Source of the DNA: Kaistia sp.
Lineage (GTDB): Bacteria; Pseudomonadota; Alphaproteobacteria; Rhizobiales; Kaistiaceae
Assembly: GCA_965229085.1 (NCBI GenBank)
Contig: OZ245859.1
Coordinates: 1,140,207-1,204,206 of the forward strand
Reading direction: 5' to 3'
DNA length: 64,000 nucleotides
Both the position numbers and the translations under genes were made by a program. The notes under the pieces were generated by a model, which saw nothing but the letters and a program-made list of their open reading frames with translations, was not told the origin of the DNA and ran no database searches. This document shows, one piece after another, positions 1 to 64,000 of the stretch. Numbering within the stretch: the stretch's first letter is position 1; each line of letters begins with the position of its first letter.

Positions 1-612
1 ATGGCGGCGCGCTATGCCCGCGGCCAATGGAAGGCGCTGTTCTATCTCGGCATCATGCTGCCGCTCTGGTCTAGCTATCTGGTCAAGGTCTATGCCTGGA
101 AGCTGATCCTCGCCAAGGAAGGCATCCTCTCCTGGCTGTTCGCGAAGCTTCATCTGACGCCGCTTCTCGACGCCCTGCTCGCCCTGCCCGGCATCGGCGG
201 CAACTCGCTCTCGGTCAGTTCGATCGGGACCTTCCTCGTCTTCGTCTATATCTGGCTGCCCTATATGATCCTGCCGACGCAGGCGGCGCTGGAGCGGGTG
301 CCGATCAACCTGATCGATGCCAGTTCGGATCTCGGCGGTGTCCCGGCGCAGACCTTCCGCCATGTCATCCTGCCCCTCGCCTTTCCCGGCATTGTCGCCG
401 GCTCGATCTTCACCTTCTCGCTGACGCTGGGCGACTACATCATCCCGCAGATCGTCGGCACCTCGCGCCTCTTCATCGGCCAGGCCGTCTACACGCAGCA
501 GGGCACGGCGGGAAACATTCCCCTCGCCGCTGCATTCACCGTGGTCCCGATCGTCATCATGGGGCTCTATCTGACCATCGCCCGCAAGCTCGGAGCTTTC
601 GATGCGCTCTGA
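1..612 (+). CDS. Polyamine/amine ABC transporter permease (PotB/YdcU-like), probably 5'-truncated by the window edge
   Basis: [14 protein letters not shown] and EAA-type motif ([10 protein letters not shown]...TFRHVILPL); overlaps the next permease and lies upstream of patD as in ydcSTUV-ydcW. Confidence 0.85.
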
Positions 613-1414
613 CGGCACAAGCGCCCCGCTCGGCCTCCGCCTCGCTGCCGGAGCCGGCCTCCTCTATCTGCTCGCGCCGCTGGCGCTGATCTTCGTCTAT
701 GCCTTCACCACCGAGGAGAAGAGCTTCGTCTGGCCGCCGCCGGGGCTGACGCTGAAATGGTTCGCGATCGCCTGGGCGAGGCCCGACATTTCCGCCGCGC
801 TGCTACTTTCGGTCGAGGTGGCAGCGGTCTCGACTGCGATCGCGCTGGTGCTCGGAACGCTGACCGCCGCCGCCGTCAGCCGCTCGCGCTTTTTCGGCCG
901 CGAGACGATCTCGCTGCTCGTCATCCTGCCGATCGCGCTCCCCGGCATCATCACCGGCATCGCGCTCCGCTCGGCCTTTTCGACCTTCGCGATCCCGTTC
1001 TCGTTCTGGACCATCGTTCTGGGCCATGCGACCTTCTGCATCGTCGTCGTCTACAATAATGCGGTCGCCCGCTTCCGGCGAACCTCTGGCTCGCTGGTCG
1101 AGGCTTCGATGGATCTCGGCGCCGACGGCTTCCAGACCTTCCGCCATGTCGTGCTGCCCAATATCGGCACGGCGCTGCTCGCGGGCGGAATGCTGGCTTT
1201 CGCGCTTTCCTTCGACGAGGTGATCGTCACCACCTTCACCGCGGGCCAGCAGCAGACGCTGCCGCTCTGGATGCTGGAAGAGCTGATCCGGCCGCGCCAG
1301 CGGCCCGTGACCAATGTCGTGGCGATGTTCGTGGTGGCGGTAACGTTCCTGCCGATACTCGCCGCCTTCTATCTCACGCGCGACGGCGACCAGGTCGCCG
1401 GCGCCGGCAAATAA
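602..1414 (+). CDS. Polyamine/amine ABC transporter permease (PotC/YdcV-like)
   Basis: Hydrophobic helices; EASMDLGA...TFRHVVLP; [16 protein letters not shown]. Confidence 0.88.
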
Positions 1415-1429
1415 CCCCAGGAGTCCAAA

Positions 1430-2857
1430 ATGCAGACCAGCATGCTGATCGGATCGCGCTTCGAGACTGGCACCGAGGCCGAGGAGCTGGTGCTGAACCC
1501 GCGTACCGGCGCCGTGATTGCAAGGATCCCGGAAGCCTCGGCGGCGCAGGTCGACGCGGCTGTCGCCGCCGCGCGCAAGGCCTTCGCCTCGTGGTCGCGG
1601 ACGACGCCCTCGCAGCGATCCGCCCTCCTCCTCAAGATTGCCGCCGACATCGAGGCCGACGCTGCCGCCTTCGCCGCGATCGAGGCCGAGAATTGCGGCA
1701 AGCCGATCAATGCGGTGCTGAACGACGAGCTGCCGGCCATCGTCGATTGCTACCGCTTCTTCGCCGGCGCGGTCCGGACCATGCACGGTCAGATCGCCGG
1801 CGAGTACTTGCCCGGCCACACCTCGATGATCCGCCGCGATCCGATCGGCGTCGTCGGCTCGATCGCGCCGTGGAACTATCCGCTGATGATGATGGCGTGG
1901 AAGCTGGCGCCGGCGCTGGCCGCCGGCAACACGGTCGTGTTCAAGCCGTCGGAACAGACGCCCCTGACGGCGCTCCGGCTCGCCGAAACGCTGGCCGCCG
2001 TGCTGCCCGAAGGTGTCGTCAACATCGTCACCGGCCGCGGCGCGACGGTCGGCAACACGCTGATCAACCACCCCGGCGTCGACATGATCTCCGTCACCGG
2101 CGATATCGGCACGGGCAAGAAGGTGATCCAGGCGGCCGCCTCGACGGTGAAGCGCACCCATCTCGAGCTCGGCGGCAAGGCACCCGTGATCGTCTTCGAC
2201 GATGCCGATCTCGACGCCGTCGTGAACGGGCTGCGCGCCTTCGGCTACTACAATGCCGGCCAGGACTGCACCGCGGCCTGCCGCATCTATGCCGGGCCCA
2301 AGATCCACGACCGCCTCGTCGCCGACCTCGCCTCGGCCGTCTCGACGCTCACTTTCGACAATGCCGACGACACGAAGAACGAGCTCGGCCCGCTGATCTC
2401 GGCGCGCCAGCGCGACCGAGTGCAGGGCTTCGTCGAACGCGCCGCAGCCGAGAAGCATATCGAGATCGCGACTGGCGGGCGCCCTGGCGCCGGCTCCGGT
2501 TTCTACTTCGAGCCAACGGTGATCGCGGGAACACTCCAGAGCGACGAGATCGTCCGCCGCGAGGTGTTCGGTCCGGTCGTCTCGGTGACGCGGTTCACGG
2601 ATCCTGACGATGCCGTCCTCTGGGCGAACGATTCAGACTACGGCCTCGCCTCCTCGGTCTGGACCAAGGATATCGATCGGGCGATGCAGACCGCCGCGCG
2701 GCTCCAATATGGCTGCACCTGGGTCAACACCCATTTCATGCTGGTCAGCGAGATGCCGCATGGCGGCCTCAAGCAGTCCGGCTACGGCAAGGACCTCTCA
2801 TCCTATGCGCTCGAGGACTACACCGTCGTCCGCCATGTCATGATCGCGCATGGGTAG
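1430..2857 (+). CDS. patD: Gamma-aminobutyraldehyde dehydrogenase (PatD/YdcW)
   Basis: ALDH motifs [24 protein letters not shown] (catalytic Cys), EVFGPV; follows the polyamine ABC permeases. Confidence 0.85.
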
Positions 2858-2897
2858 ACTGACACCAGCGCGGCGACAGCGTAATTTCAGTCACCGA

Positions 2898-3695
2898 TCA
2901 TCCCTTGGAGAGCCCTAGATTCCTAAGTGTATTCACACATTCGGTCGGCGTCGCCTGCGGATCGCAGGGAGCAGGCGGAGGTGGTAGAGGCCTGCTGAAG
3001 TCGTGAGGCTCGAAACTGACGGTGATCGTGTTGCCGGTCTTGCTGGTCGACGACCCGCTCGGCGTGACGACGACGGGTGCGAGGCCAAGGCTGACCGATC
3101 CGCCCACCGTCGTCGCCCAGGTGATACCGAGCGTGAACGTATTCCCTGTGGCCGAGCCTTTCCGAATCTGGAAACACGCATCCGTTTTTTGGTCTCCGGC
3201 GGCCAGAGATGCCTGCCAAAGGTTGATCAGGGCGACCGCCAAGGGCGCGGTCTTCAGATCCGCGGGATGGAAGTCGCGTCCGGGATTGGCGCGCAGAACC
3301 TTCACGTCGAGCACGAGCTTCTGACTGTCGGTCGTCACCTGCGATGCTCCGGCCTTGGCTCCGATCGTGCCGAAGCTGGTCGGGACCGGTTCGAGCGCGA
3401 TATCAATGCCGGCCGTCCCCTCGGATTCTGACGTCAGCTCCAGCGTCGCCGTACTGATATCGAGCCCGATCATTCCATTGCCACAGTTCTTGGTTCTGGA
3501 GTCGGCGAAGATGCGGGTATAGCCGTAAGGTGACCGTTGATAGGCGGTGTAAACGCCGATCTGCCGCTTGGCCTCGAAGAGGACGCCGGAAATCTGGGAG
3601 ATCGGTATCGGCCTGACGTCGCGAAGAGACGTCGTCGCACAGCCGGCCAGTTGCAAAGCCGCCAATCCTGCGGCAGTGATCGATGTTATCCTCAT
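2898..3695 (-). CDS. Hypothetical lipoprotein with two internally repeated alpha/beta segments (Trypco2-like by eye)
   Basis: ATG at 3695 gives MRITSITAAGLAALQLAGC (lipobox LAGC); two similar helix + strand-rich repeats; Pro-rich C-terminus. Confidence 0.6.
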   Translation of the reverse strand: MRITSITAAGLAALQLAGCATTSLRDVRPIPISQISGVLFEAKRQIGVYTAYQRSPYGYTRIFADSRTKNCGNGMIGLDISTATLELTSESEGTAGIDIALEPVPTSFGTIGAKAGASQVTTDSQKLVLDVKVLRANPGRDFHPADLKTAPLAVALINLWQASLAAGDQKTDACFQIRKGSATGNTFTLGITWATTVGGSVSLGLAPVVVTPSGSSTSKTGNTITVSFEPHDFSRPLPPPPAPCDPQATPTECVNTLRNLGLSKG

Positions 3696-3856
3696 GTCAG
3701 CCCCCCACTTATATGAGAGCCGATATGCTACTCTTGACTTTAATATTGTATAGATAGTCAAGTAAAAATTGTTCGTCGGCTTGTCACGCGCAGATACGCT
3801 ACAGCTGCACGTCGCATCTAGTTCTCCGATGTCCGCTCGGTAATCCTGGATCTTGA

Positions 3857-4987
3857 CTAAAGCACGCGGCGGCCCTGCACCCAGATGGCGCGGATCACCG
3901 GGACGCCGCCGACCAGCGACAGGCGGACGAGATCGGCCCGGAGGCCCGGCGCGATACGGCCGCGATCGGCGAAGCCGAGCGCATCGGCCGGTTGCGCCGT
4001 CACGAGCCCGATCGCCGCGGGGAGCGGGATGCCGCGCCGGGCGAGGATAAAGGGCGCCTGCAAAAGGCTGGTCGGCACGTAATCGGATGTCAGGATGTCG
4101 AGCAGCCCAGCATCCGCGAGCTCGGCGGCGCCGACATTGCCGGAATGTGAGCCGCCGAGAACGATATTGGGCGCGCCCATGACGATGGCCATGCCGCGCG
4201 CGCGGGCCGCTTCGGCGGCCGCGAAGGTCGTCGGAAACTCGCTGATCGCGATGCCGAGGCGCTCGGCTTCGTCGATATCGGCGAGGCTCGTATCGTCATG
4301 GCTGGCAAGGCGAATGGCGCGCTCTGCCGCCGCCGCCGCAATGGCCTCGCGGCTCGCCGGGACATAGTGCGCCTGATGCGCGCGCCGCTCATCCATGTAG
4401 GCAGCAAACTCCTCATCCGACCAGACGCGCGCATTCTTCTTGCGGCGGAATTCGCGGTAGAGCCCGACATCGTGCCACTGACGCTGGCCGGGTGTGTGGT
4501 CCATCATGCTCATCAGACGGAGGCCCGGGTTGTCGACATGGCGGAAAGCGATGTCGAGCAGCGCCGGGTCCGATAATTCACAGCGGAAATGGAAATAGTG
4601 ATCGACGCGCAAGAGGTCGGCCGCGCGCGCCTCCGTCAGCCCGCCGATCGCCGCATCCAGCATCGCCGTCCGCGCGCCGCGGCTGTCGTAATCGCCGAGC
4701 GAGAGCGAATCGAGCACGGTCGTGATGCCGGCACCGAGCACCTGCCAGTCATGCGCCAGCACAGCGCCGAGCGTCGACGGCCATTTGACGCCCGGGCGCG
4801 GCTGGAAATGGTGCTCGATATTGTCGGTGTGGATGTCGATCAGGCCGGGGATGAGGAAATCCGCCTCGGCCGGGGCCTGACGCTCTTCGCCCTCGACGAG
4901 CGCGATGTGATCACCATCCAGCGTGACGCTGCCGAAGACGATGCGATCGTCGAGCACGATATTGAGCGGTTCGGGAATGAGCGGCAT
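3857..4987 (-). CDS. phnM: Alpha-D-ribose 1-methylphosphonate 5-triphosphate diphosphatase (PhnM family), orphan
   Basis: PGLIDIHTDNIEHHFQPRPGVKWP, MDHTPGQRQW, ASHDD, SEFPTT, MGAPNIVLGGSHSGN, LTSDYVP, GRIAPGLRADLV. Confidence 0.9.
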   Translation of the reverse strand: MPLIPEPLNIVLDDRIVFGSVTLDGDHIALVEGEERQAPAEADFLIPGLIDIHTDNIEHHFQPRPGVKWPSTLGAVLAHDWQVLGAGITTVLDSLSLGDYDSRGARTAMLDAAIGGLTEARAADLLRVDHYFHFRCELSDPALLDIAFRHVDNPGLRLMSMMDHTPGQRQWHDVGLYREFRRKKNARVWSDEEFAAYMDERRAHQAHYVPASREAIAAAAAERAIRLASHDDTSLADIDEAERLGIAISEFPTTFAAAEAARARGMAIVMGAPNIVLGGSHSGNVGAAELADAGLLDILTSDYVPTSLLQAPFILARRGIPLPAAIGLVTAQPADALGFADRGRIAPGLRADLVRLSLVGGVPVIRAIWVQGRRVL

Positions 4988-5195
4988 GGATCTCGGGCCT
5001 GAGGCAAGGGACGGCGGGGCGGCGCGGGCTCGGCGCCTCAACGGCGGACCCAGAATCGTCCGCTTGCGCCGAGACTAACCGCTGTCGCCGTGTCGTCTTT
5101 ATGACGCATACCGGGCAACCAACAACCATCGCCACTCCGTCTGGCCCCGGAGACGCGCTGTCACCGAGGCCAAGCCACGACCGAAGCCGAGTGCG

Positions 5196-6092
5196 CTAGT
5201 CTCGGGAAAGCTCCAGCCGCGCGAGATCCTCGACCAAAGTCGGGCCAGTCGGGGTCCAGCCAAGCTTCTGGCGCGTTTCAGCGCTGGAGGCTGGCATGTC
5301 GAGCTCGGCAAAATGTGCCATCCAGCCGAAATAGGCAGGCGCCTCGGCCGCTTCGATCGACTGCACCGGCAGGCCGAGGCGCTGGCCGATCGTCTCGGCG
5401 ATGTCTCGCATCGCGACGCCCTCCTCCGCGACGGCGTGATAGCGCGCGCCCGGCTCGGCCCGCTCGACGGCCAGCCGGTAGAGCCGCGCGACATCGACGA
5501 CGTGAGCCGCCGGCCAGCGGCTGCTGCCCTCGCCGAGATAGCTGCACACGCCCTTGTCGCGGTACATCGCGATCACCGGCGTGATCAGCCCCTGCGTGAC
5601 CGGATCATGCACCTGCGGCAAGCGCACCACGGACACGTTGCCCCCTTCAGCGGCCACGAGGTTTGCCGCCTCCTCCGTGGCCGCGCGCGGATGGGTCGCC
5701 GATCCGACGATCGGGTTGCCCTCCAAGGCCGGCTGCCCGGGCACCGTGTTGGCGATCGGCGTCCCCGAGGTCACGATCAGCGGGCGGTCCGAGCCGGCGA
5801 GCGCGGCACCGAGCGTCGCGATGACCGCGCGGTCGTCCTCGCAGTTCTGCACGAACCGCGAAAAATCATGGTTGAAGGCAAGGTGGATCACGGCGTCGGC
5901 GCGGGCGGCGCCCTCGCGAAGGCTGTCTGGCTCCGCAATCGATCCCCGATAAAGTTCGGCGCCGGTGGCCGCGAGGGCCGCCGCCTTCGCCTCCGATCTG
6001 TAGACGCCGATGACCTGATGGCCAGCTGCGATCAGGTCATCGACCACACGCGAACCGATATTTCCCGTCGCGCCCGTCACGAATACACGCAT
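5196..6092 (-). CDS. NAD-dependent epimerase/dehydratase (atypical SDR)
   Basis: MRVFVTGATGNIG Rossmann motif; HLAFNHDFS; VRLPQVH. Confidence 0.85.
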   Translation of the reverse strand: MRVFVTGATGNIGSRVVDDLIAAGHQVIGVYRSEAKAAALAATGAELYRGSIAEPDSLREGAARADAVIHLAFNHDFSRFVQNCEDDRAVIATLGAALAGSDRPLIVTSGTPIANTVPGQPALEGNPIVGSATHPRAATEEAANLVAAEGGNVSVVRLPQVHDPVTQGLITPVIAMYRDKGVCSYLGEGSSRWPAAHVVDVARLYRLAVERAEPGARYHAVAEEGVAMRDIAETIGQRLGLPVQSIEAAEAPAYFGWMAHFAELDMPASSAETRQKLGWTPTGPTLVEDLARLELSRD

Positions 6093-6184
6093 CTGAACAC
6101 TCTCCGCTTCTGGTTCTGACGAGTTTCGGCCACCGCATTATCGTGGTAAAGTTGGGACATCATCATAGTAAGATCGATACCCGG

Positions 6185-7018
6185 ATGAGCGAACAGACCT
6201 CCATCGGCACCGAACTCGGCGCTTATCTGCGCGACCGACGCATGAAGCTCGACCCGGCCGCCTTCGGCTTTTCCGCCGAGCGCCGGCGCACGCCGGGTCT
6301 GCGCCGCGAGGAGGTGGCGCAGCGGGCCAATATCAGCCCCACCTGGTACACCTGGCTCGAACAAGGCCGTGGCGGCGCGGCCTCGGCCGATGTGCTCGAC
6401 CGGATCGCCCGCGCCCTGATGCTGACCGATATCGAGCGCGAACATCTCTTTCTGCTCGGTCTCGGCCATCCGCCCGAGGCGCGCTTCCGCAATAGCGACG
6501 GCGTCACGCCACGCTTGCAGCGCGTGCTTGATGCGCTCGACCCGACGCCGGCAATCATCCGCACTGCGCTCTGGGACGTCGTGGCGTGGAACCGCGCGGC
6601 GACCGTGATGCTGATCGACTATGCGGCACTGCCGCAGGACCGGCGCAACATCCTACGCTTCATTTTCCTCGATCCGCGCTCGCGCGCCGAACAGCTGGAT
6701 TGGCAAAGCGTCGCGCGCTTCGTTGTCGGGGCGTTCCGGATCGAGGCGTCGCGGGCGGGCGCGAGCGCCGCGGTCGAGCCGCTGGTGGCGGAACTCAGCG
6801 CTCTCAGTCCTGAATTCAAGGCTTTGTGGAGCGCCAACGAGATCAGTTCCGGGCACCACGACGCCATCAAGCATATCCGCCATTCAAAGCTTGGACCGCT
6901 CGCCTTCGAGTACTCGAACTTCGCCGTCGACGGCCGGATCGACCTCACGATGGTCATCTACAATCCCGCCACGCCCGATGACGCCGAGAAGATCAGGACC
7001 GTGATGGAGGGGTCGTAG
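6185..7018 (+). CDS. XRE-HTH transcriptional regulator with MmyB-like ligand-binding domain
   Basis: RRRTPGLRREEVAQRANISPTWYTWLEQGR; divergent from the SDR. Confidence 0.9.
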   Translation: MSEQTSIGTELGAYLRDRRMKLDPAAFGFSAERRRTPGLRREEVAQRANISPTWYTWLEQGRGGAASADVLDRIARALMLTDIEREHLFLLGLGHPPEARFRNSDGVTPRLQRVLDALDPTPAIIRTALWDVVAWNRAATVMLIDYAALPQDRRNILRFIFLDPRSRAEQLDWQSVARFVVGAFRIEASRAGASAAVEPLVAELSALSPEFKALWSANEISSGHHDAIKHIRHSKLGPLAFEYSNFAVDGRIDLTMVIYNPATPDDAEKIRTVMEGS

Positions 7019-7035
7019 CCGGCGGTCTGGCGCTG

Positions 7036-7092
7036 TGTTTTCGCATCGGATTCGTCCGAAAACCGGATTCCAAGTGTCGGTCCGATGCTCTG
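7036..7092. repeat. Short palindromic intergenic repeat of Rhizobiales type (degenerate)
   Basis: Minus strand AGAGCATCGGACCGACACTTGGAATCCGGTTTTCGGACGAATCCGATGCGAAAAC, with GCATCGGA (7043-7050)/TCCGATGC (7081-7088) inverted arms; resembles (from memory) the dispersed AGAGCAT...CCGGTTTTCGG repeats of rhizobia and Brucella. Confidence 0.5.
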
Positions 7093-7104
7093 GCGCTGCG
7101 CCAG

Positions 7105-7141
7105 AATCAAAACGCCCGCCACGTCGAGGACGTGGCGGGCG
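7105..7141 (-). terminator. Intrinsic terminator of tRNA-Met copy 1
   Basis: 13-bp stem CGCCCGCCACGTC/GACGTGGCGGGCG (7113-7141) followed on the minus strand by TTTTGATTCT. Confidence 0.85.
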
Positions 7142-7145
7142 AATT

Positions 7146-7222
<77 letters not shown>

Positions 7223-7231
7223 AAAGGAGGA

Positions 7232-7265
7232 GGCGCCTTGTATGCCGGCTCTCCACCGAAGGCAA
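7232..7265 (-). promoter_or_regulatory. Putative sigma70 promoter of tRNA copy 1
   Basis: TTGCCT(7265-7260)-17 bp-TACAAG(7242-7237)-GCGCC discriminator. Confidence 0.6.
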
Positions 7266-7282
7266 CCCCCCTTTTGCGGCAG

Positions 7283-7777
7283 CTAACCGTTCGCTGCCTG
7301 TCCGTCCAACCAGGCAGCGAGGCCATCCAGCGTCTGCAACCCGTATTCCACCGCGCCGAAACCGATGACCACCCGGCGCCGTTCGCGGCTCGGGTGGAGC
7401 TGGCGCATGGTCAGCACCGTCTTGCCGTCGGCCTGCTCGTCGAAGGTCACCGTGACGCGGAAACGGTCGGGGTCGTCGTCGCGCGGCGTGCCGTAATCCA
7501 TCACGATCCTCTCGTTCGGCACGATCTCCAGAAAGCGCACCATGTTCGGGAAGCGGCGGTGTTCGCCCTCGAACTCGCCCACCATGTCGAACCTCCAGAC
7601 ACCGCCCTCGCGGATATCGGCCTCATGGGTCTCGATGCCGAGGCCCTTCGGGCCGTACCATTCGGCCAGCGCCTTGGGGTTCATCCAGGCGGCAAAGACC
7701 TTCTTGCGCGGGTGGTTGAGCACCTTGACCAAGACGACTTCGCGATCGAGCGACCAGGTCTCAAAAAGCTTGTCCAT
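7283..7777 (-). CDS. SRPBCC/AHSA1 (START-like) ligand-binding protein
   Basis: VFAAWMNPKALAEWYGP, DIREGGVWRF, PNERIV; overlaps the end of the ArsR gene (alternative start 7786). Confidence 0.85.
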   Translation of the reverse strand: MDKLFETWSLDREVVLVKVLNHPRKKVFAAWMNPKALAEWYGPKGLGIETHEADIREGGVWRFDMVGEFEGEHRRFPNMVRFLEIVPNERIVMDYGTPRDDDPDRFRVTVTFDEQADGKTVLTMRQLHPSRERRRVVIGFGAVEYGLQTLDGLAAWLDGQAANG

Positions 7778-8117
7778 GCCCTTCATCCTCCTCCCCCGCC
7801 GTGTCCAGATAGACTTCGAGGCGATCCAGCCGCTCCGCCCAGCGACGGCGCTCGGTTTCGATCCAGTCCGCCGCCTCGTTGAAGCGTGACCGCTCCAGGC
7901 GGCACCAGCGACTGCGACCGCGCTTCTCGCTGGCAATCAAGCCACAGTCTTCCAGCACCTTGAGATGCTGAGCGAAGGAGGGCAGCGCCATGTCGAAAGG
8001 CTCGGCCAGGGCGCTGACCGGCAATTCGCCATCGACAAGCCGCGACACGACCGCACGGCGCGTCGGGTCGCTCAAAGCGTGGAAAGCGCGGTCGAGGGGT
8101 GTCGCATGGTGGGCCAT
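7761..8117 (-). CDS. ArsR/SmtB family transcriptional regulator
   Basis: FHALSDPTRRAVVSRL, QHLKVLEDCGLI, KRGRSRWC. Confidence 0.9.
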   Translation of the reverse strand: MAHHATPLDRAFHALSDPTRRAVVSRLVDGELPVSALAEPFDMALPSFAQHLKVLEDCGLIASEKRGRSRWCRLERSRFNEAADWIETERRRWAERLDRLEVYLDTAGEEDEGHGQAF

Positions 8118-8153
8118 GGCTTCAGTAAAGCGTCCTGGCGCGCTCCGTCAAGG

Positions 8154-8211
8154 ATAGGAAGGCACTTGCCTTATCATCGAGTCCTTAATATGAAGGTATT
8201 TGCCTTAGTAT
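8154..8211. promoter_or_regulatory. Two tandem imperfect palindromes, putative ArsR operators
   Basis: ATAGGAAG-GCACTTGC-CTTATCAT (8154-8177) and ATATGAAG-GTATTTGC-CTTAGTAT (8188-8211); 19/24 identical to each other. Confidence 0.65.
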
Positions 8212-8263
8212 AAGATGGTTTCGGCTCCGGGGCGGCCGTGCATGCAGGCATAGGGAGAACGCC

Positions 8264-8911
8264 GTGGCAGTTCGTGTCGACCTCATGATCTCGCTCGATG
8301 GTTTCGCGACGACCACCGACCAGACACCCGAAATCCCGTTTGGGGAGGACTGGCCGCGTCTCGTCGGCGCCTATGCCGCGACCCGAACATTCCGGGAGCG
8401 CGTGTTCCAGGACAAGACGGGAGCCGGCACGACAGGCATCGACGACACTTATGCGAAGGCGTATTTCGCCGATGTGGGTGCCGAGATCATGGGCGCCGGC
8501 ATGTTCGGACTGCACAGCGTCCCCGATGATCCCGATTGGCGCGGCTGGTGGGGCGAGGAGCCGCCGTTCCGGTGTCCGGTCTTCGTCCTCACGCATCGCC
8601 CGCGGCCTTCAATGGCGATGGCCGGCGGGACGGTGTTCCATTTCCTCGATACCGACATCGAAGACGCGCTCCGGAAGGCTGTCGAGGCGGCAGGCGGGAA
8701 GGACGTCCGCATCGGCGGCGGCCCGAACGTTGCCCGCGCTTTTCTCAAGGCAGGCCTTGTCGACCGACTTCACGTTTCCATCACGCCGATCCTTCTTGGC
8801 CGCGGCATCCGCCTCTGGGACGACCTGCGCGGCCTGGAGGCTGGCTATACCGTCAAGGCCGAAGCGGCAGAGAGCGGCACGCTTCATCTCACATTCCAGC
8901 GCGACCGTTGA
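8264..8911 (+). CDS. Dihydrofolate reductase-fold / RibD C-terminal domain protein
   Basis: MISLDGF, PPFRCPVFVLTH, DVRIGGG, ITPILLGRG. Confidence 0.85.
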   Translation: MAVRVDLMISLDGFATTTDQTPEIPFGEDWPRLVGAYAATRTFRERVFQDKTGAGTTGIDDTYAKAYFADVGAEIMGAGMFGLHSVPDDPDWRGWWGEEPPFRCPVFVLTHRPRPSMAMAGGTVFHFLDTDIEDALRKAVEAAGGKDVRIGGGPNVARAFLKAGLVDRLHVSITPILLGRGIRLWDDLRGLEAGYTVKAEAAESGTLHLTFQRDR

Positions 8912-9050
8912 TTGGCGGCGATCCGCGCAACGATCGATCCTATCGGAGGATCACCCGGCACGGCGGCGCAGACGAGCGGCAATGACGTACCAATGAACTG
9001 TCGTGGCCGTCCGGCCGTAGAAGCCTTGGAAACAAGCGAGCGGGGCGGTC

Positions 9051-9779
9051 ATGACGGCGAAGGTTCTCATCTATGGCGGCAGCGGGGCGATCGGCGCTGC
9101 GACGGCGCGGGCGCTGACACGAAAGGGCATGGCCTGCCATATCGTCGGACGGGATGCGGCACGGCTCGAAGCGATTGCGGAGGAGATCGGCGCCAGCGTC
9201 ACGATTGCCGATGTCGAACAGGCGGATGGGTTCGCGCGTGCGGCCAGCGATGCAGATGCCCCGCTGGCCGGGCTCATCTATGCGGTTGGCACCATCACGC
9301 TGAAGCCGCTCGGCCGCCTCACCGCGGCCGATTTCGAGCGCGACTTCCGCATCAATGCCGAGGGCGCCGCCCTCGCCGTCCAGGCTGCGCTGCCGGCGTT
9401 GAAGGCCTATACGGACACCGCATCGGTGGTGCTCTTCTCGAGCGTCGCGGTCGGCCAGGGCTTCGCATCGCATGCCTCGATCGCAATGGCGAAGGGCGCC
9501 GTCGAAGGCCTGACGCGGGCGCTTGCGGCTGAACTCGCACCGAAGATCCGTGTGAACGCCATCGCGCCGTCGCTGACCCGCACGCCGCTCGCCCGCGCCT
9601 TCACCGACAACGCGCCGATGGCCGCCTCGATCGCGCAGCTCCATGCGCTCGGCCGGCTCGGCGAAGCCGCGGACAGCGCCGCCCTCGCCGCCTTCCTCGT
9701 TTCCGAGGAGGCAGGCTGGATCACCGGGCAGGTCATCGGCGTCGATGGCGGCCGCTCGACCCTGCGCACGAAAGGCTGA
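9051..9779 (+). CDS. Short-chain dehydrogenase/reductase (YxxxK Tyr replaced)
   Basis: GGSGAIG, IAMAKGAVEGLTRALAAELAP, RVNAIAP, GWITGQVIGVDGG. Confidence 0.85.
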   Translation: MTAKVLIYGGSGAIGAATARALTRKGMACHIVGRDAARLEAIAEEIGASVTIADVEQADGFARAASDADAPLAGLIYAVGTITLKPLGRLTAADFERDFRINAEGAALAVQAALPALKAYTDTASVVLFSSVAVGQGFASHASIAMAKGAVEGLTRALAAELAPKIRVNAIAPSLTRTPLARAFTDNAPMAASIAQLHALGRLGEAADSAALAAFLVSEEAGWITGQVIGVDGGRSTLRTKG

Positions 9780-9809
9780 GCCGGACTGGTGGCATGATCC
9801 AGGCGAGAG

Positions 9810-10586
9810 TCAGCCCGGTGCGTGATCACCCGCAACGAAGAGGGGGATGCCTGACGATGCGAGGGCGTCAGCGACAGCGGCGTCGGGGGCGCTGCCGGTG
9901 ACGATGCCGTCGAACCGGTCGAGCGTTGCAAGGTGATAGAGCGCCGAGCGACCGAACTTGCCATGATCGACGAGGAGATATTTGCGGGTTGCCGAGGCGA
10001 TCATCAACCGCTTGATCTGCAACACCTCCTGATCCTGATGGTAGGCGGACAGGCCAAGGATCGAGGATGAGGAAATGAACGCGACATCGGCCCGCAAGCC
10101 GCGCAGCGTCTCCTCGGCCAGGAGACCGAAAAAGCCGTTGAAGCGTTCGCTGTACTGGCCGCCCAGCGTGATCAGCGTGATGCCGAGCTGCCCCGCCAGC
10201 GCCTGCATCACGGTCATGTTGTTGGTGATGACGGTCAGCGGCCGCATCCCCGCCAGATGCCGCGCGAGGCTGCCGGTCGTGGAGCCGTCATCAATCAACA
10301 CCGTCTGGCCGGGCTCGGTGAAGCGCATCGCGAATGTGGCGATGCGCGCCTTTTCCTCGGCTGCCAGGGTCGTGCGATAGCGGTAGTCGCTCTCGAAATT
10401 CGCGCTGGCCTCAATGGTGGCGCCGCCGCGAATCCGGCGCAGCAGGCCCGCGCCCTCAAGATCTTCGAGATCGCGGTGGACCGTCATCTTCGAGACCTGA
10501 AATTCCGCCGCCAGCGCCTCGATCGTCACCGACCCCTTGGCCATCAACTGGTTGACGATCATCTGACGCCGGGCGTCCTGTCTCAT
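9810..10586 (-). CDS. DeoR/GlpR family regulator (EryR-like position)
   Basis: VSKMTVHRDLEDLE HTH; IDDGSTT; VITN; LGG; divergent from tpiB/eryH-eryI. Confidence 0.9.
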   Translation of the reverse strand: MRQDARRQMIVNQLMAKGSVTIEALAAEFQVSKMTVHRDLEDLEGAGLLRRIRGGATIEASANFESDYRYRTTLAAEEKARIATFAMRFTEPGQTVLIDDGSTTGSLARHLAGMRPLTVITNNMTVMQALAGQLGITLITLGGQYSERFNGFFGLLAEETLRGLRADVAFISSSSILGLSAYHQDQEVLQIKRLMIASATRKYLLVDHGKFGRSALYHLATLDRFDGIVTGSAPDAAVADALASSGIPLFVAGDHAPG

Positions 10587-10857
10587 GGCTGGCTCGCTGC
10601 TCAATTCAACACGTCACTCTACCGTTGTTGATCCACTTATCTGCAATCCCGTCATCGAGCCATGTCGGGCCTGACAGTCCGCGCCGCACGCCGCCAGCGC
10701 TAGGATGGAGACGGAGACGTTCCAAAAGATCGCTTCATGATCACCGCGTGGGACGCGCGGCCAAGATAACATCACTTCATCACAATCTCACACGAAACGG
10801 CTTGATATTGGGATCGTCGATGTTAGGTTCTCGTCGCTCGCTATAGGGGGACCGACA

Positions 10858-11628
10858 ATGGGCGATGCTGCTGAGGTTTGGATCGGCACCAGTTGGAAGA
10901 TGAACAAGACGCTGGCCGAGGCGAAGGCTTTCGCGGCTGGCCTTGTGGCGTCCGAAGCAAGTCGCGACCAACGGATCCAGCGTTTCGTCATTCCCCCGTT
11001 CACCGCCGTGCGCGAGGTGAAGAGCCTCTTGTCCGATACGTCGGTGAAGGTCGGCGCGCAGACCATGCATTGGGATGATCGCGGCGCATGGACCGGCGAG
11101 ATTTCGCCCCTCATGCTGAGGGATTGCGGCCTTGATATCGTCGAGCTCGGCCACTCCGAACGGCGCGAGCATTTCGGCGAGACGGACCGCACGGTCGGCC
11201 TGAAGACGGAAGCGGCCGTCCGCCACGGTCTCGTGCCGCTGATCTGCATCGGCGAGACACTTGCCGAGCGGGAAGCCGGCCGCGCCAGTGAGGTGCTGGA
11301 CCGGCAGGTGCGCGCTGCGCTCGGGCTTCTCACGGGCGAACAGCAATCAGCCCCGGTGCTTCTTGCCTATGAGCCGGTCTGGGCGATCGGCGAGCACGGC
11401 ATTCCCGCGACATCGGACTATGCCGACGCTCGGCAGGCCGAAATCATCGCGGTCGCCAGGGATGTGCTCGGCCGCCACGTAAGCTGCCTCTATGGCGGAT
11501 CGGTCAATCCGGGCAATTGCCGGGAACTCATCGCCTGTCCGCATATCGACGGCCTCTTCATCGGCCGCTCGGCCTGGGATGTCGCCGGCTATCTCGCCAT
11601 TCTCGACGCATGTTCAACCACCATCTGA
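10858..11628 (+). CDS. eryH: Triosephosphate isomerase-like L-erythrulose-1-phosphate isomerase (EryH/TpiB type)
   Basis: [11 protein letters not shown] (TpiB-type N-terminus), [21 protein letters not shown]; co-transcribed with RpiB. Confidence 0.8.
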
Positions 11629-11638
11629 GGAATTTGCC

Positions 11639-12094
11639 ATGAAGATCGCCGTTGCCGGAGACAGCGCAGGAGAAGGCCTCTCCAAGATCATCGCCGACCA
11701 TCTCAAGGGACGCTTCGATGTATCCGAGGTGTCGAACACAGAGGCAGGTCCCGACCCGTTCTATGCAGATCTCGCCGACCGCGTCGCCTCGGGTGTGCTC
11801 GACGGGACCTATGACAAGGCGATCCTGATCTGCGGCACCGGGATCGGCGTCTCGATTTCGGCCAACAAGGTGCCCGGAATTCGCGCCGCCCTGACGCATG
11901 ACACCTATTCGGCGGAGCGTGCGGCGCTGTCCAACAATGCGCAGATCATCACCATGGGCGCGCGCGTCATCGGCTCGGAGCTCGCCAAGGCGATCGCCGA
12001 CGCCTTCCTCGCGCAAACCTTCGATGAAAAAGGCCGCTCGGCCGGCAATGTCGATGCGATCAACGCGGTCGACGCCAAATACAACGCCCGCTGA
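11639..12094 (+). CDS. eryI: RpiB/LacAB family isomerase (D-erythrulose-4-phosphate isomerase EryI/DerI type)
   Basis: [49 protein letters not shown], closely matching the Brucella/rhizobial EryI pattern as recalled. Confidence 0.82.
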
Positions 12095-12103
12095 TTACAG
12101 CCA

Positions 12104-12133
12104 AAGCCGGGGCGGCCCCCCCCTCCCCGGCTT
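12104..12133. terminator. GC-rich hairpin between convergent eryI and SorC regulator
   Basis: AAGCCGGGG (12104-12112)/CCCCGGCTT (12125-12133); weak U-tract. Confidence 0.4.
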
Positions 12134-12206
12134 CCTGCGAGCGCAGGGCCTCAGCGCGCTTCAAGCGCCTCGGCGGTTCGCGATGGGTGCGAGACAGCGC
12201 GTGGCC

Positions 12207-13196
12207 TCAAGCCTCAGCCAGCAGTTGGCGGGCTGTATCGACGTCGGTCACCAGATCGGTCGGATAGCCGCCCTTCAACGCCGCCGAGATCGCGGCGATC
12301 TTGCGGGCTCCGCCGGCGACGCAGAGGCGATAGGGAATCGACTTCAGTTCGTCGAGCGCGATACCGACCATTCGATCCTGAATTCCGCCTGACACCGGGC
12401 GTCCGTCCGCATCAATGAACCGGCCGATGATGGCGGCAACCGCGCCATTGGCGACGAACGAATCGATCGTCGCGTTGTCGAGCAATTCCGCCTGGCGCAC
12501 CGTCGCCTGCGGGCCAAGGTCGCCCACGCCGAACAGGATGCGATTGGCCGATCGGACAATCGAAAACTGCCTGCTGATGGCCGGCTCGGCCAGGAGCTGA
12601 TCGCGCAGCAACGCTGTCGACAGGATCGCCGGAGCCATCAAGTTGACGCATCGCGCGGCAATGCGGTTGGCCAGCAGCGAAGAGCAAAGCTCTGGCGAAA
12701 ACGCGGTGGAGAGGCCAGTCGCCGACCCCGCCACCTGCACCACCGTCAGCGGACTGACCGGAGCCGTCAACGAGATCGCCCGCGCTGCCTCGAGCACCGT
12801 TCGGCCCCAGGCAACGCCGATGACATCGCCGGCCGATACATGATCGGCCAGGACCAGCGCAGCCGCCTCGCCCAAGCGACGCTCAAGCGCCTCGCCGTCC
12901 ATCGTCGGAATGACGATGGCGGATTCAAGTCCAAACCGCCGGACCAATGCCCGTGAGAGCTGCGCTCGGCTGGCAACGACTGTGTTGATGCGTATCGAGA
13001 CGATGCCTCGGCTCCGCGCCTCTTGCAGCATCTTGATAATCGTCACTCTGGATACGCCGATGATCTGTGCAATCTCGTTCTGCGTCAGCTCATCGACATA
13101 ATACATCCAGGCCGCCCACACGGTCGCATCTTCAAACTCAACCGGAATGCTTGCTGCGGCTGTCGATTGCGGCTGGTTGTGGTTGGCGGTGTCCAT
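12207..13196 (-). CDS. SorC/DeoR sugar-binding transcriptional regulator #1
   Basis: WAAWMYYVDELTQNEIA HTH; GVAWGRT; VAGGARKIAAISAALKGG; LVTD. Confidence 0.92.
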   Translation of the reverse strand: MDTANHNQPQSTAAASIPVEFEDATVWAAWMYYVDELTQNEIAQIIGVSRVTIIKMLQEARSRGIVSIRINTVVASRAQLSRALVRRFGLESAIVIPTMDGEALERRLGEAAALVLADHVSAGDVIGVAWGRTVLEAARAISLTAPVSPLTVVQVAGSATGLSTAFSPELCSSLLANRIAARCVNLMAPAILSTALLRDQLLAEPAISRQFSIVRSANRILFGVGDLGPQATVRQAELLDNATIDSFVANGAVAAIIGRFIDADGRPVSGGIQDRMVGIALDELKSIPYRLCVAGGARKIAAISAALKGGYPTDLVTDVDTARQLLAEA

Positions 13197-13250
13197 GAAC
13201 GAGTTCTCATCAAACTCGCCGCATGTGTCAAGCAAGGTCCAATCGGCGTA

Positions 13251-13278
13251 TTGACATATGTCGCGACACAGTTATCAT
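13251..13278 (+). promoter_or_regulatory. Putative sigma70 promoter overlapped by palindromic operator
   Basis: TTGACA(13251-13256)-16 bp-TATCAT(13273-13278); perfect palindrome GACATATGTC at 13253-13262. Confidence 0.6.
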
Positions 13279-13307
13279 TTGTTTCAAGAAAATTGGGAGC
13301 GAACGAC

Positions 13308-14654
13308 ATGCAGGACGGCGCCGTGGCGACGCGAGACGCGCAGCAGGGATGGACGGCGTTGATCGACGACATCGTCGCTGGTCGCTGGATCAATCCCGAG
13401 ACTGGCCGCGCCGCGACCGTCCCCTATGAATCGATCGTGTTTGAGGTTTCGCTCGAAGGCCGCGAGGCCGATCTCGTGCAGTCGATGCGGCTCGGCTCGT
13501 CCCTCGCCGTCGTTTGCGACGAAGCCACCTATGAGGCCATGGGGCGGCGGGTGGCGACGGCCGTTGGCGCGCTCGGCCCTGTCAAGACGCTGGTCCTCGA
13601 CCATCCGCATGCAGATCTCGCCACAGTCGACGTGCTGAAGGAGAAGCTTGCCGGCGTCGAGGGCGTGATCGCGGTCGGCTCCGGAACGCTCAACGACCTC
13701 TGCAAATATGTGACCTACCAGGACGGCCGGCGATACTGCGTCTTCGGCACGGCCGGTTCGATGAACGGCTATACGTCGACGACGGCGTCCATGACGCTGG
13801 AGTCGGGGTTGAAGGTCTCGCTGCCGGCACATGCCCCGCGCGGCTTCTTCGTCGATCTCTCGGTCTCGGCCGCGGCCCCTGCTTTTCTCAACGCCGCCGG
13901 ATTTGGTGACTGCCTGGCGCGATCCGTCGCGCAGGTCGACTGGTGGATGTCGCACAGGCTGCTCGGGACGGACTATCTGCACGCGCCCTTCCTCATTCAG
14001 GAGAAGGACGAGGCGATCCTCAACAGCATGGCCGCGGCGCTGCGCGGCGGCGACATCGCGGCCGTCGCCTATCTCTATCGGGTACTGACCCTCTGCGGTC
14101 TCGGCGTTTCCCTGACGGGCGTCTCCAATCACGGTTCGATGGGTGAGCACCAGATTTCGCATTACATCGACTGCTTCGCCGGCGAGCGCCATCCAGGCAC
14201 CTTGCACGGCCAGCAGGTCGGCGTCGCCTCGCTGTCCATGGCGCGCCTGCAGCAGCGGATGCTCGCGAGTGACGCCCCGCCCAGGATCGGCGCGACTGAG
14301 ATCGACCAGGACGACATGATCAGGCGGATGGGTCCGAAGATCGCCCCGCAATGCCTCGCCGAATGGCAGCGCAAGGCCTTCGATGCAGCCGGAGCGGACG
14401 CACTGAATGCGCGCCTTGAGGCCATCTGGCCCGAATTGCGCGAGGAGCTTCAGGCCTTCGTGATCCCGGCGGCAGAGATGGAGCAGTTGCTGAGGGATGC
14501 CGGCGGGCCGACGACGGCGGCGGAACTCGGCGTTCCCCAGGACCTCTATCGCGAAGCGATCGTGCATAGCCGCGAAATGCGCAACCGCTTCTCGTTCCTC
14601 GATCTTGCCGCCGACGCTGGCGATCTCGAAGCGTTTGCGGCCGGCGAAGTCTGA
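13308..14654 (+). CDS. sn-glycerol-1-phosphate dehydrogenase-like (EgsA/AraM family) polyol-phosphate dehydrogenase
   Basis: AVGSGTLNDLCKY, GTAGSMNGYTS, GFGD, GEHQISH, LHGQQVG metal ligands. Confidence 0.8.
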   Translation: MQDGAVATRDAQQGWTALIDDIVAGRWINPETGRAATVPYESIVFEVSLEGREADLVQSMRLGSSLAVVCDEATYEAMGRRVATAVGALGPVKTLVLDHPHADLATVDVLKEKLAGVEGVIAVGSGTLNDLCKYVTYQDGRRYCVFGTAGSMNGYTSTTASMTLESGLKVSLPAHAPRGFFVDLSVSAAAPAFLNAAGFGDCLARSVAQVDWWMSHRLLGTDYLHAPFLIQEKDEAILNSMAAALRGGDIAAVAYLYRVLTLCGLGVSLTGVSNHGSMGEHQISHYIDCFAGERHPGTLHGQQVGVASLSMARLQQRMLASDAPPRIGATEIDQDDMIRRMGPKIAPQCLAEWQRKAFDAAGADALNARLEAIWPELREELQAFVIPAAEMEQLLRDAGGPTTAAELGVPQDLYREAIVHSREMRNRFSFLDLAADAGDLEAFAAGEV

Positions 14655-14682
14655 TTTCCTCGATCCAGCAAGGCGCGACGTC

Positions 14683-16239
14683 ATGAGCGCAGTCTATGAC
14701 CTGGCCATTATCGGCGGCGGCATCAACGGTTGCGGCATCGCACGCGATGCCGCCGGCCGGGGCCTGCACGTGCTGCTGGCCGAACAGTCGGATCTCGGAT
14801 CGGCGACCTCCTCCGCGTCCACCAAGCTTATCCATGGCGGGCTGCGCTATCTCGAGCATTACGAGTTCAAGCTGGTCCGGCATGCGCTGACGGAGCGCGA
14901 GCGGCTTTGGCAGATCGCGCCGCACATCATCTGGCCGCTGCGTTTCGTCCTGCCCTACCGCGACACTCTGCGGCCGGCCTGGCTGCTCCGATTGGGGCTG
15001 TTTCTCTACGACCACATTGGCGGCCGCAAACGCCTGCCAGCCTCGCGCACGCTGCGCCTGTCCGGATCGCCGCTGGGCGCGCCGCTGCGCGGCGACATCA
15101 CGCTCGGCTTCGAATATTCCGACTGCTGGGTGCAGGACAATCGCCTGGTGGTGCTGAATGCCCGCGATGCCGCCGATCGGGGCGCCGATATTCGTGTGCG
15201 AACCGAATGCGTCGGCGCGCGTCGGGTCGGCGCACTCTGGGAAGTCGATCTCGTCGATCGCCAGACGGGCAAGGCCTCGACGATCACCGCCCGCGTGCTG
15301 GTCAATGCCGCCGGACCCTGGGTCGACCGCGTCGCCAAGATCGCAGTGGGACCCTCCGCGCGCGCTTCCATCCGTCTTGTGCAGGGCTCGCATATCGTCG
15401 TGCCGCGGCTCGCGAACCACGATCGCTGCTACATTTTCCAGAACGCCGACAAGCGCATCGTCTTCGCCATTCCCTACGAGGCGGACTTCACGCTGATCGG
15501 CACAACCGACCGCGACTTCAAGGGAGACCTCGACCGCGTGGCGGCATCCGAGGAGGAGATTGCCTATCTCTGTGCCTCGGCGAGCGACTACTTCAAGGCC
15601 CCGGTGCGGCGCGAGGACGTGACATGGAGCTATTCCGGCGTCCGCCCGCTCTATGATGACGGCGCCGCGGCCGCGCAGGAAGCGACGCGCGACTATGTGC
15701 TGAAGCTCGAGGCCGAGCCTGGACAAGCGCCGCTTCTCAGCATTTTCGGCGGCAAGATCACGACCTATCGCTGCCTCGCGGAAGACGTGCTCGCCAAGCT
15801 CGCCGCGATCCTTCCGGAAGCCGGACGGCATGTCGGCTGGACCGCGACGCAGCCGCTGCCAGGCGGGAATTTCCCGATCGATGGCGCGGGCAATCTCGCG
15901 GAGGCGCTGAAGCGCGCGCACCCATTCCTGACCGACGCGCAGGCGGAACGGTTTGTCCGCCACTACGGCACGCTCAGTCACCGCATTCTCGGCAAGGCCG
16001 AAACCGCCACCGATCTCGGCCGGGACTTCGGCGGCGGACTGAGCGCGGCCGAGGTCGACTATCTGATGCAAAGCGAATTTGCCCGAACCGCCGAAGATGT
16101 CGTCTGGCGGCGGACAAAGTCGGGGCTGCGCATGAGCGCGGAGGAAATTGCGGCGCTCGATGGCTGGATGAGGGCGCACGCCATCACCGGGGACGCGCCG
16201 ACGCAGCACGCAGAGACAAGACGGCGGGCGATCGCCTGA
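14683..16239 (+). CDS. glpD: FAD-dependent glycerol-3-phosphate dehydrogenase (GlpD family)
   Basis: IIGGGINGCGIARDAAGRG, SSASTKLIHGGLRYLE, SYSGVRPL, GGKITTYR, DVVWRRTK. Confidence 0.85.
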   Translation: MSAVYDLAIIGGGINGCGIARDAAGRGLHVLLAEQSDLGSATSSASTKLIHGGLRYLEHYEFKLVRHALTERERLWQIAPHIIWPLRFVLPYRDTLRPAWLLRLGLFLYDHIGGRKRLPASRTLRLSGSPLGAPLRGDITLGFEYSDCWVQDNRLVVLNARDAADRGADIRVRTECVGARRVGALWEVDLVDRQTGKASTITARVLVNAAGPWVDRVAKIAVGPSARASIRLVQGSHIVVPRLANHDRCYIFQNADKRIVFAIPYEADFTLIGTTDRDFKGDLDRVAASEEEIAYLCASASDYFKAPVRREDVTWSYSGVRPLYDDGAAAAQEATRDYVLKLEAEPGQAPLLSIFGGKITTYRCLAEDVLAKLAAILPEAGRHVGWTATQPLPGGNFPIDGAGNLAEALKRAHPFLTDAQAERFVRHYGTLSHRILGKAETATDLGRDFGGGLSAAEVDYLMQSEFARTAEDVVWRRTKSGLRMSAEEIAALDGWMRAHAITGDAPTQHAETRRRAIA

Positions 16240-16317
16240 GGAGGCTTTTGCTCAACAAGAAGAACGACAAACGCGGACCAGAAACCGCCAGTCGACCTGA
16301 TCGGGAGGAACGTTCAG

Positions 16318-17043
16318 ATGACCCATCTACCCCTAGTCGCGATTACCGGCGCCAGTTCCGGAATTGGCGAAGCCGTGGCCAAGGCGTTTTCAGCCGCCGG
16401 CCATCCGGTCCTGATGATGGCCCGCCGGCTTGACCGCATGGAGGCGTTGAAGCTTCCGAACGCGATCTGCCGCAAGGTCGATGTCCGCGAGCGCGGCGAG
16501 ATCGCCGCAGCCGTTGCCGATGCCGAAGCGCTCTACGGTCCCGTCGACATGATGTTCTGCAATGCGGGGATCGCGAGGCTCGGCGACATCGGCAAGCAGG
16601 ATCCGGCCGAGTGGGACGAGATGATCGACATCAACGTCAAGGGCGTCATGAACACCGTCCATGCCGTGATGGCCGGCATGATGCAGCGCCGGCATGGCAC
16701 GCTGTTCATGATGAGCTCGATCGCCGGGCGAAAGGTTTATCCCGATCACACAGTCTATTGCGGCAGCAAGTTCTTCGTCCACGGCGTCGCAGAGAGCCTG
16801 CGGGAATATCTGTCGGCCTATGACATACGCGTCGCGGTGCTCTCGCCCGGCATCATCGAGACGGAAGTGCTCGACCATGTGACCGACAAAGATACGCTCG
16901 CCAACTATCGCAACAACAAGATGGCAATCGGCGGCGGCATCGGGCCGGAGCATCTCGCCGAGCTGATGCTCGCGACCTATCGGATGCCGCAGACCGTGCT
17001 GGTGCAGGAAATCTGCATGACGCCGACGCGGCAGAAATACTGA
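16318..17043 (+). CDS. Short-chain dehydrogenase/reductase (YdfG-like)
   Basis: TGASSGIG, NAG, SSIAG, YCGSK. Confidence 0.88.
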   Translation: MTHLPLVAITGASSGIGEAVAKAFSAAGHPVLMMARRLDRMEALKLPNAICRKVDVRERGEIAAAVADAEALYGPVDMMFCNAGIARLGDIGKQDPAEWDEMIDINVKGVMNTVHAVMAGMMQRRHGTLFMMSSIAGRKVYPDHTVYCGSKFFVHGVAESLREYLSAYDIRVAVLSPGIIETEVLDHVTDKDTLANYRNNKMAIGGGIGPEHLAELMLATYRMPQTVLVQEICMTPTRQKY

Positions 17044-17148
17044 TGCGTCCGCCTTCCTGCCCGTCCCCTGACCGCTTCCAAGCGGTGGATGGGCAGGAGA
17101 AGCAAGACGTCCCCTTCCCTCGCAGTGACTTGTTTTGGAGCACCCCGC

Positions 17149-19197
17149 ATGAAATCGCGCTGGTCGGATTCGGAATTTAAGACCGTCGTCGACGGCTATG
17201 TGAGATCCGGTCTCAACGCCGATCTGGCGACACGCGTCTACACGACAAGGCTGCTCGGCATCGACCCGGAACTCGTCCTGCATGGTGGCGGCAATACGTC
17301 GGTCAAAACCGTTCTGACGGAAGCGGACGGCAGCGAAGTGCCGGTCATCTGCGTCAAGGGCAGCGGCTGGGATATGGGCACGATCGAGCCGGCGGGGCTT
17401 CCGGCGGTGCGGCTGGCGGAGCTCGCGGCCCTCGCCCGCTTCGATACGTTGTCAGACATGGAAATGGTGCGCCAGCAGCGCCGTCTGTTGATGGACCCCG
17501 CCGCGCCGAACCCGAGTGTCGAGGCCATCCTGCATGCCCTCATTCCGGCCCGGCATGTCGACCACACCCATGCCAACGCCATCGTCTCGCTGACCAACCA
17601 GCCGAACGGCGAGGCGCTGGTCCGCGAACTCTTCCCCGACAGCATCATCGTTCCCTATGTGATGCCCGGCTTCGATCTGGCCAAGGCCTGCGCCAAGGCG
17701 CTCACCGAAGCGCCCGGTGCGACCAGCATGATCCTGCTAAAGCATGGCATCTTCACATGGTCTGACGATGCGCGCGAAACCTATGAGGCGATGATCGACT
17801 TCGTCGATCGCGCCGAGCGCCGTCTTGAGAAAGGTCGCGCGCGGCCGTTCGGAGCCGCATCGCAGCCGGCCGACCTCGCGGCGCCTGCTGATATCATGCC
17901 GATCCTGCGCGGGCGGCTGGCACAGGCGGGAGCGACCGAAGGCACCTTCAAGCGGATGGTGCTCACCTTCCGCAGCAGCCCTCAGATCCTCGATCTCTGC
18001 AACGCCCCCAACGCGGCCGACCTCGTCTCGCGCGGCAATGCGACGCCCGAGCATGTCATCCACATCAAGCGCAAGGGCCTCGCCCTCCCCGCGCCGCAGA
18101 TCGGCAAGCTGGATGTCTTCGCGGCGGAGCTCGACCGAGCGCTCGCCGACTATGTCGCCGATTACACCGCCTATTTCCAACGCAACAATGACCGGGTCGG
18201 CGGAGACCGCGTCATGCTCGACCCACTGCCACGCGTCTTCTACGTCGCCGGGCTCGGCATCTTCGCCGCCGGTCCGTCAGCGAAGGGCGCCAAAGTTGCC
18301 GCCGACGTCGCCGAAGCCACCGTCGACGTGATCACCAAGGCGGAGGGGATCGATGGCTGGGAGCCCCTGCCCGAAGCGGACCTGTTCGATATCGAATATT
18401 GGTCGCTGGAACAGGCGAAACTGGCCAAGCAGGCGGAGAAGCCACTGTCGCGCCAGATTGCCATCGTCACCGGCGGCGCCGGCGGATTGGGGCTGGCTGT
18501 CGCCAAGGCGCTGCGTGAGGAAGGTGCCGAGGTTGCGATCCTCGATATCGCCGCCGAGAGCGTCACGGCGGCAGCCAAGTCGATCGGCGCCATGGGTCTG
18601 CGCTGCGACGTCACGGACGCTGCCGCCGTGGACGATGCCGTTGCCTCGGTCGTCGCAGCCCTCGGGGGCGTGGATATCCTGATCTCCAACGCCGGCGCGG
18701 CGTTCCAGGGGGCGCTGACCAGCGTTTCCGACGAGACTTTCCACAAGGCGTTCGACCTGAATTTCTGGGCTCACCACTACATGGCGCGCGCTGTCGTTCG
18801 CGTCATGGAGACCCAGCAGACCGGCGGCGCGCTGGTGTTCAACGTCTCGAAGCAAGCCGTCAATCCCGGCGCGGATTTCGGCCCCTACGGGACGTCGAAG
18901 GCCGCTCTGATGGCGTTGATGCGGCAATATGCAGTGGAGCATGGCGCCTCGGGGATCACGTCGAACGCCGTCAATGCCGACCGTATCCGAACAGGACTGA
19001 TGACCGACGAGATGGTGGCCGACCGCAGCAGGGCACGGGGTCTGACGCCGGAATCCTATATGCGCGGCAATTTGCTGAAGCGCGAAGTGCTGACAGGCGA
19101 CGTGGCGGCGGCCTTCGTTCATCTGGCAAAGGCCCGCACCAGCACCGGTGCGGTCCTGACGGTCGATGGCGGCAACGTCGCAGCGATGATGCGGTAG
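17149..19197 (+). CDS. Bifunctional class II aldolase / short-chain dehydrogenase, paralog A
   Basis: HGGGNTSVK, VKGSGWD, PSVEAILH, DHTHAN, LKHG; C-terminal TGGAGGLG, NAG, YGTSK. Confidence 0.88.
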   Translation: MKSRWSDSEFKTVVDGYVRSGLNADLATRVYTTRLLGIDPELVLHGGGNTSVKTVLTEADGSEVPVICVKGSGWDMGTIEPAGLPAVRLAELAALARFDTLSDMEMVRQQRRLLMDPAAPNPSVEAILHALIPARHVDHTHANAIVSLTNQPNGEALVRELFPDSIIVPYVMPGFDLAKACAKALTEAPGATSMILLKHGIFTWSDDARETYEAMIDFVDRAERRLEKGRARPFGAASQPADLAAPADIMPILRGRLAQAGATEGTFKRMVLTFRSSPQILDLCNAPNAADLVSRGNATPEHVIHIKRKGLALPAPQIGKLDVFAAELDRALADYVADYTAYFQRNNDRVGGDRVMLDPLPRVFYVAGLGIFAAGPSAKGAKVAADVAEATVDVITKAEGIDGWEPLPEADLFDIEYWSLEQAKLAKQAEKPLSRQIAIVTGGAGGLGLAVAKALREEGAEVAILDIAAESVTAAAKSIGAMGLRCDVTDAAAVDDAVASVVAALGGVDILISNAGAAFQGALTSVSDETFHKAFDLNFWAHHYMARAVVRVMETQQTGGALVFNVSKQAVNPGADFGPYGTSKAALMALMRQYAVEHGASGITSNAVNADRIRTGLMTDEMVADRSRARGLTPESYMRGNLLKREVLTGDVAAAFVHLAKARTSTGAVLTVDGGNVAAMMR

Positions 19198-19268
19198 CGA
19201 GCGGCCAACCGGGAGGCGGGGCCGATCCCGATCGATCGGTCCTTGACTCCTGACACAGCGCGCTCATG

Positions 19269-19305
19269 CTTTACAAAAGTCTTTGGTATTGTTTCTTGTG
19301 TAAAG
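19269..19305. promoter_or_regulatory. Imperfect inverted repeat upstream of the CUT1 ABC operon, putative operator
   Basis: CTTTACAAAAG-15 bp-CTTGTGTAAAG (10/11 match) in an AT-rich intergenic region. Confidence 0.45.
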
Positions 19306-19552
19306 GCGTTTTGCCCCGGCTTCCGGCGCTAAGCGCCAGAGCCGGGGAACAGCAACGAAGAGACAGAGGAACCTGATAGCCAGCAAACTTACCCAGCGTC
19401 GATGCAGCAGGAGGATCGCACCGACGATGTGTAGCCGACAAAAAAACTGGCAGGTGCGGAGCTGATCGGTAGATCAAGCTCCGTACAAAGCAAAAACAAT
19501 AAGAAAATTCCGTTCGGAGATAACGCTCGCTTATGAGCCATTGGAGGAAACA

Positions 19553-20923
19553 ATGAAGAGAATAGCTACCACTGCATTGGCGCTGGCCATGTCCGGTTTG
19601 TCCGGCGCGGCTATTGCCGCAGATTATGAGAAGGCGGTCGCCGACTCCGTCGCCACCTACGCAGCCCCCGGCGCGTTCGATGGCGTGACGATCAATGTCG
19701 CCTGCCGCAGCCTGCCTGCGATGGACTTCATCGCCAGCCACAAGGACATCTTCGAGAAGGCCACGGGCGCGACGATCAAGTTCACCAACTATCCGGAGAA
19801 CGATCTGCGCAGCAAGATCGTGGCCGATGCCTCGAATAAGGTTGGCGGCTTCCAGATTTACTGCCTCGACAACAACTACATCCCGCTATTCGCCTCCAAC
19901 AAGTGGGTGGCTCAGATCGATTCGGCGATCAAGCCGGACTACAAGCTCGATGACGTGTTTGACAGCCTGAAGACGTCCTATTCCTGGCAGGGCGGCCTCT
20001 ACGGCCTGCCGATCTATTCGGAAGTGACGCTTCTCTACTATCGCAAGGATCTTCTCGACGCCGCCGGCATCATGCCGCCCAAGACGCTCGACGAACTCGA
20101 GGCCGCCGCTGCCAAGCTGACCAAGCCGCCGCAGACCTTCGGTATCGCGTTGCGCGGCCTGCGTGGCGAGGGCATGAACGCCTATACGTGGACCGAGTGG
20201 ATGCGGTCCTATGGCGCCAACTTCCTCGATGCCAACATGCATCCGGTGTTCAATTCGCCTGAGGCCATCGAGGGCACCGAGCACTATTCCAACCTGATCA
20301 ACAAGTATGGCTCGCCGGGCAACGGCACCTGGGGCTGGGACAAGGTTTCCTCGGCCTTCGCGGCCGGCCGGGTCGCGATGATCGTGGAATCGAGTGCTTT
20401 CTACCCGGTCTTCAACGATCCGAAGCAGTCCAGCGTCGTCGGCAAGGTTGGCTATGAAGTGGTTCCGGCAGGCCCCAAGGGCGCCTTCCCGGCCAACTAC
20501 TCGATCGGCCTCGCCATTCCCTCGACCATCGACCCGGCGAGCAAGACCTTCGCCGCGGCGACCGCCTTCCTGCAGTGGGCTACGTCGCAGGAGATGGAGT
20601 TCGCCCGTACCGACAAGGATATCGGCAATGAGGACCGCAAGTCGGTCAACCAGTCCGACCTCTTGAAGAGCAAGATCGACGCTGGCTACATCAAGGCCGT
20701 GCAGGACGGCCAGGCGATCACCAAGACCCATTATCGCCCGATGATCCCGCAGTGGCGCGAGATGGGCGACATCATCGGCGCCGAGATCGAGTCGAGCTTC
20801 ACGGGTGGCAAGAGTGCCAAGGAAGCCCTCGACGCGGCGGCCGACCAGGTGACCGCTCGCTTCAAGAGCCAGGGCGTGCTCGACACGCCGCGCGCCTATC
20901 CGGAAATCTTCCCGGACAAGTAA
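19553..20923 (+). CDS. Sugar/polyol ABC transporter substrate-binding protein (CUT1, family 1)
   Basis: Signal peptide MKRIATTALALA...AIA; YGLPIYSEVTLLYYRKDLL; FAAGRVAMI; RBS GGAGG. Confidence 0.9.
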   Translation: MKRIATTALALAMSGLSGAAIAADYEKAVADSVATYAAPGAFDGVTINVACRSLPAMDFIASHKDIFEKATGATIKFTNYPENDLRSKIVADASNKVGGFQIYCLDNNYIPLFASNKWVAQIDSAIKPDYKLDDVFDSLKTSYSWQGGLYGLPIYSEVTLLYYRKDLLDAAGIMPPKTLDELEAAAAKLTKPPQTFGIALRGLRGEGMNAYTWTEWMRSYGANFLDANMHPVFNSPEAIEGTEHYSNLINKYGSPGNGTWGWDKVSSAFAAGRVAMIVESSAFYPVFNDPKQSSVVGKVGYEVVPAGPKGAFPANYSIGLAIPSTIDPASKTFAAATAFLQWATSQEMEFARTDKDIGNEDRKSVNQSDLLKSKIDAGYIKAVQDGQAITKTHYRPMIPQWREMGDIIGAEIESSFTGGKSAKEALDAAADQVTARFKSQGVLDTPRAYPEIFPDK

Positions 20924-20964
20924 GCGGACACGGACGCCTCGCAACGAGACGCCTGCCACGGCTT

Positions 20965-20988
20965 CCGCCGCCCCTCAGGGGGCGGCGG
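20965..20988 (+). other. Stem-loop after the SBP gene (mRNA stabiliser/attenuator-like)
   Basis: CCGCCGCCCC-TCAG-GGGGCGGCGG. Confidence 0.5.
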
Positions 20989-21139
20989 GATGCGGGTGTG
21001 AGGCTGGGTTCTGCCGGTGATCTCAAGGCCGAACCCGCGTCTGACGCCGGCACGACGTCCAAGTCCGGTCCGGGCCTCCATCGTTCCGGCCCGCCTTGAT
21101 CGGCGTCCCCCTTCCTGCACGCTCATAGGAAACTGACCC

Positions 21140-22072
21140 ATGCTCGCCAATGCGAACCTCGAGAGCGGCAGTTCGGCTTTGCCGCCGGCCAAGACCCGTT
21201 TCCGGCCGTCCCGCTGGCTGGTGCCCCTTCCGGGCTATCTGCTGCTTGCCGTCCTGACGCTGCCGCCGTTCCTCTATGGCGTCTATCTCTCGCTGGTCGA
21301 CATCGACATCGCCATTCCCAACCGCCCGGTCAGCTTCATCGGTCTGGCCAACTACCGCGAAATCCTGTTCAACCCGGCGGGCCAGAACGCGATCTTCAAC
21401 ACGCTGATCCTGTCCTTCTCGTCGACAATCGCGGCGGTGCTTTTCGGCATGGTGGTCGCCTATCTGATCGCCTTCTTCGCCGGGCGCTTCTCGGGCCTGG
21501 TCGTCGTCTTCGTGCTCATTCCGCTGTCAGTCTCGCCGGTTGCCGTCGCGCTGGTGTTCAGCCTGATGCTGGACCCGCTCTATGGGCCGATCCCACAGGT
21601 CATCTATTCGCTGACCGGATCGCTGATCGCGCCGACCTCCAATATCCTCGGGGCGCGTCTGGTCATCATCCTGCTGCAGGCCTGGCAGTGGTCGCCCATC
21701 GCGGTGATCCTGCTGCTCGGCGGCATCCAGAGCCTGCCACGCGAGCCCGTCGAGGCGGCGCTGATCGATGGCGCATCGCTCTGGCAGATCATCCGCAAGG
21801 TGCATATGCCGCTGCTGCGGCCGCTGATCGCCGTCACCGCCATTTTTGAATTCATCCTGTGCAGCCAGGTCTTCGCCGCCACGCAGCTCCTGACCAATGG
21901 CGGTCCCGGGACGTCGACGGTCGATCTCTCGCTGTTCATCTACAAGGTCGGCATCGCCGAATCCGGGCAGGTCTCGCTCGCTGCGGCCGCCGGCATCATC
22001 GCCCTCATCATGGGGCTGCTGAGCGCCGCGCTGTGGCTTCGCGTCACCAAGTGGGAAAAGGAGATCTACTGA
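21140..22072 (+). CDS. CUT1 ABC transporter permease (MalF-like)
   Basis: IGLANY, WQWSP, EAALIDGA, NGGPG. Confidence 0.9.
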   Translation: MLANANLESGSSALPPAKTRFRPSRWLVPLPGYLLLAVLTLPPFLYGVYLSLVDIDIAIPNRPVSFIGLANYREILFNPAGQNAIFNTLILSFSSTIAAVLFGMVVAYLIAFFAGRFSGLVVVFVLIPLSVSPVAVALVFSLMLDPLYGPIPQVIYSLTGSLIAPTSNILGARLVIILLQAWQWSPIAVILLLGGIQSLPREPVEAALIDGASLWQIIRKVHMPLLRPLIAVTAIFEFILCSQVFAATQLLTNGGPGTSTVDLSLFIYKVGIAESGQVSLAAAAGIIALIMGLLSAALWLRVTKWEKEIY

Positions 22073-22941
22073 TGGCTGCCTCTGATACCCCCACCAACGC
22101 CTCGCCGCTCGCCGTAGGCCAGATCGGACCGGTCGGCACCTGGATCGGCCGCATCTGCCTCATTCTCGCGCTCGCGATCTGGGTCGGGCCGCTCTACTGG
22201 CTCATCAACACCGCGCTCAAGGTCAAGGTTCAGATCCAGAGCGCGGCGCCGGTCTGGTTTCCCGATCCGATCACATTCGAGAACATCCAGTGGGTGCTCG
22301 ATAATCTCGACCAGGGGGCATTCTTCCGCAGCATCCGGGTTGTCAGCGTCTCTGTCGGCATCGCCATGTTCTTCGGACCGCTGATGGCCTACGCGCTGTC
22401 GCGCTTCAAGACGCGCTACAACGGCCAGCTCGAGAACTGGATCATCTCGACGCGCATGACGCCGCCGGCGGCAATGATCATGCCCTATTACTTCCTGGCG
22501 CTGCATACCGGGCTGATGAACAACGAGTTCGGCCTGATCATCGTCTATGTTGCGATCAATCTGCCGCTTGCCGTCTGGATCATGCTCGCCTTCCTGCGCT
22601 CCATGCCGGACGATGCGGAAGAGGCCGCGCTCATCGACGGCTGCAGTGTCTGGCAGGCGTTCTTCCTGATCGTACTACCGACACTCAAGCAGTCCATCAT
22701 CTCGGGCGGCCTGCTCGTTCTGATCCTGGCCTGGAACGAGTTCTTCATCGCCTTCGTCCTGATGTCGTCCAACATCACATTCCCGGTTCAGGTCGGCAGC
22801 TTCCTCGCCGTCGGCCTCAATCCCGAATATGGACACATGGCGGCCGCCGGGCTTCTGCTGTCGCTGCCGCCCATCCTGATCGCGGTCATCTTCCGGAAAT
22901 CCCTGCTGACAGGCGTTCATGCCTTCTCGGGAGGCAAGTGA
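22072..22941 (+). CDS. CUT1 ABC transporter permease (MalG-like)
   Basis: EEAALIDG, ILAWNEF; TGATG coupling to the previous gene. Confidence 0.9.
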   Translation: MAASDTPTNASPLAVGQIGPVGTWIGRICLILALAIWVGPLYWLINTALKVKVQIQSAAPVWFPDPITFENIQWVLDNLDQGAFFRSIRVVSVSVGIAMFFGPLMAYALSRFKTRYNGQLENWIISTRMTPPAAMIMPYYFLALHTGLMNNEFGLIIVYVAINLPLAVWIMLAFLRSMPDDAEEAALIDGCSVWQAFFLIVLPTLKQSIISGGLLVLILAWNEFFIAFVLMSSNITFPVQVGSFLAVGLNPEYGHMAAAGLLLSLPPILIAVIFRKSLLTGVHAFSGGK

Positions 22942-24482
22942 TGCAAGATCTGGTTGTCGGCATCGATTCCTCGACCTCGGCGACGAAGGCGATCGCCTGG
23001 GATATCGACGGGCGGGCGGTGGCCGAGGGACGCGCCGCCATCCCGCTCTCCAATCCCAAGGTCGGCCATTTCGAGCAGGACCCCGCTGACTGGTGGGGTT
23101 CGACGGTCACGGCGCTCGGGCAGTTGACCGCAAAGGTCGACGCATCGCGCATTGCCGGGGTCGCGATCTCGAACCAGCGCGAGACATTCGCTCTGTTCAC
23201 CAACACCGGCGAGGCCGTGCGGCCGGGGCTGACCTGGCTCGACGACAGGGCGACGCCGCAGCAGCACAGCTTCGGCGCCCTGTTCGGCGCCGACGAGATC
23301 CGCTCCGTCACGGGCAAGCCGCTGGACGTCATTCCCTCCCTTTACCGGATGATCTGGTTGAAGGAGCACGAACCCGAGGCACTCGATCGCGCGGACCGCT
23401 ATGCCGATGTCCACGCCTTCCTGACGTTCCAACTCACCGGCGCCTGGCTGACTTCGATAGCCTCCGCCGATCCGAGCGGCATGGTCGACATGCGCGCGGG
23501 ACAATGGTCGGAGGATGTGCTGACCGCCGCCGGACTGCCGATGCGGCTGATGCCGGACGTCCGCCGGCCTGGAACCCGTCTCGGCGAGGTCAGCGCTGCC
23601 GGGGCGGCGGCGACCGGACTTCTGGCCGGAACGCCTGTCATCGCCGGCGGTGGCGACGGCCAATGCGCGGGCACCGGCGCCGGCGTGCTCGGCACCGGTC
23701 GCGGCTATATCAATCTGGGAACTGCGCTCGTCGCCGGGACCTTCGGCCGCGCCTATGCCCACGACCTCGGCTTCAGGACGGAGATCGCGATCGCCGAGGA
23801 GGGGTATATTTTCGAGACCTGCCAACGCTCGGGCACGTTCCTCGTCGACTGGCTCACGCAGGAGATGATGGGCGTGCCGGCTTCCGGCAGGTCGGCCTTC
23901 CTGGCCGCTATGGAAGCTGAGGCTTCGGCAAGCCCGATCGGCGCCGGCGGCGTGATGCTGCTGCCCTATTGGCAGGGCTCGATGACGCCACATTGGGACA
24001 GCGCGGCGCGCGGCGTCATTGCGGGTCTTTCGGGTTCGACGCGGCGTGGCGATCTCTACCGCGCCCTGCTGGAAGGGCTCGCGCTCGATCTCGCCGTGTC
24101 GCTTACCAAGGCGATGGCGGCGACGGGGCAGCCGATCGACCGCTTCCAGGCCATCGGCGGCGGAGCCAGTTCCGACCTCTTTCTACGGATCCTGGCCGAC
24201 GTGCTGGATCGCCCCATCGACCGCTCGGCCGCGAAGGAGGCTTCATCGCTGGGCGCCGCCATGGCGGCGGCGAAGGGCGTCGGCTGGTTTGCAACGATCG
24301 ACGAGGCATCCGCCGCGATGGGCGGCCGCGTCGTTGCCACCTTCCTGCCGGAGCCGCGCAACGTCGCCGCCTACAAGGCGCTCGGCGCGATCTATGACGA
24401 ACTCTGGCCGCTGCTGCGAAGCTGGAATCAAAGGCGCGCCGATCTCGTGGCTGCACTCGCGGCTTCCGAGCCCACCGGTTGA
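22941..24482 (+). CDS. FGGY-family carbohydrate kinase (xylulokinase-like)
   Basis: GIDSSTSATKA, SNQRETF, TWLDDR, GGGDGQC, GTA, AIGGG. Confidence 0.9.
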   Translation: MQDLVVGIDSSTSATKAIAWDIDGRAVAEGRAAIPLSNPKVGHFEQDPADWWGSTVTALGQLTAKVDASRIAGVAISNQRETFALFTNTGEAVRPGLTWLDDRATPQQHSFGALFGADEIRSVTGKPLDVIPSLYRMIWLKEHEPEALDRADRYADVHAFLTFQLTGAWLTSIASADPSGMVDMRAGQWSEDVLTAAGLPMRLMPDVRRPGTRLGEVSAAGAAATGLLAGTPVIAGGGDGQCAGTGAGVLGTGRGYINLGTALVAGTFGRAYAHDLGFRTEIAIAEEGYIFETCQRSGTFLVDWLTQEMMGVPASGRSAFLAAMEAEASASPIGAGGVMLLPYWQGSMTPHWDSAARGVIAGLSGSTRRGDLYRALLEGLALDLAVSLTKAMAATGQPIDRFQAIGGGASSDLFLRILADVLDRPIDRSAAKEASSLGAAMAAAKGVGWFATIDEASAAMGGRVVATFLPEPRNVAAYKALGAIYDELWPLLRSWNQRRADLVAALAASEPTG

Positions 24483-25342
24483 TGGCCGAAACAGTGAGAT
24501 CCAGCATGCAACCGATCGACGCCCTCCCCGCCTCCGTCTGCCGCAACCTCATCGGCGTCCTGACCGATATCGACGACACGATCACCACGGAAGGCCACCT
24601 CCCCTCCGCCGCCTATGCCATGCTGGAGCGGCTGAAAGAGGCCGGACTGCTGGTCATCCCGATCACCGGTCGCCCGGCCGGCTGGTGCGATATGATTGCA
24701 CGCTTCTGGCCGGTTGACGGCGTCGTGGGCGAAAACGGCGCCTTCTCGTTCCGCTATGATCACGGCGCGCGGCGCATGGAACGCCAGTTCGTCGCCTCGG
24801 AGGCAGAGCGAAAGGAAAGCCGTGGCCGGCTCGCCGTCCTCGCCGAGAAGATCTTGGCCGAGGTGCCGGGATCGGCCGTCGCCTCCGATCAACTCTACCG
24901 CGAAGCGGATCTCGCCATCGATTTTTGCGAAGACGTGCCGCCGCTGGACAGAGCGGATATTGATCGCATCCTCGCCCTTTTCGATGAGGCGGGCGCGGTT
25001 GCGAAGGCGTCGTCGATCCATGTCAACGGCTGGTTCGGCGGCTGGGACAAGCTGTCGATGACGCGGCTCTTCCTCGCCGACGCCTTCGGCATCGACATCG
25101 ACGCGGCGCGTGAGCGCTTCATCTTCTGTGGCGACAGCCCCAATGACGTGCCGATGTTCTCGTTCTTTCCTTCGGCATGCGGCGTCGCCAACATCATCGA
25201 CTTCGCCGACAGCCTCGCGGCTGAGCCGGCCTATGTCGCGAGGTCACGCGGCGCGCAAGGCTTCGTCGAGATCGCAACGCATATCCTGGCGGCAAGACAG
25301 GATGCCCCCGCCGCATCCGAATTCGACAAGGGAGGGCGCTGA
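24482..25342 (+). CDS. HAD-IIB family phosphatase
   Basis: DIDDT, TGRP, GENG, GDSPND motifs. Confidence 0.85.
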   Translation: MAETVRSSMQPIDALPASVCRNLIGVLTDIDDTITTEGHLPSAAYAMLERLKEAGLLVIPITGRPAGWCDMIARFWPVDGVVGENGAFSFRYDHGARRMERQFVASEAERKESRGRLAVLAEKILAEVPGSAVASDQLYREADLAIDFCEDVPPLDRADIDRILALFDEAGAVAKASSIHVNGWFGGWDKLSMTRLFLADAFGIDIDAARERFIFCGDSPNDVPMFSFFPSACGVANIIDFADSLAAEPAYVARSRGAQGFVEIATHILAARQDAPAASEFDKGGR

Positions 25343-25343
25343 C

Positions 25344-26435
25344 ATGGCATCCGTCACCATCAACAATATCCGCAAGAACTACGGATCGCTGGAAGTCGTG
25401 CATGGTCTCAACCTGCAGATTCCCGATGGCCAGTTCGTGGTGCTGCTGGGGCCGTCGGGCTGCGGAAAGTCCACCTTGCTCAGGATGATCGCCGGGCTCG
25501 AATCCGTCACGTCGGGCACGATTTCCATCGGGCCTCAGGTCGTCAACGATATGCATCCCAAGGATCGCAATATCGCGATGGTGTTCCAGAACTATGCGCT
25601 CTACGCGCATATGAACGTCTTCGACAACATGGCCTTCTCGATGCGGCTGAAGAAGACCAGCGAGGCTGACATCAAGAAGCGGGTCGATGCGGCCGCGGCG
25701 ATCCTGGGGCTCGAACCCTATCTCGAGCGCCTGCCGCGTCAGCTTTCCGGCGGACAGCGCCAGCGCGTCGCCATGGGCCGGGCCATCGTGCGCGATCCGC
25801 ATGTATTCCTGTTCGATGAGCCGCTCTCCAATCTCGATGCCAAGCTGCGCGTGCAGATGCGCACCGAGATCAAGGAACTGCACCAGCGCCTGAAGACCAC
25901 CACGGTTTATGTCACGCATGATCAGATCGAAGCCATGACGATGGCCGATGTCGTGGTGATCATGCGGGACGGCCATATCGAGCAGGTCGGGCGGCCGCTC
26001 GATATCTATGACAATCCCCGCAACCTCTTCGTCGCCGAGTTCATCGGCTCGCCCGGCATCAACCTGATCGAGGGCGAGATTTCAGGCAACAATGGCGAGC
26101 CCGTGGTCCGAGCCGGCGCAACGCTCTGGCCGTTGCCGGCCGCTGCGGCCGCCCTCGTCCGGCCAGGACAGAAGATCATCTACGGCATCAGGCCGGAGCA
26201 TCTTTCACCTGTCATGGCGGACCAGGCCGGCGGCGGCGGCATCGCTGCGCGGGTTTCGGTGGTGGAGCCGACGGGTTCCGAAATCCACATCTATGCCGAC
26301 ACGGAAGGGCACGAAGTCTGTACGATTTCGCGCGACCGGCTCGGCTGGGCGCCGGGCTCCGATATCAGGCTGACGCCGATGCTCGATCGGGTCCATTTGT
26401 TCGATCGCGAGAGCCGGAGCGCCATTCATGCCTGA
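25344..26435 (+). CDS. CUT1 ABC transporter ATPase (MalK/UgpC-like)
   Basis: GPSGCGKS, LSGGQRQRVAMGRA, FLFDEPLSNLDAKLR, TOBE tail. Confidence 0.95.
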   Translation: MASVTINNIRKNYGSLEVVHGLNLQIPDGQFVVLLGPSGCGKSTLLRMIAGLESVTSGTISIGPQVVNDMHPKDRNIAMVFQNYALYAHMNVFDNMAFSMRLKKTSEADIKKRVDAAAAILGLEPYLERLPRQLSGGQRQRVAMGRAIVRDPHVFLFDEPLSNLDAKLRVQMRTEIKELHQRLKTTTVYVTHDQIEAMTMADVVVIMRDGHIEQVGRPLDIYDNPRNLFVAEFIGSPGINLIEGEISGNNGEPVVRAGATLWPLPAAAAALVRPGQKIIYGIRPEHLSPVMADQAGGGGIAARVSVVEPTGSEIHIYADTEGHEVCTISRDRLGWAPGSDIRLTPMLDRVHLFDRESRSAIHA

Positions 26436-27477
26436 GATCGTCATCCTCGGCGCCGGCGTCATGGGCAGCGCCATGTCGATGCCGGCGGCTGCCGGCGGCG
26501 CCAGCGTCGCGCTGGTCGGGACGCATCTCGACACGGAGATCATCCGCTCGGTGTCCGGCAATGGCTGGCATCCACGGCTCGGCGTGACACTGCCGGCCGA
26601 GGTGAAGGCCCATCAGTGGACCGAACTCGGCGCCGCCCTCGCCAAGGCGCCCGACCTCGTGATCCTCGGGGTCTCCTCAGCGGGTATCGACTGGGCGATC
26701 GACCGGCTTGTCGAAACCCTGTCGCGGCCGACACCGATCCTGATGATCACCAAGGGGCTCGCAACGGACGGCACCACGATTGAAGTGCTGCCGGCCCGGG
26801 TTAAGCGTGAAATCAGCCGCCGCAGCGGCTTCGATGTTCCCGTCATGGCCGTGGGCGGACCCTGCATCGCGGGCGAGCTGGCGGCAATGCGGGACACGTC
26901 GGTCGTCATCGCCGGCGATATCAGGTCCGAGGTTGACCGAGCCCTCGCCTTGCTGCGCTCGCCCTATTATCACGCGCGCGCCACGGACGATGTCCTCGGC
27001 GTCGAGGTCTGCGCCGCGTTCAAGAATTTCTATGCGATTTCCGTCGGCTCTGTCGGAGGACAGTTGGAGCGCAGCGGCAAGGCGTCCAACGCCGCGCTGA
27101 TGCACAATCTCGCCGCTTCGACCTTCACCCAGGCGCTCAGGGAAATGCACGAACTCGTCGTCGCGCTCGGTGGCGACCCGGCCACCGTGCCCGGGCTGGC
27201 CGGAGCGGGTGATCTCTATGTGACCTGCCAAGCTGGCCGCAATGGCAGGATGGGGCGCCTGCTCGGACTTGGACTGCCCTATTCAGAGGCGAAATCCGAC
27301 CACATGCCGACCGATACCGTTGAAGGCGCCAATCTGGCGCTGGAGCTCGGGCAAACGATCGAGCTGATGATGGCAGATGGCCGCCTCACCGCCGACAAGA
27401 TGCCGCTGACACGTGCGATCGTCGCAGCCATCTGCCGGGACGAACCGCTGATCCTGGACTTCGCACGGTTTCACTGA
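26428..27477 (+). CDS. NAD(P)H-dependent glycerol-3-phosphate dehydrogenase-like (GpsA family)
   Basis: GAGVMG, TKG, GPCIAGEL, FKN, GLAGAGDLYVTC, GRN, VEG. Confidence 0.8.
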   Translation: MPEIVILGAGVMGSAMSMPAAAGGASVALVGTHLDTEIIRSVSGNGWHPRLGVTLPAEVKAHQWTELGAALAKAPDLVILGVSSAGIDWAIDRLVETLSRPTPILMITKGLATDGTTIEVLPARVKREISRRSGFDVPVMAVGGPCIAGELAAMRDTSVVIAGDIRSEVDRALALLRSPYYHARATDDVLGVEVCAAFKNFYAISVGSVGGQLERSGKASNAALMHNLAASTFTQALREMHELVVALGGDPATVPGLAGAGDLYVTCQAGRNGRMGRLLGLGLPYSEAKSDHMPTDTVEGANLALELGQTIELMMADGRLTADKMPLTRAIVAAICRDEPLILDFARFH

Positions 27478-27695
27478 CGGTCGTCCCGCCTCAACGAGTG
27501 CATGCGCGGCCAGTTTCGGTTGGCCGCGCATGTTCGATTCATCTGTTTCGCCGACGCCGAATGGAGCAGGATATCGGCGCTCTTGAACCTTGCACCGCAA
27601 TCGGAGATAGACGGCAGGAGGGAGCTGCGAGCGGCCCGTTTGCCAGGTTTTGACGGCGTGGGTCCTTCGCATCGCGGAGCGGGAAAGGCCGGCCG

Positions 27696-28655
27696 TTGCC
27701 AAACGAATCCGACAGTGATTTCGGTACGTTGCGAGAGCAGGCCCGCGTTGCGTGGCTCTATTTCACCGGCGGCCTCACGCAGAAGGAAATCGCCGACCAG
27801 CTTGGCATCACACGCCTCAAGGTCAACCAGATCATAGGCGCTGTCAGGGCGGATGGTTCGGTTCGAATCGACGTCGACCTCCCGCTGATCGACTGCGTTC
27901 AGCTTGAGGAAGCGCTGAAGGAGAAATTCGGCCTCAGCGACGCTGTCGTCGTCCCGACCGTCGGTGACCTCTCCGAGCAGCAGCGCACGATCGGCGAAGC
28001 CGGCGGCACCATGGTCAATGATCTGATCGGCGGCCGCGATCTCGGGATCGGGATCGGCTGGGGTCACACGCTGAGCTTTGCCACGCGCCGGCTGACCGCC
28101 AAAGCGAGCCCCAATTCATGGGTGGTCAGCCTGACGGGAGGCTTCACGCGCGCCTCAGGCAACAACACGTTTGAAATCGCAACGTCGGTCGCCCGGGCGC
28201 TCAATGTCGAGTGCCACTACATCACCGCGCCGATCTATTGCTCCAGCACCGAGAGCCGCGAGACTCTGCTGCACAATGACGAGATCGCCGACGTGCTCGC
28301 CCGCACCGAAATCGCCGAGGTGGCGCTGATTTCCTGCGGCGATCTTTCCGAGCGGTCGCCGATCGTCTCACTCCGGATCGTCAAGGACAATATCGACGAT
28401 CTTCTGCGCCTCGGCGCGGTCGGGGAGATCCTTGGCTGCTTCCTGGCGGCCGACGGTCGCCCGGTCGAGCACTTCCTGAACGACAGCATCATGGCCATGT
28501 CGCTGGAGGCGCTCAAGCTGAAGCCGATATCGGTGCTGGTTGCCGGGGGCATCCACAAGGCGCCGGTCATCTATGCCGCGCTTCGCGGCAAATACGTCAA
28601 CCGCCTCGTCACCGACGAGCTCGTGGCGCGCGTCCTGCTCGAACGCGCGCCCTGA
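27696..28655 (+). CDS. SorC/DeoR sugar-binding transcriptional regulator #2 (TTG start)
   Basis: ARVAWLYFTGGLTQKEIA, GIGWGHT, VAGG, LVTDE. Confidence 0.88.
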   Translation: MPNESDSDFGTLREQARVAWLYFTGGLTQKEIADQLGITRLKVNQIIGAVRADGSVRIDVDLPLIDCVQLEEALKEKFGLSDAVVVPTVGDLSEQQRTIGEAGGTMVNDLIGGRDLGIGIGWGHTLSFATRRLTAKASPNSWVVSLTGGFTRASGNNTFEIATSVARALNVECHYITAPIYCSSTESRETLLHNDEIADVLARTEIAEVALISCGDLSERSPIVSLRIVKDNIDDLLRLGAVGEILGCFLAADGRPVEHFLNDSIMAMSLEALKLKPISVLVAGGIHKAPVIYAALRGKYVNRLVTDELVARVLLERAP

Positions 28656-28687
28656 TTTCCTGCTGCCGCGGCGGCCGCAGCGCTCCG

Positions 28688-30466
28688 TCAGCCGCGTGAA
28701 CGCAACGCGGCATCCAGCGCTTCGGTCATGGCCTTCAAGGTCACGAAGGTCGAGGCTGCACCGGGGTCGATGTGACCGATCGAGCGATCGCCGAGCTTTG
28801 CGGCCCGGCCACGGCGCGCGGCGATCGTTGCGGTTGCGTTCATCCCGGCCTCGGCTCCAGCCGTCGCAGCCTGCATGGTCTCGAGCGACGAGGCACCCTT
28901 CGCGACGGCTTCCCTCGCCCGCTCGGCTGCCGGAACCCAGGCATCGACCATCGTCTTGTCGCCGGGCTCCGTGCGGCCGCGCTCGCGAATGCCGCCGGAC
29001 GCAGCCTCGATCCAGGCCGCAACCGCGTTGGCATCGAGGTTCAGGCGATCGCTGACGGCTGTGCCAGCGCGCAGGAATGCCGTCGCATAGAGCGGCCCCG
29101 ACGACGCACCGACAGCATCGAGGAACGTCTTGGCCATCCGCTTGCACGTCGCTTCGATCGTCTCGCCTTCGGGCGCGGCCGCCAGAGCCTTCGCGACAGC
29201 CGTCCAGCCGATCTCCATGGTGACGCCGTGATCGCCGTCGCCGATGACGCCGTCGAGCTCGCTCAGCCAATCGCGCTTGGCGATGATGGCGAGGCCGACA
29301 TTCTCCATCATGCGGCGGAAGATGGCCGGCGTGATGTCGCCGGATGTCTTCAAGGGCAGATCCGAGGCAGCAGATCCGTCCGACGCCGCGTCGGCACGCA
29401 TCGCCGTGCTGCTTGCATGAGCCGAGTGGCGTCCTGAGGCCTGCGCGAGCGTCTCGCCCACCCTGAGGGCAACGCTGTGGCAGGGATGATCAAGCAGCGG
29501 CTTCAATTCCGCATCGAGCTTCATCAGCGTGATGGAGGCGCCGGCCATTTCAAGCGAGGTCGCGTATTCGCCGACCCAGCTATGATGGATACGGATGCCC
29601 CGCTCTTCGAGCAGCAGGCGCGCCTTCCTGTGAAGGAGGTAAAGCTCGATATAGGTCGTGGCGCCGAGGCCGTTGACCAGCAGCGCAACTTCGTCGCCTG
29701 CGGCAATCGTCAGATCCGCGAGGATCGTCTCGACAAGATCCGTTGCAACCTCGTCGGCACTTTCGATATGCGCGCGACGAACGCCCGGCTCGCCATGCAG
29801 GCCCATGCCGATTTCCATCTCGTCGTCGCCGATCTCAAAATTCAGCTTGCCCGTCTGCGGCAGGGAACAGGCAGACAGCGCGACGCCCATGGTGCGCGTC
29901 ATGGCGTTGGCATGGCGGGCGAGCCGGTACACTTCGTCGATGCCCATCATGCGGTCGGACGCAGCGCCAGCCACCTTGAAAACGAAGAAATCGCCCGCAA
30001 TCCCTCGCCGCTCGCCAATGCGGTCCTTAGGCGCCGATGCGACGTCGTCGGTCACCGCGATGCTGCGCACGGGCGTGCCGCCGCGGCTCAGCTCGTCGAC
30101 GGCCATGTCGAAGTTCATGACGTCGCCGTTATAGTTGCCATAGAGGAAGACGATGCCGGCTCCGTTGTCGACCTGGCGCGCCGCATCGAGAATGAAAGCG
30201 GGCGACGGCGACGCAAAGACGTTCCCGATGGCGCTGGCATCAGCGAGCCCGCGCCCGACATAGCCGGCAAAGGCAGGCTCGTGTCCGGAGCCGCCGCCGA
30301 CGACGACGCCGACCTTCCCCGCGCGGGGACCATTGACCGCGACAATGGCGCGGCCCGTCGTTCCCGCACCGCGCAGGATGTCGGGATGGGCACCGAGCAT
30401 GCCCTCGATCATTTCCGGGATGATGCGATCAACCGCGTTGATCAGCTTCTTGGTCTTTGAGGTCAT
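28688..30466 (-). CDS. Fused DhaK-DhaL (DAK1/DAK2) ketose kinase #1 (triose/tetrulose kinase family)
   Basis: GGGSGHEP, NYNGD, GLHGEPG; DhaL part GDGDHG, GPLY, GDKTMVD, GRAAKLG, DPGA. Confidence 0.9.
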   Translation of the reverse strand: MTSKTKKLINAVDRIIPEMIEGMLGAHPDILRGAGTTGRAIVAVNGPRAGKVGVVVGGGSGHEPAFAGYVGRGLADASAIGNVFASPSPAFILDAARQVDNGAGIVFLYGNYNGDVMNFDMAVDELSRGGTPVRSIAVTDDVASAPKDRIGERRGIAGDFFVFKVAGAASDRMMGIDEVYRLARHANAMTRTMGVALSACSLPQTGKLNFEIGDDEMEIGMGLHGEPGVRRAHIESADEVATDLVETILADLTIAAGDEVALLVNGLGATTYIELYLLHRKARLLLEERGIRIHHSWVGEYATSLEMAGASITLMKLDAELKPLLDHPCHSVALRVGETLAQASGRHSAHASSTAMRADAASDGSAASDLPLKTSGDITPAIFRRMMENVGLAIIAKRDWLSELDGVIGDGDHGVTMEIGWTAVAKALAAAPEGETIEATCKRMAKTFLDAVGASSGPLYATAFLRAGTAVSDRLNLDANAVAAWIEAASGGIRERGRTEPGDKTMVDAWVPAAERAREAVAKGASSLETMQAATAGAEAGMNATATIAARRGRAAKLGDRSIGHIDPGAASTFVTLKAMTEALDAALRSRG

Positions 30467-30560
30467 CGGGGATTCCGTCCAGACGGGCGTGGGCGAGGCA
30501 TGAAGTGAGGGTGGCCAGCTTGCCGCGCGCTCCCGGATGGGGCCGGCGCGCGTTGGCCGG

Positions 30561-31526
30561 CTAGATCGTTTCCTTGCGCAGATAGCGCCGCGAGATCGCA
30601 TCGAAAGAAATGGCCAGAACGACGATGGCGCCGCTGACGATACCCTGCCAGTAGGGCGACACGCCGAACAGCACGATGATGTTCTCGATGATGCCGATGA
30701 TGCAGGCGCCGAAGATGGCGCCGAGCGGCGTTCCGATACCGCCCGTCGTCGCCACGCCGCCAATGACGGCCGCGGCGATCGGTGCAAGCACCCAGGTCTC
30801 GCCGATGGAGGGCTGCGCCGTGCCGAGGCGCGCAACCATCAAGATGCCGGCAAGAGCCGACAGAAACCCGGCCAGCGTGAAGACCAGCACCCGGATGCGA
30901 TTGACCTTGATGCCGAGCATTCGCGCGGCGGCGGCGTTGTTGCCGATGGCATACATATAGCGCCCGAAGGGTGTCTTCGCCGCGAGGAAGGTCACGATTA
31001 CCAGCGCGATCAACATGATCACGAAGGGAACCGGCAGGCCAAGGATGTCACCGCGGCCGAGAAACTGAATCTCCTTGGGAATGCCGGTGATGGCAACGCC
31101 GCGCGTCAGCACAAGGTTGGCGCCGCCGATGACGCCGGCCGTGCCGATGGTGAGGACGAGGGAATGCAGTCCGAGCGCGGACACCAGAAAGCCGTTGAAG
31201 AACCCGAGCGCTGCGCCGAGCGCGAGTGCGAGCGGCAGGGCGACAATCGGCGGCCAGCCGAATGTCACCATCAACATGCCCGCCACGACACCGCAAAGAC
31301 CGCCGACCACGCCCAGCGAAAGATCGAGCTCTCCGATGATCATCAGACTGGCCTGGCCGATGGTCACCAGACCGACGAATGCCAGAGCCCTTGCGACGAC
31401 CGACAGATTGTATCCGGTCAGAAAATAGGGCGACAACAGCGCGGATATGCCGAAAATCACCACGAGAATGACGAACACGCCGGCGAGAGGGTTGGTCGCC
31501 AGTGCGGAAAAGAGCCTACGCAGCAT
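30561..31526 (-). CDS. CUT2 sugar ABC permease (RbsC-like)
   Basis: GELDLSLG, TPFGRYMYAIGNN, AAVIGG. Confidence 0.9.
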   Translation of the reverse strand: MLRRLFSALATNPLAGVFVILVVIFGISALLSPYFLTGYNLSVVARALAFVGLVTIGQASLMIIGELDLSLGVVGGLCGVVAGMLMVTFGWPPIVALPLALALGAALGFFNGFLVSALGLHSLVLTIGTAGVIGGANLVLTRGVAITGIPKEIQFLGRGDILGLPVPFVIMLIALVIVTFLAAKTPFGRYMYAIGNNAAAARMLGIKVNRIRVLVFTLAGFLSALAGILMVARLGTAQPSIGETWVLAPIAAAVIGGVATTGGIGTPLGAIFGACIIGIIENIIVLFGVSPYWQGIVSGAIVVLAISFDAISRRYLRKETI

Positions 31527-33021
31527 TCTTATGGCCTTTCGCACCGAAAATGGCGCCAACGAGGGTTTCATTGTCCGTTGTCGCAGTGACGAACTCACCG
31601 CTGATGACGCCTGAATGCATCGTGATGATGCGCGTCGAGCATTTGCGCAGTTCTGTCATTTCGGACGATATCAGGATGATGCCGATGCCATCCTCCGCCA
31701 AAGTCTTCATGATGCGGTATATTTCCGCTTTGGTTCGTACATCGATTCCCTTGGTGGGCTCGTCGAAGATGATCAGCTTCGGCCGGCGCGCCATTGCCCG
31801 TCCGATGATGGCTTTTTGCTGGTTGCCGCCCGAGAGATGAGCGATCTCCTTGGCCATGCTCGACGTCTTGATGCCATAGGCGGCGATCACGTCGGCGACG
31901 GCCGCCTTTTCCTTCCGCGCGGAGATGCTGAACCCGGCTGTCTGGTCGTGAATGGCCATGCCGATATTGTCGCGCAGCGACATCTTGGCGAAGATGCCGT
32001 GATGCTTGCGCTCTTCTGACAGGTAGATCATCCCGGCCTTGACCGATATCGCAGGGTCGCCCAGCCGCAGCGGCTCGCCGCAGAAGCGCACCGAACCCGA
32101 CTTTGCCTTTCGGAAGCCGAAAATGGTCTGCATCAGTTCCGATCGGCCCGCGCCGACCAGCCCGGCAAAGCCGAGGATCTCGCCGCGCTCCAGCATGAAA
32201 CTGGCATTGTTGAATTGCCGTCCGGTGAGCCCGTCGACCTCGAGGATCGGCCCACCCGATCGATCGAGCGCGACTTCCGGGCGAAATGTCGCGTCCAGCC
32301 GCAGAATTTCGCCGGACATCGCCTGGATCAGCCCCTCGACATCCGTATCGGCGATCCGCCCCGCGGTGACCTTCTCGCCATTGCGCAGGACCGTGTAGTC
32401 GTCGCCAATCTCGAAGACTTCATCCATCTTGTGGGAGATGAAGACGATCGCAAGGCCAGCATCGCGAAAGCCTCGCACGACTTTGAACACACGCTCGACT
32501 TCGGTCGGCGTAAGAGACGATGTCGGCTCGTCGAGAAAAAGGACTTTCATTTCCTTATTGGTCGACGCGCGCGCGATCTGCAGCAATTGCTGGTCCGGCA
32601 CGGATATGGTGCGGACGAGGTCGGTCGGCTTGGCGCGAATTCCAAAGCGATCCAGATAGTCCTTTGCCTCTGCCTCGATCTTCCGCCGATGAAACAGGGC
32701 GCCGCCATGGCCGGTCCGGCTGTAAGGCAGGAAGAGGTTCTCGGCGACGCTCATATGCGGGAACAGGCTGAGTTCCTGCGGCACATAAGCGATGGTGCGG
32801 AAGAGATCGGGAACGGTAGCCGGATCGCGTCCATCGATCGAGAGCGTCCCGCGGCTCGGCGCATAGGCACCCGTCAGGAGCTTGACGAGGGTCGACTTCC
32901 CTGCCCCGTTTTCGCCGGCGAGAATATGAACGCGCCCAAGCTCGATCGCTATATCGACATTGTCGAGAGCCGTGACGCCCGGAAAGTCACGGCCAAGATT
33001 CCTGGCTTCCAGATAGGCCAT
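31516..33021 (-). CDS. CUT2 sugar ABC ATPase (RbsA-like)
   Basis: GENGAGKST, DEPT, SGGNQQK, SSEMTEL. Confidence 0.93.
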   Translation of the reverse strand: MAYLEARNLGRDFPGVTALDNVDIAIELGRVHILAGENGAGKSTLVKLLTGAYAPSRGTLSIDGRDPATVPDLFRTIAYVPQELSLFPHMSVAENLFLPYSRTGHGGALFHRRKIEAEAKDYLDRFGIRAKPTDLVRTISVPDQQLLQIARASTNKEMKVLFLDEPTSSLTPTEVERVFKVVRGFRDAGLAIVFISHKMDEVFEIGDDYTVLRNGEKVTAGRIADTDVEGLIQAMSGEILRLDATFRPEVALDRSGGPILEVDGLTGRQFNNASFMLERGEILGFAGLVGAGRSELMQTIFGFRKAKSGSVRFCGEPLRLGDPAISVKAGMIYLSEERKHHGIFAKMSLRDNIGMAIHDQTAGFSISARKEKAAVADVIAAYGIKTSSMAKEIAHLSGGNQQKAIIGRAMARRPKLIIFDEPTKGIDVRTKAEIYRIMKTLAEDGIGIILISSEMTELRKCSTRIITMHSGVISGEFVTATTDNETLVGAIFGAKGHKNAA

Positions 33022-33133
33022 CGCATCACCCCGGATCGATCTAGGTAAAATCGAGTCACTCCCGCCGCCGCAACGATACGACGGCAGGAGCGCACGAAGG
33101 AGGGGTTTCGCGTGTGCGTCACACCCCCACTTT

Positions 33134-34078
33134 TTACTTGGGGAGATTGTCCTTGTTCAGGACGGCGATGCCGGTGTCGATATATTTCGGCGTCGCGGCG
33201 CCGGTCGCCTTCTGCCACATCGTCATAACGGCCCAATAGCCCTGCATTTCGGGCTTGGTCGACGACGTGCTGTCGGCAACGCCGTCGCGGATCATCTGCA
33301 GCATCTCGGGCAGGTCATCCATGCCGACCAGCGTCACCTGGCCGGTCTTGCCGGCTTCCTTGATCGCCTGGCCGATGCCGATCGGACCGGACGCGTCAGA
33401 AGCAACCCAGCCCTTCAGGTTCGGATGAGCCTGCATGATGGCAGCCGCCTGCTTCTGCGCCTGCTCGATGTCGTCATTGTCGATGCCGGTCGCGACGACC
33501 TTGATCTTCGGATACTGGCTGAAGAACTTCTGGTGGCAATCGGCGCGGATCTTGTGGTTGGGAGCGCTCGGCACACCCATCATGATTGCGACTTCGCCTT
33601 CTTCCTTCAGAAGCTCGACGAGGCGGCGGGCAGCGATCTCGGCCTGCTCGCAGAAGTCATTGCCGATGCTGGTGAGATTCATATCGGCCGGCGCGACCGA
33701 ATCGAACACGGTCACCGGGATATTCTGACCGACCGCCTCTTCGAGCGAAGCGCGATTGCCGGCGGCGTCGAGAAGATCGATGGCGATACCATCGGGATGA
33801 GTCGCGATCGAGCTTTCGAGGATCTGGTTCTGCTGGACAACGTCCGCCTGCTGGGGCGCGCTGTAGTCAATGGTGATCTTGGAGCCCGTCTGTGCTTCGA
33901 TCGCCTTGGCGGCCTGCTTGGCTCCATTGTTCACCTTGTCGAACCAAGGATGAACAACCTTCGGAATAATGACGAAGCGATAGCTGTCCTTCTTGGTCAT
34001 GCCCTCATTACTTTGGGCAAAGGCGGCAGTCGAGACAAGCAAAGTTGCGGCAATAGCAAGCCGCACGGCATTCTTCAT
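33134..34078 (-). CDS. CUT2 sugar ABC substrate-binding protein
   Basis: Signal peptide; IPKVVHPWF; VFDS; family-2 periplasmic fold. Confidence 0.9.
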   Translation of the reverse strand: MKNAVRLAIAATLLVSTAAFAQSNEGMTKKDSYRFVIIPKVVHPWFDKVNNGAKQAAKAIEAQTGSKITIDYSAPQQADVVQQNQILESSIATHPDGIAIDLLDAAGNRASLEEAVGQNIPVTVFDSVAPADMNLTSIGNDFCEQAEIAARRLVELLKEEGEVAIMMGVPSAPNHKIRADCHQKFFSQYPKIKVVATGIDNDDIEQAQKQAAAIMQAHPNLKGWVASDASGPIGIGQAIKEAGKTGQVTLVGMDDLPEMLQMIRDGVADSTSSTKPEMQGYWAVMTMWQKATGAATPKYIDTGIAVLNKDNLPK

Positions 34079-34182
34079 GGTTTCCTCCCAAGAAAGACAA
34101 TGACCGGCTGTTGGCGCGGATATCGAGGCGTTGTGGGCTCGATAGAGCCCGGCCCGTCATTCACAAGAAGGACGCTATCATA

Positions 34183-34200
34183 TGTATTTTCGAAAATACA
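34183..34200. promoter_or_regulatory. Perfect 18-bp palindrome upstream of the CUT2/DAK operon
   Basis: TGTATTTTCGAAAATACA equals its own reverse complement; overlaps TATCATATGT (34176-34185). Confidence 0.6.
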
Positions 34201-34359
34201 AATATATTTCGGTCGACCGAGCGTCCTGACGCCCACACGTCGACGCGGTCGCCATTGCCGTGATCGCGGGCCGAGACGGCCAGCCGGCGATGTCGGCACC
34301 CGGCATGAAACCGGGTGCCGACAGGATGTGGGGCTCAGTTCAGCCGCCGATGGCGGCGC

Positions 34360-36411
34360 TCACCGCATCATCGCCGCGACATTGCCGCCGTCGACGGTCA
34401 GCACGGCCCCGGTCGACGCCCGTGACGTCAGCAGCGCCAGCCCTGCCTCGGCCACATCACGTGCCGTGACCTCGCGATGCAGCAGGTTGCCGCGCATATA
34501 GTGTTCGGGCGTGACGCCACGCGCCCGCGCGCGCTCGGCAACCATCGCATCGGTCATCAGGCCGGTGCGAATGCGGTCGGGGTTGATCGCATTGACCGTG
34601 ATCCCGTCGGCCGCATGCTCCAGCGCATACTGGCGCATGAGCGCCATGAGCGCAGCCTTCGAGGTGCCGTAGGGACCGAAGTCCGGCCCGGGATTGACGG
34701 CCTGCTTGCTGACATTGAAGAGGATGGCCCCGCCCGTCCCCTGCTTGCGCATCACCTGCACGACGGCGCGGGCGCAATAGTGATGCGCCCAGAAGTTGAG
34801 ATCGAACGCGGCTTTGAAGTCGCTGTTGGACACGTCGAGCAATGCCCCCTGCCATGCGGCGCCGGCATTGGAGACGAGGATATCGACCCCGCCGAACGCT
34901 TCGGCCACCCGCGCAATCGTGGCATCCACCGCGGCCGCATCCGTCAGGTCACAGGCAAGGCCGATGCCGCCGAGGCGCTTCGCCTCGCCTTCCACGCGCG
35001 CCGCGTCGATGTCGATCAGGGCGATTTCAGCGCCTTCGCTGCGCAGCAATTCCGCCATGGCAAGCCCGAGCCCGCCTGCCCCGCCCGTGATGACCGCGAC
35101 CTGGCGGGTCAGCGGCTTCTCGACCTGCTTGGCGAGCTTCGCCTGCTCAAGGGACCAGTATTCGATGTCGAACAGGTCCTCCTCCGAGAGAGCCTCGAAG
35201 CTGTCGATCCCCTCCGCGCCGCGGATCACGGCGATCGTCGCCTCGGCCACATCGGCGCCGATGCGCGCCGCCTTGCGGGTCGGGCCAGCGGCGAAGACGC
35301 CGAGACCCTCGACATAGAAGACCCTCGGCATCGGATCCAGCATCGTCTTGCCGCCACCGACGCGCTGGTTGTTGCGATCGAAATAGGCCTGATAGTCGGC
35401 CACGTAGTCGGCAATCCGGGCCTTGGCGATGTCTGCCCAACCAGCGAGATCGCCCGCTATGGGCGCCGGCAGGCTGATGCCGAACCGCTTGATGTGGATG
35501 ACGTGCTCGGGGGTCGCATTGCCGCGCCGCACGAGATCGCCAACATTCGGCGCCGCGCAGAAATCGAGGATGTCCGCATTGCTGCGGTGCTCCAGGACGA
35601 AGCGGCGCGGCCGCCCTTCCTGCTTGCCCGGCAGCGATATCGCGCCGCGCAGGATTGGAGCGATATCGGCCGGCGATGCGAGTGGCAGGGCGGGCGCGGA
35701 AGCCGTGCCAAAGGGCTTCGGATTGCCCTCCGCGATACGCCTTTCCGCGCGGTCGATCGCCTCGATCATCGCCTCATAGGCAACGCGCGGGTCTTCCGAC
35801 CATGTGAAGATCCCGTGCTTCAACAGGATCATTCCCGGCGCGTCGGGGCGCTCCGAAAACGCCTTGAGGCAGGCCTTCGACAGATCGAACCCAGGCATCA
35901 CATAGGGCACCACGATCATCTCGGGGAACAAGGCCCGTATGATCGCCTCGCCCCGCGGCTGGTTGGTCAGTGCGACGATGGCGTTGGCGTGGGTATGATC
36001 CACATGCCTGAACGGCAGGATCGCGTGCAGAATGGCCTCGACGGATGGATTGGGCGCGCTCGGATCGAGCAGCAGGCGCCGCTGCAGCATCACCATATCG
36101 TCGTCGGAAAGGCTCTCGTAGTTGACCATCGCCCGCAACGGTTCCAGGCGGAGCGCCGGCAGGCCGGGCGGCTCGATCTGGCCCATGTCCCAGCCGCTGC
36201 CCTTGACGCACAGCACCTCGACCGGCGTGCCGTCATGATCGTTCATGACTGTCTTGACGGATGTGTTGCCTCCGCCATGCAGCACCAGGTTGGGCTGCGA
36301 ACCAAGCAGGCGCGTCGTGTAGGTGCGGATGGCGACATCGCGGTTGATGCCCGCCTTCTCATAGCGCGAGACGACGGCTTCGAATTCGGCGTCAGACCAA
36401 CTGGATTTCAT
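34360..36411 (-). CDS. Bifunctional class II aldolase / short-chain dehydrogenase, paralog B
   Basis: Same motifs as paralog A (HGGGNTSVK, PSVEAILH, DHTHAN, NATPEHVIHIKR, YGTSK). Confidence 0.88.
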   Translation of the reverse strand: MKSSWSDAEFEAVVSRYEKAGINRDVAIRTYTTRLLGSQPNLVLHGGGNTSVKTVMNDHDGTPVEVLCVKGSGWDMGQIEPPGLPALRLEPLRAMVNYESLSDDDMVMLQRRLLLDPSAPNPSVEAILHAILPFRHVDHTHANAIVALTNQPRGEAIIRALFPEMIVVPYVMPGFDLSKACLKAFSERPDAPGMILLKHGIFTWSEDPRVAYEAMIEAIDRAERRIAEGNPKPFGTASAPALPLASPADIAPILRGAISLPGKQEGRPRRFVLEHRSNADILDFCAAPNVGDLVRRGNATPEHVIHIKRFGISLPAPIAGDLAGWADIAKARIADYVADYQAYFDRNNQRVGGGKTMLDPMPRVFYVEGLGVFAAGPTRKAARIGADVAEATIAVIRGAEGIDSFEALSEEDLFDIEYWSLEQAKLAKQVEKPLTRQVAVITGGAGGLGLAMAELLRSEGAEIALIDIDAARVEGEAKRLGGIGLACDLTDAAAVDATIARVAEAFGGVDILVSNAGAAWQGALLDVSNSDFKAAFDLNFWAHHYCARAVVQVMRKQGTGGAILFNVSKQAVNPGPDFGPYGTSKAALMALMRQYALEHAADGITVNAINPDRIRTGLMTDAMVAERARARGVTPEHYMRGNLLHREVTARDVAEAGLALLTSRASTGAVLTVDGGNVAAMMR

Positions 36412-36448
36412 GTTTGCTCTCTCTGGCAATCGCATCGCGCAACGCATA

Positions 36449-36512
36449 CGCCCACGGGACAATATGTCAATTGTCATGACATGATGACAATTGACATATT
36501 GTCCCGTGGGCG
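36449..36512. repeat. Perfect 29-bp inverted repeat with 6-bp spacer in a divergent promoter region
   Basis: CGCCCACGGGACAATATGTCAATTGTCAT (36449-36477) -GACATG- ATGACAATTGACATATTGTCCCGTGGGCG (36484-36512). Confidence 0.95.
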
Positions 36513-36574
36513 CGGTTGGCAGGCTAGGGATTCTGTGCCAAGAACCTGAGGTTGCGAGGGGGTTGATACAGCGC

Positions 36575-37537
36575 ATGACATCTGACGCGATCGTTCCGGC
36601 GGAGTTCGACGATGTCGTCGTCTGGGCGGCCTGGCTCTATTATGAAGAGCAGCTGAACCAGAGCGAGATCGCCGCGCAGCTCGGCGTGTCCCGCGCGACG
36701 ATCGTCAACTACTTGCAGGAAGCCCGCGAACGCGGCGCCGTACGCATTGTCATGAGCGCGGAGGTGATGGCGCGCAGCGGCGTGGCACGGGCGCTGGCGG
36801 CGCGTTTCGGGCTCGAGGAAGCGCTGGTTATTCCGCGCAATCCGAAGGCCGACGCCGGCGAGCGTCTTCCCGCGCTTGGAGCCGCCGGTGCGCGGCAGCT
36901 TGAACGCATGATCACGCCGGGCGAGACGATTTGCGTCTCCTGGGGGCGGACGGTCCTCGCCGTCGCCGATGCCATCGCGCTGTCCCGTCCTGTCGCGGGG
37001 CTGAGCGTCGTCCAGGTCACGGGCTCGGCGATGGGCAAACGGGAATTCTCGTCCGAGCTTTGCACGGCGATCATGGCGCGCAATCTTGGCGCGACCAGCT
37101 TCAACATGCATGCACCGGCGGTGCTGAGCAGCGCGGAACTCTGCCTTGCCCTGCGAAACGAGCCTGTCCTGCAGCATCAGTTCGATCTGATCCGGCAGGC
37201 AAAGACCATCGTCTTCGGCGTCGGTGGGTTGGGGCCTGAAAGCACGATGCGCTTTGCCGATGTGACAACGGACGCCGAAATCGACGCCTATGCGGCCAAC
37301 GGCGCGAAGGCTGTTCTGATCTGCCGCTTCCTCGACGCCGAGGGGCAACAGGTCACACGCGACTTCGACCGGCGCACGATCGGGATCGAACTGCCGGAGC
37401 TCCGCGCCATCCCGCGACGGCTCTGCGTCGCGGGCGGAACATGGAAGATCGACGCTCTGAAGGCGACGCTGAACGGCGGCTTTGCGACCCATCTCGTCAC
37501 CGATATGGAAACCGCCGAGGGGCTGCTTGCCAGTTAG
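36575..37537 (+). CDS. SorC/DeoR sugar-binding transcriptional regulator #3
   Basis: WAAWLYYEEQLNQSEIA, CVSWGRT, VAGG, LVTD. Confidence 0.92.
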   Translation: MTSDAIVPAEFDDVVVWAAWLYYEEQLNQSEIAAQLGVSRATIVNYLQEARERGAVRIVMSAEVMARSGVARALAARFGLEEALVIPRNPKADAGERLPALGAAGARQLERMITPGETICVSWGRTVLAVADAIALSRPVAGLSVVQVTGSAMGKREFSSELCTAIMARNLGATSFNMHAPAVLSSAELCLALRNEPVLQHQFDLIRQAKTIVFGVGGLGPESTMRFADVTTDAEIDAYAANGAKAVLICRFLDAEGQQVTRDFDRRTIGIELPELRAIPRRLCVAGGTWKIDALKATLNGGFATHLVTDMETAEGLLAS

Positions 37538-38478
37538 TGCCGGATCGGCGTCGTGTTCATGAAATCCAGCGTCTCCCGGAACGAACGGATACCGGCATCC
37601 GAGCCGAGGCCCGTCGCGACGAGCGCCGCCGAAGCCTGAGCGAAATTGAGCGCCGTCTTCAAATCCATCTTGTGATGGAGCGCGGTGATGAACCCGGCGT
37701 CGAACGCATCGCCGCAACCGGTCGTATCGACCACCTGAATGTCGAAGGCGGGCTGGCGAACCACCTGCCCGCCATGGTCCATGAAGCAGACGCCGTCGCC
37801 TCCTAGAGTGAAGACGCAGTGCTTCACACCCCGTTCAATGAAGAAGCGCCCGGCAGCCTCGACCTCGGCCTCGCCGGAAATCAGGCGCGCCTCTTCGATC
37901 GAGGGCATGAAGTAGTCAATATTGGCCAGAAGCGGCGCGATCAGCCCGAGCGTTCCCGGATTGGCGCCGAGGAGATCGAATGTCACGGTTCGTCCGCGGC
38001 GCTTGGCCTCGGCCAGCAACCGCGCGCTCGGCTCGCCATCGAGCTTTGCCAGCAGGCCGGTGCCCCCAAGATGGATGATCGGAGGGGCCAGCACAGCGTC
38101 CAGCGCCGCATCGGGGACCTCAAAGTGGTCGGACGCGCCGCGCTGATGCAGCGCCGGTCGATCGCCGTTTCGCCGGACGTTCAGGATCGTCGCGGATGTC
38201 GGAACACCCTTGAGCTGCTGCATCTGCCCGGTATCGACGCCGAACTTGCGGAGCGTCGACAGGACGAAGTCAGCCTTTTCGTCGTCCCCGACGGCGCCGA
38301 CGGCCAGGCAGTTCAGCCCGAGCTTGGCGAGATCGACGACGGTTCCGCCGGCCGTGCCAGCAACGGTCAGCCGGATTTCCTCTATGAACTCGACATTGCC
38401 GCCGGCAGGGATCGCATCGACAGGCCGCCCGAGCACATCAAGAATATAGAGACCGATGACCGAGACATCGTGGCTCAT
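37534..38478 (-). CDS. PfkB/ribokinase-family carbohydrate kinase
   Basis: AGTAGG, VGDDEKA, PSIEEA, VDTTGCGDAF. Confidence 0.9.
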   Translation of the reverse strand: MSHDVSVIGLYILDVLGRPVDAIPAGGNVEFIEEIRLTVAGTAGGTVVDLAKLGLNCLAVGAVGDDEKADFVLSTLRKFGVDTGQMQQLKGVPTSATILNVRRNGDRPALHQRGASDHFEVPDAALDAVLAPPIIHLGGTGLLAKLDGEPSARLLAEAKRRGRTVTFDLLGANPGTLGLIAPLLANIDYFMPSIEEARLISGEAEVEAAGRFFIERGVKHCVFTLGGDGVCFMDHGGQVVRQPAFDIQVVDTTGCGDAFDAGFITALHHKMDLKTALNFAQASAALVATGLGSDAGIRSFRETLDFMNTTPIRH

Positions 38479-38516
38479 GTTTTCCCCCAAAGATCAGTTG
38501 TGAGCTCCGCGACGGT

Positions 38517-39545
38517 TCAGCCGCGACTGCGAAGCGCGAAAATCGTTCCTGCCAGCAGAATGAACGCCCCGACAATAGCCAGTTGCAGCGTGCTGGGAAT
38601 GCCCACGAAGATCAGCACGTTGCTGACGATCGTGATCAGCAGAACGCCGAGCAGCGTGCCGATGACGGTGCCCGAGCCGCCGGTGATCCGCGCGCCGCCG
38701 AGCACCACAGCCGCAATGACCTCGAGCTCCATCCCCGAAAGGTCGAACGGATTGGCGAGGCGGTTGCTGGCGACATGCACGATGCCTGCGACGCCCGCCA
38801 GAAGCCCGGCCCAGCCGAATACGAACAACCGTACCCGGAAGAGATTGAACCCCAACCGCTCAGCGATGGCCGGATTACCGCCGACGGCGAAGATCGCCCG
38901 GCCAATCAGCGTGCGCTCGAGGATGAACCAGGTCACCAGCGCCGCCAGGGCGAGCACGAGCACGGTCGCCGGCAGCATCGAGATCGCGCCGTCTGCGCCG
39001 ACATGCGTGTAGAGCGAGGCCTTGCCGAAGGCGTCCATCGCGGCGGGAATGTTCATGAACAGCGCCGTGCCGACGAAGGTCAGGAGAAAGCTGCGGATGA
39101 TGTATTGCGTGCCGATCGTCACGATCAGGGACGGCGCACGCAGGACATGAACGAGCAGGCCGTTCACGACGCCAAACGCGGCTCCGCCCATCGCGGCCAG
39201 GGGCAGAATGATCCAGAGCGGCATGCCGGGAAAGACGTTCGTCACCAGCATCGTCAGCGCATACATCACGAAGGCTGCGATCGCCGTAAACGACACGTCG
39301 ATGCCGCCGGCCGCCAGCACGACGAGCACGCCGAGGGCGAACAGCCCGCGCACGACCGATGCGCGCAGGATGTCGAACAGATTGTTGACCGCGAGAAAGT
39401 CCGGGTTGGCGATCGCGACGACGATGATGGTCAGGATCGTCAGCGCCAGCGTGAACAGCTCTGGCCTGCGCTTCATCAGCTCCCAGGCTCGTGCCACGGG
39501 GCTTTTTATCGTGGCGTCCGCGGGGTGAGCGGCCATATCGGTCAT
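38517..39545 (-). CDS. CUT2 sugar ABC permease
   Basis: GGIDVSF, GRAIFAVGGN, AAVVLGG. Confidence 0.9.
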   Translation of the reverse strand: MTDMAAHPADATIKSPVARAWELMKRRPELFTLALTILTIIVVAIANPDFLAVNNLFDILRASVVRGLFALGVLVVLAAGGIDVSFTAIAAFVMYALTMLVTNVFPGMPLWIILPLAAMGGAAFGVVNGLLVHVLRAPSLIVTIGTQYIIRSFLLTFVGTALFMNIPAAMDAFGKASLYTHVGADGAISMLPATVLVLALAALVTWFILERTLIGRAIFAVGGNPAIAERLGFNLFRVRLFVFGWAGLLAGVAGIVHVASNRLANPFDLSGMELEVIAAVVLGGARITGGSGTVIGTLLGVLLITIVSNVLIFVGIPSTLQLAIVGAFILLAGTIFALRSRG

Positions 39546-41128
39546 TGTGCGCCTTCCTTCAGGCCGTCGCCGTCACTGGCCATGGCCTGATAGATCGTGT
39601 CTTCGCTGACTTGGTCCGCCGCATAGGTGGCGACGATGGCCCCTTGCCGCATGACCGAGATCCGGTCGCAGTTCTGGATGAGTTCCGGCAGATCGTCGCT
39701 GATGATGACGACGGCCATGCCCTCGTCGGCGAGCCGCTGAATGATGCGAAAGATCGTATCCTTCGAGCCGACATCGACACCGACGGTCGGGCCATGCAGG
39801 ATCAGGAGGCGCGGCTCGATGGTCAGCCAGCGCCCGATCAGAACCCGTTGCTGGTTGCCGCCGGAGAGAGACTGCACCGGCACGGTCACGTCGGGGGCGA
39901 CCACCTGCAGATCGGCGACGGTCTTTTCCGCCAGCTTGCGGGCCCTTCGCGCACTGATCATGCCAAGCGCGCCGCAGAGGCGGTCAAGCACCGGCAGGGT
40001 GATGTTGTCCTGAATGGGCTTCTCGAGGAAGAGGCCCTCGGTGAGCCGATCCTCGGGCACATAGCCGATGCCCTCGCGGATCGCATCGGCAGGGCTCTGT
40101 GGTGCAATGGCCTTGCCGTCGAGCCGCATACGCCCCTGATCGGCCGGCGCCACGCCTGCCAGAGCCAGCGCCAGTTCGTTTCGCCCGGAGTCGAGCAGTC
40201 CCGTGAAGCCCAGGATTTCGCCGCGGCGGACGGAGAAGGTCAGGCCGCTGAACGCGGTGCCTGCGCCGAGATTCTCGACCTCCAGCAAGGTCGTGCCGAG
40301 CTTCGGTTCGGTCCGGTACCGGGCCTCGCTAATCTCGCGACCGGTCATCCAATGGCTGAAGTCCGCCTTGGCATGGGTGGCGACGTCGAGCTCAGCGACC
40401 TTCTCGCCATCGCGCATGACGATGGCGTGGCCGCCCAGCGACTTGCACTCGTCCAGCTTGTGGGTGACGAACAGGACGGCGACCCCGCGATCCAGCAGAC
40501 TGCGAACGACGCGCAGCAAGTTGTCGACTTCCTGCCGGGTCAAGGACGTCGTTGGCTCGTCCATGATCACCATGCGCGCCTCCGCGGCGATGGCGCGTGC
40601 GATGGCGACCAACTGGCGCGTGGCGAGTGGCAGAGTGTCGGTGCGGCGCGCAAGGAAGGCGCGGTCGGTCGGGAGGTTGACTTGCGCCAGCGCGAGCGCC
40701 GCGGTCCGGTAGAGCTCCGCGACATCCAGCCGCCGCATCAGGGCACCGCCCGCCGCGACGAGTTGCCGGGTCAGCGCGACATTGTCGGCCACCGAGAGAT
40801 TGGGGAGCAGCGAAAGATCCTGGTAGACCGTCTCGATCCCGGCCTTCAGAGCGCCGATTGCGCCAAGATCGCCGGCGACAGTCCCCGTCGGCACGCCGCC
40901 GATCAGGATCTGCCCTTCATCGGCGCTTTGCGCGCCCGAGATGATCTTGATCAGCGTGGACTTGCCACAGCCGTTCTCGCCCATCAGGTGATAAATCTGG
41001 CCAGACCGGATCGTCAGGCTGACATTCTTCAGCGCCCGCACGCCGCCGAACGACTTGCGTACGTTGCGGATCTCGAGAAATGCCGGGACTTGCCCTGCCT
41101 GAGGATCGCTGGACTGCTGGGACTGCAT
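39542..41128 (-). CDS. CUT2 sugar ABC ATPase
   Basis: GENGCGKST, MDEPTTSL, SGGNQQ, degenerate second Walker B (HGPTVGVD). Confidence 0.92.
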   Translation of the reverse strand: MQSQQSSDPQAGQVPAFLEIRNVRKSFGGVRALKNVSLTIRSGQIYHLMGENGCGKSTLIKIISGAQSADEGQILIGGVPTGTVAGDLGAIGALKAGIETVYQDLSLLPNLSVADNVALTRQLVAAGGALMRRLDVAELYRTAALALAQVNLPTDRAFLARRTDTLPLATRQLVAIARAIAAEARMVIMDEPTTSLTRQEVDNLLRVVRSLLDRGVAVLFVTHKLDECKSLGGHAIVMRDGEKVAELDVATHAKADFSHWMTGREISEARYRTEPKLGTTLLEVENLGAGTAFSGLTFSVRRGEILGFTGLLDSGRNELALALAGVAPADQGRMRLDGKAIAPQSPADAIREGIGYVPEDRLTEGLFLEKPIQDNITLPVLDRLCGALGMISARRARKLAEKTVADLQVVAPDVTVPVQSLSGGNQQRVLIGRWLTIEPRLLILHGPTVGVDVGSKDTIFRIIQRLADEGMAVVIISDDLPELIQNCDRISVMRQGAIVATYAADQVSEDTIYQAMASDGDGLKEGAQ

Positions 41129-41221
41129 CGCCGTGTCCTGATGTGGTCTGCCTGTTTGCAAGGCCGCGATCGTTCGCGGCCTTGCCTGTCATCGATCCGC
41201 TTGAGGGATCAGAACGGGTAA

Positions 41222-42220
41222 TCAGAAAGGATACTTGGAGAAGTCGTCCTTGCCGACATCGACCCAGGCCTGACCCTGGATCAGGATGCCCTTGCCGGGT
41301 CCCTTGGTGACCTTGACGGCATTGTAGCCGGGAACGCCGAGATCCATTCCGTCAGTGATCGGCTTGCCGTCGAGCACCATCTTGGAGACGACGTTCATGA
41401 CGTAGCCGGCGTCCTTCGGATCCCAGAAATAGATCCGGTTGACCGCGCCCGACTTCAGGTAAGGACCGCTGTCCTTGGGCAGACCGAGGCCATAGACGCA
41501 GATCTTGCCCTGAAGGCCGGCTTCCTCGACCGCACGGCCGATGCCGATCACGTCGATGGCCGACGAGCCCTGGAAGCCCTTGATGTCGGGATGCAGGCGC
41601 AGGATTTCCTTGGCCTTCTCATAGGCGCGGTTCGCGTCGTTGAACGACTCGTTCTTCGCCGAAACCAGTTCCATCTCAGGATACTGCTTGGCGTTTTCCG
41701 CGCCGGCATCGACCCACTGGTTATGCGTCAGGCTGCCGAGCGAGCCGACGAACGTCGTCCACTTGCCCTTCTTGCCCATGCATTCTGCGAGGCCCTCGTT
41801 GATGCGGCGGCCGAAGGCTGCGTTGTCGAAAGCCTCGATGTCGGCGTCCGCATTGACGATCGTGCTGCCTTCATGCGCGATGACCTTGATGCCGCGCTGC
41901 TGTGCACGACGCAAAACGCCTTCAAGCGCCGAGGGGTCCATCGGAACGACTGCGATCGCCGAAACGTCGCGCGCCACGAGGTCCTCGATGATACGCGACT
42001 GCTGCGCCGCATCAGCCTTGGCCGGTCCGATCTGGCTGACCGAGAGCTCGGGATTGTCCTTGCCGAAGGCGTCGACGCCCTCGTTCATGCGGATGAACCA
42101 GTTCTCACCGGTAACCTTCACGACGGTCGTGATATTCGGCTTGTCAGCGGCCGCAGCCGCGCCGGTCGCCAGGATTCCCATCAGGGCAACGCTGCCTGCC
42201 AGTCTCGCGATCAGACTCAT
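41222..42220 (-). CDS. CUT2 substrate-binding protein of the LsrB/RhaS-like clade
   Basis: VVKVTGENWF, ADAAQQ, HNQW, FWDPKDAG. Confidence 0.85.
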   Translation of the reverse strand: MSLIARLAGSVALMGILATGAAAAADKPNITTVVKVTGENWFIRMNEGVDAFGKDNPELSVSQIGPAKADAAQQSRIIEDLVARDVSAIAVVPMDPSALEGVLRRAQQRGIKVIAHEGSTIVNADADIEAFDNAAFGRRINEGLAECMGKKGKWTTFVGSLGSLTHNQWVDAGAENAKQYPEMELVSAKNESFNDANRAYEKAKEILRLHPDIKGFQGSSAIDVIGIGRAVEEAGLQGKICVYGLGLPKDSGPYLKSGAVNRIYFWDPKDAGYVMNVVSKMVLDGKPITDGMDLGVPGYNAVKVTKGPGKGILIQGQAWVDVGKDDFSKYPF

Positions 42221-42291
42221 GTCTCACTCCTCCAGTGTCTTGAACACTTCTTGGTCCATCCCGCGCGTCACCCCTTCAGGGGGCGCGCTTC

Positions 42292-43275
42292 TTAGCGCCT
42301 GGCACGAAGCCAGGGCGTAAGATCCACTCGCGCCGACGCCAGAAGGGCGAGCAGCAGCGCACCCCAGGCCAGGTCGCGGAAAAAGTTCGAAATCTGCATG
42401 AAGTTGAAAAGGCTCGAGAGCGTCTGCAGCGCAGTCGCCGCCAGGAGCACGCACAGCACCTTGCCGTAGCCGCCCTCGGGCTTAACCCCGCCAAGCACGG
42501 CGATCAGGATGGCGATCAGCACATAGGAGCTGCCGTAATCCCATTTCACCGACGAGTTGCGCGAGGCGATCACGACCCCTGCGATCGAGGCGAGCACGCC
42601 GCAGATCGTATAGGTGACGATGATCATCCGCCGCTCCGAGATCCCGCCATAGCGAGCGGCTTTGGCGTTGCTGCCCAGAAGCATGAGCTTCACGCCAAAG
42701 GGCGTGTATTTCAGCAGGAACCCCAGCAGCGCCGCAATCACGACAAACAGCGTGAAGCAGAGCGGAACGCCGAGAACCGGCAGGTTGCCGAAGTCGTCGA
42801 GCGGCGGGATGTAGCCCATGCTTACCGCGGAGCCGTTTGTCAGGAAGACGGCGATGCCGGTGAACAGAAGCTGGGTTCCCAGCGTCGCGATGAGCGGCGT
42901 CAATCCCGCCAACGAAATCACGATCCCGTTGATGAGCCCGCCGACCAGTCCGACAGCGAGCGCAATGCCCGCGAAGGTCCAGGCGAACAGCATCGGCGAA
43001 GCGTCCGGCGCGATCATCGACTTGGTCAGGAGGAAGGCGACGATCCCGGCGAGATTCGCGAGGGCGATGCCCGAAAGGTCAATGCCGCCATTGCCTGAGA
43101 TCATCGCCAGCGTCACGCCCAGCGCCAGCAGTCCGAGCTCAGGCACCTGCGCCGCCATCGACTGCAGGTTGTAGCTGTCAATGAAGTTGTGCCCGGCAAG
43201 CACGGCACCTGCCACAAGCACGACGACATTGATCGACGCCAGGAACAGCGTCTGGCGATCAAAAGCAGATGACAC
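42292..43275 (-). CDS. CUT2 sugar ABC permease (GTG start)
   Basis: GGAGG RBS before GTG 43275; GGIDLS, TPFG...LGSNAKAARYGG, AVLGG. Confidence 0.85.
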   Translation of the reverse strand: MSSAFDRQTLFLASINVVVLVAGAVLAGHNFIDSYNLQSMAAQVPELGLLALGVTLAMISGNGGIDLSGIALANLAGIVAFLLTKSMIAPDASPMLFAWTFAGIALAVGLVGGLINGIVISLAGLTPLIATLGTQLLFTGIAVFLTNGSAVSMGYIPPLDDFGNLPVLGVPLCFTLFVVIAALLGFLLKYTPFGVKLMLLGSNAKAARYGGISERRMIIVTYTICGVLASIAGVVIASRNSSVKWDYGSSYVLIAILIAVLGGVKPEGGYGKVLCVLLAATALQTLSSLFNFMQISNFFRDLAWGALLLALLASARVDLTPWLRARR

Positions 43276-43337
43276 TTCAATCCTCCCGAGCGACCAGGCG
43301 TTGCCACCCGGTCGTTTCCGTATTTCGCCGCGAACAG

Positions 43338-43369
43338 TGTCAATTGTCAATGATAATTGACGTATGTCA
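43338..43369. promoter_or_regulatory. Putative SorC-family operator/promoter
   Basis: TGTCAATTGTCA (identical 12-mer to the 36449 repeat arm) and TTGACGTATGTCA. Confidence 0.6.
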
Positions 43370-43394
43370 CCATTCGCCTTGAGCCCATCCTCAG

Positions 43395-45455
43395 TCAGGC
43401 CCCCGGCCCCAGAACCGTCACGGCGGGCGACCGGCAGGGGTGGTGGAGCAAAGAGGTCAGTTCGTCGTCCAGATGCAGCAGGGTGAGCGACACCCCCTCC
43501 ATATCGAGGGACGTGTAGTAGGGGCCGACAAGGCTCGCATCGACGATGAGGCCATGCGCCTTCAGGCGCTGCCGGACCCGACGGTGCAGGATGTAGAGTT
43601 CCATGGCCGGTGTGCCGCCGAGCGAGTTCACCAGCACTGCGACGCGGTCGCCATGCACCGGCTTCATTTCGGCAAGGATTCGGTCGAGCAGCAGATCGGC
43701 ACAGTCGTCGGCCGAAGCGAGCGCCCGGCGCACCACACCGGGCTCGCCATGCACGCCAACGCCAAGTTCCATGTCTTCGGGACCAAGTTCGAAACTGGGC
43801 CGACGCGTATCCAGAAGGCGCGCCGGCTCGAGAGCGAGGCCCATCGTGTAGGTGCGTGAGGCGGCGCGCCGGGTGATGAACTCGCACGCCTCCAGGCTCA
43901 GCATCCGGTCGGCCGCCGCCCCGGCAATCTTGAAGACGAAGATGTTCCCCGCCACGCCCCGTCGCGAGGCCCGTGATTCCAGAGGGGCTGAAGCGATGTC
44001 GTCGATGGTGACGATCTGGCGAACGCGCAGGCCTTCGGCCTCGGCGATCTCGGCGGCCATCTCGAAGTTCATGACGTCGCCGGAGAAGTTGCCATAGATA
44101 TAGAGCAGCCCTGCCCCGCCGTTCACGGCGCGACTTGCGGCCAGGATGGGCCCGGGCGGGGGCGCCGCGAAGATGTTCCCCACGGCCGCCGCGTCCGCAA
44201 GCCCACGGCCGACGAAGCCCCAGAAGCCCGGCTCGTGGCCTGATCCGCCGCCGATCACGATGCCCACCTTGCCGGGCCGGGGTGCGGCCGCCGCCATCAC
44301 CGCGCGCGGCGAGCCGGGCACAGGAACAATCAACGACTCATGCGCGAGAAGCGCGCCGGCGAGGCATTCGTCCACGGCGTCCTGCGGCGCATTGATCAGC
44401 TTCTTGGCGTGGCTCCGCGCCATGGCCGGCAAGGAAGACGGCGCCTCCGCGCGCCGCAGCGGCTCGATCCAGCCCTCGGCGTTCAGGATGCCCCGGCCGG
44501 TCGCCGTATCCGTCACCAGCACATTCACATGCTTGGCCCGAAGCGCGGCGAGGATCGCGGCGATCTTGTCGATACCGCCGGCAACGGCGATGCGCTGCGG
44601 AATCCGGCGGAGCATCTCGAGGTCGAGACCGATCGTCCGGTCATGCAGCGGCCCCATGACCGGCTCGCCACGCGCCGAAATGAAGCGCCCGACAATGCTG
44701 CCAACGGCGGCATGGTAATAGGAATGCTGGTCGACGCCGTCGAGAAAGCCACTTGTGTGGATCGTGCTTTCCGGGCGCAGCGATGAGATGCCCATGACGA
44801 TCCGGTCCGCCTCGGCCAGGATCGCCATCTGTTCCGCGAGGACAGGCTCGCGCAGCAGCATTTCGCGCATCTCGGGCGAGGACACGATGGCCGGAGCCGA
44901 GAGCGGAATGCACCGCGCCGTCAAGGCCTCGGCGAGACGCGAGGCGCAGGCTTCCGGCGTCCATGGGATACGCGCCGTCGTCCCGCCAGTCGCCTGGACC
45001 ACGCGCAGATCGGCCAATCCAGGATGGTCTAGGGCATCGGCCAGAGCCAGAACCGTCCGGCCCCAGGTCACGGCGATGGTGTCGCCAGGCCGGACGAAGC
45101 TCTTGAGGACCTGTGCCCCTGCCGCCCCCAGCCGTGCGATCAGCGGGCGGTCGCCACCGTCGGTCGGAATGACGAGACAATCCTGCAGGCCGAAGTGGCC
45201 CTTCAGCGCCTGAGCGATGGAAAGCTCGCGAAAGCGATCCGGAGCAATCTCGATATTGACGATGCCACGGATGCGGGCGTCGGCGAGATAGGTGTTCACC
45301 GAGGCGCGGGAAAGGCCCATCTTCTCGGCGATCTCGCCCTGCGTCAGGCCTTCCTCGTAATAGAGCCAGGCAGCCCACAGCAAGGTGTCGTCGCCAAACC
45401 GCAAGGGCATGGCGACCGTCGCGTCGCTTTCGGACTTCTGTGGTTGGCGCGCCAT
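43395..45455 (-). CDS. SorC-family regulator fused to a C-terminal DhaK domain
   Basis: One uninterrupted 687-aa frame: WAAWLYYEEGLTQGEIA...VAGG...LVTD, then KKLINAP...GGGSGHEP...NFSGD...GVHGEPG. Confidence 0.9.
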   Translation of the reverse strand: MARQPQKSESDATVAMPLRFGDDTLLWAAWLYYEEGLTQGEIAEKMGLSRASVNTYLADARIRGIVNIEIAPDRFRELSIAQALKGHFGLQDCLVIPTDGGDRPLIARLGAAGAQVLKSFVRPGDTIAVTWGRTVLALADALDHPGLADLRVVQATGGTTARIPWTPEACASRLAEALTARCIPLSAPAIVSSPEMREMLLREPVLAEQMAILAEADRIVMGISSLRPESTIHTSGFLDGVDQHSYYHAAVGSIVGRFISARGEPVMGPLHDRTIGLDLEMLRRIPQRIAVAGGIDKIAAILAALRAKHVNVLVTDTATGRGILNAEGWIEPLRRAEAPSSLPAMARSHAKKLINAPQDAVDECLAGALLAHESLIVPVPGSPRAVMAAAAPRPGKVGIVIGGGSGHEPGFWGFVGRGLADAAAVGNIFAAPPPGPILAASRAVNGGAGLLYIYGNFSGDVMNFEMAAEIAEAEGLRVRQIVTIDDIASAPLESRASRRGVAGNIFVFKIAGAAADRMLSLEACEFITRRAASRTYTMGLALEPARLLDTRRPSFELGPEDMELGVGVHGEPGVVRRALASADDCADLLLDRILAEMKPVHGDRVAVLVNSLGGTPAMELYILHRRVRQRLKAHGLIVDASLVGPYYTSLDMEGVSLTLLHLDDELTSLLHHPCRSPAVTVLGPGA

Positions 45456-46114
45456 CACAGCGCCGCCCGTTCGCGTCGCTGCATCGCATCACGCAAGGCA
45501 GCGATGATGATCGTCGCCGAGGCAGCGCCGGGATCGACATGGCCGAGCGTGCGCTGCCCGAGGCGCGCGGCGCGCCCGACGGATGCGACCATGGCCCGCG
45601 TCGCCTCGCGCCCCTCTTCCGCCGCGAGCAAGGCTGCATCGAGGCAGGCAAGCGGACCCAATCCCTCTGCCTGCGCCTGCTGTACTGCCCACGCCGCGGG
45701 CGACCAGACATCGAGCATGGTCTTGTCGCCGGGCTGCGCCTTGCCCCGCTGGCGGATGCCTTCTTCGAAGGCGGGAATGAGGTCCGGGATGGATTCAGCG
45801 GCTATGTCGCGCTGGCCGGCAAACAACTGGCCCGCCCGCATGAACGCGCTTGCATAGAGCGGACCCGTGGTCGCGCCGACGGCACCGAGAAAGGACTGCG
45901 CTGCAACCGGGAAAAGATCGCCTGCCGCAGCCCCGCTCATGGCGGCAGCAGAACTGGCGCGAACCACGGCGGCGAAACCTTCGGCCATCGAGTTGCCGTG
46001 ATCGGCATCCCCGATGACCCCATCGAGCACGCCGAGCTCGGTTCGCGCCTCCGTCAACCTGGCGGCGATGGCGCGAAACAAGTCCGTAATCTGATCCGCA
46101 TTCAAGCGCGCCAT
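45455..46114 (-). CDS. dhaL: Stand-alone DhaL (DAK2) subunit
   Basis: LDGVIGDADHG, GPLY, GDKTMLD, GRAARLG, DPGA. Confidence 0.88.
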   Translation of the reverse strand: MARLNADQITDLFRAIAARLTEARTELGVLDGVIGDADHGNSMAEGFAAVVRASSAAAMSGAAAGDLFPVAAQSFLGAVGATTGPLYASAFMRAGQLFAGQRDIAAESIPDLIPAFEEGIRQRGKAQPGDKTMLDVWSPAAWAVQQAQAEGLGPLACLDAALLAAEEGREATRAMVASVGRAARLGQRTLGHVDPGAASATIIIAALRDAMQRRERAAL

Positions 46115-46128
46115 GGCGATGGCTCCCC

Positions 46129-47868
46129 TCAGGACAGACGCTTCTCGAACGCGTCGCCCAGCGTCACGAGGATGAGGCAGCATGAGGTGGCGCCGGCGTC
46201 CGGAACGCCGCGCGACCGCTCGCCGAGACGGCTCGCCCGGCCTACCCTGGCCACGAGATCGACGGTGCTGTCGCGTCCCTGTTCGGCCGCCAGACGCATC
46301 GCCTGCAGCGCCGCAGCGAAGCCTTGCGACTTCGTCGCGTCGAAGGCCGCCACGGCTGGCACAAGCGTATCGATCAGCGTCTTGTCGCCGACATTGGCCG
46401 AGCCGGTGCGGCGGACGCCTGCAAGGCCTGCGTTCAAAAGCGCCGAGAAGCCATCCGCGTCGACAGCGCTGTGACCTGCGATGGCAGTCGCCATCTCCTG
46501 GAACATGAAGCCGTAGAGCGGCCCCATCGATCCGCCGATTTCCGACATCAGGACGTCCGACAGCACGCTGAGCGCCTGGTCGAGGCTGAGGTCCTTGCCC
46601 TCGATCCGCTCGGCAGCGCGGCCAAACCCCTTGGCCATGTTGATCCCGTGGTCGCCATCGCCGATCAACCCATCGATTTCCGACAGATGCGCCTTGTTGG
46701 CGACGATCACCGCTGCCAGCTCGGCGACAATGGCGTGCGACCCGGCATTGCGCACCGAAGGGCCGTTGATCACCACATCAGTTGCAACGGCCGACTGTGC
46801 CCCGTGATGCGAAACCCGGGTCTTGCGCACACCGGCTTCAGCCGCATCGCCCACGGGCGCAGCAACCGTTCCGGTCGTCAAGCCCGGCGCCAGCGCCTCG
46901 AGATCGAGGAGAGCCTTCGTCTCCTCGTCGAGAGCAATAACGGTCAAGGTCGCGCCGACCATCTCCAGCGAGGTGAAGTAGTTGCCGACGAACGCCTTAT
47001 GGACACGCATTCCCCGCGCCTCGAGCCCCGTCTCGATCCGGTCATAGAGCACATAGAGTTCGTTGACCGGCGTCGCTCCGAGGCCCGAAAGGAGAACCGC
47101 GACTTCGGTCCCCGGCGCCAGACCATGATCATCCATGACAATGGCCAACATGTCGTCGGCCACAGCGTCCGCGCTCTTCAGCGCCTCAACCCGCGTGCCG
47201 GGCTCACCGTGATGGCCGATACCGACCTCCATGGTTCCCGGCGCGATCTGGAAATTCGGATGGCCAACGCCCGGCAGCGTGCAGGGACCAAGGCCGACGC
47301 CGACCGAGCGGCAGGCGTCGATCGCCTTCTGCGCCGCGGCCTTCACTTCGGCGAGCGAACCACCTTGCGCGGCCTTGGCACCGCCGATCTTCCACATGAA
47401 GATCTCGCCCGCGACGCCGCGCCTTTTGGCGCGCTCAGCGGGGGATGCGGAACAAACATCATCATTGGCAACAACGGTCGCGACCTCGATACCGTCAGCG
47501 GCGACCATCTCGGCCGCCATCTTCACGTTCATGTTGTCGCCGGCATAATTGCCATAGAGCACCGCGACGCCGGCGCCGCCATCGGCGGCCCGGATCGCAT
47601 CGGCGAAGCTCTTCGCGGTCGGCGAGGAAAACAGCTCCCCCACGGCCACGGCATCGACGAGATTGCGGCCGGTATAGCCGATGAAGGCCGGCTCATGACC
47701 CGATCCACCGCCGGTCACAATCCCGACGCGGCCCGTACGCGGCGCCGCCGTCGACACCACAACCCGCGGGTTCGTGGGGTCAAGCCGAACGAGGTCCCGG
47801 TGGGCCTTGACGAAGCCGGCTACGGTCTCGTCGACCAGATCGTCCGGATCATTGATGAACCGCTGCAT
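46129..47868 (-). CDS. Fused DhaK-DhaL ketose kinase #2
   Basis: GGGSGHEP, NYAGD, GHHGEPG; GDGDHG, GDKTLID, GRASRLG, DAGA. Confidence 0.9.
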   Translation of the reverse strand: MQRFINDPDDLVDETVAGFVKAHRDLVRLDPTNPRVVVSTAAPRTGRVGIVTGGGSGHEPAFIGYTGRNLVDAVAVGELFSSPTAKSFADAIRAADGGAGVAVLYGNYAGDNMNVKMAAEMVAADGIEVATVVANDDVCSASPAERAKRRGVAGEIFMWKIGGAKAAQGGSLAEVKAAAQKAIDACRSVGVGLGPCTLPGVGHPNFQIAPGTMEVGIGHHGEPGTRVEALKSADAVADDMLAIVMDDHGLAPGTEVAVLLSGLGATPVNELYVLYDRIETGLEARGMRVHKAFVGNYFTSLEMVGATLTVIALDEETKALLDLEALAPGLTTGTVAAPVGDAAEAGVRKTRVSHHGAQSAVATDVVINGPSVRNAGSHAIVAELAAVIVANKAHLSEIDGLIGDGDHGINMAKGFGRAAERIEGKDLSLDQALSVLSDVLMSEIGGSMGPLYGFMFQEMATAIAGHSAVDADGFSALLNAGLAGVRRTGSANVGDKTLIDTLVPAVAAFDATKSQGFAAALQAMRLAAEQGRDSTVDLVARVGRASRLGERSRGVPDAGATSCCLILVTLGDAFEKRLS

Positions 47869-48049
47869 CACCACTCCCGCAAATCAACATACCGGCAGAG
47901 CACCCAGCGCACAGTTTCAGCGCCGGAACGAGCGCATGCAGAATCTCTCCTGCCTCGCGACAGGCGCTCCAGGAAGCTGTGCCGGATGTCCTCCTCCGAC
48001 GTCGCCGACAATTTCCGCGACGCTCTGAATTATGTAATTTGCGCAGAAT

Positions 48050-48063
48050 TTATCATATGTCAA
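48050..48063 (-). promoter_or_regulatory. Putative SorC-family operator upstream of the DAK operon
   Basis: Minus strand TTGACATATGATAA, matching the motif at 13251 and 36491. Confidence 0.5.
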
Positions 48064-48443
48064 TGGCGACCTAAACTATGTAAAGCGCCATGGCCTGCAC
48101 GTGGTGATAGGCCGGCTGAAGGCGCAGGATCGCGCGCCAAGCGGCATGAACTGGAGTGGTTTCAACGCGCTGTGCGCCGTGCAGGCCAATGCCAGGGCAG
48201 CACCGCCGTCCCGCTTTGCGAGGAGCCCGAGGGACAAGCGCGACCAGCGGCCGAGCACGGCGCTACTGATCTCGATCCGGCCTGGTCGGCGACAGCGACA
48301 GCATGGAGCCGGCATTCAGGCCCGCCCGAGCGCAAGCCGGCAACGCCTTAGTGATGAATGCCCGGCAGCGGGCGCGACGGCCGCTCCGGCAAGAGCGCTC
48401 GATCACGGCACCCGGAGCGCAAGGGCGGCCACGACCGCAACAA

Positions 48444-49151
48444 TCAAGCCTTGGCGAAAACGGCGCTGCGCTTGTTGCGGAGATGCTGAAAGAGGATTTC
48501 GCTGAGCTCCGCGCCTTGGCGGCGACGCAACGCGTCGAGGATCGCCTCGTGTTCACGCATTGCCTCGCTCCAGCGATCGCGGCTGCGCGCGGAATTGGCC
48601 GAGAAGCGGGCGCGGCGCAGGCGGCCGGTCATGGCGGCATAACTGGCCTGCAGCATGCTGTTGCGCGCGGCGCGGACGATCGCCTGATGGATCATCTGGT
48701 TGAACTGGAAATAGCCGTGCATGTCGCGACGAAGGTAGCAGCCATACATCTCGTAGTGCAGCTTCTCGATCTCGACGACCTCGTCATCCGTGATGGCCTC
48801 GCAAGCCAGCCGACCGGCCAGCGATTCGAGACCGCCCATCACATCGAACAATTCCATCAGATCCTGCTCGCTCAGCGCACGCACGCGGGCGCCTCTGTTG
48901 GGCAGCAGTTCGAGCAGGCCCTCGGCAGCCAGGACCTTCAACGCCTCGCGCAAAGGGGTGCGTGAAATGCCGAGCATCTCGCAGAGCTCGCGCTCGGGGA
49001 CACGCTCGCCCTCACCGAGACTGCCCTCGACAAGGTAGTCGCGAAGCCGAGCGAGAATCTCGTCATGCAGCGAGGCCGCATTGCGCGCTGGCTCACCCTC
49101 CGGCGCCTCGTCGCTCGAACTCTGTGCAGTGGATGCTGTCGATTTAATCAT
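48444..49151 (-). CDS. GntR-family (FCD) transcriptional regulator
   Basis: ERELCEMLGISRTPLREALKVL, EHEAILDAL. Confidence 0.93.
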   Translation of the reverse strand: MIKSTASTAQSSSDEAPEGEPARNAASLHDEILARLRDYLVEGSLGEGERVPERELCEMLGISRTPLREALKVLAAEGLLELLPNRGARVRALSEQDLMELFDVMGGLESLAGRLACEAITDDEVVEIEKLHYEMYGCYLRRDMHGYFQFNQMIHQAIVRAARNSMLQASYAAMTGRLRRARFSANSARSRDRWSEAMREHEAILDALRRRQGAELSEILFQHLRNKRSAVFAKA

Positions 49152-49294
49152 GATTGCTCAATTGTATCGCATTCAATTCATTTCGTCCAACAAATACTTA
49201 AAAATTCAATGTTCTTCTTGATCCCCTAAAAAATGAATGCATTATTGCCTCCAACGCGCCGGCAGATTGACGACAAAGGTTTCGGAGACGAGTG

Positions 49295-50488
49295 ATGACA
49301 GAGCGTTCTGGGCCGCATTTCCTGCAAATTCCAGGCCCAAGCCCGGTTCCGGAACGCATATTGGCGGCCATTGGCAGCCAGGTGATTGATCATCGCGGCC
49401 CGGAATTCAAAAAGCTCGGACAGACCGTGCTTGAAGGCTGCAAAATTGCATTCAAAACCTCCGGACCGGTTATCATCTATCCATCGTCCGGAACGGGGGC
49501 GTGGGAAGCAGCCATCGTCAACACGCTGTCACCCGGCGACACCGTGCTGATGGTCGAGACCGGACATTTCGCGACGCTTTGGCACCAGATGGCGGTGCGG
49601 CTCGGCCTCGACGTTGAATTCATTCCGGGCGACTGGCGGCATGGCGTCGATGCGGCCCTGCTGGAGAGCCGGCTCGCCGAAGATCGCTCCGCGACGATCA
49701 AGGCGGTCATGGTCGTCCACAACGAAACCTCGACAGGTGTAACGAGCGATATCGCAGCCGTCCGCCGCGCGATCGACAGTGCGGGCCATCCCGCGCTGCT
49801 GATGGTCGATACGATTTCATCGCTCGGATCGGCGGACTACCGCCATGACGAGTGGGGTGTCGACGTGACGGTGAGCTGCTCCCAGAAGGGTCTGATGCTG
49901 CCGCCTGGCCTCGGCTTCAATGCGATCTCGCAGAAGGCGCTCGCCGCTTCGAAAGCCAACGGACTGCGGCGCTCTTATTGGGACTGGGAAGAGATGCTGA
50001 AGCCCAATGCCAACGGCTTCTTCCCTTATACGCCGGCGACCAACCTGCTCTATGGCCTCAAAGAGGCCTTGGCCATGCTGATGGAAGAGGGCCTCGATAA
50101 CGTCTTCGCACGGCATAAGCGTCTCGCCGCAGCCACACGGGCCGCCGTGCGGGCCTGGGGCCTCGAGATCCTCTGCCTCAACCCCGCCGAGTATTCGCCG
50201 GTCCTCACGGCAGTTCTGATGCCCGAGGGCCATGACGCCGATCGCTTCCGCGCGGTGGTGCTGGAAGAGACCAACATGTCGCTTGGCGCGGGTCTTGCCA
50301 AGTTGGCTGGCAAGGTCTTCCGGATCGGCCATCTCGGCGCCTGCAACGAGTTGATCCTGATGGGCGCGCTATCGGGAGTCGAATTGGGCCTGGCTGCAGC
50401 AGGCGTTCCCTATCGACCCGGCGGGATCGCAGCAGCGCTTGAGGAACTGAAACGCGGCGGGCCGTCGCAGGCTTCTGCCGGCGCGTGA
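49295..50488 (+). CDS. Class V PLP aminotransferase (serine/alanine-glyoxylate type)
   Basis: IPGP, SSGTGAWEAA, HNETSTG, VDTISS, SQKGLMLPPG, FRIGHLG. Confidence 0.9.
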   Translation: MTERSGPHFLQIPGPSPVPERILAAIGSQVIDHRGPEFKKLGQTVLEGCKIAFKTSGPVIIYPSSGTGAWEAAIVNTLSPGDTVLMVETGHFATLWHQMAVRLGLDVEFIPGDWRHGVDAALLESRLAEDRSATIKAVMVVHNETSTGVTSDIAAVRRAIDSAGHPALLMVDTISSLGSADYRHDEWGVDVTVSCSQKGLMLPPGLGFNAISQKALAASKANGLRRSYWDWEEMLKPNANGFFPYTPATNLLYGLKEALAMLMEEGLDNVFARHKRLAAATRAAVRAWGLEILCLNPAEYSPVLTAVLMPEGHDADRFRAVVLEETNMSLGAGLAKLAGKVFRIGHLGACNELILMGALSGVELGLAAAGVPYRPGGIAAALEELKRGGPSQASAGA

Positions 50489-50579
50489 CCGCACACGGCA
50501 CAGTGAGAGTTGAGCGTCCGGCAGGCCCATCTTCCAACGGCCACACCGGATGACGGACAAAGGCAAGGAGCGGACCAGC

Positions 50580-51659
50580 ATGCGTATCGATGCCCACAAG
50601 GTCTTGATGAACAGTCCGAGCGACGTATCGGCGCTCGACGCTATGATCGCTGCCGGCACGCTGAACCCGGCTGAAATCGTTGCCGTGATCGGCAAGACCG
50701 AAGGCAATGGCGGCGCGAACGACTTCACGCGGGGCTTTGCGACACTCTCGTTCACGCTGACGCTGGCACGGCATCTGAACATCTCCCCCGACGCTGTCGC
50801 GAAGCGCATTGCCTTTGTGTGGTCCGGCGGCACCGAAGGGGTCCTCAGCCCGCATGCGACCGTGTTCACCCGCAGCGAGGGCGCTCCCACCGGCGGCAAG
50901 CGGCTGGCGCTCGGCATTGCGCTGACGCGGGACTTCGCCGGGGAAGAGGTCGGCACCATGATCGAGGTGCTGGAAGTCGCCGACGCCGTGCGGCGCGCGC
51001 TTGCAGAGGCCGGCATCGCCTCGCCGGCCGACGTCCACTATGTGCAGGTCAAGGGGCCGCTCCTGACCCCTGCCCTCATCGCCGACGCCGACCGTCGCGG
51101 CGCGGCGGTCGTGACGCGCGACCCTAATGGCTCCAAGCCGTTTGCGCGCGGCGCGACCGCGCTCGGCGTGGCCCTGGCGCTCGGCGAGATCGAGGAGGCC
51201 GCCCTGTCCGACGGGATGATCGCCCGCGACATGAGCCTCTATTCCTCCGTCGCCAACACGTCGGCCGGGGGCGAATTGCGCAATTGCGAGATCCTGCTGT
51301 TCGGAAACTCGGCCAGCGCCGGCGGTGATCTCTCGATCGGGCATGCCGTGCTGAAGGATGTGGTGGATGCCGATGCCATCCGCCGCGCCGCGAGGAATGC
51401 CGGCGGCGAGGCGAGCGACATCGTGTCGATCTTCGCGAAGGCCGAGGCACCGCCCGGCGGCCTCTTGCGCGGCAGGCGGACGACGATGCTGTCCGATGCC
51501 GACATCAACTATGAGCGACACGCGCGCGCCGCGCTCGGCGCCGTCATCGCTTCGGTGACCGACGACAGCGCGATCTTCGTCTCCGGCGGCACGGAACACC
51601 AATGCGCGCCGGGAGAGGCGCCGATCGCCGCCATCGTGCGGATCGCATCACCGTCATGA
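50580..51659 (+). CDS. Ring-opening amidohydrolase, cyanuric acid hydrolase/barbiturase (AtzD) family
   Basis: GKTEGNGGANDFTR, SGGTEGVLSPH, VQVKGPLLT, ARGATALG, TSAGGEL, RHAR, VSGGTEHQ. Confidence 0.88.
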   Translation: MRIDAHKVLMNSPSDVSALDAMIAAGTLNPAEIVAVIGKTEGNGGANDFTRGFATLSFTLTLARHLNISPDAVAKRIAFVWSGGTEGVLSPHATVFTRSEGAPTGGKRLALGIALTRDFAGEEVGTMIEVLEVADAVRRALAEAGIASPADVHYVQVKGPLLTPALIADADRRGAAVVTRDPNGSKPFARGATALGVALALGEIEEAALSDGMIARDMSLYSSVANTSAGGELRNCEILLFGNSASAGGDLSIGHAVLKDVVDADAIRRAARNAGGEASDIVSIFAKAEAPPGGLLRGRRTTMLSDADINYERHARAALGAVIASVTDDSAIFVSGGTEHQCAPGEAPIAAIVRIASPS

Positions 51660-51750
51660 ACCCAGCCGCTCCGCGCAAGGCGGGGCGACTGCAATGCTTC
51701 TTCGGGAACAGTGAAAAGGCCCGGAAACCGGGCCATAGCAGGAGAATGAC

Positions 51751-52770
51751 ATGAGCTTGAACCGATCCCTTCCGACCGTCCGCGCGACACTCGCGGTCGC
51801 CCTCCTTCTTGGCTCCTCGGCGCTCGCCACCTCGGCCATGGCCGAGGACAAGGCAGCGATCCTGCTGCCCGGCAGCATCAACGACCAGAGCTGGAACGCG
51901 CTCGGCTATTCCATCCTGACCAGCCTCAAGTCGCATGGCTTCGAGACGGCCTATACCGAGAATGTCGCCGACGCCGATGAGGCCGAAGCGCTGCGCGGCT
52001 ATGCCAATCAGGGCTTCAAGATCGTAATGGGCCATTCCGGCCGCTTCGTCTCGGCCATGGAGCAGGTCGCGCCGGACTTTCCGCAGACCCAGTTCATCGC
52101 CGTCAGCGGCAATGAGGGCGCCCCGCCGAACGTGATGTCGGTCGACTATAACAACGCCCAGTTCGGCTGCCAGCTCGGTCTGCTCGCCGCGCGCATGAGC
52201 AAGACGCACAAGGTCGCCGGCGTCTATGGCCTCGAAGGCGTTCCCAACATCACCGCACAGGCCGGCGCCTTCCGCATCTGCGCCGCCAAGGCGGGCGCCG
52301 AAGTGACGATCCTCTATGTCAAGGACATGGAAGACGCCGCCGCATCGAAGGAAGCGGCCCTTTCGCTGATCGCAGGCGGCGCCGACGTTCTCACGGGCAA
52401 GCTCAACGCCGCCATTTCCGGCATCGTCGCTGCTGCCAAGGAAAAGAACGTCTATGTGACGGGTCGCGGTTTCGACCAGACGAAGCTCGCGCCCGACAAT
52501 GTGCTCACCAATATCGTCGAGGATTGGCCGGCGATGTTCGGCAAGACGGCTGACGATGTGAAGGCCGGCAAGCTGTTCGGGACGTTCCTGCAGTATGGCT
52601 ACGACACCGCGCCGGTGACGGGTTCGTCGCTGCTCTACGCCGAAGGCAAGCCCTTTAACCCTGTCGTTCCGGCGGCGGTGGCCAAGGAAGTCGAAGATAT
52701 GGCGGCCGCGTTCCAGTCCGGCGCGCTGAAGGTCGAGCCGACCCGCGACGACGCGCGCAGCGGCAGCTGA
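51751..52770 (+). CDS. BMP/PnrA-family ABC substrate-binding protein (nucleoside/nucleobase type)
   Basis: PGSINDQSWNA, YANQG, KVAGVYG, GADV; signal peptide. Confidence 0.88.
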   Translation: MSLNRSLPTVRATLAVALLLGSSALATSAMAEDKAAILLPGSINDQSWNALGYSILTSLKSHGFETAYTENVADADEAEALRGYANQGFKIVMGHSGRFVSAMEQVAPDFPQTQFIAVSGNEGAPPNVMSVDYNNAQFGCQLGLLAARMSKTHKVAGVYGLEGVPNITAQAGAFRICAAKAGAEVTILYVKDMEDAAASKEAALSLIAGGADVLTGKLNAAISGIVAAAKEKNVYVTGRGFDQTKLAPDNVLTNIVEDWPAMFGKTADDVKAGKLFGTFLQYGYDTAPVTGSSLLYAEGKPFNPVVPAAVAKEVEDMAAAFQSGALKVEPTRDDARSGS

Positions 52771-52915
52771 GCCGTCGCGCTCAGGCTATCAAGCACCCTC
52801 GGCCGGGGACACTTTCTCCGGCCGATTGTCCCGCGGGGCCATCCCCCGGGAGCCTGGCATGGGAGCTCCTTTCGGAGCCCCAGCCCCACGACAAGCCTGC
52901 GACGGAGATGCACGC

Positions 52916-54406
52916 GTGGCACCCCTTTTGGAAATGCGCGGGATCGTGCGCTCGTTCGGCGAGGTCCGGGCGAACGACAATATCGATCTCACCGTGCATT
53001 CCGGCGAAATCCTCGGGCTTCTGGGCGAGAACGGCTCTGGCAAGAGCACCTTGATGAAGATCCTCTACGGCATGTTGCCGCCGGATTCCGGCGACATCCG
53101 CTTCCGGGGTCTCCCGCTTGCCGCCCATACGCCCGCGGCCGCGATCGCCGCCGGCATCGCCATGATCCACCAGCACTTCATGCTGGTCGAAGCGATGACC
53201 GTGACCGAGAATATCCTGCTCGGCTGGCCTGGCGCGGGCCAGTTGCTGAAACCGAAGGCAATGGCGGCTCATATCCGCGAGGCCAGCCAGCGCTTCGGCC
53301 TCGATCTGGATCCCGACGTGCGGATCTCGAGCTTGCCGCTCGGGCGCCGCCAGCGGGTCGAAATCCTGAAGGCGATCCTGCGCAATGCCGAGCTGCTGAT
53401 CCTGGACGAGCCAACCTCCAACCTCGCCCCGGTCGAGGTGCGCGAACTGCTCGATATCATGCGGCGCCTTCGGCTCGAGGGTAAAGGCATCGTCTTCATC
53501 AGCCACAAGCTGCCGGAAGTGCTCGACGTCTGTGACCGCGTCGTCGTGCTGCGGGCCGGCAAGCTCGCCGGCGCCGCCGCCGTTGCCGATGTCGGCCGCG
53601 AGCAACTGGCGGAAATGATGGTCGGCCGCAGCGTGCCGATGCCGCGCGTCGTCGTGGATGACCAGCCGCGCGGCCCGCTGCTCCTCAGCGTGCGCGGCAT
53701 GCAGGCCCAAGGTCTCACCCCGCTGACATTCGATCTGCGCGGCGGGGAGATCCTGGGCATTGCGGGCGTCGACGGCAACGGACAGCTTGAGCTGGCCGAA
53801 GCGTTGGCAGGCCTCAGACCCATCGATGCCGGCGTCGTCATGATCGGCAACGCGGACGCGACGCTGAGCAAGGTCGCCGATCGCGTCCGGATGGGCATGG
53901 CCTATCTGCCGGCCGACCGGTCGCACACCGCGCTCGTCAAATCGATGTCGGTGCAGGACAATCTGATGCTGCGCGACAGCAACCGCGCACCCTACGGCAA
54001 CACGGTGCACCTGACCCCGCGCGAAGGCCATGTCAGGGCCCGCGCGCTGATGACGCAATTCGACGTGCGCGCGCCGGACCCGGACTTTCTCGTCGGCAAG
54101 CTCTCGGGCGGCAACCAGCAGAAGATCGTCATCGCCCGCGAGCTCGACCGCAAGCCGAGCGTGGTCGTCGCACACCAATCGACCTGGGGCCTCGATCCCG
54201 GCGCGACCCGCTTCGTGCTCGACCAGATGCTGGCTCTGCGCCAGCAAGGGGCGGCCATTCTCTACATATCCTCGGAGCTGGAGGAGATCCTCTCGATCAG
54301 CGACCGAATCGCCGTGATGGCGGGCGGCGGCTTCGCGGGCTTCATCCCCAATCGCAATGTTGACCTTCGGCAAATCGGCCTCTGGATGTCCGGGAGACAC
54401 GAATGA
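52916..54406 (+). CDS. ABC ATPase of nucleoside (NupA/YufO-like) transporter (GTG start)
   Basis: RANDNID, GENGSGKST, MIHQHFML, DEPT, SGGNQQK. Confidence 0.9.
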   Translation: MAPLLEMRGIVRSFGEVRANDNIDLTVHSGEILGLLGENGSGKSTLMKILYGMLPPDSGDIRFRGLPLAAHTPAAAIAAGIAMIHQHFMLVEAMTVTENILLGWPGAGQLLKPKAMAAHIREASQRFGLDLDPDVRISSLPLGRRQRVEILKAILRNAELLILDEPTSNLAPVEVRELLDIMRRLRLEGKGIVFISHKLPEVLDVCDRVVVLRAGKLAGAAAVADVGREQLAEMMVGRSVPMPRVVVDDQPRGPLLLSVRGMQAQGLTPLTFDLRGGEILGIAGVDGNGQLELAEALAGLRPIDAGVVMIGNADATLSKVADRVRMGMAYLPADRSHTALVKSMSVQDNLMLRDSNRAPYGNTVHLTPREGHVRARALMTQFDVRAPDPDFLVGKLSGGNQQKIVIARELDRKPSVVVAHQSTWGLDPGATRFVLDQMLALRQQGAAILYISSELEEILSISDRIAVMAGGGFAGFIPNRNVDLRQIGLWMSGRHE

Positions 54407-55458
54407 GCGACACATCCAAGGCCGCGACGCCAGGTCGGCCGCTGCGGATCACGCTCAGCGGGCATGGGCTCGGCGTCGACATTGCGCTGGCACTGCTTCT
54501 GTCGATCATCTGCGCGGCAATCCTGATCGCCCTCGCCGGCCATAGCCCGCTGGCCGGCTTCCTCGCCATCCTGCAAGGCGCCTTTGGCGATGCCCATCAG
54601 ATCGGCGCCTCGCTCAATCGGTCGACGCCCTATCTTTTGTCTGGTGTCGGTGTGGCGCTCTGCTTCCGGGCCGGAATCATCAATCTCGGCGCGGAAGGCC
54701 AGATTGCACTGGGCGGAGCCGGGGCGGCGGCGATGGCGCTGGCCTTTCCCGGCGCGCCGGCGATCATTGCGATTCCCCTGTCGCTCGCGGCGGGCGCGCT
54801 GGCCGGCGCCGCATGGTCCGGCGTCGCCACCGTCATCCACCTCAAGCGGCGGGTGCACGAGGTTCTGGCGACGCTGCTCCTGAACTTCATCGCGGTCCTG
54901 CTGGTGCAGCAATTGCTGGCCGGTCCGCTTGGCCAGTTCGGTGCGGGCTTCCTTCAATCACCGCTGATGCCCCATCCAGCATGGCTGCCCAAGGCCCCGA
55001 ATTTCGACGCCCATATCGGCATTCTGATCGCCGTCGCCGCCGCCGCCGCCGCGTCCTTCCTGATCTGGCGCACCCCCTTCGGCTTCGCGTTGCGGGTCGC
55101 GGGTTCCTCGCGCCTCGCCGCGACCTATGCCGGCTTCTCGCTCGATCGCCTCACATGGGGCGCGATGCTGCTGGCCGGCGCACTGGCTGGCCTTGCCGGC
55201 GGCGTCGAGGTGCTCGGCATTCATCGGCGCCTTATCGAAGGGTTTTCGCTCGGTTTCGGCTTCAAGGCGGTGACGGTCGCGCTGCTTGGCGCGACGGAGC
55301 CTCTGGCGATCATCCCGGCCGCGCTGTTCATCGGTTTTCTGGAAACCGGCTCGCTCGCGATGCAGCGTCAGATTGGCGTGCCAACAGCGCTCGTCACAGT
55401 GATGGAGGGGCTGACCATGGTCTTTGTTCTGGTCGCAATGTCGGGACGACGCACATGA
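54403..55458 (+). CDS. Nucleoside-type ABC permease (NupB-like)
   Basis: FRAGIINLGAEGQ, EVLATLLLNF, GFKAVTVALLG. Confidence 0.9.
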   Translation: MSDTSKAATPGRPLRITLSGHGLGVDIALALLLSIICAAILIALAGHSPLAGFLAILQGAFGDAHQIGASLNRSTPYLLSGVGVALCFRAGIINLGAEGQIALGGAGAAAMALAFPGAPAIIAIPLSLAAGALAGAAWSGVATVIHLKRRVHEVLATLLLNFIAVLLVQQLLAGPLGQFGAGFLQSPLMPHPAWLPKAPNFDAHIGILIAVAAAAAASFLIWRTPFGFALRVAGSSRLAATYAGFSLDRLTWGAMLLAGALAGLAGGVEVLGIHRRLIEGFSLGFGFKAVTVALLGATEPLAIIPAALFIGFLETGSLAMQRQIGVPTALVTVMEGLTMVFVLVAMSGRRT

Positions 55459-56369
55459 TCGAATTTCTCGCGGCAGCCATCCGCATTGCGACGCCGATCC
55501 TCCTGGCGGGCCTTGGCGGCATTCTTTCGGAACGAGCCGGCGTGTTCGCCGTTGGGCTCGAGGGCATGATGCTGCTCGGCGCGTTCGGTGCGACCATCGG
55601 GACATGGATCGGCGGCAGTTCGCCGCTCGGCCTCGTCTTCGCGTTGATTGGCGGCGCGGCCATGGGTCTGGTCGTTGCCATCGTCGCGGTGCGCTTTCGC
55701 GCCGACAACATGGTGACCGGCCTCGCGGCCAATATCGTTGCCATGGGGCTGACCAGCTATCTGCTGCGGATCATCGCCTCATCGGGCAAGCCGGTGGCGA
55801 TCCAGAACGAATTGCTGCCGGTGTGGCCGGTTCCCGGGCTCTCCGAACTTCCCGGCGTCGGTCCGCTGCTGTTCACGCATCCTCCCCTGACCTATCTCAC
55901 CATCATCCTCTGCATCGCCTTCACCTTCCTGCTCAACCGGACGCAGATAGGCCTGACGCTCCGCGCAACCGGCGAGAATCCGGAGGTCGTCTATGCCTCG
56001 GGCGTCAATCCGCTCAAGATCCGGATGCTGGCGGTGGTCGCGTGCGGCGCTGTGGCCGGTCTCGGAGGCGCCGTGTTGTCGATGCAGCAGGTTGGAACCT
56101 TCACGGACGGCATGACGAGCGGCCGCGGTTATCTGGCGCTTGCGGCGCTTATCGTCGGCCGCTGGACGCCCTGGGGCACGGCGGCTGCCTGCCTGGTCTT
56201 TGGCGCGGCCGAGGCGTTCGAGCTTCGCCTGCAAGGCTTCGGTATTCCAATCAGTTCGTATGTGATGCAAATGGTGCCCTATCTCATCGGCATCGGCGTT
56301 CTCGCCAGTCTCGGCCGGAATGCGCGCCTGCCGGCCGCAATCGGCAAGCCGCTTTCCCGCAATAGCTGA
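55455..56369 (+). CDS. Nucleoside-type ABC permease (NupC-like)
   Basis: SERAGVFAVGLEG, LRATGENP, GRGYLALAALIVGRW. Confidence 0.9.
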   Translation: MIEFLAAAIRIATPILLAGLGGILSERAGVFAVGLEGMMLLGAFGATIGTWIGGSSPLGLVFALIGGAAMGLVVAIVAVRFRADNMVTGLAANIVAMGLTSYLLRIIASSGKPVAIQNELLPVWPVPGLSELPGVGPLLFTHPPLTYLTIILCIAFTFLLNRTQIGLTLRATGENPEVVYASGVNPLKIRMLAVVACGAVAGLGGAVLSMQQVGTFTDGMTSGRGYLALAALIVGRWTPWGTAAACLVFGAAEAFELRLQGFGIPISSYVMQMVPYLIGIGVLASLGRNARLPAAIGKPLSRNS

Positions 56370-56378
56370 GGCGATCCG

Positions 56379-57731
56379 ATGCCCCTCTCCATCACCGACC
56401 TCGCCAAGGCCCTTGCGAGCGGAGCCGTTACGGCCGAGCGAGTGCTCGACGATTGCCTTACGGCCATCGCAGACCGCGACGGCGCGCTGAACAGCTTTGT
56501 TCATGTCGATCAGGCCGGTGCCCGCGCCGCCGCCCGCGCCAGCGACGAACGCCGCGCCGCCGGAGCCTTGCTCTCGCCGCTCGACGGCATCCCGCTTTCG
56601 GTCAAGGACAACCTCCTGGTCGAAGGAATGCCGGCGACATGGGGCAGCCGTGCCTTCGCTGACTTCGTCCCAGCGGGCGACGAGTTGCCGGTGGCGCGCC
56701 TGCGCGCAGCGGGCGCGGTGCTGGTCGGAAAAACCAATGTCCCCGAGCTGACGCTTGAGGGGTATACGCGCAACGAGCTGTTCGGCGTCACGCGCAACCC
56801 GTTCGACGCAAGACTGACGCCGGGCGGCTCATCAGGCGGCGCGGCGGCCAGCGTTGCGGCGGGATTTGTGCCGGCGGCCATCGGCACCGATGGCGGCGGC
56901 TCGATCCGGCGGCCGGCCTGTCACACCGGCCTGGTCGGCTGGAAGCCCTCCATCGGTCATATTCCCCGGCGCGACGGCTTTCCGGCCATCCTCACGGACT
57001 TCGAGACCATCGGAACGCTGACGACAACAGTCGGCGACGCGATGCTGATGGACGCTGTCCTTTCCGGCCCCGACAATGGCGACCGTCATTCGCTGCCGCC
57101 GCCAACGACACCGCGCCTGCCGACGCCCGCCCGTATTCTCTTTATTCCGCGCTTCGGCACCGCGCCGGTCGATCCCGAAGTCGCTGCCACGACCAGTGCT
57201 TTCGCCGACCAACTCGCAAGCCTCGGCCACCACGTCGAGCGCGGCGAGGTCTTTTTCGATCTCGACAGCTTCGCCAGCATCTGGCGCGTGGTGTCGCGTT
57301 CCGGCGTCGCCTGGCTGATGCGACAGCCGCAATGGAACCTTCGCGAACTGGCAGGCGCGTCAGTTCAGGCCATGGCCGAGGACGGCTATACGATCAGCGG
57401 TGCCGACTATTTCGAAGCGCTCGACCGGGTGACGGCCCTCCGCCGACACTGCGACGCGCTCTTGTCGCGCTACGACTATGTGCTGACACCGACCGCCGCC
57501 GCCCTGCCCTGGCCGGCCGAAAATCCCTATCCCGATATCATCGACGGCCGCGCCGCCGGTCCGCGCGATCACGCTGTTTTCACCGGCTGGGTCAACGCCG
57601 CGGGACTGCCTGCCATCAGCCTGCCGGCGGGTCAGTCGGCCAGCGGAATGCCGATCGGCGTGCAACTCGTCGGCGGATTCGGCCATGACCGCGACCTCCT
57701 CGCCTTCGCGCGAGACCTCTCTGGCATCTGA
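56379..57731 (+). CDS. Amidase-signature family amidase
   Basis: GIPLSVKDN (Lys), GGSSGG (cis-Ser), GTDGGGSIRRPA (Ser nucleophile). Confidence 0.92.
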   Translation: MPLSITDLAKALASGAVTAERVLDDCLTAIADRDGALNSFVHVDQAGARAAARASDERRAAGALLSPLDGIPLSVKDNLLVEGMPATWGSRAFADFVPAGDELPVARLRAAGAVLVGKTNVPELTLEGYTRNELFGVTRNPFDARLTPGGSSGGAAASVAAGFVPAAIGTDGGGSIRRPACHTGLVGWKPSIGHIPRRDGFPAILTDFETIGTLTTTVGDAMLMDAVLSGPDNGDRHSLPPPTTPRLPTPARILFIPRFGTAPVDPEVAATTSAFADQLASLGHHVERGEVFFDLDSFASIWRVVSRSGVAWLMRQPQWNLRELAGASVQAMAEDGYTISGADYFEALDRVTALRRHCDALLSRYDYVLTPTAAALPWPAENPYPDIIDGRAAGPRDHAVFTGWVNAAGLPAISLPAGQSASGMPIGVQLVGGFGHDRDLLAFARDLSGI

Positions 57732-57754
57732 TTCGTTCTGAAGGCTTGAACACC

Positions 57755-58519
57755 ATGCTGCCTGACGTCATTCGCGAAGCTGCCCTGTTGCTGGCCGAAG
57801 CGCGCCGAACCGGCGTTCCGCTGGACCGCCTGCCGGATCACGCCATCCCCGCCGATGCAGAGGACGCCTTCGCGATCCAGCAGGCGATTTCCCGGCTGGC
57901 GGATGACGATGCCGTCGGCTTCAAAGCGGCGCTCAATGCGCAATTCGGTGTGCTCTATGCTGGCCTGCTGCGCTCGCGGGTCCACCCAGACCAGGCGGTG
58001 ATCGCATCCGAAGGCATGACGATGATCGGCGTCGAAGCCGAGATCGCTTTCCGCTTCGACCGTGACGTGCCGCCACGCGCCGAAGCCTATGCACCCGAGG
58101 AGATCGCGGCCCTCGTCTCGGCGCTCCCTGCCATCGAGACGCTCGATACGCGCTTCCGCGATTTCGACGGAACATCGGTGATCGCCAAGGCGGCGGACTT
58201 CATGTCGAACGGCTGCTTTGTCGCCGGCAGTCCCCGAAGCGACTGGCGGAGCCTCGACCTCTCGGCCATCGAGGTCATACTGCGCATCGACGGCGTGGAG
58301 AGGGTGCGCCATCGCGGCGGCCATCCAAGCGTCGATCCGTTGCTGCCGGCCATCGCCCTTGCCAACCGCCTGCGCCTGACCAACGGGATTGCGGCCGGGA
58401 CGATCGTCACCACCGGGACCTATACCGGGACGATCTTCGTCGCGCGCGACAGCCTTATCGAGGTCACCTTCGCTGGCCTCGGCAGCGTTTCCTGCCGGTT
58501 TGCCGCGAACGCGCCCTAG
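57755..58519 (+). CDS. FAH-superfamily protein, 2-keto-4-pentenoate hydratase / 4-oxalocrotonate decarboxylase-like
   Basis: GFK, VEAEIAFRF, IETLDTRF, AD, GTIVTTGTYTG. Confidence 0.8.
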   Translation: MLPDVIREAALLLAEARRTGVPLDRLPDHAIPADAEDAFAIQQAISRLADDDAVGFKAALNAQFGVLYAGLLRSRVHPDQAVIASEGMTMIGVEAEIAFRFDRDVPPRAEAYAPEEIAALVSALPAIETLDTRFRDFDGTSVIAKAADFMSNGCFVAGSPRSDWRSLDLSAIEVILRIDGVERVRHRGGHPSVDPLLPAIALANRLRLTNGIAAGTIVTTGTYTGTIFVARDSLIEVTFAGLGSVSCRFAANAP

Positions 58520-58566
58520 CCGGCCGTCTCCCTGTAGGCCCCGCCGGGCAGGCCGCGACATGGCCC

Positions 58567-59472
58567 TCAACCGCTGATCTGGCTTACGAAGTCCAAAAAG
58601 GCGCGCACCCGACAGGGGCAGAGATGGCGTGACGGATAATAGGCATGGAGCGGGAGGCGCTCCTCGTTCCATTGCGGAAACAACTCGATGAGGCGACCAT
58701 CCGCCAGCATCGCATCAGTCCCGAGCGCCATCGGTTGGGCAATGCCGAGGCCGGCGATGCAAGCGGAAAGCGAGGTGGCGACATCGTTCAAGACAAGACG
58801 GCCGTTGACCTCAACGGGGAGAACGTCTCCGTCACGGTGAAATTCCCATTTGAATGGGCGGCCAGTCGTCGGATCGCGGAAGAGCAGGCACTGGTGCCGG
58901 CCATCGGCCAGTTCGGCGGGATGATCCGGTCGACCGTAGCGCTCCAGATAGGAGGGAGATGCACATGTCAGAATGCGTGTCTCCGCAAGCTTGCGTGTCA
59001 CGAGGCCGGAGGCGTCCGGCTCTCCGAACCGGATGGCGACATCAAAGCCTTCTGAGACCAGATCGCCGACGCTGTCGCGCACGACGAGATCGAGCGACAG
59101 GTTCGGATGCGCATCGAGAAAAGGTTGAAGGCGCGGCGCCAGCATAAGACTCGCAAACCAACCGTCGCAATTGACGCGCAGCCGGCCATAGACGAGTTGA
59201 TCGCCGGCGACGGCACTGCTGGCGGCTTCCGAAATGCCAACGAGCAGCGGCGCGACATCGGTGAACAGAGACCGTCCGCTCTCCGTCAGCACAGTGGATC
59301 GGGCATTGCGTTCGAACAGCCGTATACCGAGCCGCTCTTCCAGCCGCGCGATCGAGCGGCTGACGCCAGACGGCGTCAATCCCAACGCCTCGGCGGCGCG
59401 CACGAAATTGCCGGTCTCCACCACCGCGATGAAGGTGCCGATACCGCTCAACAGGCGCGAGTCGATGTTCAT
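58567..59472 (-). CDS. LysR-family regulator (CrgA/DmlR-like)
   Basis: NFVRAAEALGLTPSGVSRSIARLEERLG, DLVSEGFDVAIRFG. Confidence 0.93.
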   Translation of the reverse strand: MNIDSRLLSGIGTFIAVVETGNFVRAAEALGLTPSGVSRSIARLEERLGIRLFERNARSTVLTESGRSLFTDVAPLLVGISEAASSAVAGDQLVYGRLRVNCDGWFASLMLAPRLQPFLDAHPNLSLDLVVRDSVGDLVSEGFDVAIRFGEPDASGLVTRKLAETRILTCASPSYLERYGRPDHPAELADGRHQCLLFRDPTTGRPFKWEFHRDGDVLPVEVNGRLVLNDVATSLSACIAGLGIAQPMALGTDAMLADGRLIELFPQWNEERLPLHAYYPSRHLCPCRVRAFLDFVSQISG

Positions 59473-59579
59473 CGATGAATCCTTGTCACTCAATAGGTGA
59501 CGAGGATGCGTTTGAATCACGCTTTGTCCAGACGGTAATTCTGGGTCCGACAAATCCGCGTCGAACTCAGGAGCCCATC

Positions 59580-60302
59580 ATGTCGATGAACAACAAACGT
59601 GCGGTCATTCTCGGAGGAACATCCGGCATTGGTCTGGCGGTCGCGCAGGCCATCAAGCGAGAAGGCGGCTTACCGATCGTTGTTTCCAGCCGGCAGCCGA
59701 AGATCGACGCCGCGATCGCCGCGCTGGGCGGCCATGCGGAAGGCTATGCGACCGATGTACGGGATGAGGCGGCGATGCAGGCATTGTTCGAGCGAATTGG
59801 TACCTTTGACCATCTCGTCTTCACCGCCGGAGAAAGCCTCAAGCTGGGTCTGATCGCCGACATGCCGCTCGACGACGCCCGCACCTTTTTCGATGTGCGC
59901 TATTGGGGCGCTTACACCGCCGCAAAACATGCTGCACGGTTTATTCGACCGGGCGGCTCGATCACCTTTTCCTCCGGCATCGCCAGCCAGCGGCCGCCGC
60001 AGGCCGGATGGGCGCTCGGAGCGAGTGTCTGCGCCGCTATGGAAGGACTGACGCGGGCGCTGGCGATCGAACTGAAGCCACTGCGTGTCAACATTGTCTC
60101 GCCCGGCTTCGTGCGGACGCCGCTTTGGGATGACATCCCCGAAACCGATCGCGAGGCGATGTACAGCGCGGCGGGCGCGCATCTTCCCGTCGGCCGCGTC
60201 GGGCTGCCGGACTATCTGGCCGATGCCTATCTCTTCCTGATGAACCAGGGCTTCGCGACGGGCCAGACGGTGGTCGTCGATGGCGGCGGCGTGCTGGTCT
60301 GA
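59580..60302 (+). CDS. Short-chain dehydrogenase/reductase (lacks YxxxK)
   Basis: GGTSGIG, AAMEGLTRALAIEL, RVNIVSPG, TGQTVVVDGG. Confidence 0.85.
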   Translation: MSMNNKRAVILGGTSGIGLAVAQAIKREGGLPIVVSSRQPKIDAAIAALGGHAEGYATDVRDEAAMQALFERIGTFDHLVFTAGESLKLGLIADMPLDDARTFFDVRYWGAYTAAKHAARFIRPGGSITFSSGIASQRPPQAGWALGASVCAAMEGLTRALAIELKPLRVNIVSPGFVRTPLWDDIPETDREAMYSAAGAHLPVGRVGLPDYLADAYLFLMNQGFATGQTVVVDGGGVLV

Positions 60303-60321
60303 GCGGGCCTGTGGCTGCCCC

Positions 60322-60356
60322 AAAAAGCAAAAGGCCCGCCGGAAGGCGGGCCTTTT
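60322..60356. terminator. Bidirectional intrinsic terminator (SDR and tRNA copy 2)
   Basis: AAAAGGCCCGCC-GGAA-GGCGGGCCTTTT; the minus strand continues TTTTGCTTTTT. Confidence 0.9.
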
Positions 60357-60363
60357 ACAGGAC

Positions 60364-60440
<77 letters not shown>

Positions 60441-60487
60441 ATAAGCGCGCCGCCGAGAAGATCTCTCTTTCGCCGTCGCGCAACGGT

Positions 60488-60516
60488 CATATAGGCGCTG
60501 GGCCGCCGCGTTGGAA
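60488..60516 (-). promoter_or_regulatory. Putative sigma70 promoter of tRNA copy 2
   Basis: TTCCAA(60516-60511)-17 bp-TATATG(60493-60488). Confidence 0.45.
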
Positions 60517-60564
60517 GCCCGGCCGGGACGAATTCTCAATTCGTCCACAGGCTGGACGCCCGCC

Positions 60565-62346
60565 TCAGACGGTCGGATTGATCCGGATGCCGAGTTCGCG
60601 CAGTTGGCGTGTGCTCGCCTCGCTGGGGGCGTTCATCAGAAGGTCCTGAGCCTGCTGGTTCATCGGGAACAGCGTGATCTCGCGCAGGTTCTGCACGCCG
60701 CAGATCAGCATCACGATGCGGTCGATGCCCGGCGCCATGCCGCCATGCGGCGGTGCGCCATACTGGAAGGCGCGGTAGAGGCCGCCAAAACGCTCCTCGA
60801 CCGTCGTCTCGTCGAGCCCGACCAGACCGAACGCCTTCACCATCAGCTCCGGGATGTGATTGCGGATGCCGCCCGAGGCGATCTCGAAGCCGTTGCAGAC
60901 GAGATCATACTGATAGGCCTTGATCGTCAGCGGATCCTGATTTTCCAGCGCCTCGAGGCCGCCCTGCGGCATCGAGAACGGGTTGTGGGCGAAGTCGACC
61001 TTCTTCTCTTCCTCGCTCCATTCGTAGAACGGGAAATCGACGATCCAGGCGAGCTCGAAGCTGTTGGTATCGACAAGGCCGAGCTCGGTGCCGACGCGCG
61101 TCCGCGCATCGCCGGCAAAGCGGTAGAAGCTCTTCGGATCGCCCGCGACGAAGAAGACGGCATCGCCATCTTCGAGGCCAAGCTGCACGCGCAGCGCCTC
61201 GGTGCGGTCTTCGCCGATATTCTTCGCGACCGGACCTGCGCCTTCGAGCGCTCCGTTCTCGCTGCGCCAGAAGATATAGCCGAGACCCGGCTGACCCTGC
61301 TGCTGCGCCCAGGCGTTCATACGGTCGCAGAAAGCGCGCGAACCGCCGCCCTTGGCCGGGATCGCCCAGACTTCGGCCTTTGGATCGGCCTCGATCATGC
61401 GGGCGAACACCTTGAAGCCCGAGCCGGCGAAATGCTGCGTCACCGCCTGCATCTCGATCGGGTTGCGCAGGTCCGGCTTGTCGGAACCATAGGTGCGGAT
61501 CGCCGTGTCATAGGGGATGCGGCGGAAGGTTTCCGTGACGCTCTTGCCATCAGCGAATTCCTGGAACAGGCCGCGCATCACCGGCTCCATCGTGCCGAGA
61601 ATGTCGTCCTGCGTCACGAAGCTCATTTCGAGGTCGAGCTGGTAGAACTCGCCCGGAAGGCGGTCAGCGCGCGGGTCCTCGTCGCGGAAACAGGGCGCGA
61701 TCTGGAAATAGCGGTCGAAGCCGGCGACCATCAGCAGCTGCTTGTACTGCTGCGGCGCCTGCGGCAGGGCGTAGAACTTGCCGTTATGGATGCGCGAGGG
61801 CACGAGGAAATCGCGCGCGCCTTCGGGCGACGACGCGGTCAGGATCGGCGTCGAGAACTCGGTGAAACCGATCTCGGTCATGCGGCGGCGCATCGAGGCG
61901 ATGACCTGCGTGCGCTTCATGATGTTGGCATGCAGCGTCTCGCGGCGGAGATCGAGGAAGCGGTATTTGAGGCGCGTGTCCTCGGGATAATCGGGCTCGC
62001 CGAAGACCGGGAGCGGCAGCTCCTTGGCCGCCGAGAGCACCTCGATCTCGCTTGCGAACACCTCGACCGCGCCGGTGGCGAGGTTGGCGTTCACGGTCTC
62101 GGGGGTGCGCTTCTTCACCAGCCCGTCGATGCGCACGCACCATTCCGAGCGCAGCTGCTCCGCCGTGCGGAAGGCCGGGGAATCCGGATCGACGACGATC
62201 TGGGTCAGCCCGTAGTGATCGCGAAGGTCGATGAACAGCAGCCCGCCATGATCGCGCACCCGATGGACCCAGCCCGAAAGGCGAACGGTCTCGCCCGTCT
62301 GGGTTTCGCGGAGCTGGCCGCAGGTATGGGTGCGATAGCGATGCAT
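60565..62346 (-). CDS. aspS: Aspartate--tRNA(Asp/Asn) ligase
   Basis: [15 protein letters not shown] (His typical of non-discriminating type), [26 protein letters not shown]. Confidence 0.97.
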
Positions 62347-62626
62347 GATGATCGATCCGAATTCGGGACAGCGCGGCAGAAAACGGGCCGTCGCGCATGG
62401 GATTTGCAGCGAAGGCCAGAGCCCGCCGCACGCGCGCGGGAGAAGCGCATGCGTGTCTTTTGTTGTCAAGCAAGTCCGGGCCGACCCGAGGCACCCGGCT
62501 CGTTCGGGCGGGACCGGCGCGGCCCGCGGCGCAAAGTCCCATGAAAACGGCAGGACGGAGAGCCCCTATCGGCCAAGACCACGCTATTCTCTCGCGCGAT
62601 CATGCTCTGTTTCCGGGGGGAAATTC

Positions 62627-64000
62627 ATGGATTCCAGTAAAGGGTTCAGTCGCCGCGCGCTTCTGCTCGGGACCGCCGCGGCCGCCGGCGCGGTGATCGG
62701 CGGCCCGGGGCTCGCGGACAAGGCGGCGGCCGCCGTGACGGCGCAGTCCGCAGGCAAGCGCTGGGCCCAGCTCAGCCGCCTCATGGGCGGCGGCCTGCTC
62801 CGTCCGGGCGACAGCGGATTCGACCGCGCCGCGCTTCCCAACAATCTGCGCTTTCAGCACGTTCGTCCGGAGGGCATCGCGCTTTGCGCCTCGCCGCAAA
62901 TGGCCGCCGACGTGCTGAACTGGTGCCGGGATCACGACATGCCCTTCGTCATTCGCGGCGGCGGTCATTCCTATTCCGGCTATTCGACGACCCGTGGCCT
63001 TTTGATTGACACCTCGCCCATGCGGTCGATCGACCATGACGCGGCCACCGGACTGTTGCGGGTTGGTGCCGGCGCGACCAACACGCAGCTGTTCAAGGCG
63101 ATGCGCCGAGCCGGTCGGATCACCACGCATGGCCGCTGTCCGACCGTTGGGGTCGCGGGATTTCTGCTCGGCGGCGGCGTTGGCTTCAACATGCGCCGCT
63201 ACGGCATCGCCTCGGACCAGCTGACCGAAGCTGGGATCGTTACGGCCGATGGCAAGGTTCGCACCGTTTCCAAGGCCTCGGACGCGGATCTGTTCTGGGC
63301 ACTTCGGGGCGGCGGCGGAGGGAATTTCGGCATCAGCACCTCGTTCACGCTGCAGACCCAGCCGGTGGACGAGCAATTGACAACGTTCCGCATGGTCTGG
63401 CGCAGCCGGACGCTCAAGGCCGCGAAAGCGCTGTTCAAGGCCTGCGAAGCCGCGCCGAGAGGCTTCGGCTCGCGGATATCGCTGGGCGGCGTGACCGAAG
63501 CGCAGCAGGCGCAAGGCCGACAGGTGTCCGTGACGCTGCTCGGCCAGTATGCCGGCGGCCGCGAAGCGCTGGAGGCTATCCTGAAGCCCGTAACCGATGT
63601 CGTCGCGCCGGACTTTGCCGATATCCGGACGGGTGGATATTGGGAGGGGCTCGCATTCCTGATGGAGCCGGGGGCGCCGGCCTGGTTTCGCGAGCGCTCT
63701 GCCTTCCTCGGCTCCGTGCCAAGCGATACCTTCCTCGAGGCGGCGTTCGAGCGGCTGCGCCAATGGCCGGGGACCGGCGCGCATGGCGATCTGTTCTTCT
63801 TCCAGACCGGCGGGCGCGTGAACGAGATGGCTGCCGATGCAACGGCCTTCGTTCATCGCAGCAGCCACTGGCTGGCCGTCGTCGGCATCAGCTGGAGCGC
63901 GGACGACAACCGTCGGCCGGAAGTCGCTGCGCGCGCCAGCGACTGGCAGGACGCGTTCTTTGGCTTCGTCGCACAGGACGGCCAGGGCGCGTTCCAGAAC
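62627..64000 (+). CDS. Tat-exported FAD-binding oxidoreductase (VAO/BBE family), 3'-truncated; absent from the ORF track
   Basis: Read by hand: MDSSKGFSRRALLLGTAAAAG (twin-Arg), RGGGHSYSGYS, GRCPTVGVAGFLLGGG, DLFWALRGGGGGNFG; no stop noticed to the window end (ends ...GAFQN). Confidence 0.85.
   Translation, partial: MDSSKGFSRRALLLGTAAAAGAVIGGPGLADKAAAAVTAQSAGKRWAQLSRLMGGGLLRPGDSGFDRAALPNNLRFQHVRPEGIALCASPQMAADVLNWCRDHDMPFVIRGGGHSYSGYSTTRGLLIDTSPMRSIDHDAATGLLRVGAGATNTQLFKAMRRAGRITTHGRCPTVGVAGFLLGGGVGFNMRRYGIASDQLTEAGIVTADGKVRTVSKASDADLFWALRGGGGGNFGISTSFTLQTQPVDEQLTTFRMVWRSRTLKAAKALFKACEAAPRGFGSRISLGGVTEAQQAQGRQVSVTLLGQYAGGREALEAILKPVTDVVAPDFADIRTGGYWEGLAFLMEPGAPAWFRERSAFLGSVPSDTFLEAAFERLRQWPGTGAHGDLFFFQTGGRVNEMAADATAFVHRSSHWLAVVGISWSADDNRRPEVAARASDWQDAFFGFVAQDGQGAFQN

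Follow-up and report, generated by a model that had tools for sequence, protein, structure and literature searches.

A cluster of sugar-utilization genes spans ~38 kb (positions 9810-47868), or 0.8% of the 4.76-Mb genome, in the 64,000-nt stretch of Kaistia sp. DNA analyzed here (the window). Pfam and NCBIfam models identified three ABC importers (one CUT1 and two CUT2), FGGY and PfkB kinases, two fused DhaK-DhaL kinases, a separate DhaL accompanied by a DhaK domain, three glycerol-phosphate-dehydrogenase folds (Fe-ADH_2/G1PDH-like, FAD GlpD, and NAD GpsA-like), two Aldolase_II-SDR fusions, and four SorC modules (Table 1). The gene content listed in the initial annotation is present, except that its "split" DhaK and fourth SorC regulator form a single 687-aa ORF. 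The 38 kb contain three of the four DAK gene sets, two of the three aldolase-SDR genes, and four of the five detectable SorC modules of the genome, a concentration that exceeds chance. The region had been described as one super-locus; it is rather a mosaic of five mobile modules, each separately conserved in other genera: eryR/eryH-eryI; an ABC importer with DhaKL_1 and SorC_b; the DAK trio (DhaKL_2, DhaL, and SorC::DhaK); operon X (importer, PfkB kinase, SorC_c, and aldolase-SDR_2); and cassette Y (polyol-type importer, FGGY kinase, G1PDH-like enzyme, HAD phosphatase, aldolase-SDR_1, and SorC_a, with GlpD, an SDR, and the GpsA-like enzyme as variable extras).

Table 1. Features of the cluster, with positions in the window.
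Feature	Position	Strand	Basis or remark
EryR-like regulator, DeoR family	9810-10604	-	Pfam HTH_DeoR + DeoRC; divergent from eryH
EryH / LerI-type second triose-phosphate-isomerase paralogue	10858-11628	+	Pfam TIM
EryI / DerI, RpiB-family D-erythrulose-4-P isomerase	11639-12094	+	NF051858, 252.1 bits (cut-off 240)
SorC_a, cassette Y regulator	12207-13196	-	Pfam Sugar-bind + HTH
Cassette Y enzymes and importer	13308-27477	+	Pfam, NCBIfam
G1PDH-like	13308-14654	+	Pfam/NCBIfam
GlpD	14683-16239	+	Pfam/NCBIfam
SDR	16318-17043	+	Pfam/NCBIfam
Aldolase-SDR_1	17149-19197	+	Pfam/NCBIfam
SBP1, polyol-type SBP	19553-20923	+	Pfam/NCBIfam
Permeases	21140-22072 and 22072-22941	+	Pfam/NCBIfam
FGGY kinase	22938-24482	+	Pfam/NCBIfam
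HAD-IIB	24479-25342	+	Pfam/NCBIfam
ATPase	25344-26435	+	Pfam/NCBIfam
GpsA-like	26428-27477	+	Pfam/NCBIfam
SorC_b, regulator of SBP2-DhaKL_1 operon	27696-28655	+	Pfam
Predicted erythrulose uptake and kinase operon	28688-34078	-	Pfam
DhaKL_1, fused DhaK-DhaL kinase	28688-30466	-	Pfam
Permease of SBP2 importer	30561-31598	-	Pfam
ATPase of SBP2 importer	31516-33021	-	Pfam
SBP2	33134-34078	-	Pfam
Aldolase_II-SDR_2, apparently monocistronic	34360-36411	-	NF006192, 992 bits
29-nt perfect inverted repeat, candidate SorC_c operator	36449-36512	.	Repeat search; between aldolase-SDR_2 and SorC_c
SorC_c, operon X regulator	36575-37537 (start 36563 or 36575)	+	Pfam
Operon X importer and kinase	37534-43275	-	Pfam
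PfkB kinase	37534-38490	-	Pfam
perm3b	38517-39545	-	Pfam
ATPase of operon X	39542-41161	-	Pfam
SBP3	41222-42220	-	Pfam
perm3a	42292-43275	-	Pfam
DAK trio	43395-47874	-	Pfam, NCBIfam
SorC::DhaK fusion, one 687-aa ORF	43395-45458	-	Pfam, NCBIfam
DhaL, separate	45455-46114	-	Pfam, NCBIfam
DhaKL_2, fused DhaK-DhaL kinase	46129-47874	-	Pfam, NCBIfam

EryH is 72-81% identical to the eryH products of 80 loci, 61 of which present EryC alongside, and 35.5% identical to the product of the housekeeping tpiA found elsewhere in the genome. The EryR-like protein shares 46-61% identity with the DeoR gene preceding eryH in other genomes. EryI, whose ATG start at position 11639 is preceded by a GAGGAA ribosome-binding site, is the sole RpiB, as no second copy was detected in the genome. 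These comparisons support the earlier assignment: judged by sequence, EryH and EryI are true orthologues, and EryH is predicted to convert L-erythrulose-1-P into D-erythrulose-4-P. The lack of EryA, EryB, and EryC noted at the locus holds genome-wide: a tblastn search with Shinella EryC against the whole genome returned zero matches at E<=1e-3, the top EryA match was 29% identical, and two GlpD paralogues match EryB at 51% and 54% identity, whereas true EryB orthologues of other genera share 66-91% identity. The motif SSASTKLIHGG reported in the GlpD of the locus was confirmed, as was its counterpart SSRSGKLVHGG in Shinella EryB.

The SBP2-ATPase2-perm2-DhaKL_1 unit is kept in 10 genera, and SorC_b lies beside DhaKL_1 orthologues in 9-10 genera with 51-69% identity. 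The same is observed in a Cohaesibacter locus (L118), where the module is contiguous with SorC_b, eryH, eryI, and a transketolase gene and contains no dehydrogenase. For nine of the 10 module orthologues, eryH/eryI were absent within 10 kb, and the two closest (L244 and L270) have an extra EryC-like TIM-barrel gene that is absent from this genome. DhaKL_1 retains the motifs GGGSGHEP, GDVMNF, and HGEPG, and the catalytic motifs are intact in all four DhaK domains; the fused kinases fall only in the generic PRK14479 subfamily of NCBIfam. In the SorC::DhaK fusion, HTH and Sugar-bind domains cover residues 32-326 and Dak1 covers residues 368-679. Full-length orthologues of this fusion were found in 21 fetched loci, 19 of which contain DhaKL_2.

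The DAK genes are recurrently linked to eryH/eryI. Either isomerase gene was found within 10 kb of DhaKL_1 relatives in 30 of 79 loci (both genes in 27), and DAK genes lie within the same distance of eryH/eryI in 19 of 80 eryH loci. The DAK-TIM-RpiB trio recurs in two further, more distant Firmicute loci, and DhaKL_2 or SorC::DhaK adjoins eryH/eryI, or RpiB alone, in other loci (L010, L012, L014, L022, L023, L094, L096, L103, L113, L114, L136, L146, L160, L238, and L242). The sister species G053 keeps DhaKL_2, DhaL, the SorC::DhaK fusion, and EryI and is devoid of DhaKL_1, SorC_b, SBP2, EryH, and EryR. The adjacency in 30 of 79 loci and the gene pattern of G053 suggest that erythrulose kinases of the DAK family most likely supply EryH/EryI with substrate, in line with the kinases to which the initial annotation had pointed. 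A canonical PTS-type dhaKLM is present elsewhere in the genome, so that dihydroxyacetone is already covered. The route from kinase to EryH/EryI had been presented as undescribed, which it is not. The roles of LerK, LerI, DerI, and EryC have been described (PMC10733421), the LerK/DerK-LerI-DerI logic is known from Mycobacterium smegmatis and from D-apionate route 3 (PMC10733421; PMC13753588), and a 2026 paper presents separately located EryH-EryI as a "metabolic funnel", LerK-EryH-EryI (PMC13753588). We propose that the same known logic applies to EryH/EryI and the DAK kinases here.

The gene order of operon X is maintained both in its closest loci (Brucella/Ochrobactrum, Shinella, Paracoccus, Rhizobium, and Mesorhizobium; 72-86% identity) and in Ensifer-type loci (63-76% identity). 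SorC_c sits between PfkB and aldolase-SDR_2 in operon X loci; among the closest of these (L164-L184) its identity is 64-75%, and the regulator at this position in Ensifer-type loci scores best as SorC_a (55-58%). Aldolase-SDR_2, followed past its stop by a GC-rich hairpin (~34296-34320), is 77-81% identical across operon X loci and 69% identical to aldolase-SDR_1; it scores 474 against the RhaD model TIGR02632, under the cut-off of 567.75. A third paralogue, 32% identical, belongs to the true rha locus of the genome. Of 80 aldolase-SDR loci, 34 contain PfkB. AauA (9I1M), which binds D-ribulose, is a relative of SBP3 (172 bits); its Lys, Trp, Glu, and His contacts to the ligand are conserved in SBP3, and two other contacts differ. 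The cassette Y set was found in >40 loci of Rhizobium, Ensifer, Agrobacterium, Mesorhizobium, Acetobacteraceae, and Rhodobacterales, in which SorC_a is conserved and divergent from the G1PDH-like gene. Among solved structures, SBP1 is closest to 5iai and to 4rya, an entry that carries the label "Sorbitol". Our search of the literature found no description of operon X or cassette Y, both of which are widespread.

SorC_a and SorC_c are 50% identical, and ATATGTCAA boxes were found in four promoter regions, a count matched in only 2 of 100 shuffles; they include positions 13223 and 13251 in the intergenic region by SorC_a and 48055 upstream of the DAK trio. The motifs TTGACnnnTGTCA / TGTCAATTGT, related to the 29-nt repeat, occur in the same intergenic region of other genera, and a comparable site (43337-43372) precedes perm3a. 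An 18-bp perfect palindrome (34183-34200) precedes the SBP2-DhaKL_1 operon. The paralogous SorC_a, SorC_c, and SorC part of the fusion, with their similar candidate boxes, may link cassette Y, operon X, and the DAK trio.

The explanation that we favor, with moderate confidence, is an accessory carbohydrate island of five modules and ten transcription units that would drain into two sinks, erythrose-4-P and DHAP. The substrates and reactions assigned to it are all predictions. The SBP2 importer would bring in erythrulose in its free form, or else a ketose very similar to it, the ATP-type kinase DhaKL_1 would yield L-erythrulose-1-P, EryH (LerI type) would convert it into D-erythrulose-4-P, and EryI (DerI type) would produce erythrose-4-P. 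DhaKL_2 may also phosphorylate erythrulose, with D-erythrulose-4-P as the probable product, in which case EryI alone would be needed; DhaL and SorC::DhaK would probably form a substrate-sensing autoregulator partnering DhaKL_2. EryA, EryB, and EryC would be dispensable because of this erythrulose-kinase bypass. In operon X, a small ketose would enter through a ketofuranose-type binding protein and be turned by PfkB into a ketose-1-P, which aldolase-SDR_2 would cleave into DHAP and a short aldehyde, then oxidized as in RhaEW. In cassette Y, polyol import followed by the FGGY kinase and the G1PDH-like dehydrogenase would lead to a similar ketose-1-P, cut by aldolase-SDR_1; the roles of HAD-IIB, the G1PDH-like enzyme, GlpD, and the GpsA-like enzyme are guesses. 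Cleavage of ketose-1-phosphates to DHAP is the more likely function of the aldolase-SDR modules, which should end in DHAP and an oxidized aldehyde by precedent of the RhaEW family, biochemically an aldolase with an NAD-dependent aldehyde dehydrogenase (PMC3870299). Several observations fit this scheme poorly. EryI directly neighbors SorC_a in this genome, in G053, and in several further cassette Y loci, an adjacency that has no place in it. That no tetritol dehydrogenase of EltD or DthD type was recognized counts against it, as do the absence of eryH/eryI within 10 kb of most SBP2-DhaKL_1 orthologues, the EryC-like gene of L244 and L270, the generic NCBIfam placement of the kinases, and the fact that free erythrulose is, to our knowledge, not a well-known environmental sugar.

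Alternatively, it is possible, although unlikely, that cassette Y represents an EryA/EryB-like tetritol-phosphate route, in which the FGGY kinase and GlpD, the G1PDH-like, or the GpsA-like dehydrogenase would yield erythrulose-1-P and all modules would converge on L-erythrulose-1-P before EryH/EryI, as first proposed. The FGGY kinase, GlpD, SorC, and CUT1 importer share families with EryA, EryB, EryD, and EryEFG, SBP1 is polyol-type, and cassette Y lies by eryI or eryH here and in G053, L003, L194, L201, and L215. However, the EryB-type product D-erythrulose-1-P requires EryC, absent here, and GlpD carries a G3P-type motif, is nearer to the other GlpD of the genome (63%) than to EryB (51%), and is missing from cassette Y in G053, which has the cassette without EryH, and in many other loci. 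Cassette Y is invariably accompanied by an aldolase-SDR, an argument for C-C cleavage over isomerization. We found no tie to L-erythrulose-1-P for either aldolase-SDR module, for FGGY and PfkB, or for any of the three glycerol-phosphate-type dehydrogenases: operon X and cassette Y each stand alone in most genomes, and four genomes without EryI carry aldolase-SDR (cassette Y in G040, G045, and G046; only SorC_c and aldolase-SDR_2 in G025). A fifth, G044, has cassette Y and only a generic RpiB.

A fructolysis-like scheme modelled on ketohexokinase, aldolase B, and triokinase of the liver appears improbable as well. PfkB or FGGY would yield a ketohexose-1-P, the aldolase would release DHAP and glyceraldehyde (or dihydroxyacetone would arise via glycerol), and the DAK enzymes would be triose kinases, with EryH/EryI as unrelated neighbors. 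Glyceraldehyde is a common DAK substrate, the three dehydrogenases and FGGY kinase of cassette Y could recycle glycerol, PfkB adjoins SorC::DhaK in L216 and L018, and the DAK trio and operon X are direct neighbors in this genome and in G053, as well as in loci of Shinella, Ochrobactrum, and Paracoccus (L170, L171, L173, L179, and L181). Yet the DAK trio occurs in only six of 80 aldolase-SDR loci, to be set against the 30 of 79 loci with eryH/eryI, the Cohaesibacter locus combines a DAK kinase with EryH, EryI, and transketolase without an aldolase, oxidation of the aldehyde by the RhaEW-family fused SDR would leave no free triose, and the genome already has DhaKLM. We also give little credence to a coincidental pile-up of unrelated accessory sugar operons in a variable chromosome region, whose neighborhood would be metabolically meaningless. 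Every module is solitary in most genomes, the locus occurs in only one of 20 congeners, in reduced form, and the two congeners differ in the order and content of their modules; against this, adjacency pairs recur in unrelated genera (DAK-eryHI, DAK-operon X, and cassette Y-RpiB or -DAK), the modules share paralogues and an operator-like box, and DhaKL_1 and EryH were lost jointly in G053.

Our results suggest that the erythrulose part of the island is most likely an already described kind of route, independent of EryA, EryB, and EryC, and that the locus most likely enables this soil alphaproteobacterium to utilize the C4 sugar erythrulose and, through operon X and cassette Y, small ketoses and sugar alcohols.

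The region contains 30 genes (9810-47874), as established by GC3-guided gene calling with Pfam and NCBIfam scans. They encode one CUT1 and two CUT2 ABC importers, two fused DhaK-DhaL kinases (DhaKL_1 and DhaKL_2), one FGGY and one PfkB kinase, and a separate DhaL. The other enzymes are a G1PDH-like Fe-ADH_2 protein, GlpD, a GpsA-like protein, an SDR, a HAD-IIB phosphatase and two Aldolase_II-SDR fusions. Three SorC regulators are free-standing and a fourth is fused to DhaK in a single 687-aa ORF (SorC::DhaK). The inventory of the initial annotation stands as listed, except that its 'split DhaK' and 'fourth SorC' are this one polypeptide.

We mapped modules by comparing the window proteins by tblastn with 322 loci around relatives of SorC::DhaK, EryH, aldolase-SDR_2 and DhaKL_1. 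The region is a mosaic of five conserved modules: (a) eryR and the eryH-eryI pair; (b) the importer-kinase operon SBP2-ATPase2-perm2-DhaKL_1 with the regulator SorC_b; (c) the DAK trio of DhaKL_2, DhaL and SorC::DhaK; (d) operon X, comprising perm3a-SBP3-ATPase3-perm3b-PfkB, SorC_c and aldolase-SDR_2; and (e) cassette Y. The nearest named matches are in Rhizobiaceae and Rhodobacterales (55-81% amino-acid identity). Synteny in 80 loci shows that aldolase-SDR_2 does not belong to the SBP2-DhaKL_1 operon, nor PfkB to the DAK trio; aldolase-SDR_2 is set apart from the SBP2 operon by a GC-rich hairpin 3' of its stop codon, an 18-bp palindrome and a gap of 285 bp. Only one of 20 congeners (G053, L323-L325) carries the locus, in a reduced form that retains DhaKL_2, DhaL, SorC::DhaK, operon X, eryI and cassette Y minus GlpD and SDR, without eryH, eryR, SBP2, DhaKL_1 or SorC_b. 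The difference between the two species is therefore one of gain or loss of whole modules. The aldolase-SDR_2 gene of G053 adjoins the GpsA-like end of cassette Y.

Coordinates of genes, candidate sites and comparison loci (positions in the window unless a genome or locus prefix is given)
Feature	Position	Strand	Remark
Generic SDR gene	9051-9779	+	convergent with eryR, ends 31 bp from eryR end
eryR	9810-10604	-	DeoR family
eryH	10858-11628		TIM family
eryI	11639-12094		RpiB family
Half-sites upstream of cassette Y	13223-13262		related to inverted-repeat half-site
DhaKL_1	28688-30466		fused DhaK-DhaL
Palindrome TGTATTTTCGAAAATACA	34183-34200		18 bp, perfect, AT-rich
Inverted repeat	36449-36512		29 nt, perfect, 6-nt spacer
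Half-site upstream of perm3a	43337-43372		recurrence of inverted-repeat half-site
SorC::DhaK	43395-45458	-	687-aa fusion
DhaL	45455-46114		stop overlaps SorC::DhaK start
DhaKL_2	46129-47874		fused DhaK-DhaL
Half-sites upstream of DAK trio	48046-48063		related to inverted-repeat half-site
dhaK-dhaL set elsewhere in genome	C1:1429557-1433989		with EIIA-like and HPr-like ORFs
rha-type locus elsewhere in genome	C1:4287850-4297223		with aldolase-SDR_3
Reduced locus of congener	G053:C3:240563-267651		L323-L325
Transketolase, Cohaesibacter celericrescens	L118:11543-13612		directly 3' of eryI
Extra TIM-barrel gene, Pseudaminobacter soli	L244:9073-9939		in SBP2-DhaKL_1 operon orthologue

EryH and EryI are orthologous to those of the Brucella and rhizobial eryABCD-eryR-eryH-eryI locus, and a DeoR regulator is adjacent in both cases; eryR is divergent here but co-directional there. 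EryI scored 252.1 bits against NF051858 ('D-erythrulose-4-phosphate isomerase', NCBIfam; cut-off 240), and the genome holds no second RpiB. EryH is 72-81% identical to the eryH products of loci in 80 other genomes, canonical ery loci included. It is a second TIM paralogue, 35.5% identical to the housekeeping tpiA product encoded elsewhere in the genome. The DNA of the ery region is ~78% identical to a Shinella locus. The generic SDR gene next to eryR matched no specific NCBIfam equivalog.

As queries against the whole genome, a single 4.76-Mb contig, we used three proteins of the canonical Shinella zoogloeoides locus: the erythritol kinase EryA, the erythritol-phosphate dehydrogenase EryB and the D-erythrulose-1-P 3-epimerase EryC, a xylose-isomerase-like TIM barrel. 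EryC had no tblastn match at E<=1e-3 in the whole genome and was absent from all 20 congeners. The best genome match of EryA is an FGGY kinase with just 29% identity. For EryB, the genome offers two GlpD paralogues, 51% and 54% identical to Shinella EryB; true EryB orthologues from other genera are 66-91% identical to it. Both GlpD paralogues carry SSASTKLIHGG and Shinella EryB carries SSRSGKLVHGG, the EryB-type motif given in the initial annotation, whose claim that EryA, EryB and EryC are absent is borne out by this whole-genome search. EryD, also part of the Brucella and rhizobial locus, is absent from the genome as well. Among the nearest 80 eryH loci, EryC adjoins in 61 and is missing in 19; a DAK gene lies within 10 kb of eryH in 19 of these 80.

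We infer that the known erythrulose-kinase route explains the absence of EryA, EryB and EryC. DhaKL_1 and DhaKL_2 both hold Dak1 and Dak2 in one chain, exceed the cut-off of PRK14479 and retain their catalytic motifs; GGGSGHEP, GDxMNF and HGEPG are present in all four DhaK domains of the genome. The SBP2-ATPase2-perm2-DhaKL_1 operon is kept in ten genera at 58-81% identity, with hosts that include Pseudaminobacter, Shinella, Brucella gallinifaecis, Gemmobacter, Paracoccus, Mesorhizobium and Rhizobium. SorC_b lies beside the operon in nine of them, the exception being B. gallinifaecis, which has no SorC_b within the fetched locus. Among 79 loci seeded with DhaKL_1, eryH or eryI lies within 10 kb in 30 and both do in 27; 10 of those 30 are without EryC. 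Two Firmicutes loci, from Tepidanaerobacter acetatoxydans (L299) and Proteiniclasticum ruminis (L308), have a fused DhaK-DhaL gene beside TIM and RpiB genes, and this trio therefore extends well past Proteobacteria and Actinobacteria. Their DAK genes are 40% identical to DhaKL_1, which is under the identity threshold of the 30/79 count.

The most informative locus is that of Cohaesibacter celericrescens (L118), with the gene order SBP2, ATPase2, perm2, DhaKL_1, SorC_b, eryH, eryI and transketolase, with no dehydrogenase. Such a module without a dehydrogenase suggests free erythrulose as the substrate, and it argues that the importer may take up erythrulose itself or an equally close molecule. 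The locus would make up a complete route, from uptake through phosphorylation and two isomerisations to a consumer of erythrose-4-P. The position of the transketolase gene agrees with erythrose-4-P being the product. The SBP2-DhaKL_1 operon has its two closest orthologues in Pseudaminobacter soli (L244) and Mesorhizobium liriopis (L270). In both, permease and kinase are separated by an additional gene for a xylose-isomerase-like TIM barrel, 26-27% identical to EryC, and this genome has no homologue of it. We found no zinc-ADH gene in the region that could be a tetritol dehydrogenase of the EltD/DthD type, and the SDRs scored 111-123 bits against the GolD/DthD model NF005309 (cut-off 286). There is no DhaM or PTS-domain gene in the region (Pfam). 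Dihydroxyacetone use is probably covered by the dhaK-dhaL set elsewhere in the genome, which is accompanied by EIIA-like and HPr-like ORFs with PTS-type domains judged by eye from translations.

LerK is an L-erythrulose 1-kinase whose product needs LerI/EryH, and DerK is a D-erythrulose 4-kinase whose product needs only DerI/EryI (PMC10733421). G053 keeps DhaKL_2 and EryI without DhaKL_1 and EryH, so that across G053 and this genome DhaKL_1 co-varies with EryH and DhaKL_2, present with EryI alone, would need just EryI. This pattern matches the literature prediction for LerK-type versus DerK-type kinases. EryH-EryI apart from eryABC and served by LerK has been described as a 'metabolic funnel' to erythrose-4-P (2026; PMC13753588). 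The erythrulose-kinase logic has thus already been described (PMC10733421, PMC13753588), and the route into EryH/EryI can no longer be called 'probably undescribed', as the initial annotation had it.

The tetritol pathways of Mycobacterium smegmatis comprise EltD/DthD, LerK, DerK, LerI and DerI (Huang et al. 2015, as presented in PMC10733421). The present locus is similar in its DAK-family ATP-dependent kinases, whose role as erythrulose kinases is putative here and based on gene context, in its LerI- and DerI-type isomerases leading to erythrose-4-P, in the CUT2 ABC importer encoded alongside and in that EryA, EryB and EryC are dispensable. It differs in that no EltD/DthD-type dehydrogenase was recognised and one kinase set includes the SorC::DhaK fusion. 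In the same funnel, D-apionate route 3 consists of ApnO-OiaC-LerK-EryH-EryI and the D-ribonate route of Rib2D-OrnI-DerK (PMC13753588). These routes share with our locus an EryH-EryI pair separate from eryABC and fed by a putative erythrulose kinase. In contrast, Pfam recognised none of their dehydrogenases or decarboxylases in the region, and the kinases here accompany neutral-sugar ABC importers. The erythrulose branch thus seems to belong with the LerK/DerK-LerI-DerI, D-apionate and D-ribonate pathways, with a dedicated importer as a possible difference and free erythrulose as substrate perhaps a second one. We found no literature on an alphaproteobacterial erythrulose importer.

The two aldolase-SDR proteins are 69% identical to each other. 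Pfam found an Aldolase_II N-domain and an SDR C-domain in both, and they scored 1010 (aldolase-SDR_1) and 992 bits (aldolase-SDR_2) against NF006192, a generic bifunctional aldolase/SDR model (cut-off 639). Operon X, in which SorC_c is divergent from perm3a-SBP3-ATPase3-perm3b-PfkB, is collinear in 34 of the 80 aldolase-SDR loci. Identity is 72-86% for its closest counterparts (non-classical Brucella/Ochrobactrum, Shinella, Paracoccus, Rhizobium and Mesorhizobium) and 63-76% for Ensifer-type loci, whose regulator has its best score as SorC_a. From its gene content, operon X looks like a rhamnose locus minus isomerase and mutarotase, with PfkB in place of FGGY; the missing isomerase and mutarotase fit a substrate that is already a ketose. 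The solved relatives of SBP3, its binding protein, are 5bra (254 bits), 3d02 and 9I1M (172 bits). The last is the structure of EHEC AauA in complex with alpha-D-ribulose (K_D 2 uM; bioRxiv 10.1101/2025.02.06.636802). In a HMMER alignment with AauA, Lys37, Trp43, Glu118 and His167 are kept, and two ligand contacts are altered (Glu196->Asn, Ser223->Ala), which makes D-ribulose itself an improbable ligand. We propose that SBP3 may bind a small ketofuranose that is related but not identical to D-ribulose. Operon X would then convert a ketose to its 1-phosphate and cleave this to DHAP and a short aldehyde, which would be oxidised. E. coli uses D-arabinose through the fucose enzymes FucK, FucA and AldA, by which D-ribulose-1-P is cleaved to DHAP and glycolaldehyde and the latter is oxidised to glycolate. 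The logic proposed for operon X is similar, although the kinase and aldolase families differ. The Rbl and Aau D-ribulose importers instead feed ribulose-5-P and not an aldolase (bioRxiv 10.1101/2025.02.06.636802), whereas the importer of operon X is proposed to supply one.

Cassette Y comprises SorC_a, the G1PDH-like protein, HAD-IIB, FGGY, SDR, aldolase-SDR_1 and a CUT1 importer, with GlpD and the GpsA-like protein as variable extras. We located it in over 40 loci, among them one on a plasmid of Rhizobium leguminosarum and one on an At plasmid of Agrobacterium salinitolerans. Its invariant members are the FGGY, G1PDH-like, HAD-IIB, SDR and aldolase-SDR proteins (G053 is missing the SDR). GlpD scored 765 bits against NF008899 (cut-off 360), is 63% identical to the second GlpD of the genome and is dispensable in many cassette Y loci. 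The GpsA-like protein is below the GpsA cut-offs (best NF000942, 138.9 bits; cut-off 257). The closest structures to SBP1, the binding protein of the cassette, are 5iai and 4rya, the latter labelled 'Sorbitol' by its depositors; both were presumably solved with bound polyols, which suggests that the substrate may be a polyol. In the simplest scheme, a polyol would be converted to polyol-1-P, ketose-1-P and then DHAP plus an aldehyde, which would be oxidised to an acid. Any role assigned in this cassette to HAD-IIB, GlpD or the GpsA-like protein is a guess. The eryI gene directly adjoins SorC_a and lies outside the proposed scheme.

SorC::DhaK combines a complete SorC regulator with a DhaK domain that carries GGGSGHEP, GDVMNF and HGEPG. 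The fetched loci include 21 with a full-length orthologue (52-60% identical), of which 19 also have DhaKL_2; they come from Rhizobium, Shinella, Labrys, Tropicimonas, Neorhizobium, Ensifer and Devosiaceae. The congener copy is 90% identical. DhaKL_2 or the fusion adjoins a full ery locus in Ochrobactrum chromiisoli (L114), eryR-eryH-eryI in two loci (L160 and L023) and an EryI-type RpiB alone in others (L010, L012, L014, L022, L238 and L242). Co-occurrence of the DAK trio with EryI (21/21 genomes) is not clearly above a background of 22/26. In five further genomes the trio is immediately next to operon X. In E. coli, DhaR is controlled by DhaK and DhaL, and the DhaQ-DhaS system of Lactococcus likewise couples a DhaK-type protein to a transcription factor. 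As in those systems, a DhaK-type substrate binder and a DhaL nucleotide binder are here coupled to a transcription factor; unlike them, DhaK is covalently joined to a regulator of the SorC repressor type, DhaM is missing from the vicinity and the K domain has all catalytic motifs. SorC::DhaK is an unusual regulator conserved across families.

Among the SorC proteins, SorC_a and SorC_c share 50% identity; the SorC portion of the fusion shares 42-43% with each of them, and SorC_b is more distant. The inverted repeat fills the aldolase-SDR_2/SorC_c intergenic region. Its half-site recurs upstream of perm3a, and related half-sites lie upstream of cassette Y and the DAK trio. The 9-mer ATATGTCAA has exactly four copies in the 64 kb, all in promoter regions: one upstream of cassette Y, two in the inverted repeat and one upstream of the DAK trio. 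One-mismatch copies lie at 13223 and 43357, and the observed count was reached by just 2 of 100 shuffles. Exact ATATGTCAA was found in 1 of 32 operon-X intergenic regions of other genera and is not conserved; a looser TTGACnnnTGTCA / TGTCAATTGT motif is kept at the same intergenic position in other genera. Cassette Y, operon X and the DAK trio may hence be under the control of paralogous repressors that recognise related operators. At the SBP2 operon there is a palindrome unlike this motif, TGTATTTTCGAAAATACA, located ~100 bp upstream of SBP2 and unique in the window, which is a candidate operator for SorC_b.

Several known systems were considered for operon X and cassette Y. RhaEW, the member of this fusion family that has been characterised, cleaves L-rhamnulose-1-P and then oxidises L-lactaldehyde with NAD+ (PMC3870299). 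The aldolase-SDR proteins share the two-domain Aldolase_II-SDR architecture with RhaEW/RhaD over the full length, and the importer of operon X is RhaSTPQ-like with two permeases. We rejected RhaD as their identity: they scored 468.5 and 474.4 bits against the RhaD equivalog TIGR02632, under its cut-off of 567.75, and a rha-type locus lies elsewhere in the genome with a 32% identical paralogue (aldolase-SDR_3), DeoR, a RhaSTPQ-like ABC importer and a 449-aa ORF taken as RhaI (all but aldolase-SDR_3 judged by eye from ORF sizes and N-termini). Unlike the rhamnose locus, neither module has RhaB/RhaK, an isomerase or a mutarotase; PfkB or a XylB-like FGGY serves as the kinase, and the regulator is SorC, not DeoR. 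Among solved structures, the sole match of the aldolase domain is the uncharacterised 3m4r. As a speculative alternative, this domain might be an OtnC/OiaC-like beta-keto-acid decarboxylase that yields erythrulose from pentonates. An Lsr (AI-2) system was rejected for operon X, as SBP3 reaches just 78-84 bits against LsrB structures and LsrK, LsrF and LsrG are absent. The G1PDH-like protein is of the Fe-ADH_2 fold family (closest solved structure 9h4x, 110.9 bits); at 131.6 bits against the EgsA/AraM equivalog NF002022 (cut-off 413), only the fold family applies and orthology to EgsA/AraM was rejected. The glycerol (glp) locus of rhizobia has another gene set and was rejected for cassette Y.

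Little supports the convergence on L-erythrulose-1-P that had been claimed for cassette Y and operon X: some carriers lack EryI, G053 has no EryH and GlpD is dispensable. The EryI-lacking genomes with an aldolase-SDR are G040, G045 and G046 (cassette Y) and G025 (SorC_c and aldolase-SDR_2 only); G044 (cassette Y) has just a generic RpiB. Some linkage of the two modules to RpiB, eryHI or DAK genes is real, cassette Y lying beside RpiB or eryHI in L003, L194, L201, L215 and G053 and beside DAK genes in L195, L201 and L216. We found no paper on either aldolase-SDR module. It is a tentative and rather unlikely proposition that cassette Y and operon X together form an undescribed phosphorylative polyol/ketose cleavage pathway, widespread in alphaproteobacteria, and that SorC::DhaK with DhaL is a one-polypeptide sugar sensor. 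The G1PDH-like enzyme would then oxidise the polyol-1-phosphate made by the FGGY kinase, an activity that to our knowledge has never been assigned to the bacterial G1PDH-like family. The non-rhamnose branch of the RhaEW family would cleave tetrulose-, pentulose- or deoxyketose-1-phosphates, which could include erythrulose-1-P to DHAP and formaldehyde or formate. SorC::DhaK would read the free ketose via the covalent hemiaminal site of DhaK and the phosphate ester via the SorC domain. Operon X and cassette Y are conserved, widespread variants of a kinase-aldolase-aldehyde-dehydrogenase logic; for all modules, the substrates given here are inferred.

Our results suggest that EryH/EryI without EryA, EryB and EryC needs no new pathway, since DAK-type erythrulose kinases with their own importers would feed EryH/EryI. 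Comparative genomics could separate the L-erythrulose-1-kinase type, which co-varies with EryH, from the D-erythrulose-4-kinase type, which goes with EryI only. For enzyme-coupled transcription control, SorC::DhaK offers a compact candidate. Dozens of soil and plant-associated genera carry operon X and cassette Y in highly conserved form, among them Rhizobium, Ensifer, Agrobacterium (At plasmids), Mesorhizobium, non-classical Brucella/Ochrobactrum, Shinella and Paracoccus. Once identified, their substrates would fill gaps in maps of rhizosphere carbon use and would give a function to the large non-rhamnose aldolase-SDR branch and to bacterial G1PDH-like enzymes.

Follow-up and report, generated by a model that had tools for sequence, protein, structure and literature searches.

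Gene content and setting of the locus

The window, by which we mean the whole 64-kb stretch of Kaistia DNA that was analyzed, contains a set of 11 genes between two SorC-family regulators, SorC1 (12207–13235, minus strand; Pfam Sugar-bind and HTH) and SorC2 (27696–28655, plus strand; Pfam Sugar-bind). Genes for a G1PDH/AraM-like, a GlpD-type and a GpsA-like dehydrogenase, starting at 13308, 14683 and 26428, all lie inside this set on the plus strand, and both the coordinates and the identities given in an earlier sequence-only reading are confirmed. SorC1 is transcribed divergently from the cassette, and its divergent pairing with the G1PDH-like gene is conserved in almost every locus; SorC2 homologues mark the end of minimal cassettes in genomes G181 and G057. 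A sigma-70-like promoter with an 11/12 consensus match (13251–13278, plus strand) overlaps the 10-bp palindrome GACATATGTC, a putative SorC operator; related palindromes occur at 43357 and 48050 (7 matches compared with 1.4 expected). This strong promoter and the intergenic gaps of 343 bp (19198–19540) and 216 bp (20924–21139) show that the cluster comprises more than one operon.

Directly upstream of the cassette is an eryR-tpiB-rpiB module of the kind found in canonical erythritol loci. The eryR orthologue (9810–10604, minus strand) encodes a DeoR-family regulator (Pfam HTH_DeoR and DeoRC) with 50% identity to Rhizobium leguminosarum EryR. It is followed by a triosephosphate isomerase (TIM) paralogue of the TpiB/LerI, or L-erythrulose-1-phosphate isomerase, type (10858–11628, plus strand; 75% identity to TpiB of the R. 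leguminosarum ery locus) and by a D-erythrulose-4-phosphate isomerase of the RpiB/DerI type (11639–12094, plus strand; 84% identity to the R. leguminosarum ery RpiB), which scores 252 bits against the NF051858 equivalog cut-off of 240. No second RpiB is encoded in the genome; the housekeeping TIM is encoded elsewhere and is 35% identical to TpiB. The module and the cassette share one strain-specific block of ~50 kb. Dak-family kinases and Zn-ADHs lie beside the cassette in the window, as they also do in G044, L070 and Rubrobacter.

Apart from the three dehydrogenases, the cassette encodes oxidoreductase, aldolase, transport, kinase and phosphatase functions. SDR241 (16318–17043, plus strand) is a 241-aa NADP-type SDR placed in the small-aldehyde-reductase group by its nearest PDB entries, 3p19, 2jah (clavaldehyde DH), 6ixj (sulfoacetaldehyde reductase) and 3asu (YdfG), and its identity between loci is 64–83%. 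The next gene (17089–19197, plus strand) encodes a fusion of a class II aldolase with an SDR (Aldolase_II and adh_short) that matches NF006192, an uncharacterized model, with 1010 bits and stays below the cut-off of the RhaD model TIGR02632 (468.5 versus 567.75 bits); a paralogue with 68.5% identity is found at 34363–36411 on the minus strand. The CUT1 ABC substrate-binding protein (19541–20923, plus strand; the true start is probably the ATG at 19553) resembles polyol binders. Its best PDB matches are 5iai, the ribitol complex of a binding protein (PMC8468352), and 4rya, a D-mannitol binding protein (PMC12718374); 5iai is the best match for both binding-protein types, and the window's protein also matches 4rya strongly. 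Two CUT1 permeases (BPD_transp_1; 21140–22941, plus strand, comprising 21140–22072 and 22069–22941) are followed by a XylB-like FGGY kinase of type B (22938–24482, plus strand; FGGY_N/C). For this kinase the XylB model is the best match with 282 bits, under its cut-off of 380, GlpK scores 184, and identity to EryA is 27–28%. The start of a HAD-IIB phosphatase gene (24479–25342, plus strand) overlaps the kinase stop. The phosphatase has motif I (DxDxT) and motif IV, as DIDDT at residue 30 and GDSPND, and exceeds the subfamily cut-off (TIGR01484, 60.8 versus 41.8 bits); in genome G050 a HAD-IIA protein takes its place at the same position. An ABC ATPase of the UgpC/MalK type (25344–26435, plus strand; NF008653, 487 bits) precedes the GpsA-like gene.

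The three dehydrogenases

The G1PDH/AraM-like NAD(P) dehydrogenase, here G1PDHl (13308–14654, plus strand; 448 aa), is a member of the Fe-ADH_2 family (PF13685, 112 bits) with 9h4x as its best PDB match. It has the Fe-ADH_2/DHQS-like fold with the GSGT nucleotide motif (GSGTLND at residue 124) and retains GEHQISH and LHGQQVG. With 132.6 bits it is far below the cut-off of 413 for NF002022, the equivalog for sn-glycerol-1-phosphate dehydrogenase EgsA/AraM. In place of the Asp of the Asp-His-His metal site it has Asn153 (SMNGYTS), with both His retained, whereas all solved G1PDH/GldA relatives compared have Asp (9h4x SVDG, 4rgq SNDG, 3ce9 SNDG, 5fb3 SHDG). Of 120 close homologues, 119 have Asn at this position, as do homologues with 40–49% identity; a Rubrobacter relative retains the Asp. 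Because of the Asn at the metal site the chemistry of G1PDHl is uncertain.

The GlpD-type FAD flavoprotein (14683–16239, plus strand) has the DAO and DAO_C architecture, the FAD motif GGGING at its N-terminus and a score of 765 bits against the NF008899 equivalog cut-off of 360. In a phylogenetic tree 14 cassette GlpDs form a clade of their own (SH-aLRT 100), apart from housekeeping GlpD and from EryB; the EryB clade is likewise separate (SH-aLRT 100; 49–51% identity), and the second GlpD of the genome falls in the housekeeping clade. The GpsA-like NAD(P) dehydrogenase (26428–27477, plus strand) is an extra paralogue with both NAD_Gly3P_dh domains (PF01210 and PF07479) and 1txg as its best PDB match. 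It contains GAGVMG, and its K109, K199-N200, D262...T266 and R271-N272 align with the substrate residues of 1txg, although it remains below all NCBIfam GpsA cut-offs (best 138.9 versus 257 bits). The housekeeping GpsA is encoded elsewhere, at genome position 3120238. Since the genome holds this separate GpsA and a housekeeping-clade GlpD, and since the GlpDs of the cassettes group by themselves, the two cassette enzymes are dedicated paralogues, and none of the three dehydrogenases looks like a housekeeping enzyme. The sequence-only reading had described all three as having intact catalytic motifs, which holds for the GlpD-type protein (GGGING) and the GpsA-like protein (the 1txg residues) and is not fully true of G1PDHl, as its Asp metal ligand is replaced by Asn153.

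Conservation and association with erythritol genes

At least 13 alphaproteobacterial genomes have a cassette that combines all three dehydrogenase types, and a core of SorC, G1PDHl, HAD, FGGY, SDR241 and CUT1 genes is present in about 75 loci. The set of G1PDH-like, GpsA-like, FGGY, HAD and RpiB genes is also found on a Rubrobacter plasmid (Actinomycetota) and on soil contigs, with RpiB as a core neighbor. Gene order is shuffled between genomes, a class II aldolase is a recurrent member, either free or in the fusion with an SDR, and minimal cassettes consist of ABC, FGGY, G1PDHl, HAD and GpsA-like genes only. Given the conserved co-occurrence in at least 13 genomes and the equivalent set in Actinomycetota, the dehydrogenase trio is more than a chance juxtaposition. 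The cassette is a genuine and as yet uncharacterized unit for sugar-alcohol breakdown, acquired by horizontal transfer, with three unrelated enzymes of glycerol-phosphate dehydrogenase type; our literature search found no published description of it.

There is a significant association between the cassette and erythritol genes. Ery-type TpiB is present in 13 of the 18 genomes with a close G1PDHl compared with 35 of 301 overall (p = 4e-10 by Fisher's exact test; p = 5e-5 when counted by genus). The cassette physically adjoins tpiB/rpiB/eryC in Kaistia, Ahrensia, G050, G044 and genus g48, its neighbor in at least five genera being an erythritol-type eryR-tpiB-rpiB module with or without eryC, and RpiB-like genes are located inside the cassettes of G057, G035, G282, L070 and L077. 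Searches of the Kaistia genome for an EryA orthologue, an EryB-clade GlpD and EryC found none (best EryC match E = 1.3), and Kaistia thus does not have the EryA, EryB and EryC of a canonical erythritol locus. In the complete genome of Ahrensia marina, eryC, FBPase and eryR-tpiB-rpiB lie beside the cassette, which occupies the place of eryA/eryB/eryEFG in canonical loci, and EryA and an EryB-clade GlpD were found nowhere. As evidence against a link to tetritols, 4 of the 18 genomes (G181, G057, G020 and G076) have the G1PDHl module but none of ery-type TpiB, EryC and the aldolase-SDR; G181 carries a divergent TIM and RpiB pair elsewhere, and G057 carries the RpiB-like gene in its cassette.

Proposed pathway and alternative explanations

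Building on the genes present, their standing as paralogues, their conservation and their genomic setting, we infer a scheme in which substrate, regiochemistry, stereochemistry and order of steps are all proposals. The polyol-like binding protein, the XylB-like kinase and the ery-type neighbors suggest alditol phosphates, tetritols foremost, as the most likely substrates of the dehydrogenases. The reading we tentatively favor, at somewhat short of an even chance, is that of an alditol-catabolic cassette under SorC control, acquired horizontally, with tetritols as its likeliest substrates; it probably feeds four-carbon sugar alcohols (erythritol or threitol) into central metabolism by a route unlike the textbook Brucella pathway. 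The CUT1 system would bring in an acyclic polyol and the FGGY kinase would phosphorylate a terminal CH2OH, at the "D-glycero" end if XylB is a guide, giving a configuration like that of sn-glycerol-1-phosphate (G1P). G1PDHl would oxidize the G1P-like epimer of the alditol phosphate, and the quinone-linked GlpD and NAD(P)-linked GpsA paralogues would oxidize the epimer or epimers resembling sn-glycerol-3-phosphate (G3P). As these dehydrogenases are stereochemically complementary, we propose that epimeric substrates converge on one keto-phosphate. This could leave the pathway through the adjacent TpiB (LerI) and RpiB (DerI) isomerases as erythrose-4-phosphate, or could be split by the aldolase-SDR fusion into DHAP and a small aldehyde that is oxidized at once. 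SDR241 probably turns a small alcohol into its aldehyde or ketone, or the reverse, at pathway entry or exit, and the HAD phosphatase, taken as required, may strip wrong-isomer or surplus alditol phosphates.

For erythritol the intermediates would be L-erythritol-1-phosphate (equivalent to D-erythritol-4-phosphate) and L-erythrulose-1-phosphate, with L- or D-threitol handled by the partner dehydrogenases. L-Erythrulose-1-phosphate is the direct LerI substrate, and EryC could therefore be dispensable in Kaistia. The same had been suggested from the sequence, namely that a GlpD-type enzyme acting on L-threitol-1-phosphate or a G1PDH-type enzyme acting on L-erythritol-1-phosphate would make EryC unnecessary. 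Its stereochemistry is right, both compounds giving L-erythrulose-1-phosphate, the LerI/TpiB substrate, by the definitions in PMC10733421, and the idea agrees with the context in Kaistia, where EryR, TpiB and RpiB occur without EryA, EryB or EryC, and with the position of the Ahrensia cassette. It does not extend to a general rule: most other cassette genomes carry EryC, and most of those with TpiB have EryA/EryB as well, which means that bypassing EryC is no general function of the cassette, and some have no ery-type TpiB, EryC or aldolase. It also left the conserved phosphatase, the small SDR and the aldolase-SDR out of account. Our scheme, too, would work without the obligatory phosphatase and SDR241, and cleavage of a tetrulose-1-phosphate would release formaldehyde.

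On an alternative reading the substrate is a pentitol (ribitol, arabitol or xylitol) or a hexitol, which after phosphorylation would be oxidized at the carbon beside the phosphate, yielding a ketose-1-phosphate for a class II aldolase to cleave to DHAP and glycolaldehyde or glyceraldehyde. This aldehyde would then be processed by the SDR domain and by SDR241, the GlpD-type and GpsA-like enzymes would salvage the resulting glycerol phosphate, and the proximity to ery genes would reflect a polyol "super-locus" as in Sinorhizobium meliloti, whose ery locus also holds adonitol and L-arabitol genes (PMC3599248). The frequent aldolase or aldolase-SDR agrees with this route, and the ribitol complex as best match of both binding-protein types, the true XylB and the pentulose kinase that G020 and G076 have alongside G1PDHl-HAD-GlpD, and Rpe adjoining two actinobacterial-type clusters (L207 and L208) all fit pentitols. 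However, RpiB/DerI, TpiB/LerI and EryC are specific for tetrulose phosphates and superfluous for Ru5P or Xu5P, Ahrensia and Kaistia hold these isomerases without any EryA/EryB as feeder, and many cassettes have no aldolase; we consider this route possible but rather unlikely. The minimal cassettes, the ever-present phosphatase with its non-orthologous replacement of HAD-IIB by HAD-IIA, and the different kinases accompanying the G1PDHl-HAD-GlpD trio would suit polyol epimerization, in which kinase, G1P-type and G3P-type dehydrogenases and phosphatase invert one carbinol center via phosphorylated intermediates, or else control of phospho-polyol damage, in which alditol phosphates that FGGY kinases form as dead-end by-products would be oxidized or hydrolyzed. 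Either seems improbable, as ATP would be spent without gain where pairs of non-phosphorylated dehydrogenases could suffice, and the dedicated transporter, the aldolases and the RpiB/TpiB linkage would be unaccounted for.

The other proposal of the sequence-only reading, oxidation or interconversion of both glycerol-phosphate enantiomers via DHAP (sn-G1P by the G1PDH-like enzyme, sn-G3P by GlpD and GpsA), appears very unlikely. All three enzymes are homologous to glycerol-phosphate dehydrogenases, the GpsA-like protein retains all DHAP/G3P-binding residues, DHAP would require no onward route, in keeping with the minimal cassettes, and bacteria that grow on G1P exist, their intracellular G1P enzyme not being known (PMC12718374). 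Against this, G1PDHl has neither an equivalog-level score nor the Asp ligand, the binding protein is of the polyol rather than the UgpB/GpxB type, the kinase would be superfluous if a phosphate ester were imported, RpiB, TpiB, aldolases and a phosphatase are recurrent partners, a glycerol-phosphate module having no use for RpiB, an aldolase or a phosphatase, and the G1P-induced proteins of Phaeobacter include no G1PDH-like protein. Accidental assembly of unrelated genes in a mosaic island might be suspected from the several sugar loci in the strain-specific block and from the shuffled gene order, but the same set persists despite shuffling across dozens of genera and in a second phylum, and these conservation data contradict an accident, which is extremely improbable.

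Comparison with known systems

As summarized in PMC10733421 (citing Barbier 2014) and PMC3599248, the Brucella/Rhizobium erythritol pathway employs the kinase EryA, the GlpD-type dehydrogenase EryB, the epimerase EryC, TpiB/EryH and RpiB/EryI. The proposed tetritol route shares with it polyol ABC uptake, an FGGY kinase, oxidation next to the phosphate, isomerization to erythrose-4-phosphate, physically attached EryR, TpiB and RpiB orthologues and a SorC/EryD-type regulator. It differs in that Kaistia has neither an EryA orthologue nor EryC, its GlpD falls outside the EryB clade, uptake is by a CUT1 system instead of the ribose-type EryEFG, and the cassette adds G1PDH-type and GpsA-type dehydrogenases, a HAD phosphatase, a small SDR and an aldolase-SDR. 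The tetritol pathways of Mycobacterium smegmatis, as outlined in PMC10733421 (citing Huang 2015), use EltD/DthD dehydrogenases, Dak-type LerK/DerK kinases, LerI and DerI. The end steps are common to both, LerI being of TpiB type and DerI of RpiB type, but M. smegmatis oxidizes and then phosphorylates, whereas the cassette would phosphorylate first; no G1PDH-, GlpD- or GpsA-type enzyme is reported for the M. smegmatis pathway.

The aldolase-SDR has the two domains, class II aldolase and SDR, of RhaD/YuxG-type bifunctional rhamnulose-1-phosphate aldolase/lactaldehyde dehydrogenases and presumably the same logic of ketose-1-phosphate cleavage followed by aldehyde oxidation, although it is below the TIGR02632 cut-off and the cassette has no rhamnose isomerase or kinase. 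G1PDHl shares with EgsA/AraM (EC 1.1.1.261) the fold, the NAD-binding motif and two His metal ligands, AraM being the nearest solved relative; it differs in its low equivalog score, the Asn ligand, about 50 extra residues and a setting of catabolic polyol use rather than ether-lipid synthesis. The araABDLMNPQ operon of Bacillus subtilis combines an FGGY kinase (AraB), a class II aldolase family protein (AraD), a HAD protein (AraL) and a CUT1 ABC system (AraNPQ), and the partners of G1PDHl in the cassette are strikingly parallel.

Propionibacterium pentosaceum converts erythritol via L-erythritol-1-phosphate to L-erythrulose-1-phosphate, which is then cleaved. The passage through L-erythrulose-1-phosphate is described in PMC10733421 and PMC4437456 (citing Wawszkiewicz 1968), with the Eu1P aldolase suggested to run in the cleavage direction; according to these accounts, the genes were never identified. 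The EryC-independent route discussed above matches this scheme in its passage through L-erythrulose-1-phosphate, a likeness of pathway logic. Such a route needs a kinase producing the sn-G1P-like enantiomer, a matching dehydrogenase and an erythrulose-1-phosphate aldolase, which the FGGY kinase, G1PDHl and class II aldolase of the cassette could supply.

Gene content of the cassette and its island

In the Kaistia source genome (complete, 4.76 Mb, 65% GC), the cassette is preceded by a DeoR regulator gene (9810–10604, minus strand; 50% identity to EryR of Rhizobium leguminosarum), a TIM paralogue (10858–11628; 75% identity to TpiB of the R. leguminosarum erythritol locus) and RpiB (11639–12094; 84% identity to R. 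leguminosarum RpiB), which passes the DerI equivalog model. A divergent SorC regulator (12207–13235, minus strand) is followed on the plus strand by genes for a G1PDH/AraM-like protein (13308–14654), GlpD (14683–16239), a 241-aa SDR (SDR241; 16318–17043), a class II aldolase–SDR fusion (17089–19197), a CUT1 binding protein (19541–20923), two permeases (21140–22941), an XylB-like FGGY kinase (22938–24482), a HAD-IIB phosphatase (24479–25342) whose start overlaps the stop of the kinase gene, an ABC ATPase (25344–26435), a GpsA-like protein (26428–27477) and a second SorC (27696–28655). Domain and model matches agree with the sequence-only reading on the coordinates and identities of the three dehydrogenase genes.

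A strong sigma-70-like promoter with an overlapping palindrome (GACATATGTC) lies at 13251–13278, and the intergenic gaps at 19.2–19.5 kb and 20.9–21.1 kb point to two or three transcription units. Palindromes of the form TTGAC(A/G)TATGTC occur at 13251–13262, 43357–43368 and 48050–48061, each in the promoter region of a SorC-associated locus (7 matches compared with 1.4 expected), and a 29-bp inverted repeat at 36.45 kb (36449–36512) carries a variant of the same palindrome. Their distribution suggests that paralogous SorC operators, forming one family, are spread over the island.

The cassette and eryR-tpiB-rpiB are contained in a single block of ~50 kb (9.8–60.3 kb), which is bracketed by tRNA-Met genes (7146–7222 and 60364–60440) and absent from the nearest Kaistia genome and three congeners. 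The nearest Kaistia MAG aligns to 7146–9781 and then to 60319–62474, with just ~3.9 kb separating the two alignments. The genes scanned at the right-hand end of the block include no integrase. The block also carries a second operon (28688–36411, minus strand), accompanied by a SorC gene at 36578–37531 (plus strand) and encoding an aldolase–SDR paralogue (68.5% identical), a ribose-type binding protein, an ATPase, a permease and a Dak-family kinase. Judged by its gene content, this operon looks like a route parallel to the cassette, with uptake of a ketose (possibly erythrulose), Dak phosphorylation and aldolase cleavage.

Properties of the encoded proteins

The G1PDH-like protein reaches 132.6 bits with the G1PDH equivalog model, for which the cut-off is 413, and its closest solved structure in a PDB search is 9h4x. 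The sequence-only reading credited the dehydrogenases with intact catalytic motifs. This is only partly true, because the G1PDH-like protein retains the nucleotide motif and the two His metal ligands but has Asn153 aligned with the Asp metal ligand of 9h4x, 4rgq, 3ce9 and 5fb3. The motif S-M-N-G-Y-T-S is present in 119 of 120 close homologues and also in homologues just 40–49% identical; a G1PDH-like relative from Rubrobacter retains the Asp (S-M-D-G-Y-T-S). Homologue searches returned more than 2,500 sequences with the window protein as query and more than 5,900 with the Rubrobacter protein.

The cassette GlpD passes the GlpD equivalog model. In a phylogenetic tree the cassette GlpDs, from the window and 13 loci, group in a separate clade (SH-aLRT 100), apart from the EryB clade and from a housekeeping clade that holds the second GlpD of the genome; five rows in the tree are wrong-frame ORFs, and their artefactual long branch was disregarded. 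The GpsA-like protein falls under every GpsA cut-off and retains the Lys, Lys-Asn, Asp, Thr and Arg-Asn substrate residues of 1txg in the alignment, and a normal GpsA is encoded elsewhere in the genome. The three dehydrogenases are cassette-specific paralogues in a widespread, mobile and undescribed polyol-phosphate module.

Among the remaining proteins, the binding protein points to a transporter of the polyol type: 5iai, a ribitol complex (PMC8468352), is the best PDB match for both binding-protein variants, and the window protein also strongly matches 4rya, a D-mannitol binder (PMC12718374). The FGGY kinase is closest to XylB yet below the XylB cut-off. In PDB searches SDR241 groups with NADPH-dependent small-carbonyl reductases (BfgV, clavaldehyde DH, sulfoacetaldehyde reductase and YdfG), and the HAD-IIB phosphatase, with its HAD motifs intact, had no informative match. 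A HAD-IIA protein stands at the phosphatase position in one genome of the order (G050) and in actinobacterial-type clusters, which indicates that a phosphatase activity is required; nevertheless, neither the HAD phosphatase nor SDR241 has a necessary role in any scheme that we could write.

Conservation and variants

A search with the G1PDH-like protein yielded 75 loci in Rhizobium, Mesorhizobium, Agrobacterium, Paracoccaceae, Lichenihabitans, Acetobacteraceae, Thiothrix and others. Constant partners across the loci are the divergent SorC, the FGGY kinase, the HAD phosphatase, SDR241 (64–83% identical) and the CUT1 transporter; GlpD is found in about one third of the loci and the aldolase–SDR in about half. 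The GpsA-like gene sits just past the aldolase–SDR gene, a position that fell outside the 10-kb flank in ten genomes, where a whole-genome search recovered the gene. At least 13 genomes have all three dehydrogenase types in one cassette, including R. leguminosarum Vaf-108 and A. salinitolerans pAt, and this triple co-occurrence is real and far from chance.

There are two cassette architectures. The window represents type B, in which the kinase gene follows those for the transporter, and type B kinases share 55–63% identity between loci. Minimal cassettes, in genomes G181 and G057, consist of transporter, kinase, G1PDH-like, HAD-IIB and GpsA-like genes and a SorC, and nothing else. In G020 and G076, G1PDH-like, HAD and GlpD genes are joined to a true XylB, a ribose-type transporter and a pentulose kinase, and one Bradyrhizobium has a G1PDH-like gene with an SDR and a FucA-sized aldolase. 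Signs of decay are seen in G050, where the aldolase–SDR gene has two stop codons (G050:C6:409623–410972), and in A. salinitolerans, where an RpiB-like gene after the GpsA-like gene is frameshifted (L077, 15172–15586); other RpiB-like genes within cassettes occur in G057, G035, G282 and locus L070. For R. etli p42a (L081) the PLSDB gene table, which is incomplete, gives only kinase, SorC, G1PDH-like, SDR and aldolase–SDR genes, so that gene loss there is uncertain.

In a Rubrobacter indicoceani plasmid (L207; NZ_CP031116.1, 643–18815), co-directional genes encode, in order, FGGY, FBA, Zn-ADH, Dak, HAD-IIA, G1PDH-like, FAD oxidoreductase, RpiB, FGGY, a second G1PDH-like protein, FGGY, GpsA-like (38% identical to that of the window), GlpD/O-like and HAD-IIB. 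By homology this is the enzyme set of the cassette in another phylum. The soil contig L208 has RpiB-HAD-FGGY-G1PDH-like, with a further FGGY gene beside a GpsA-like gene ~10 kb downstream, and the soil contig L209 has FGGY-HAD-G1PDH-like-RpiB-FGGY-GpsA-like. The gene combination predates the Alphaproteobacteria. When scored with the DerI model, the RpiB proteins of distant cassettes are generic RpiB only.

At three loci (L084, 15671–18820; L086, 17701–19820; L070, 8345–11466) a class II aldolase of 340–353 aa, a short FGGY-like kinase (~421 aa) and HAD-IIA adjoin the G1PDH-like gene, often with Zn-ADH. This set mirrors the araD, araB, araL and araM genes of the Bacillus subtilis ara operon. 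The literature searched for the gene combination, threitol kinase and tetritol-phosphate dehydrogenases contained no description of the cassette, nor does it figure in a survey of ery loci.

Association with erythritol genes

The genes directly upstream of the Kaistia cassette correspond as orthologues to eryR, tpiB and rpiB in the erythritol locus of R. leguminosarum; an EryA orthologue, an EryB-clade GlpD and EryC were not found in the Kaistia genome (best EryC match E = 1.3). Across 301 genomes sampled evenly from the order, an ery-type TpiB is present in 13 of the 18 genomes with a close G1PDH-like homologue, compared with 35 of 301 overall (p = 4e-10 by Fisher's exact test). At the genus level the counts are 6/10 and 7/119 (p = 5e-5). 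The tpiB, rpiB or eryC genes physically adjoin the cassette in Kaistia, Ahrensia, G050, G044 and genus g48, the last with a second eryC copy ~15 kb from the cassette. The complete Ahrensia marina genome is the clearest example; in it, eryC, FBPase and eryR-tpiB-rpiB are followed by the cassette, EryA and EryB-clade GlpD were not found anywhere, and the cassette holds the place of the canonical kinase, dehydrogenase and transporter genes.

Class 1 FBPase, with or without class II FBA, is located inside ery-type loci (L079, a Paracoccus sp. TOH plasmid; L036, 5606–6682). In Brucella, erythrose-4-P and DHAP are converted to sedoheptulose-bisphosphate, and the FBPase is consistent with such an exit. 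We considered the aldolase–SDR and TpiB/EryC as alternative, complementary exits and rejected this notion, as G181, G057, G020 and G076 have neither. We likewise rejected a general replacement of EryC by the cassette: EryC is encoded in most of the cassette genomes that have TpiB, and in some of them a second copy lies close to the cassette.

Possible substrates

Taken together, the gene associations make tetritols a quite possible substrate of the cassette, although the four genomes in which it occurs without ery-type TpiB, EryC and aldolase–SDR count against them. Pentitols are a serious alternative because XylB and pentulose kinases adjoin variants of the G020/G076 type, Rpe is present in L207 and L208, and the closest solved binding protein holds ribitol; the corresponding scheme, in which C5/C6 alditols leave through the aldolase, nonetheless appears somewhat unlikely. 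A role of the cassette in epimerisation or repair is improbable. The sequence-only reading also proposed that both enantiomers of glycerol phosphate are handled, which we regard as very improbable. In a 2025 PNAS paper on G1P uptake, the G1P-induced proteome includes no G1PDH-like enzyme and the transporters described are of other types (PMC12718374).

The alphaproteobacterial G1PDH-like proteins have a changed metal site and always occur with sugar kinase, phosphatase and polyol transport genes, often accompanied by tetrose-phosphate isomerases and by paralogues of the GlpD and GpsA types. The name 'sn-glycerol-1-phosphate dehydrogenase' has been given to thousands of bacterial proteins from homology alone, and the metal site and these partners indicate that the annotation is probably wrong here.

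A possible mirror-image erythritol pathway

D-erythritol-4-P, identical to L-erythritol-1-P, is sn-G1P-like, and its oxidation beside the phosphate gives L-erythrulose-1-P directly; the G3P-like L-threitol-1-P gives the same product, and the G1P-like D-threitol-4-P gives D-erythrulose-1-P. The earlier suggestion that tetritol phosphates could be oxidised to L-erythrulose-1-P, making EryC unnecessary, is thus chemically sound, but it does not extend to a general EryC bypass because most cassette genomes also have EryA, EryB and EryC. In the canonical pathway the EryA product is L-erythritol-4-P, with the sn-G3P-like configuration beside the phosphate, EryB (a GlpD homologue) forms D-erythrulose-1-P, and EryC epimerises the latter to L-erythrulose-1-P, the substrate of LerI/TpiB (PMC10733421).

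For a kinase with XylB ancestry, the 'D-glycero' end is the expected site of phosphorylation. The alditol phosphates so formed would be G1P-like, in keeping with a G1PDH-type enzyme as the partner of the kinase. The XylB-like kinase could accordingly convert erythritol to D-erythritol-4-P, which the putative G1PDH-derived Asn-variant dehydrogenase would oxidise to L-erythrulose-1-P. This product might be taken directly by LerI/DerI, or by a fusion of an erythrulose-1-P aldolase with an aldehyde dehydrogenase, bypassing EryC, and the threitol epimers could be taken by the GlpD- and GpsA-type paralogues.

These considerations lead us to speculate, with some doubt, that the cassette encodes a 'mirror-image' erythritol pathway equivalent to the never-cloned Propionibacterium-type route. 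If so, the large bacterial G1PDH-like family would gain its first catabolic function and its first non-glycerol one, and a natural aldolase specific for L-Eu1P, an enzyme wanted for synthetic formaldehyde assimilation, would be at hand. If tetritols are the substrates, genes would be assigned to a pathway biochemically described in the 1960s, erythritol use by organisms with eryR-tpiB-rpiB and without eryABC would be explained, and three unrelated folds would have been recruited for stereoisomers of a single substrate class. A candidate L-erythrulose-1-P-forming dehydrogenase and aldolase would also become available for engineered erythrulose-monophosphate C1 assimilation (PMC10733421).

The genes of the Propionibacterium pentosaceum erythritol route are still unidentified (PMC4437456), and its erythrulose-1-P aldolase has been suggested to work as a cleaving enzyme (PMC10733421, with reference to Wawszkiewicz 1968). 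The class II aldolase–SDR could be a candidate for this aldolase, joined to an aldehyde dehydrogenase. The passage of the P. pentosaceum route through L-erythrulose-1-phosphate is reproduced by the direct oxidation of tetritol phosphates proposed in the sequence-only reading.

Follow-up and report, generated by a model that had tools for sequence, protein, structure and literature searches.

We lean towards the reading that, in Kaistia sp., the operator of a SorC/DeoR-subfamily regulator, designated P0001, lies inside a long perfect palindrome that was produced by mutation and probably not by selection. The inner 32 bp of this palindrome can, with considerable confidence, be regarded as the operator of the SorC clade to which P0001 belongs, as judged from sequence comparison. 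The inverted repeat occupies positions 36449-36512 (64 bp; CGCCCACGGGACAATATGTCAATTGTCAT-GACATG-ATGACAATTGACATATTGTCCCGTGGGCG) of the window, by which we mean the whole 64,000-nucleotide stretch of DNA that was analysed, and is housed in the 163-bp gap between an aldolase/short-chain dehydrogenase (SDR) operon and the gene of the regulator (Table 1). Its arms are complementary at 29 of 29 positions and are separated by a 6-nt spacer.

A sequence-only reading of the window had drawn attention to this repeat, and its description was borne out. The perfect arms are found at 36449-36477 and 36484-36512, the ATG of the aldolase/SDR gene (36411, minus strand) lies 37 bp off the left arm and that of the SorC gene (36575) 62 bp off the right arm, the two words quoted from the arms (TTGACATATTGTC and AATTGTCA) are both present, and a near-identical, mirrored peptide can be read on the two strands. 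The reported absence of a U-tract also held: a T-run follows neither arm and a terminator scan was blank at the repeat.

Table 1. Positions of the repeat, of the predicted regulatory sites and of the neighbouring genes in the window.
Feature	Position	Strand	Remarks
Left arm, CGCCCACGGGACAATATGTCAATTGTCAT	36449-36477	.	inner 13 nt 13/13 and outer 16 nt 6/16 identical to K. algarum
Spacer GACATG, 6 nt	36478-36483	.	1/6 identical to K. algarum
Right arm, ATGACAATTGACATATTGTCCCGTGGGCG	36484-36512	.	inner 13 nt 10/13 and outer 16 nt 3/16 identical to K. algarum
Outer GACA box, left arm	36458-36461	.	mirrored by TGTC at 36500-36503
Outer TGTC box, right arm	36500-36503	.	mirror image of 36458-36461
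Predicted core operator, TGTCAATTGTCA-N8-TGACAATTGACA	36465-36496	.	four TGWCA boxes, 12-N8-12, 20-bp register; in the window TGTCAATTGTCA-TGACATGA-TGACAATTGACA
Predicted second operator, TGACATACGTCA-ATTATCAT-TGACAATTGACA	43338-43369	-	19/20; 62 bp upstream of the permease-SBP-ATPase-permease-PfkB operon
Promoter-like TTGTCA-18-CATATT	36471-36500	+	9/12; TG before second hexamer; faces the SorC gene
Mirror promoter-like match	36490-36461	-	faces the aldolase/SDR gene
Bifunctional class II aldolase/short-chain dehydrogenase	34360-36411	-	first gene of the divergent operon; NF006192 993 bits; PF00596 and PF00106
Remainder of the aldolase/SDR operon	28688-34078	-	
Sugar-binding protein, aldolase/SDR operon	33134-34078	-	
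ABC ATPase, aldolase/SDR operon	31516-33021	-	
Permease, aldolase/SDR operon	30561-31598	-	
Dak1-Dak2 kinase, aldolase/SDR operon	within ORF 28688-30835	-	
SorC/DeoR-subfamily regulator P0001, 320 aa	36575-37537	+	N-terminal HTH and PF04198 sugar-binding domain
Permease-SBP-ATPase-permease-PfkB kinase operon	43275 down to 37534		convergent on P0001

The inverted repeat and its predicted operator

A 22-nt word from the arms matched the two arms only, with 0 matches expected from 100 shuffles, and a 20-nt word, searched with up to three mismatches across the whole 4,763,146-bp genome (a single contig), likewise recovered nothing but the two arms. The runner-up among perfect inverted repeats with spacers of up to 12 nt has arms of 13 nt in the window and of 25 nt in the genome, and 36449-36512 is therefore the longest perfect inverted repeat of the genome. 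Folded as single-stranded DNA, the repeat reaches -36.7 kcal/mol (z = -10.8), and its central 46 bp (36458-36503) contain approximately 33% G+C, compared with 65% genome-wide.

PF04198 was matched in P0001 at 190 bits together with HTH_11, and the alignments of the protein with DeoR (8r7y), SorC (2w48) and LsrR (4l5i) span the full length. The DeoR model NF053881 scores P0001 at 186 bits, which is under its equivalog cut-off, so that P0001 is to be considered a member of the family and not DeoR itself. Four SorC-type genes are found within 35 kb, at 12207-13196, 27696-28655, 36575-37537 (P0001) and 43395-45458, the last of which encodes a SorC-DhaK fusion. This fusion gene lies approximately 6 kb from that of P0001, and the recognition helices of the two proteins are similar (SRASVNTYL in P0001 and SRATIVNYL in the fusion). 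The closest orthologue of P0001, with 90-91% identity, is annotated as Kaistia algarum. Orthologues were detected in 1 of 21 species of the genus; scans of genome and metagenome contigs returned nothing above 74% besides K. algarum, and in the protein database the best orthologue shares 90% identity and the next 78%.

Scanning the 4.76-Mb genome with the pattern TGWCANNTGWCAN8TGWCANNTGWCA, at a reporting threshold of at least 17/20, revealed two sites only, one in the middle of the palindrome (36465-36496, 20/20) and the other at 43338-43369 (19/20). In the former, the N8 that separates the two 12-mers (TGACATGA, 36477-36484) is made up of GACATG and the one arm base that borders it on either side. 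The 12-N8-12 layout of TGWCA boxes was found in the same divergent intergenic region in 22 of 22 loci whose regulators share 64-78% identity with P0001, and in K. algarum, which was counted separately. The 22 loci originate from Paracoccus aerius, Paramesorhizobium, Brucella/Ochrobactrum, Phyllobacterium, Logan assemblies and JGI metagenomes, and the divergent aldolase/SDR gene is kept in all of them wherever the contig extends to it. Sites of the P. aerius type read TGTCAAATGACA-N8-TGTCAWWWGTCA and those of the Brucella type ACAATTGACA-N8-TGACATTAGTCA, while that of K. algarum reads TGTCAATTGTCA-TATTGAGA-TGACAAAAGGCA. In more distant homologues (43-45% identity) TGACA/TGTCA palindromes were seen, e.g. 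ATTGACAATTGTCAAT, and one Kaistia paralogue has the conserved boxes TGTCG-CGACA-TA-TGTCA. The poor match of the 6-nt spacer between the window and K. algarum is as expected if this part of the operator is an unconstrained spacer.

The second site, 43338-43369, has no long palindrome. Its two 12-mers recur unchanged in K. algarum, with divergence in the 8-nt spacer and on the upstream side; at the level of sequence, this is a classic operator footprint. A weaker equivalent (16/20) occurs in P. aerius near the end of the paralogue gene, a position estimated by analogy with the fusion gene of the window.

Repressors of the SorC family act on DNA as tetramers, occupying two half-operators that fall within 39-45 bp; DeoR and CggR tetramers are dimers of dimers, with half-operators within 39 bp and 45 bp, respectively (PMC11229326). 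The 20-bp register of 36465-36496 agrees with two half-operators of such tetramers (PMC11229326). The symmetric double operator for a SorC tetramer that had been proposed in the sequence-only reading thus fits the inner 32 bp, where the four boxes are present in all orthologous loci and a second genomic site exists; it does not extend to the outer 16 nt of each arm, which lie outside the conserved operator. We infer from co-location and conservation that P0001 is the regulator which acts at this site. The SorC-DhaK fusion, having a similar recognition helix, could be an alternative binder of one or both sites.

If so, a tetramer of P0001, built as a dimer of dimers like those in the DeoR and CggR structures, would occupy 36465-36496 and keep its own gene as well as the aldolase/SDR-ABC-Dak kinase operon repressed. 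It would be released by a phosphorylated intermediate, a ketose or a polyol, arising from the Dak or PfkB kinases. The site at 43338-43369 would place the ABC-PfkB operon under the same control, through either P0001 or the SorC-DhaK fusion.

It is plausible, from the promoter-like words that it contains, that the repeat forms the core of a divergent promoter. Each arm carries an outward TTGACA, and the best sigma-70-like matches reach only 9/12 and are mirrored on both strands by construction (Table 1); the -10-like word has not been kept in K. algarum. A sigma-54 promoter at the conserved GGTTGGCAG was also considered and dropped, the -12 element being absent.

Origin of the outer arms

The comparison of orthologous intergenic regions, which had been suggested as a check on the first description of the repeat, separated its inner from its outer part: the inner boxes are kept, the outer arms have diverged, and the outgroups are without the right arm. 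The window and K. algarum agree at 66/85 positions of the intergenic flanks, at 23/26 of the inner boxes and at 1/6 of the spacer; over the outer 16 nt of both arms the figure is 9/32 (Fisher p = 2e-6 against the flanks), which is about the random level. This turnover of the arms is not explained by a new binding specificity, since P0001 and its K. algarum orthologue have identical DNA-binding regions.

Although diverged from those of the window, the outer arms of K. algarum are complementary to one another (GACACAATGCA / TGCATT-TGTC; 10 matches, one gap), a score which was reached by 30 of 20,000 shuffles. The imperfect repeat of K. algarum has arms of approximately 25-27 nt with approximately 20 matching positions and two indels. 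It follows that within each lineage a change in one arm goes with a change in the other. Clusters of differences between the two species are found in the arms only, and all 29 pairs of the window are complementary. The distance of the outer GACA box from the inner box is 3 nt in the window, as compared with 8 nt in K. algarum and the outgroups. Among the upstream regions of 122 SorC homologues the longest perfect inverted repeat was 11 nt; long perfect arms are hence not required by the family.

Three landmarks bear on the position of the operator. From the aldolase start to the operator there are 53 bp in Kaistia vs 30-35 bp in the outgroups, from the operator to a conserved TGGCA 20 bp vs 40-50 bp, and from the operator to the EFDD codons of the regulator 104-105 bp vs 119-153 bp (119-140 bp bar one locus). 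Each of these independent landmarks puts the Kaistia operator nearer to sorC than that of the outgroups, by exactly one register (20 bp). The MAFFT alignment places the left inner arm of Kaistia on the second 12-mer of the outgroups and shows no boxes in the outgroups at the position of the right arm, and AGACA-N8-TGTCAATTGTCA of K. algarum (GACA-N8-TGTCA) equals the outgroup arrangement of box 2, N8 and pair 2; the outer arms of Kaistia could not be aligned to the outgroups. Given the shifted operator and the absence of boxes in the outgroups, the right arm resembles an inverted copy made in the Kaistia lineage, and 36484-36512 is probably the copied arm. The correspondence of the two inner arms with pairs 1 and 2 of the outgroups was considered as well, but was dropped, as both the landmarks and MAFFT favour the left inner arm as pair 2 and the right one as new.

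One template switch alone, starting from an ancestor like K. algarum, was ruled out: with the left outer arm differing too (6/16), two events are the minimum. The outermost left arm (CGCCCAC) still resembles the K. algarum sequence CGCAGAC at 5/7 positions and the outermost right arm matches nothing there, which favours copying from left to right. With only one close relative (K. algarum) in the databases, we consider this direction of copying or homogenisation likely and the order of events tentative. By our own estimate, which takes approximately 11% change per lineage in the flanks, the chance that 16 unconstrained outer pairs stayed intact since the species split is p ~0.02, so that either the last homogenisation was recent or the symmetry has been maintained. 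The recent local inverted duplication which had been offered as one explanation of the repeat therefore holds in a modified form only: the outgroups without a right arm, the operator 20 bp further to the right and the joint turnover of the outer arms agree with it, provided that at least two events, including a re-homogenisation, took place.

The sequence of events that we favour would be as follows. The ancestral operator, pair 1-N8-pair 2, would have been situated 20 bp nearer to the aldolase gene and would have had no right arm. In an ancestor of Kaistia, an intramolecular template switch would have copied the left part, inverted, to the right side, giving rise to a new right half-operator and to a long quasi-palindrome, after which the old pair 1 would have decayed. 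In the lineage of the window, the left outer arm would then have been altered, with the GACA box moving from 8 nt to 3 nt off the inner box, and the arms would recently have been re-homogenised to give 29 perfect pairs, which run 16 nt past the operator on each side. The outer symmetry would need no role of its own.

Hairpin-primed errors at quasi-palindromes are a known kind of replication error. Template switching at quasi-palindromes has been studied in E. coli reporter systems (PMC7202029). In E. coli and in further Proteobacteria it converts imperfect inverted repeats into perfect ones (PMC7202029, PMC5941160), a correction that is preferential in Proteobacteria (PMC5941160), and at transcription-factor sites of yeast promoters it makes inverted repeats expand (PMC13100816). 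The Kaistia locus shares with these cases an imperfect repeat in a relative as against a longer and perfect one in the window, clustered differences that are confined to the arms and raise their complementarity, and the location at a transcription-factor binding site, here a predicted one, in a promoter region. In contrast to those studies, the Kaistia case is deduced from two genomes and the outgroups rather than directly observed, and the event is large, with arms of 29 nt. In the available parts of PMC7202029, PMC5941160 and PMC13100816, no description was found of a bacterial operator that had shifted by a 20-bp register.

Other readings of the symmetry

Another reading, which we regard as unlikely, takes the whole 64-bp palindrome as a selected, extended symmetric operator for more than one tetramer (an octamer-like array) or for P0001 together with the SorC-DhaK fusion. 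Such an operator would draw on seven GACA/TGTC boxes spaced 6-8 bp apart, and symmetry would be kept for equal control of the two divergent promoters. Both Kaistia species have complementary outer arms despite their differing sequences, with an outer GACAAT / ATTGTC box pair in each, and joint changes of both arms in the two species are what selection for symmetry would yield equally well. Furthermore, the box centres at offsets 10/30, 18/38 and 25/45 from 36449 are 20 bp apart, which would offer alternative binding registers, and the paralogue with the similar recognition helix is encoded 6 kb away. However, the site at 43338-43369 and all orthologous operators make do with four boxes and have no long arms. 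The differing offset of the outer box, 3 nt in the window and 8 nt in K. algarum, is ill-suited to a fixed protein geometry, the outermost 9 nt of each arm are GC-rich and free of boxes, and perfection at 29 of 29 positions is not needed for the binding of a protein.

In more general terms, we think it quite improbable that the outer symmetry is functional, be it as a seven-box platform for two regulators or two tetramers or through a supercoiling-driven flip between duplex and cruciform that switches both promoters. If it were, selection for symmetry would lie behind the joint change of the two arms in the Kaistia species, and template switching would serve to restore that symmetry.

The cruciform on its own, which was also among the explanations offered in the sequence-only reading, formed in negatively supercoiled DNA as a supercoiling-sensitive switch that removes or creates promoter and operator, appears very improbable. 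The 29 perfect pairs, the 6-nt loop, the AT-rich centre (~33% G+C) and the hairpin energy of -36.7 kcal/mol per strand (z = -10.8) would all suit extrusion, but extrudable arms occur in no relative: K. algarum has about 20/27 pairs with indels, and other homologues have at most 11 nt. The regulatory system should therefore be independent of a cruciform, which is also unneeded given that the site at 43338-43369 and all orthologues have short imperfect repeats. A tetramer on the DNA would, moreover, keep it in the duplex form.

Assemblers sometimes generate long perfect palindromes, and the true repeat might then be imperfect like that of K. algarum; we give hardly any credence to such an artefact of assembly or consensus. 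The genome is closed in a single contig, the intergenic length is 163 bp vs 162 bp in K. algarum with colinearity on both sides, and a fold-back would run into the reverse complement of the left flank, in place of which the correct SorC leader was found. An exact-protein look-up returned no second assembly of the same strain.

A role other than that of an operator (a leader RNA hairpin, a terminator, the end of a mobile element or a recombination site) has next to no probability in our view, even though the hairpin would be strong if transcribed and the 6-nt centre recalls the layout of tyrosine-recombinase sites. A terminator was rejected for want of a T-run and of any hit in the terminator scan at the repeat, and both flanking genes point outwards from the repeat. 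A REP, MITE or other repeated or mobile element was rejected as the repeat is single-copy in the genome and matches no plasmid or viral contig, and a known RNA family because the Rfam matches were only sub-threshold microRNA precursors, which are typical for any long hairpin. A dif/Xer-like site was rejected as well, since the position of the core is conserved with the regulator across genera; the repeat presumably has no sequence similarity to dif.

Related systems and implications

The divergent arrangement resembles that of lsrR-lsrA in E. coli, where a SorC/DeoR-subfamily repressor likewise shares an intergenic region with an ABC-transporter operon transcribed away from it; for Kaistia the regulation is a prediction. 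LsrR controls both directions from the shared lsrR-lsrA region. The lsr system differs from that of Kaistia in belonging to the AI-2 pathway, in its box sequence and in that it is not known to carry a long perfect palindrome.

DeoR of B. subtilis (dra-nupC-pdp; 8r7y, 7bhy; PMC11229326) has the same architecture as P0001, which matches 8r7y over the full length with E = 5e-31. Its operator overlaps the promoter and takes up a tetramer on two half-sites within ~39 bp (PMC11229326), and the Kaistia site is likened to it on the strength of sequence. In both cases the regulator gene adjoins the operon. The DeoR boxes, on the other hand, are of the TTCAA type in an asymmetric operator (a palindrome and a direct repeat), whereas those of Kaistia are TGWCA in a symmetric 12-N8-12 layout; the Kaistia genes are divergent, unlike those of DeoR, and the Kaistia site has 16 additional, perfectly symmetric nt per arm.

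The CggR operator of B. subtilis consists of CGGGAC-N6-TGTC, present twice in 45 bp (PMC11229326, PMC2943609), and is occupied by a dimer of dimers on two half-operators approximately two helical turns apart, to which the half-site spacing in Kaistia may be compared. CggR-like GAC/GTC half-sites can be recognised in the arm of the window, which reads CGGGACAATATGTC, but this resemblance of words is probably coincidental. CggR belongs to the other SorC subfamily, with a winged-helix DNA-binding domain, and P0001 matches it over the effector domain only; its site is a direct repeat in a leader, unlike the symmetric intergenic site of Kaistia.

The process by which the arms would have been built is a known kind of mutation and the operator is of the SorC/DeoR type, and no new mechanism is indicated. 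The apparent move of an operator by one register through an inverted copy of itself is a neat case, and not a new category.

For an unstudied alphaproteobacterial clade of SorC/DeoR regulators, comparison alone thus defines a putative operator (TGWCA, 12-N8-12) and a two-site regulon, which is predicted to comprise the aldolase/SDR-ABC-Dak kinase operon and the ABC-PfkB operon. The locus would, in addition, be a natural bacterial example of a transcription-factor site rebuilt, and apparently shifted by one 20-bp register, by an inverted half-copy of itself; the same process has been proposed for perfect inverted repeats in Proteobacteria and demonstrated at yeast promoters. With the longest perfect palindrome of its genome placed on a putative divergent promoter, this Kaistia offers a test case for whether symmetry that may have been made by mutation has consequences for regulation or structure.

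Cluster of SorC and Dak genes

A 35-kb part of the window holds four regulator genes of the SorC family, one of them carrying a Dak1 domain fusion. Three Dak-type kinase modules are present as well. The locus of P0001, the SorC/DeoR-subfamily regulator encoded beside the main palindrome, is present in only one of 21 species of the same genus.

Coordinates of regulator genes, kinase modules and recurrent palindromes
Feature	Sequence	Position
SorC-family regulator gene	window	12207-13196
SorC-family regulator gene	window	27696-28655
SorC-family regulator gene (P0001)	window	36575-37537
SorC-family regulator gene	window	43395-45458
Dak-type kinase module	window	in ORF 28688-30835
Dak-type kinase module	window	45455-46183
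Dak-type kinase module	window	46129-47874
CATCGTTT/AAACGATG palindrome	G000:C1 (whole genome)	1417090-1417134
CATCGTTT/AAACGATG palindrome	G000:C1	3056322-3056358
CATCGTTT/AAACGATG palindrome	G000:C1	1785512-1785548
CATCGTTT/AAACGATG palindrome	G000:C1	4329057-4329091
CATCGTTT/AAACGATG palindrome	G000:C1	2010096-2010130

Palindrome centre and SorC leader

The middle of the main palindrome (36475-36484) reads CATGA-CATGA, a tandem repeat of a 5-bp unit, and TGTCATGACA at 36472-36481 is by itself a perfect 10-bp palindrome, whose axis is displaced by 4 bp relative to that of the main one. As a result, the spacer contributes a seventh TGACA box, which breaks the mirror symmetry of the main palindrome, yet its distance to the outer GGACA box is 20 bp. 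In the adjoining SorC leader (36513-36560), the words GGTTGGCAG, TTCTGTGC and GGTTGCGAGGGGG are common to both Kaistia species, and TGGCA and TTCTGTGC are found again in some leaders of the outgroups, the orthologous loci beyond Kaistia. A sigma-54 promoter at GGTTGGCAG was considered and was ruled out on reading the sequence.

Other symmetric and TGWCA-like sites

The orthologous loci L019, L022, L023, L025 and L101 (Brucella, Ochrobactrum and Phyllobacterium) possess a further inverted repeat between the operator and the aldolase start, with the arm pairs CATGGAAAA..TTTTCCATG, CCATGGGAAA..TTTCCCATGG, CATGAAAAA..TTTTTCATG and CCTCATGGAAA..TTTCCATGAGG. Both arms differ between species and the pairing is still perfect; the repeat may represent an RNA hairpin in the leader, or else a further site whose symmetry is maintained by template switching. 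Outside the window, the Kaistia genome has at least five perfect palindromes that share the core CATCGTTT-(loop)-AAACGATG, their arms measuring 15-21 nt; this family may represent either a palindromic element present in repeated copies or the recognition site of a global regulator. At 13225-13269 in the window, upstream of SorC paralogue 1, the boxes ATTGACATATGTCGCGACAC and GTGTCAAGCAAG, which are TGWCA-like and differently arranged, are kept in K. algarum and probably form the operator of that paralogue itself.
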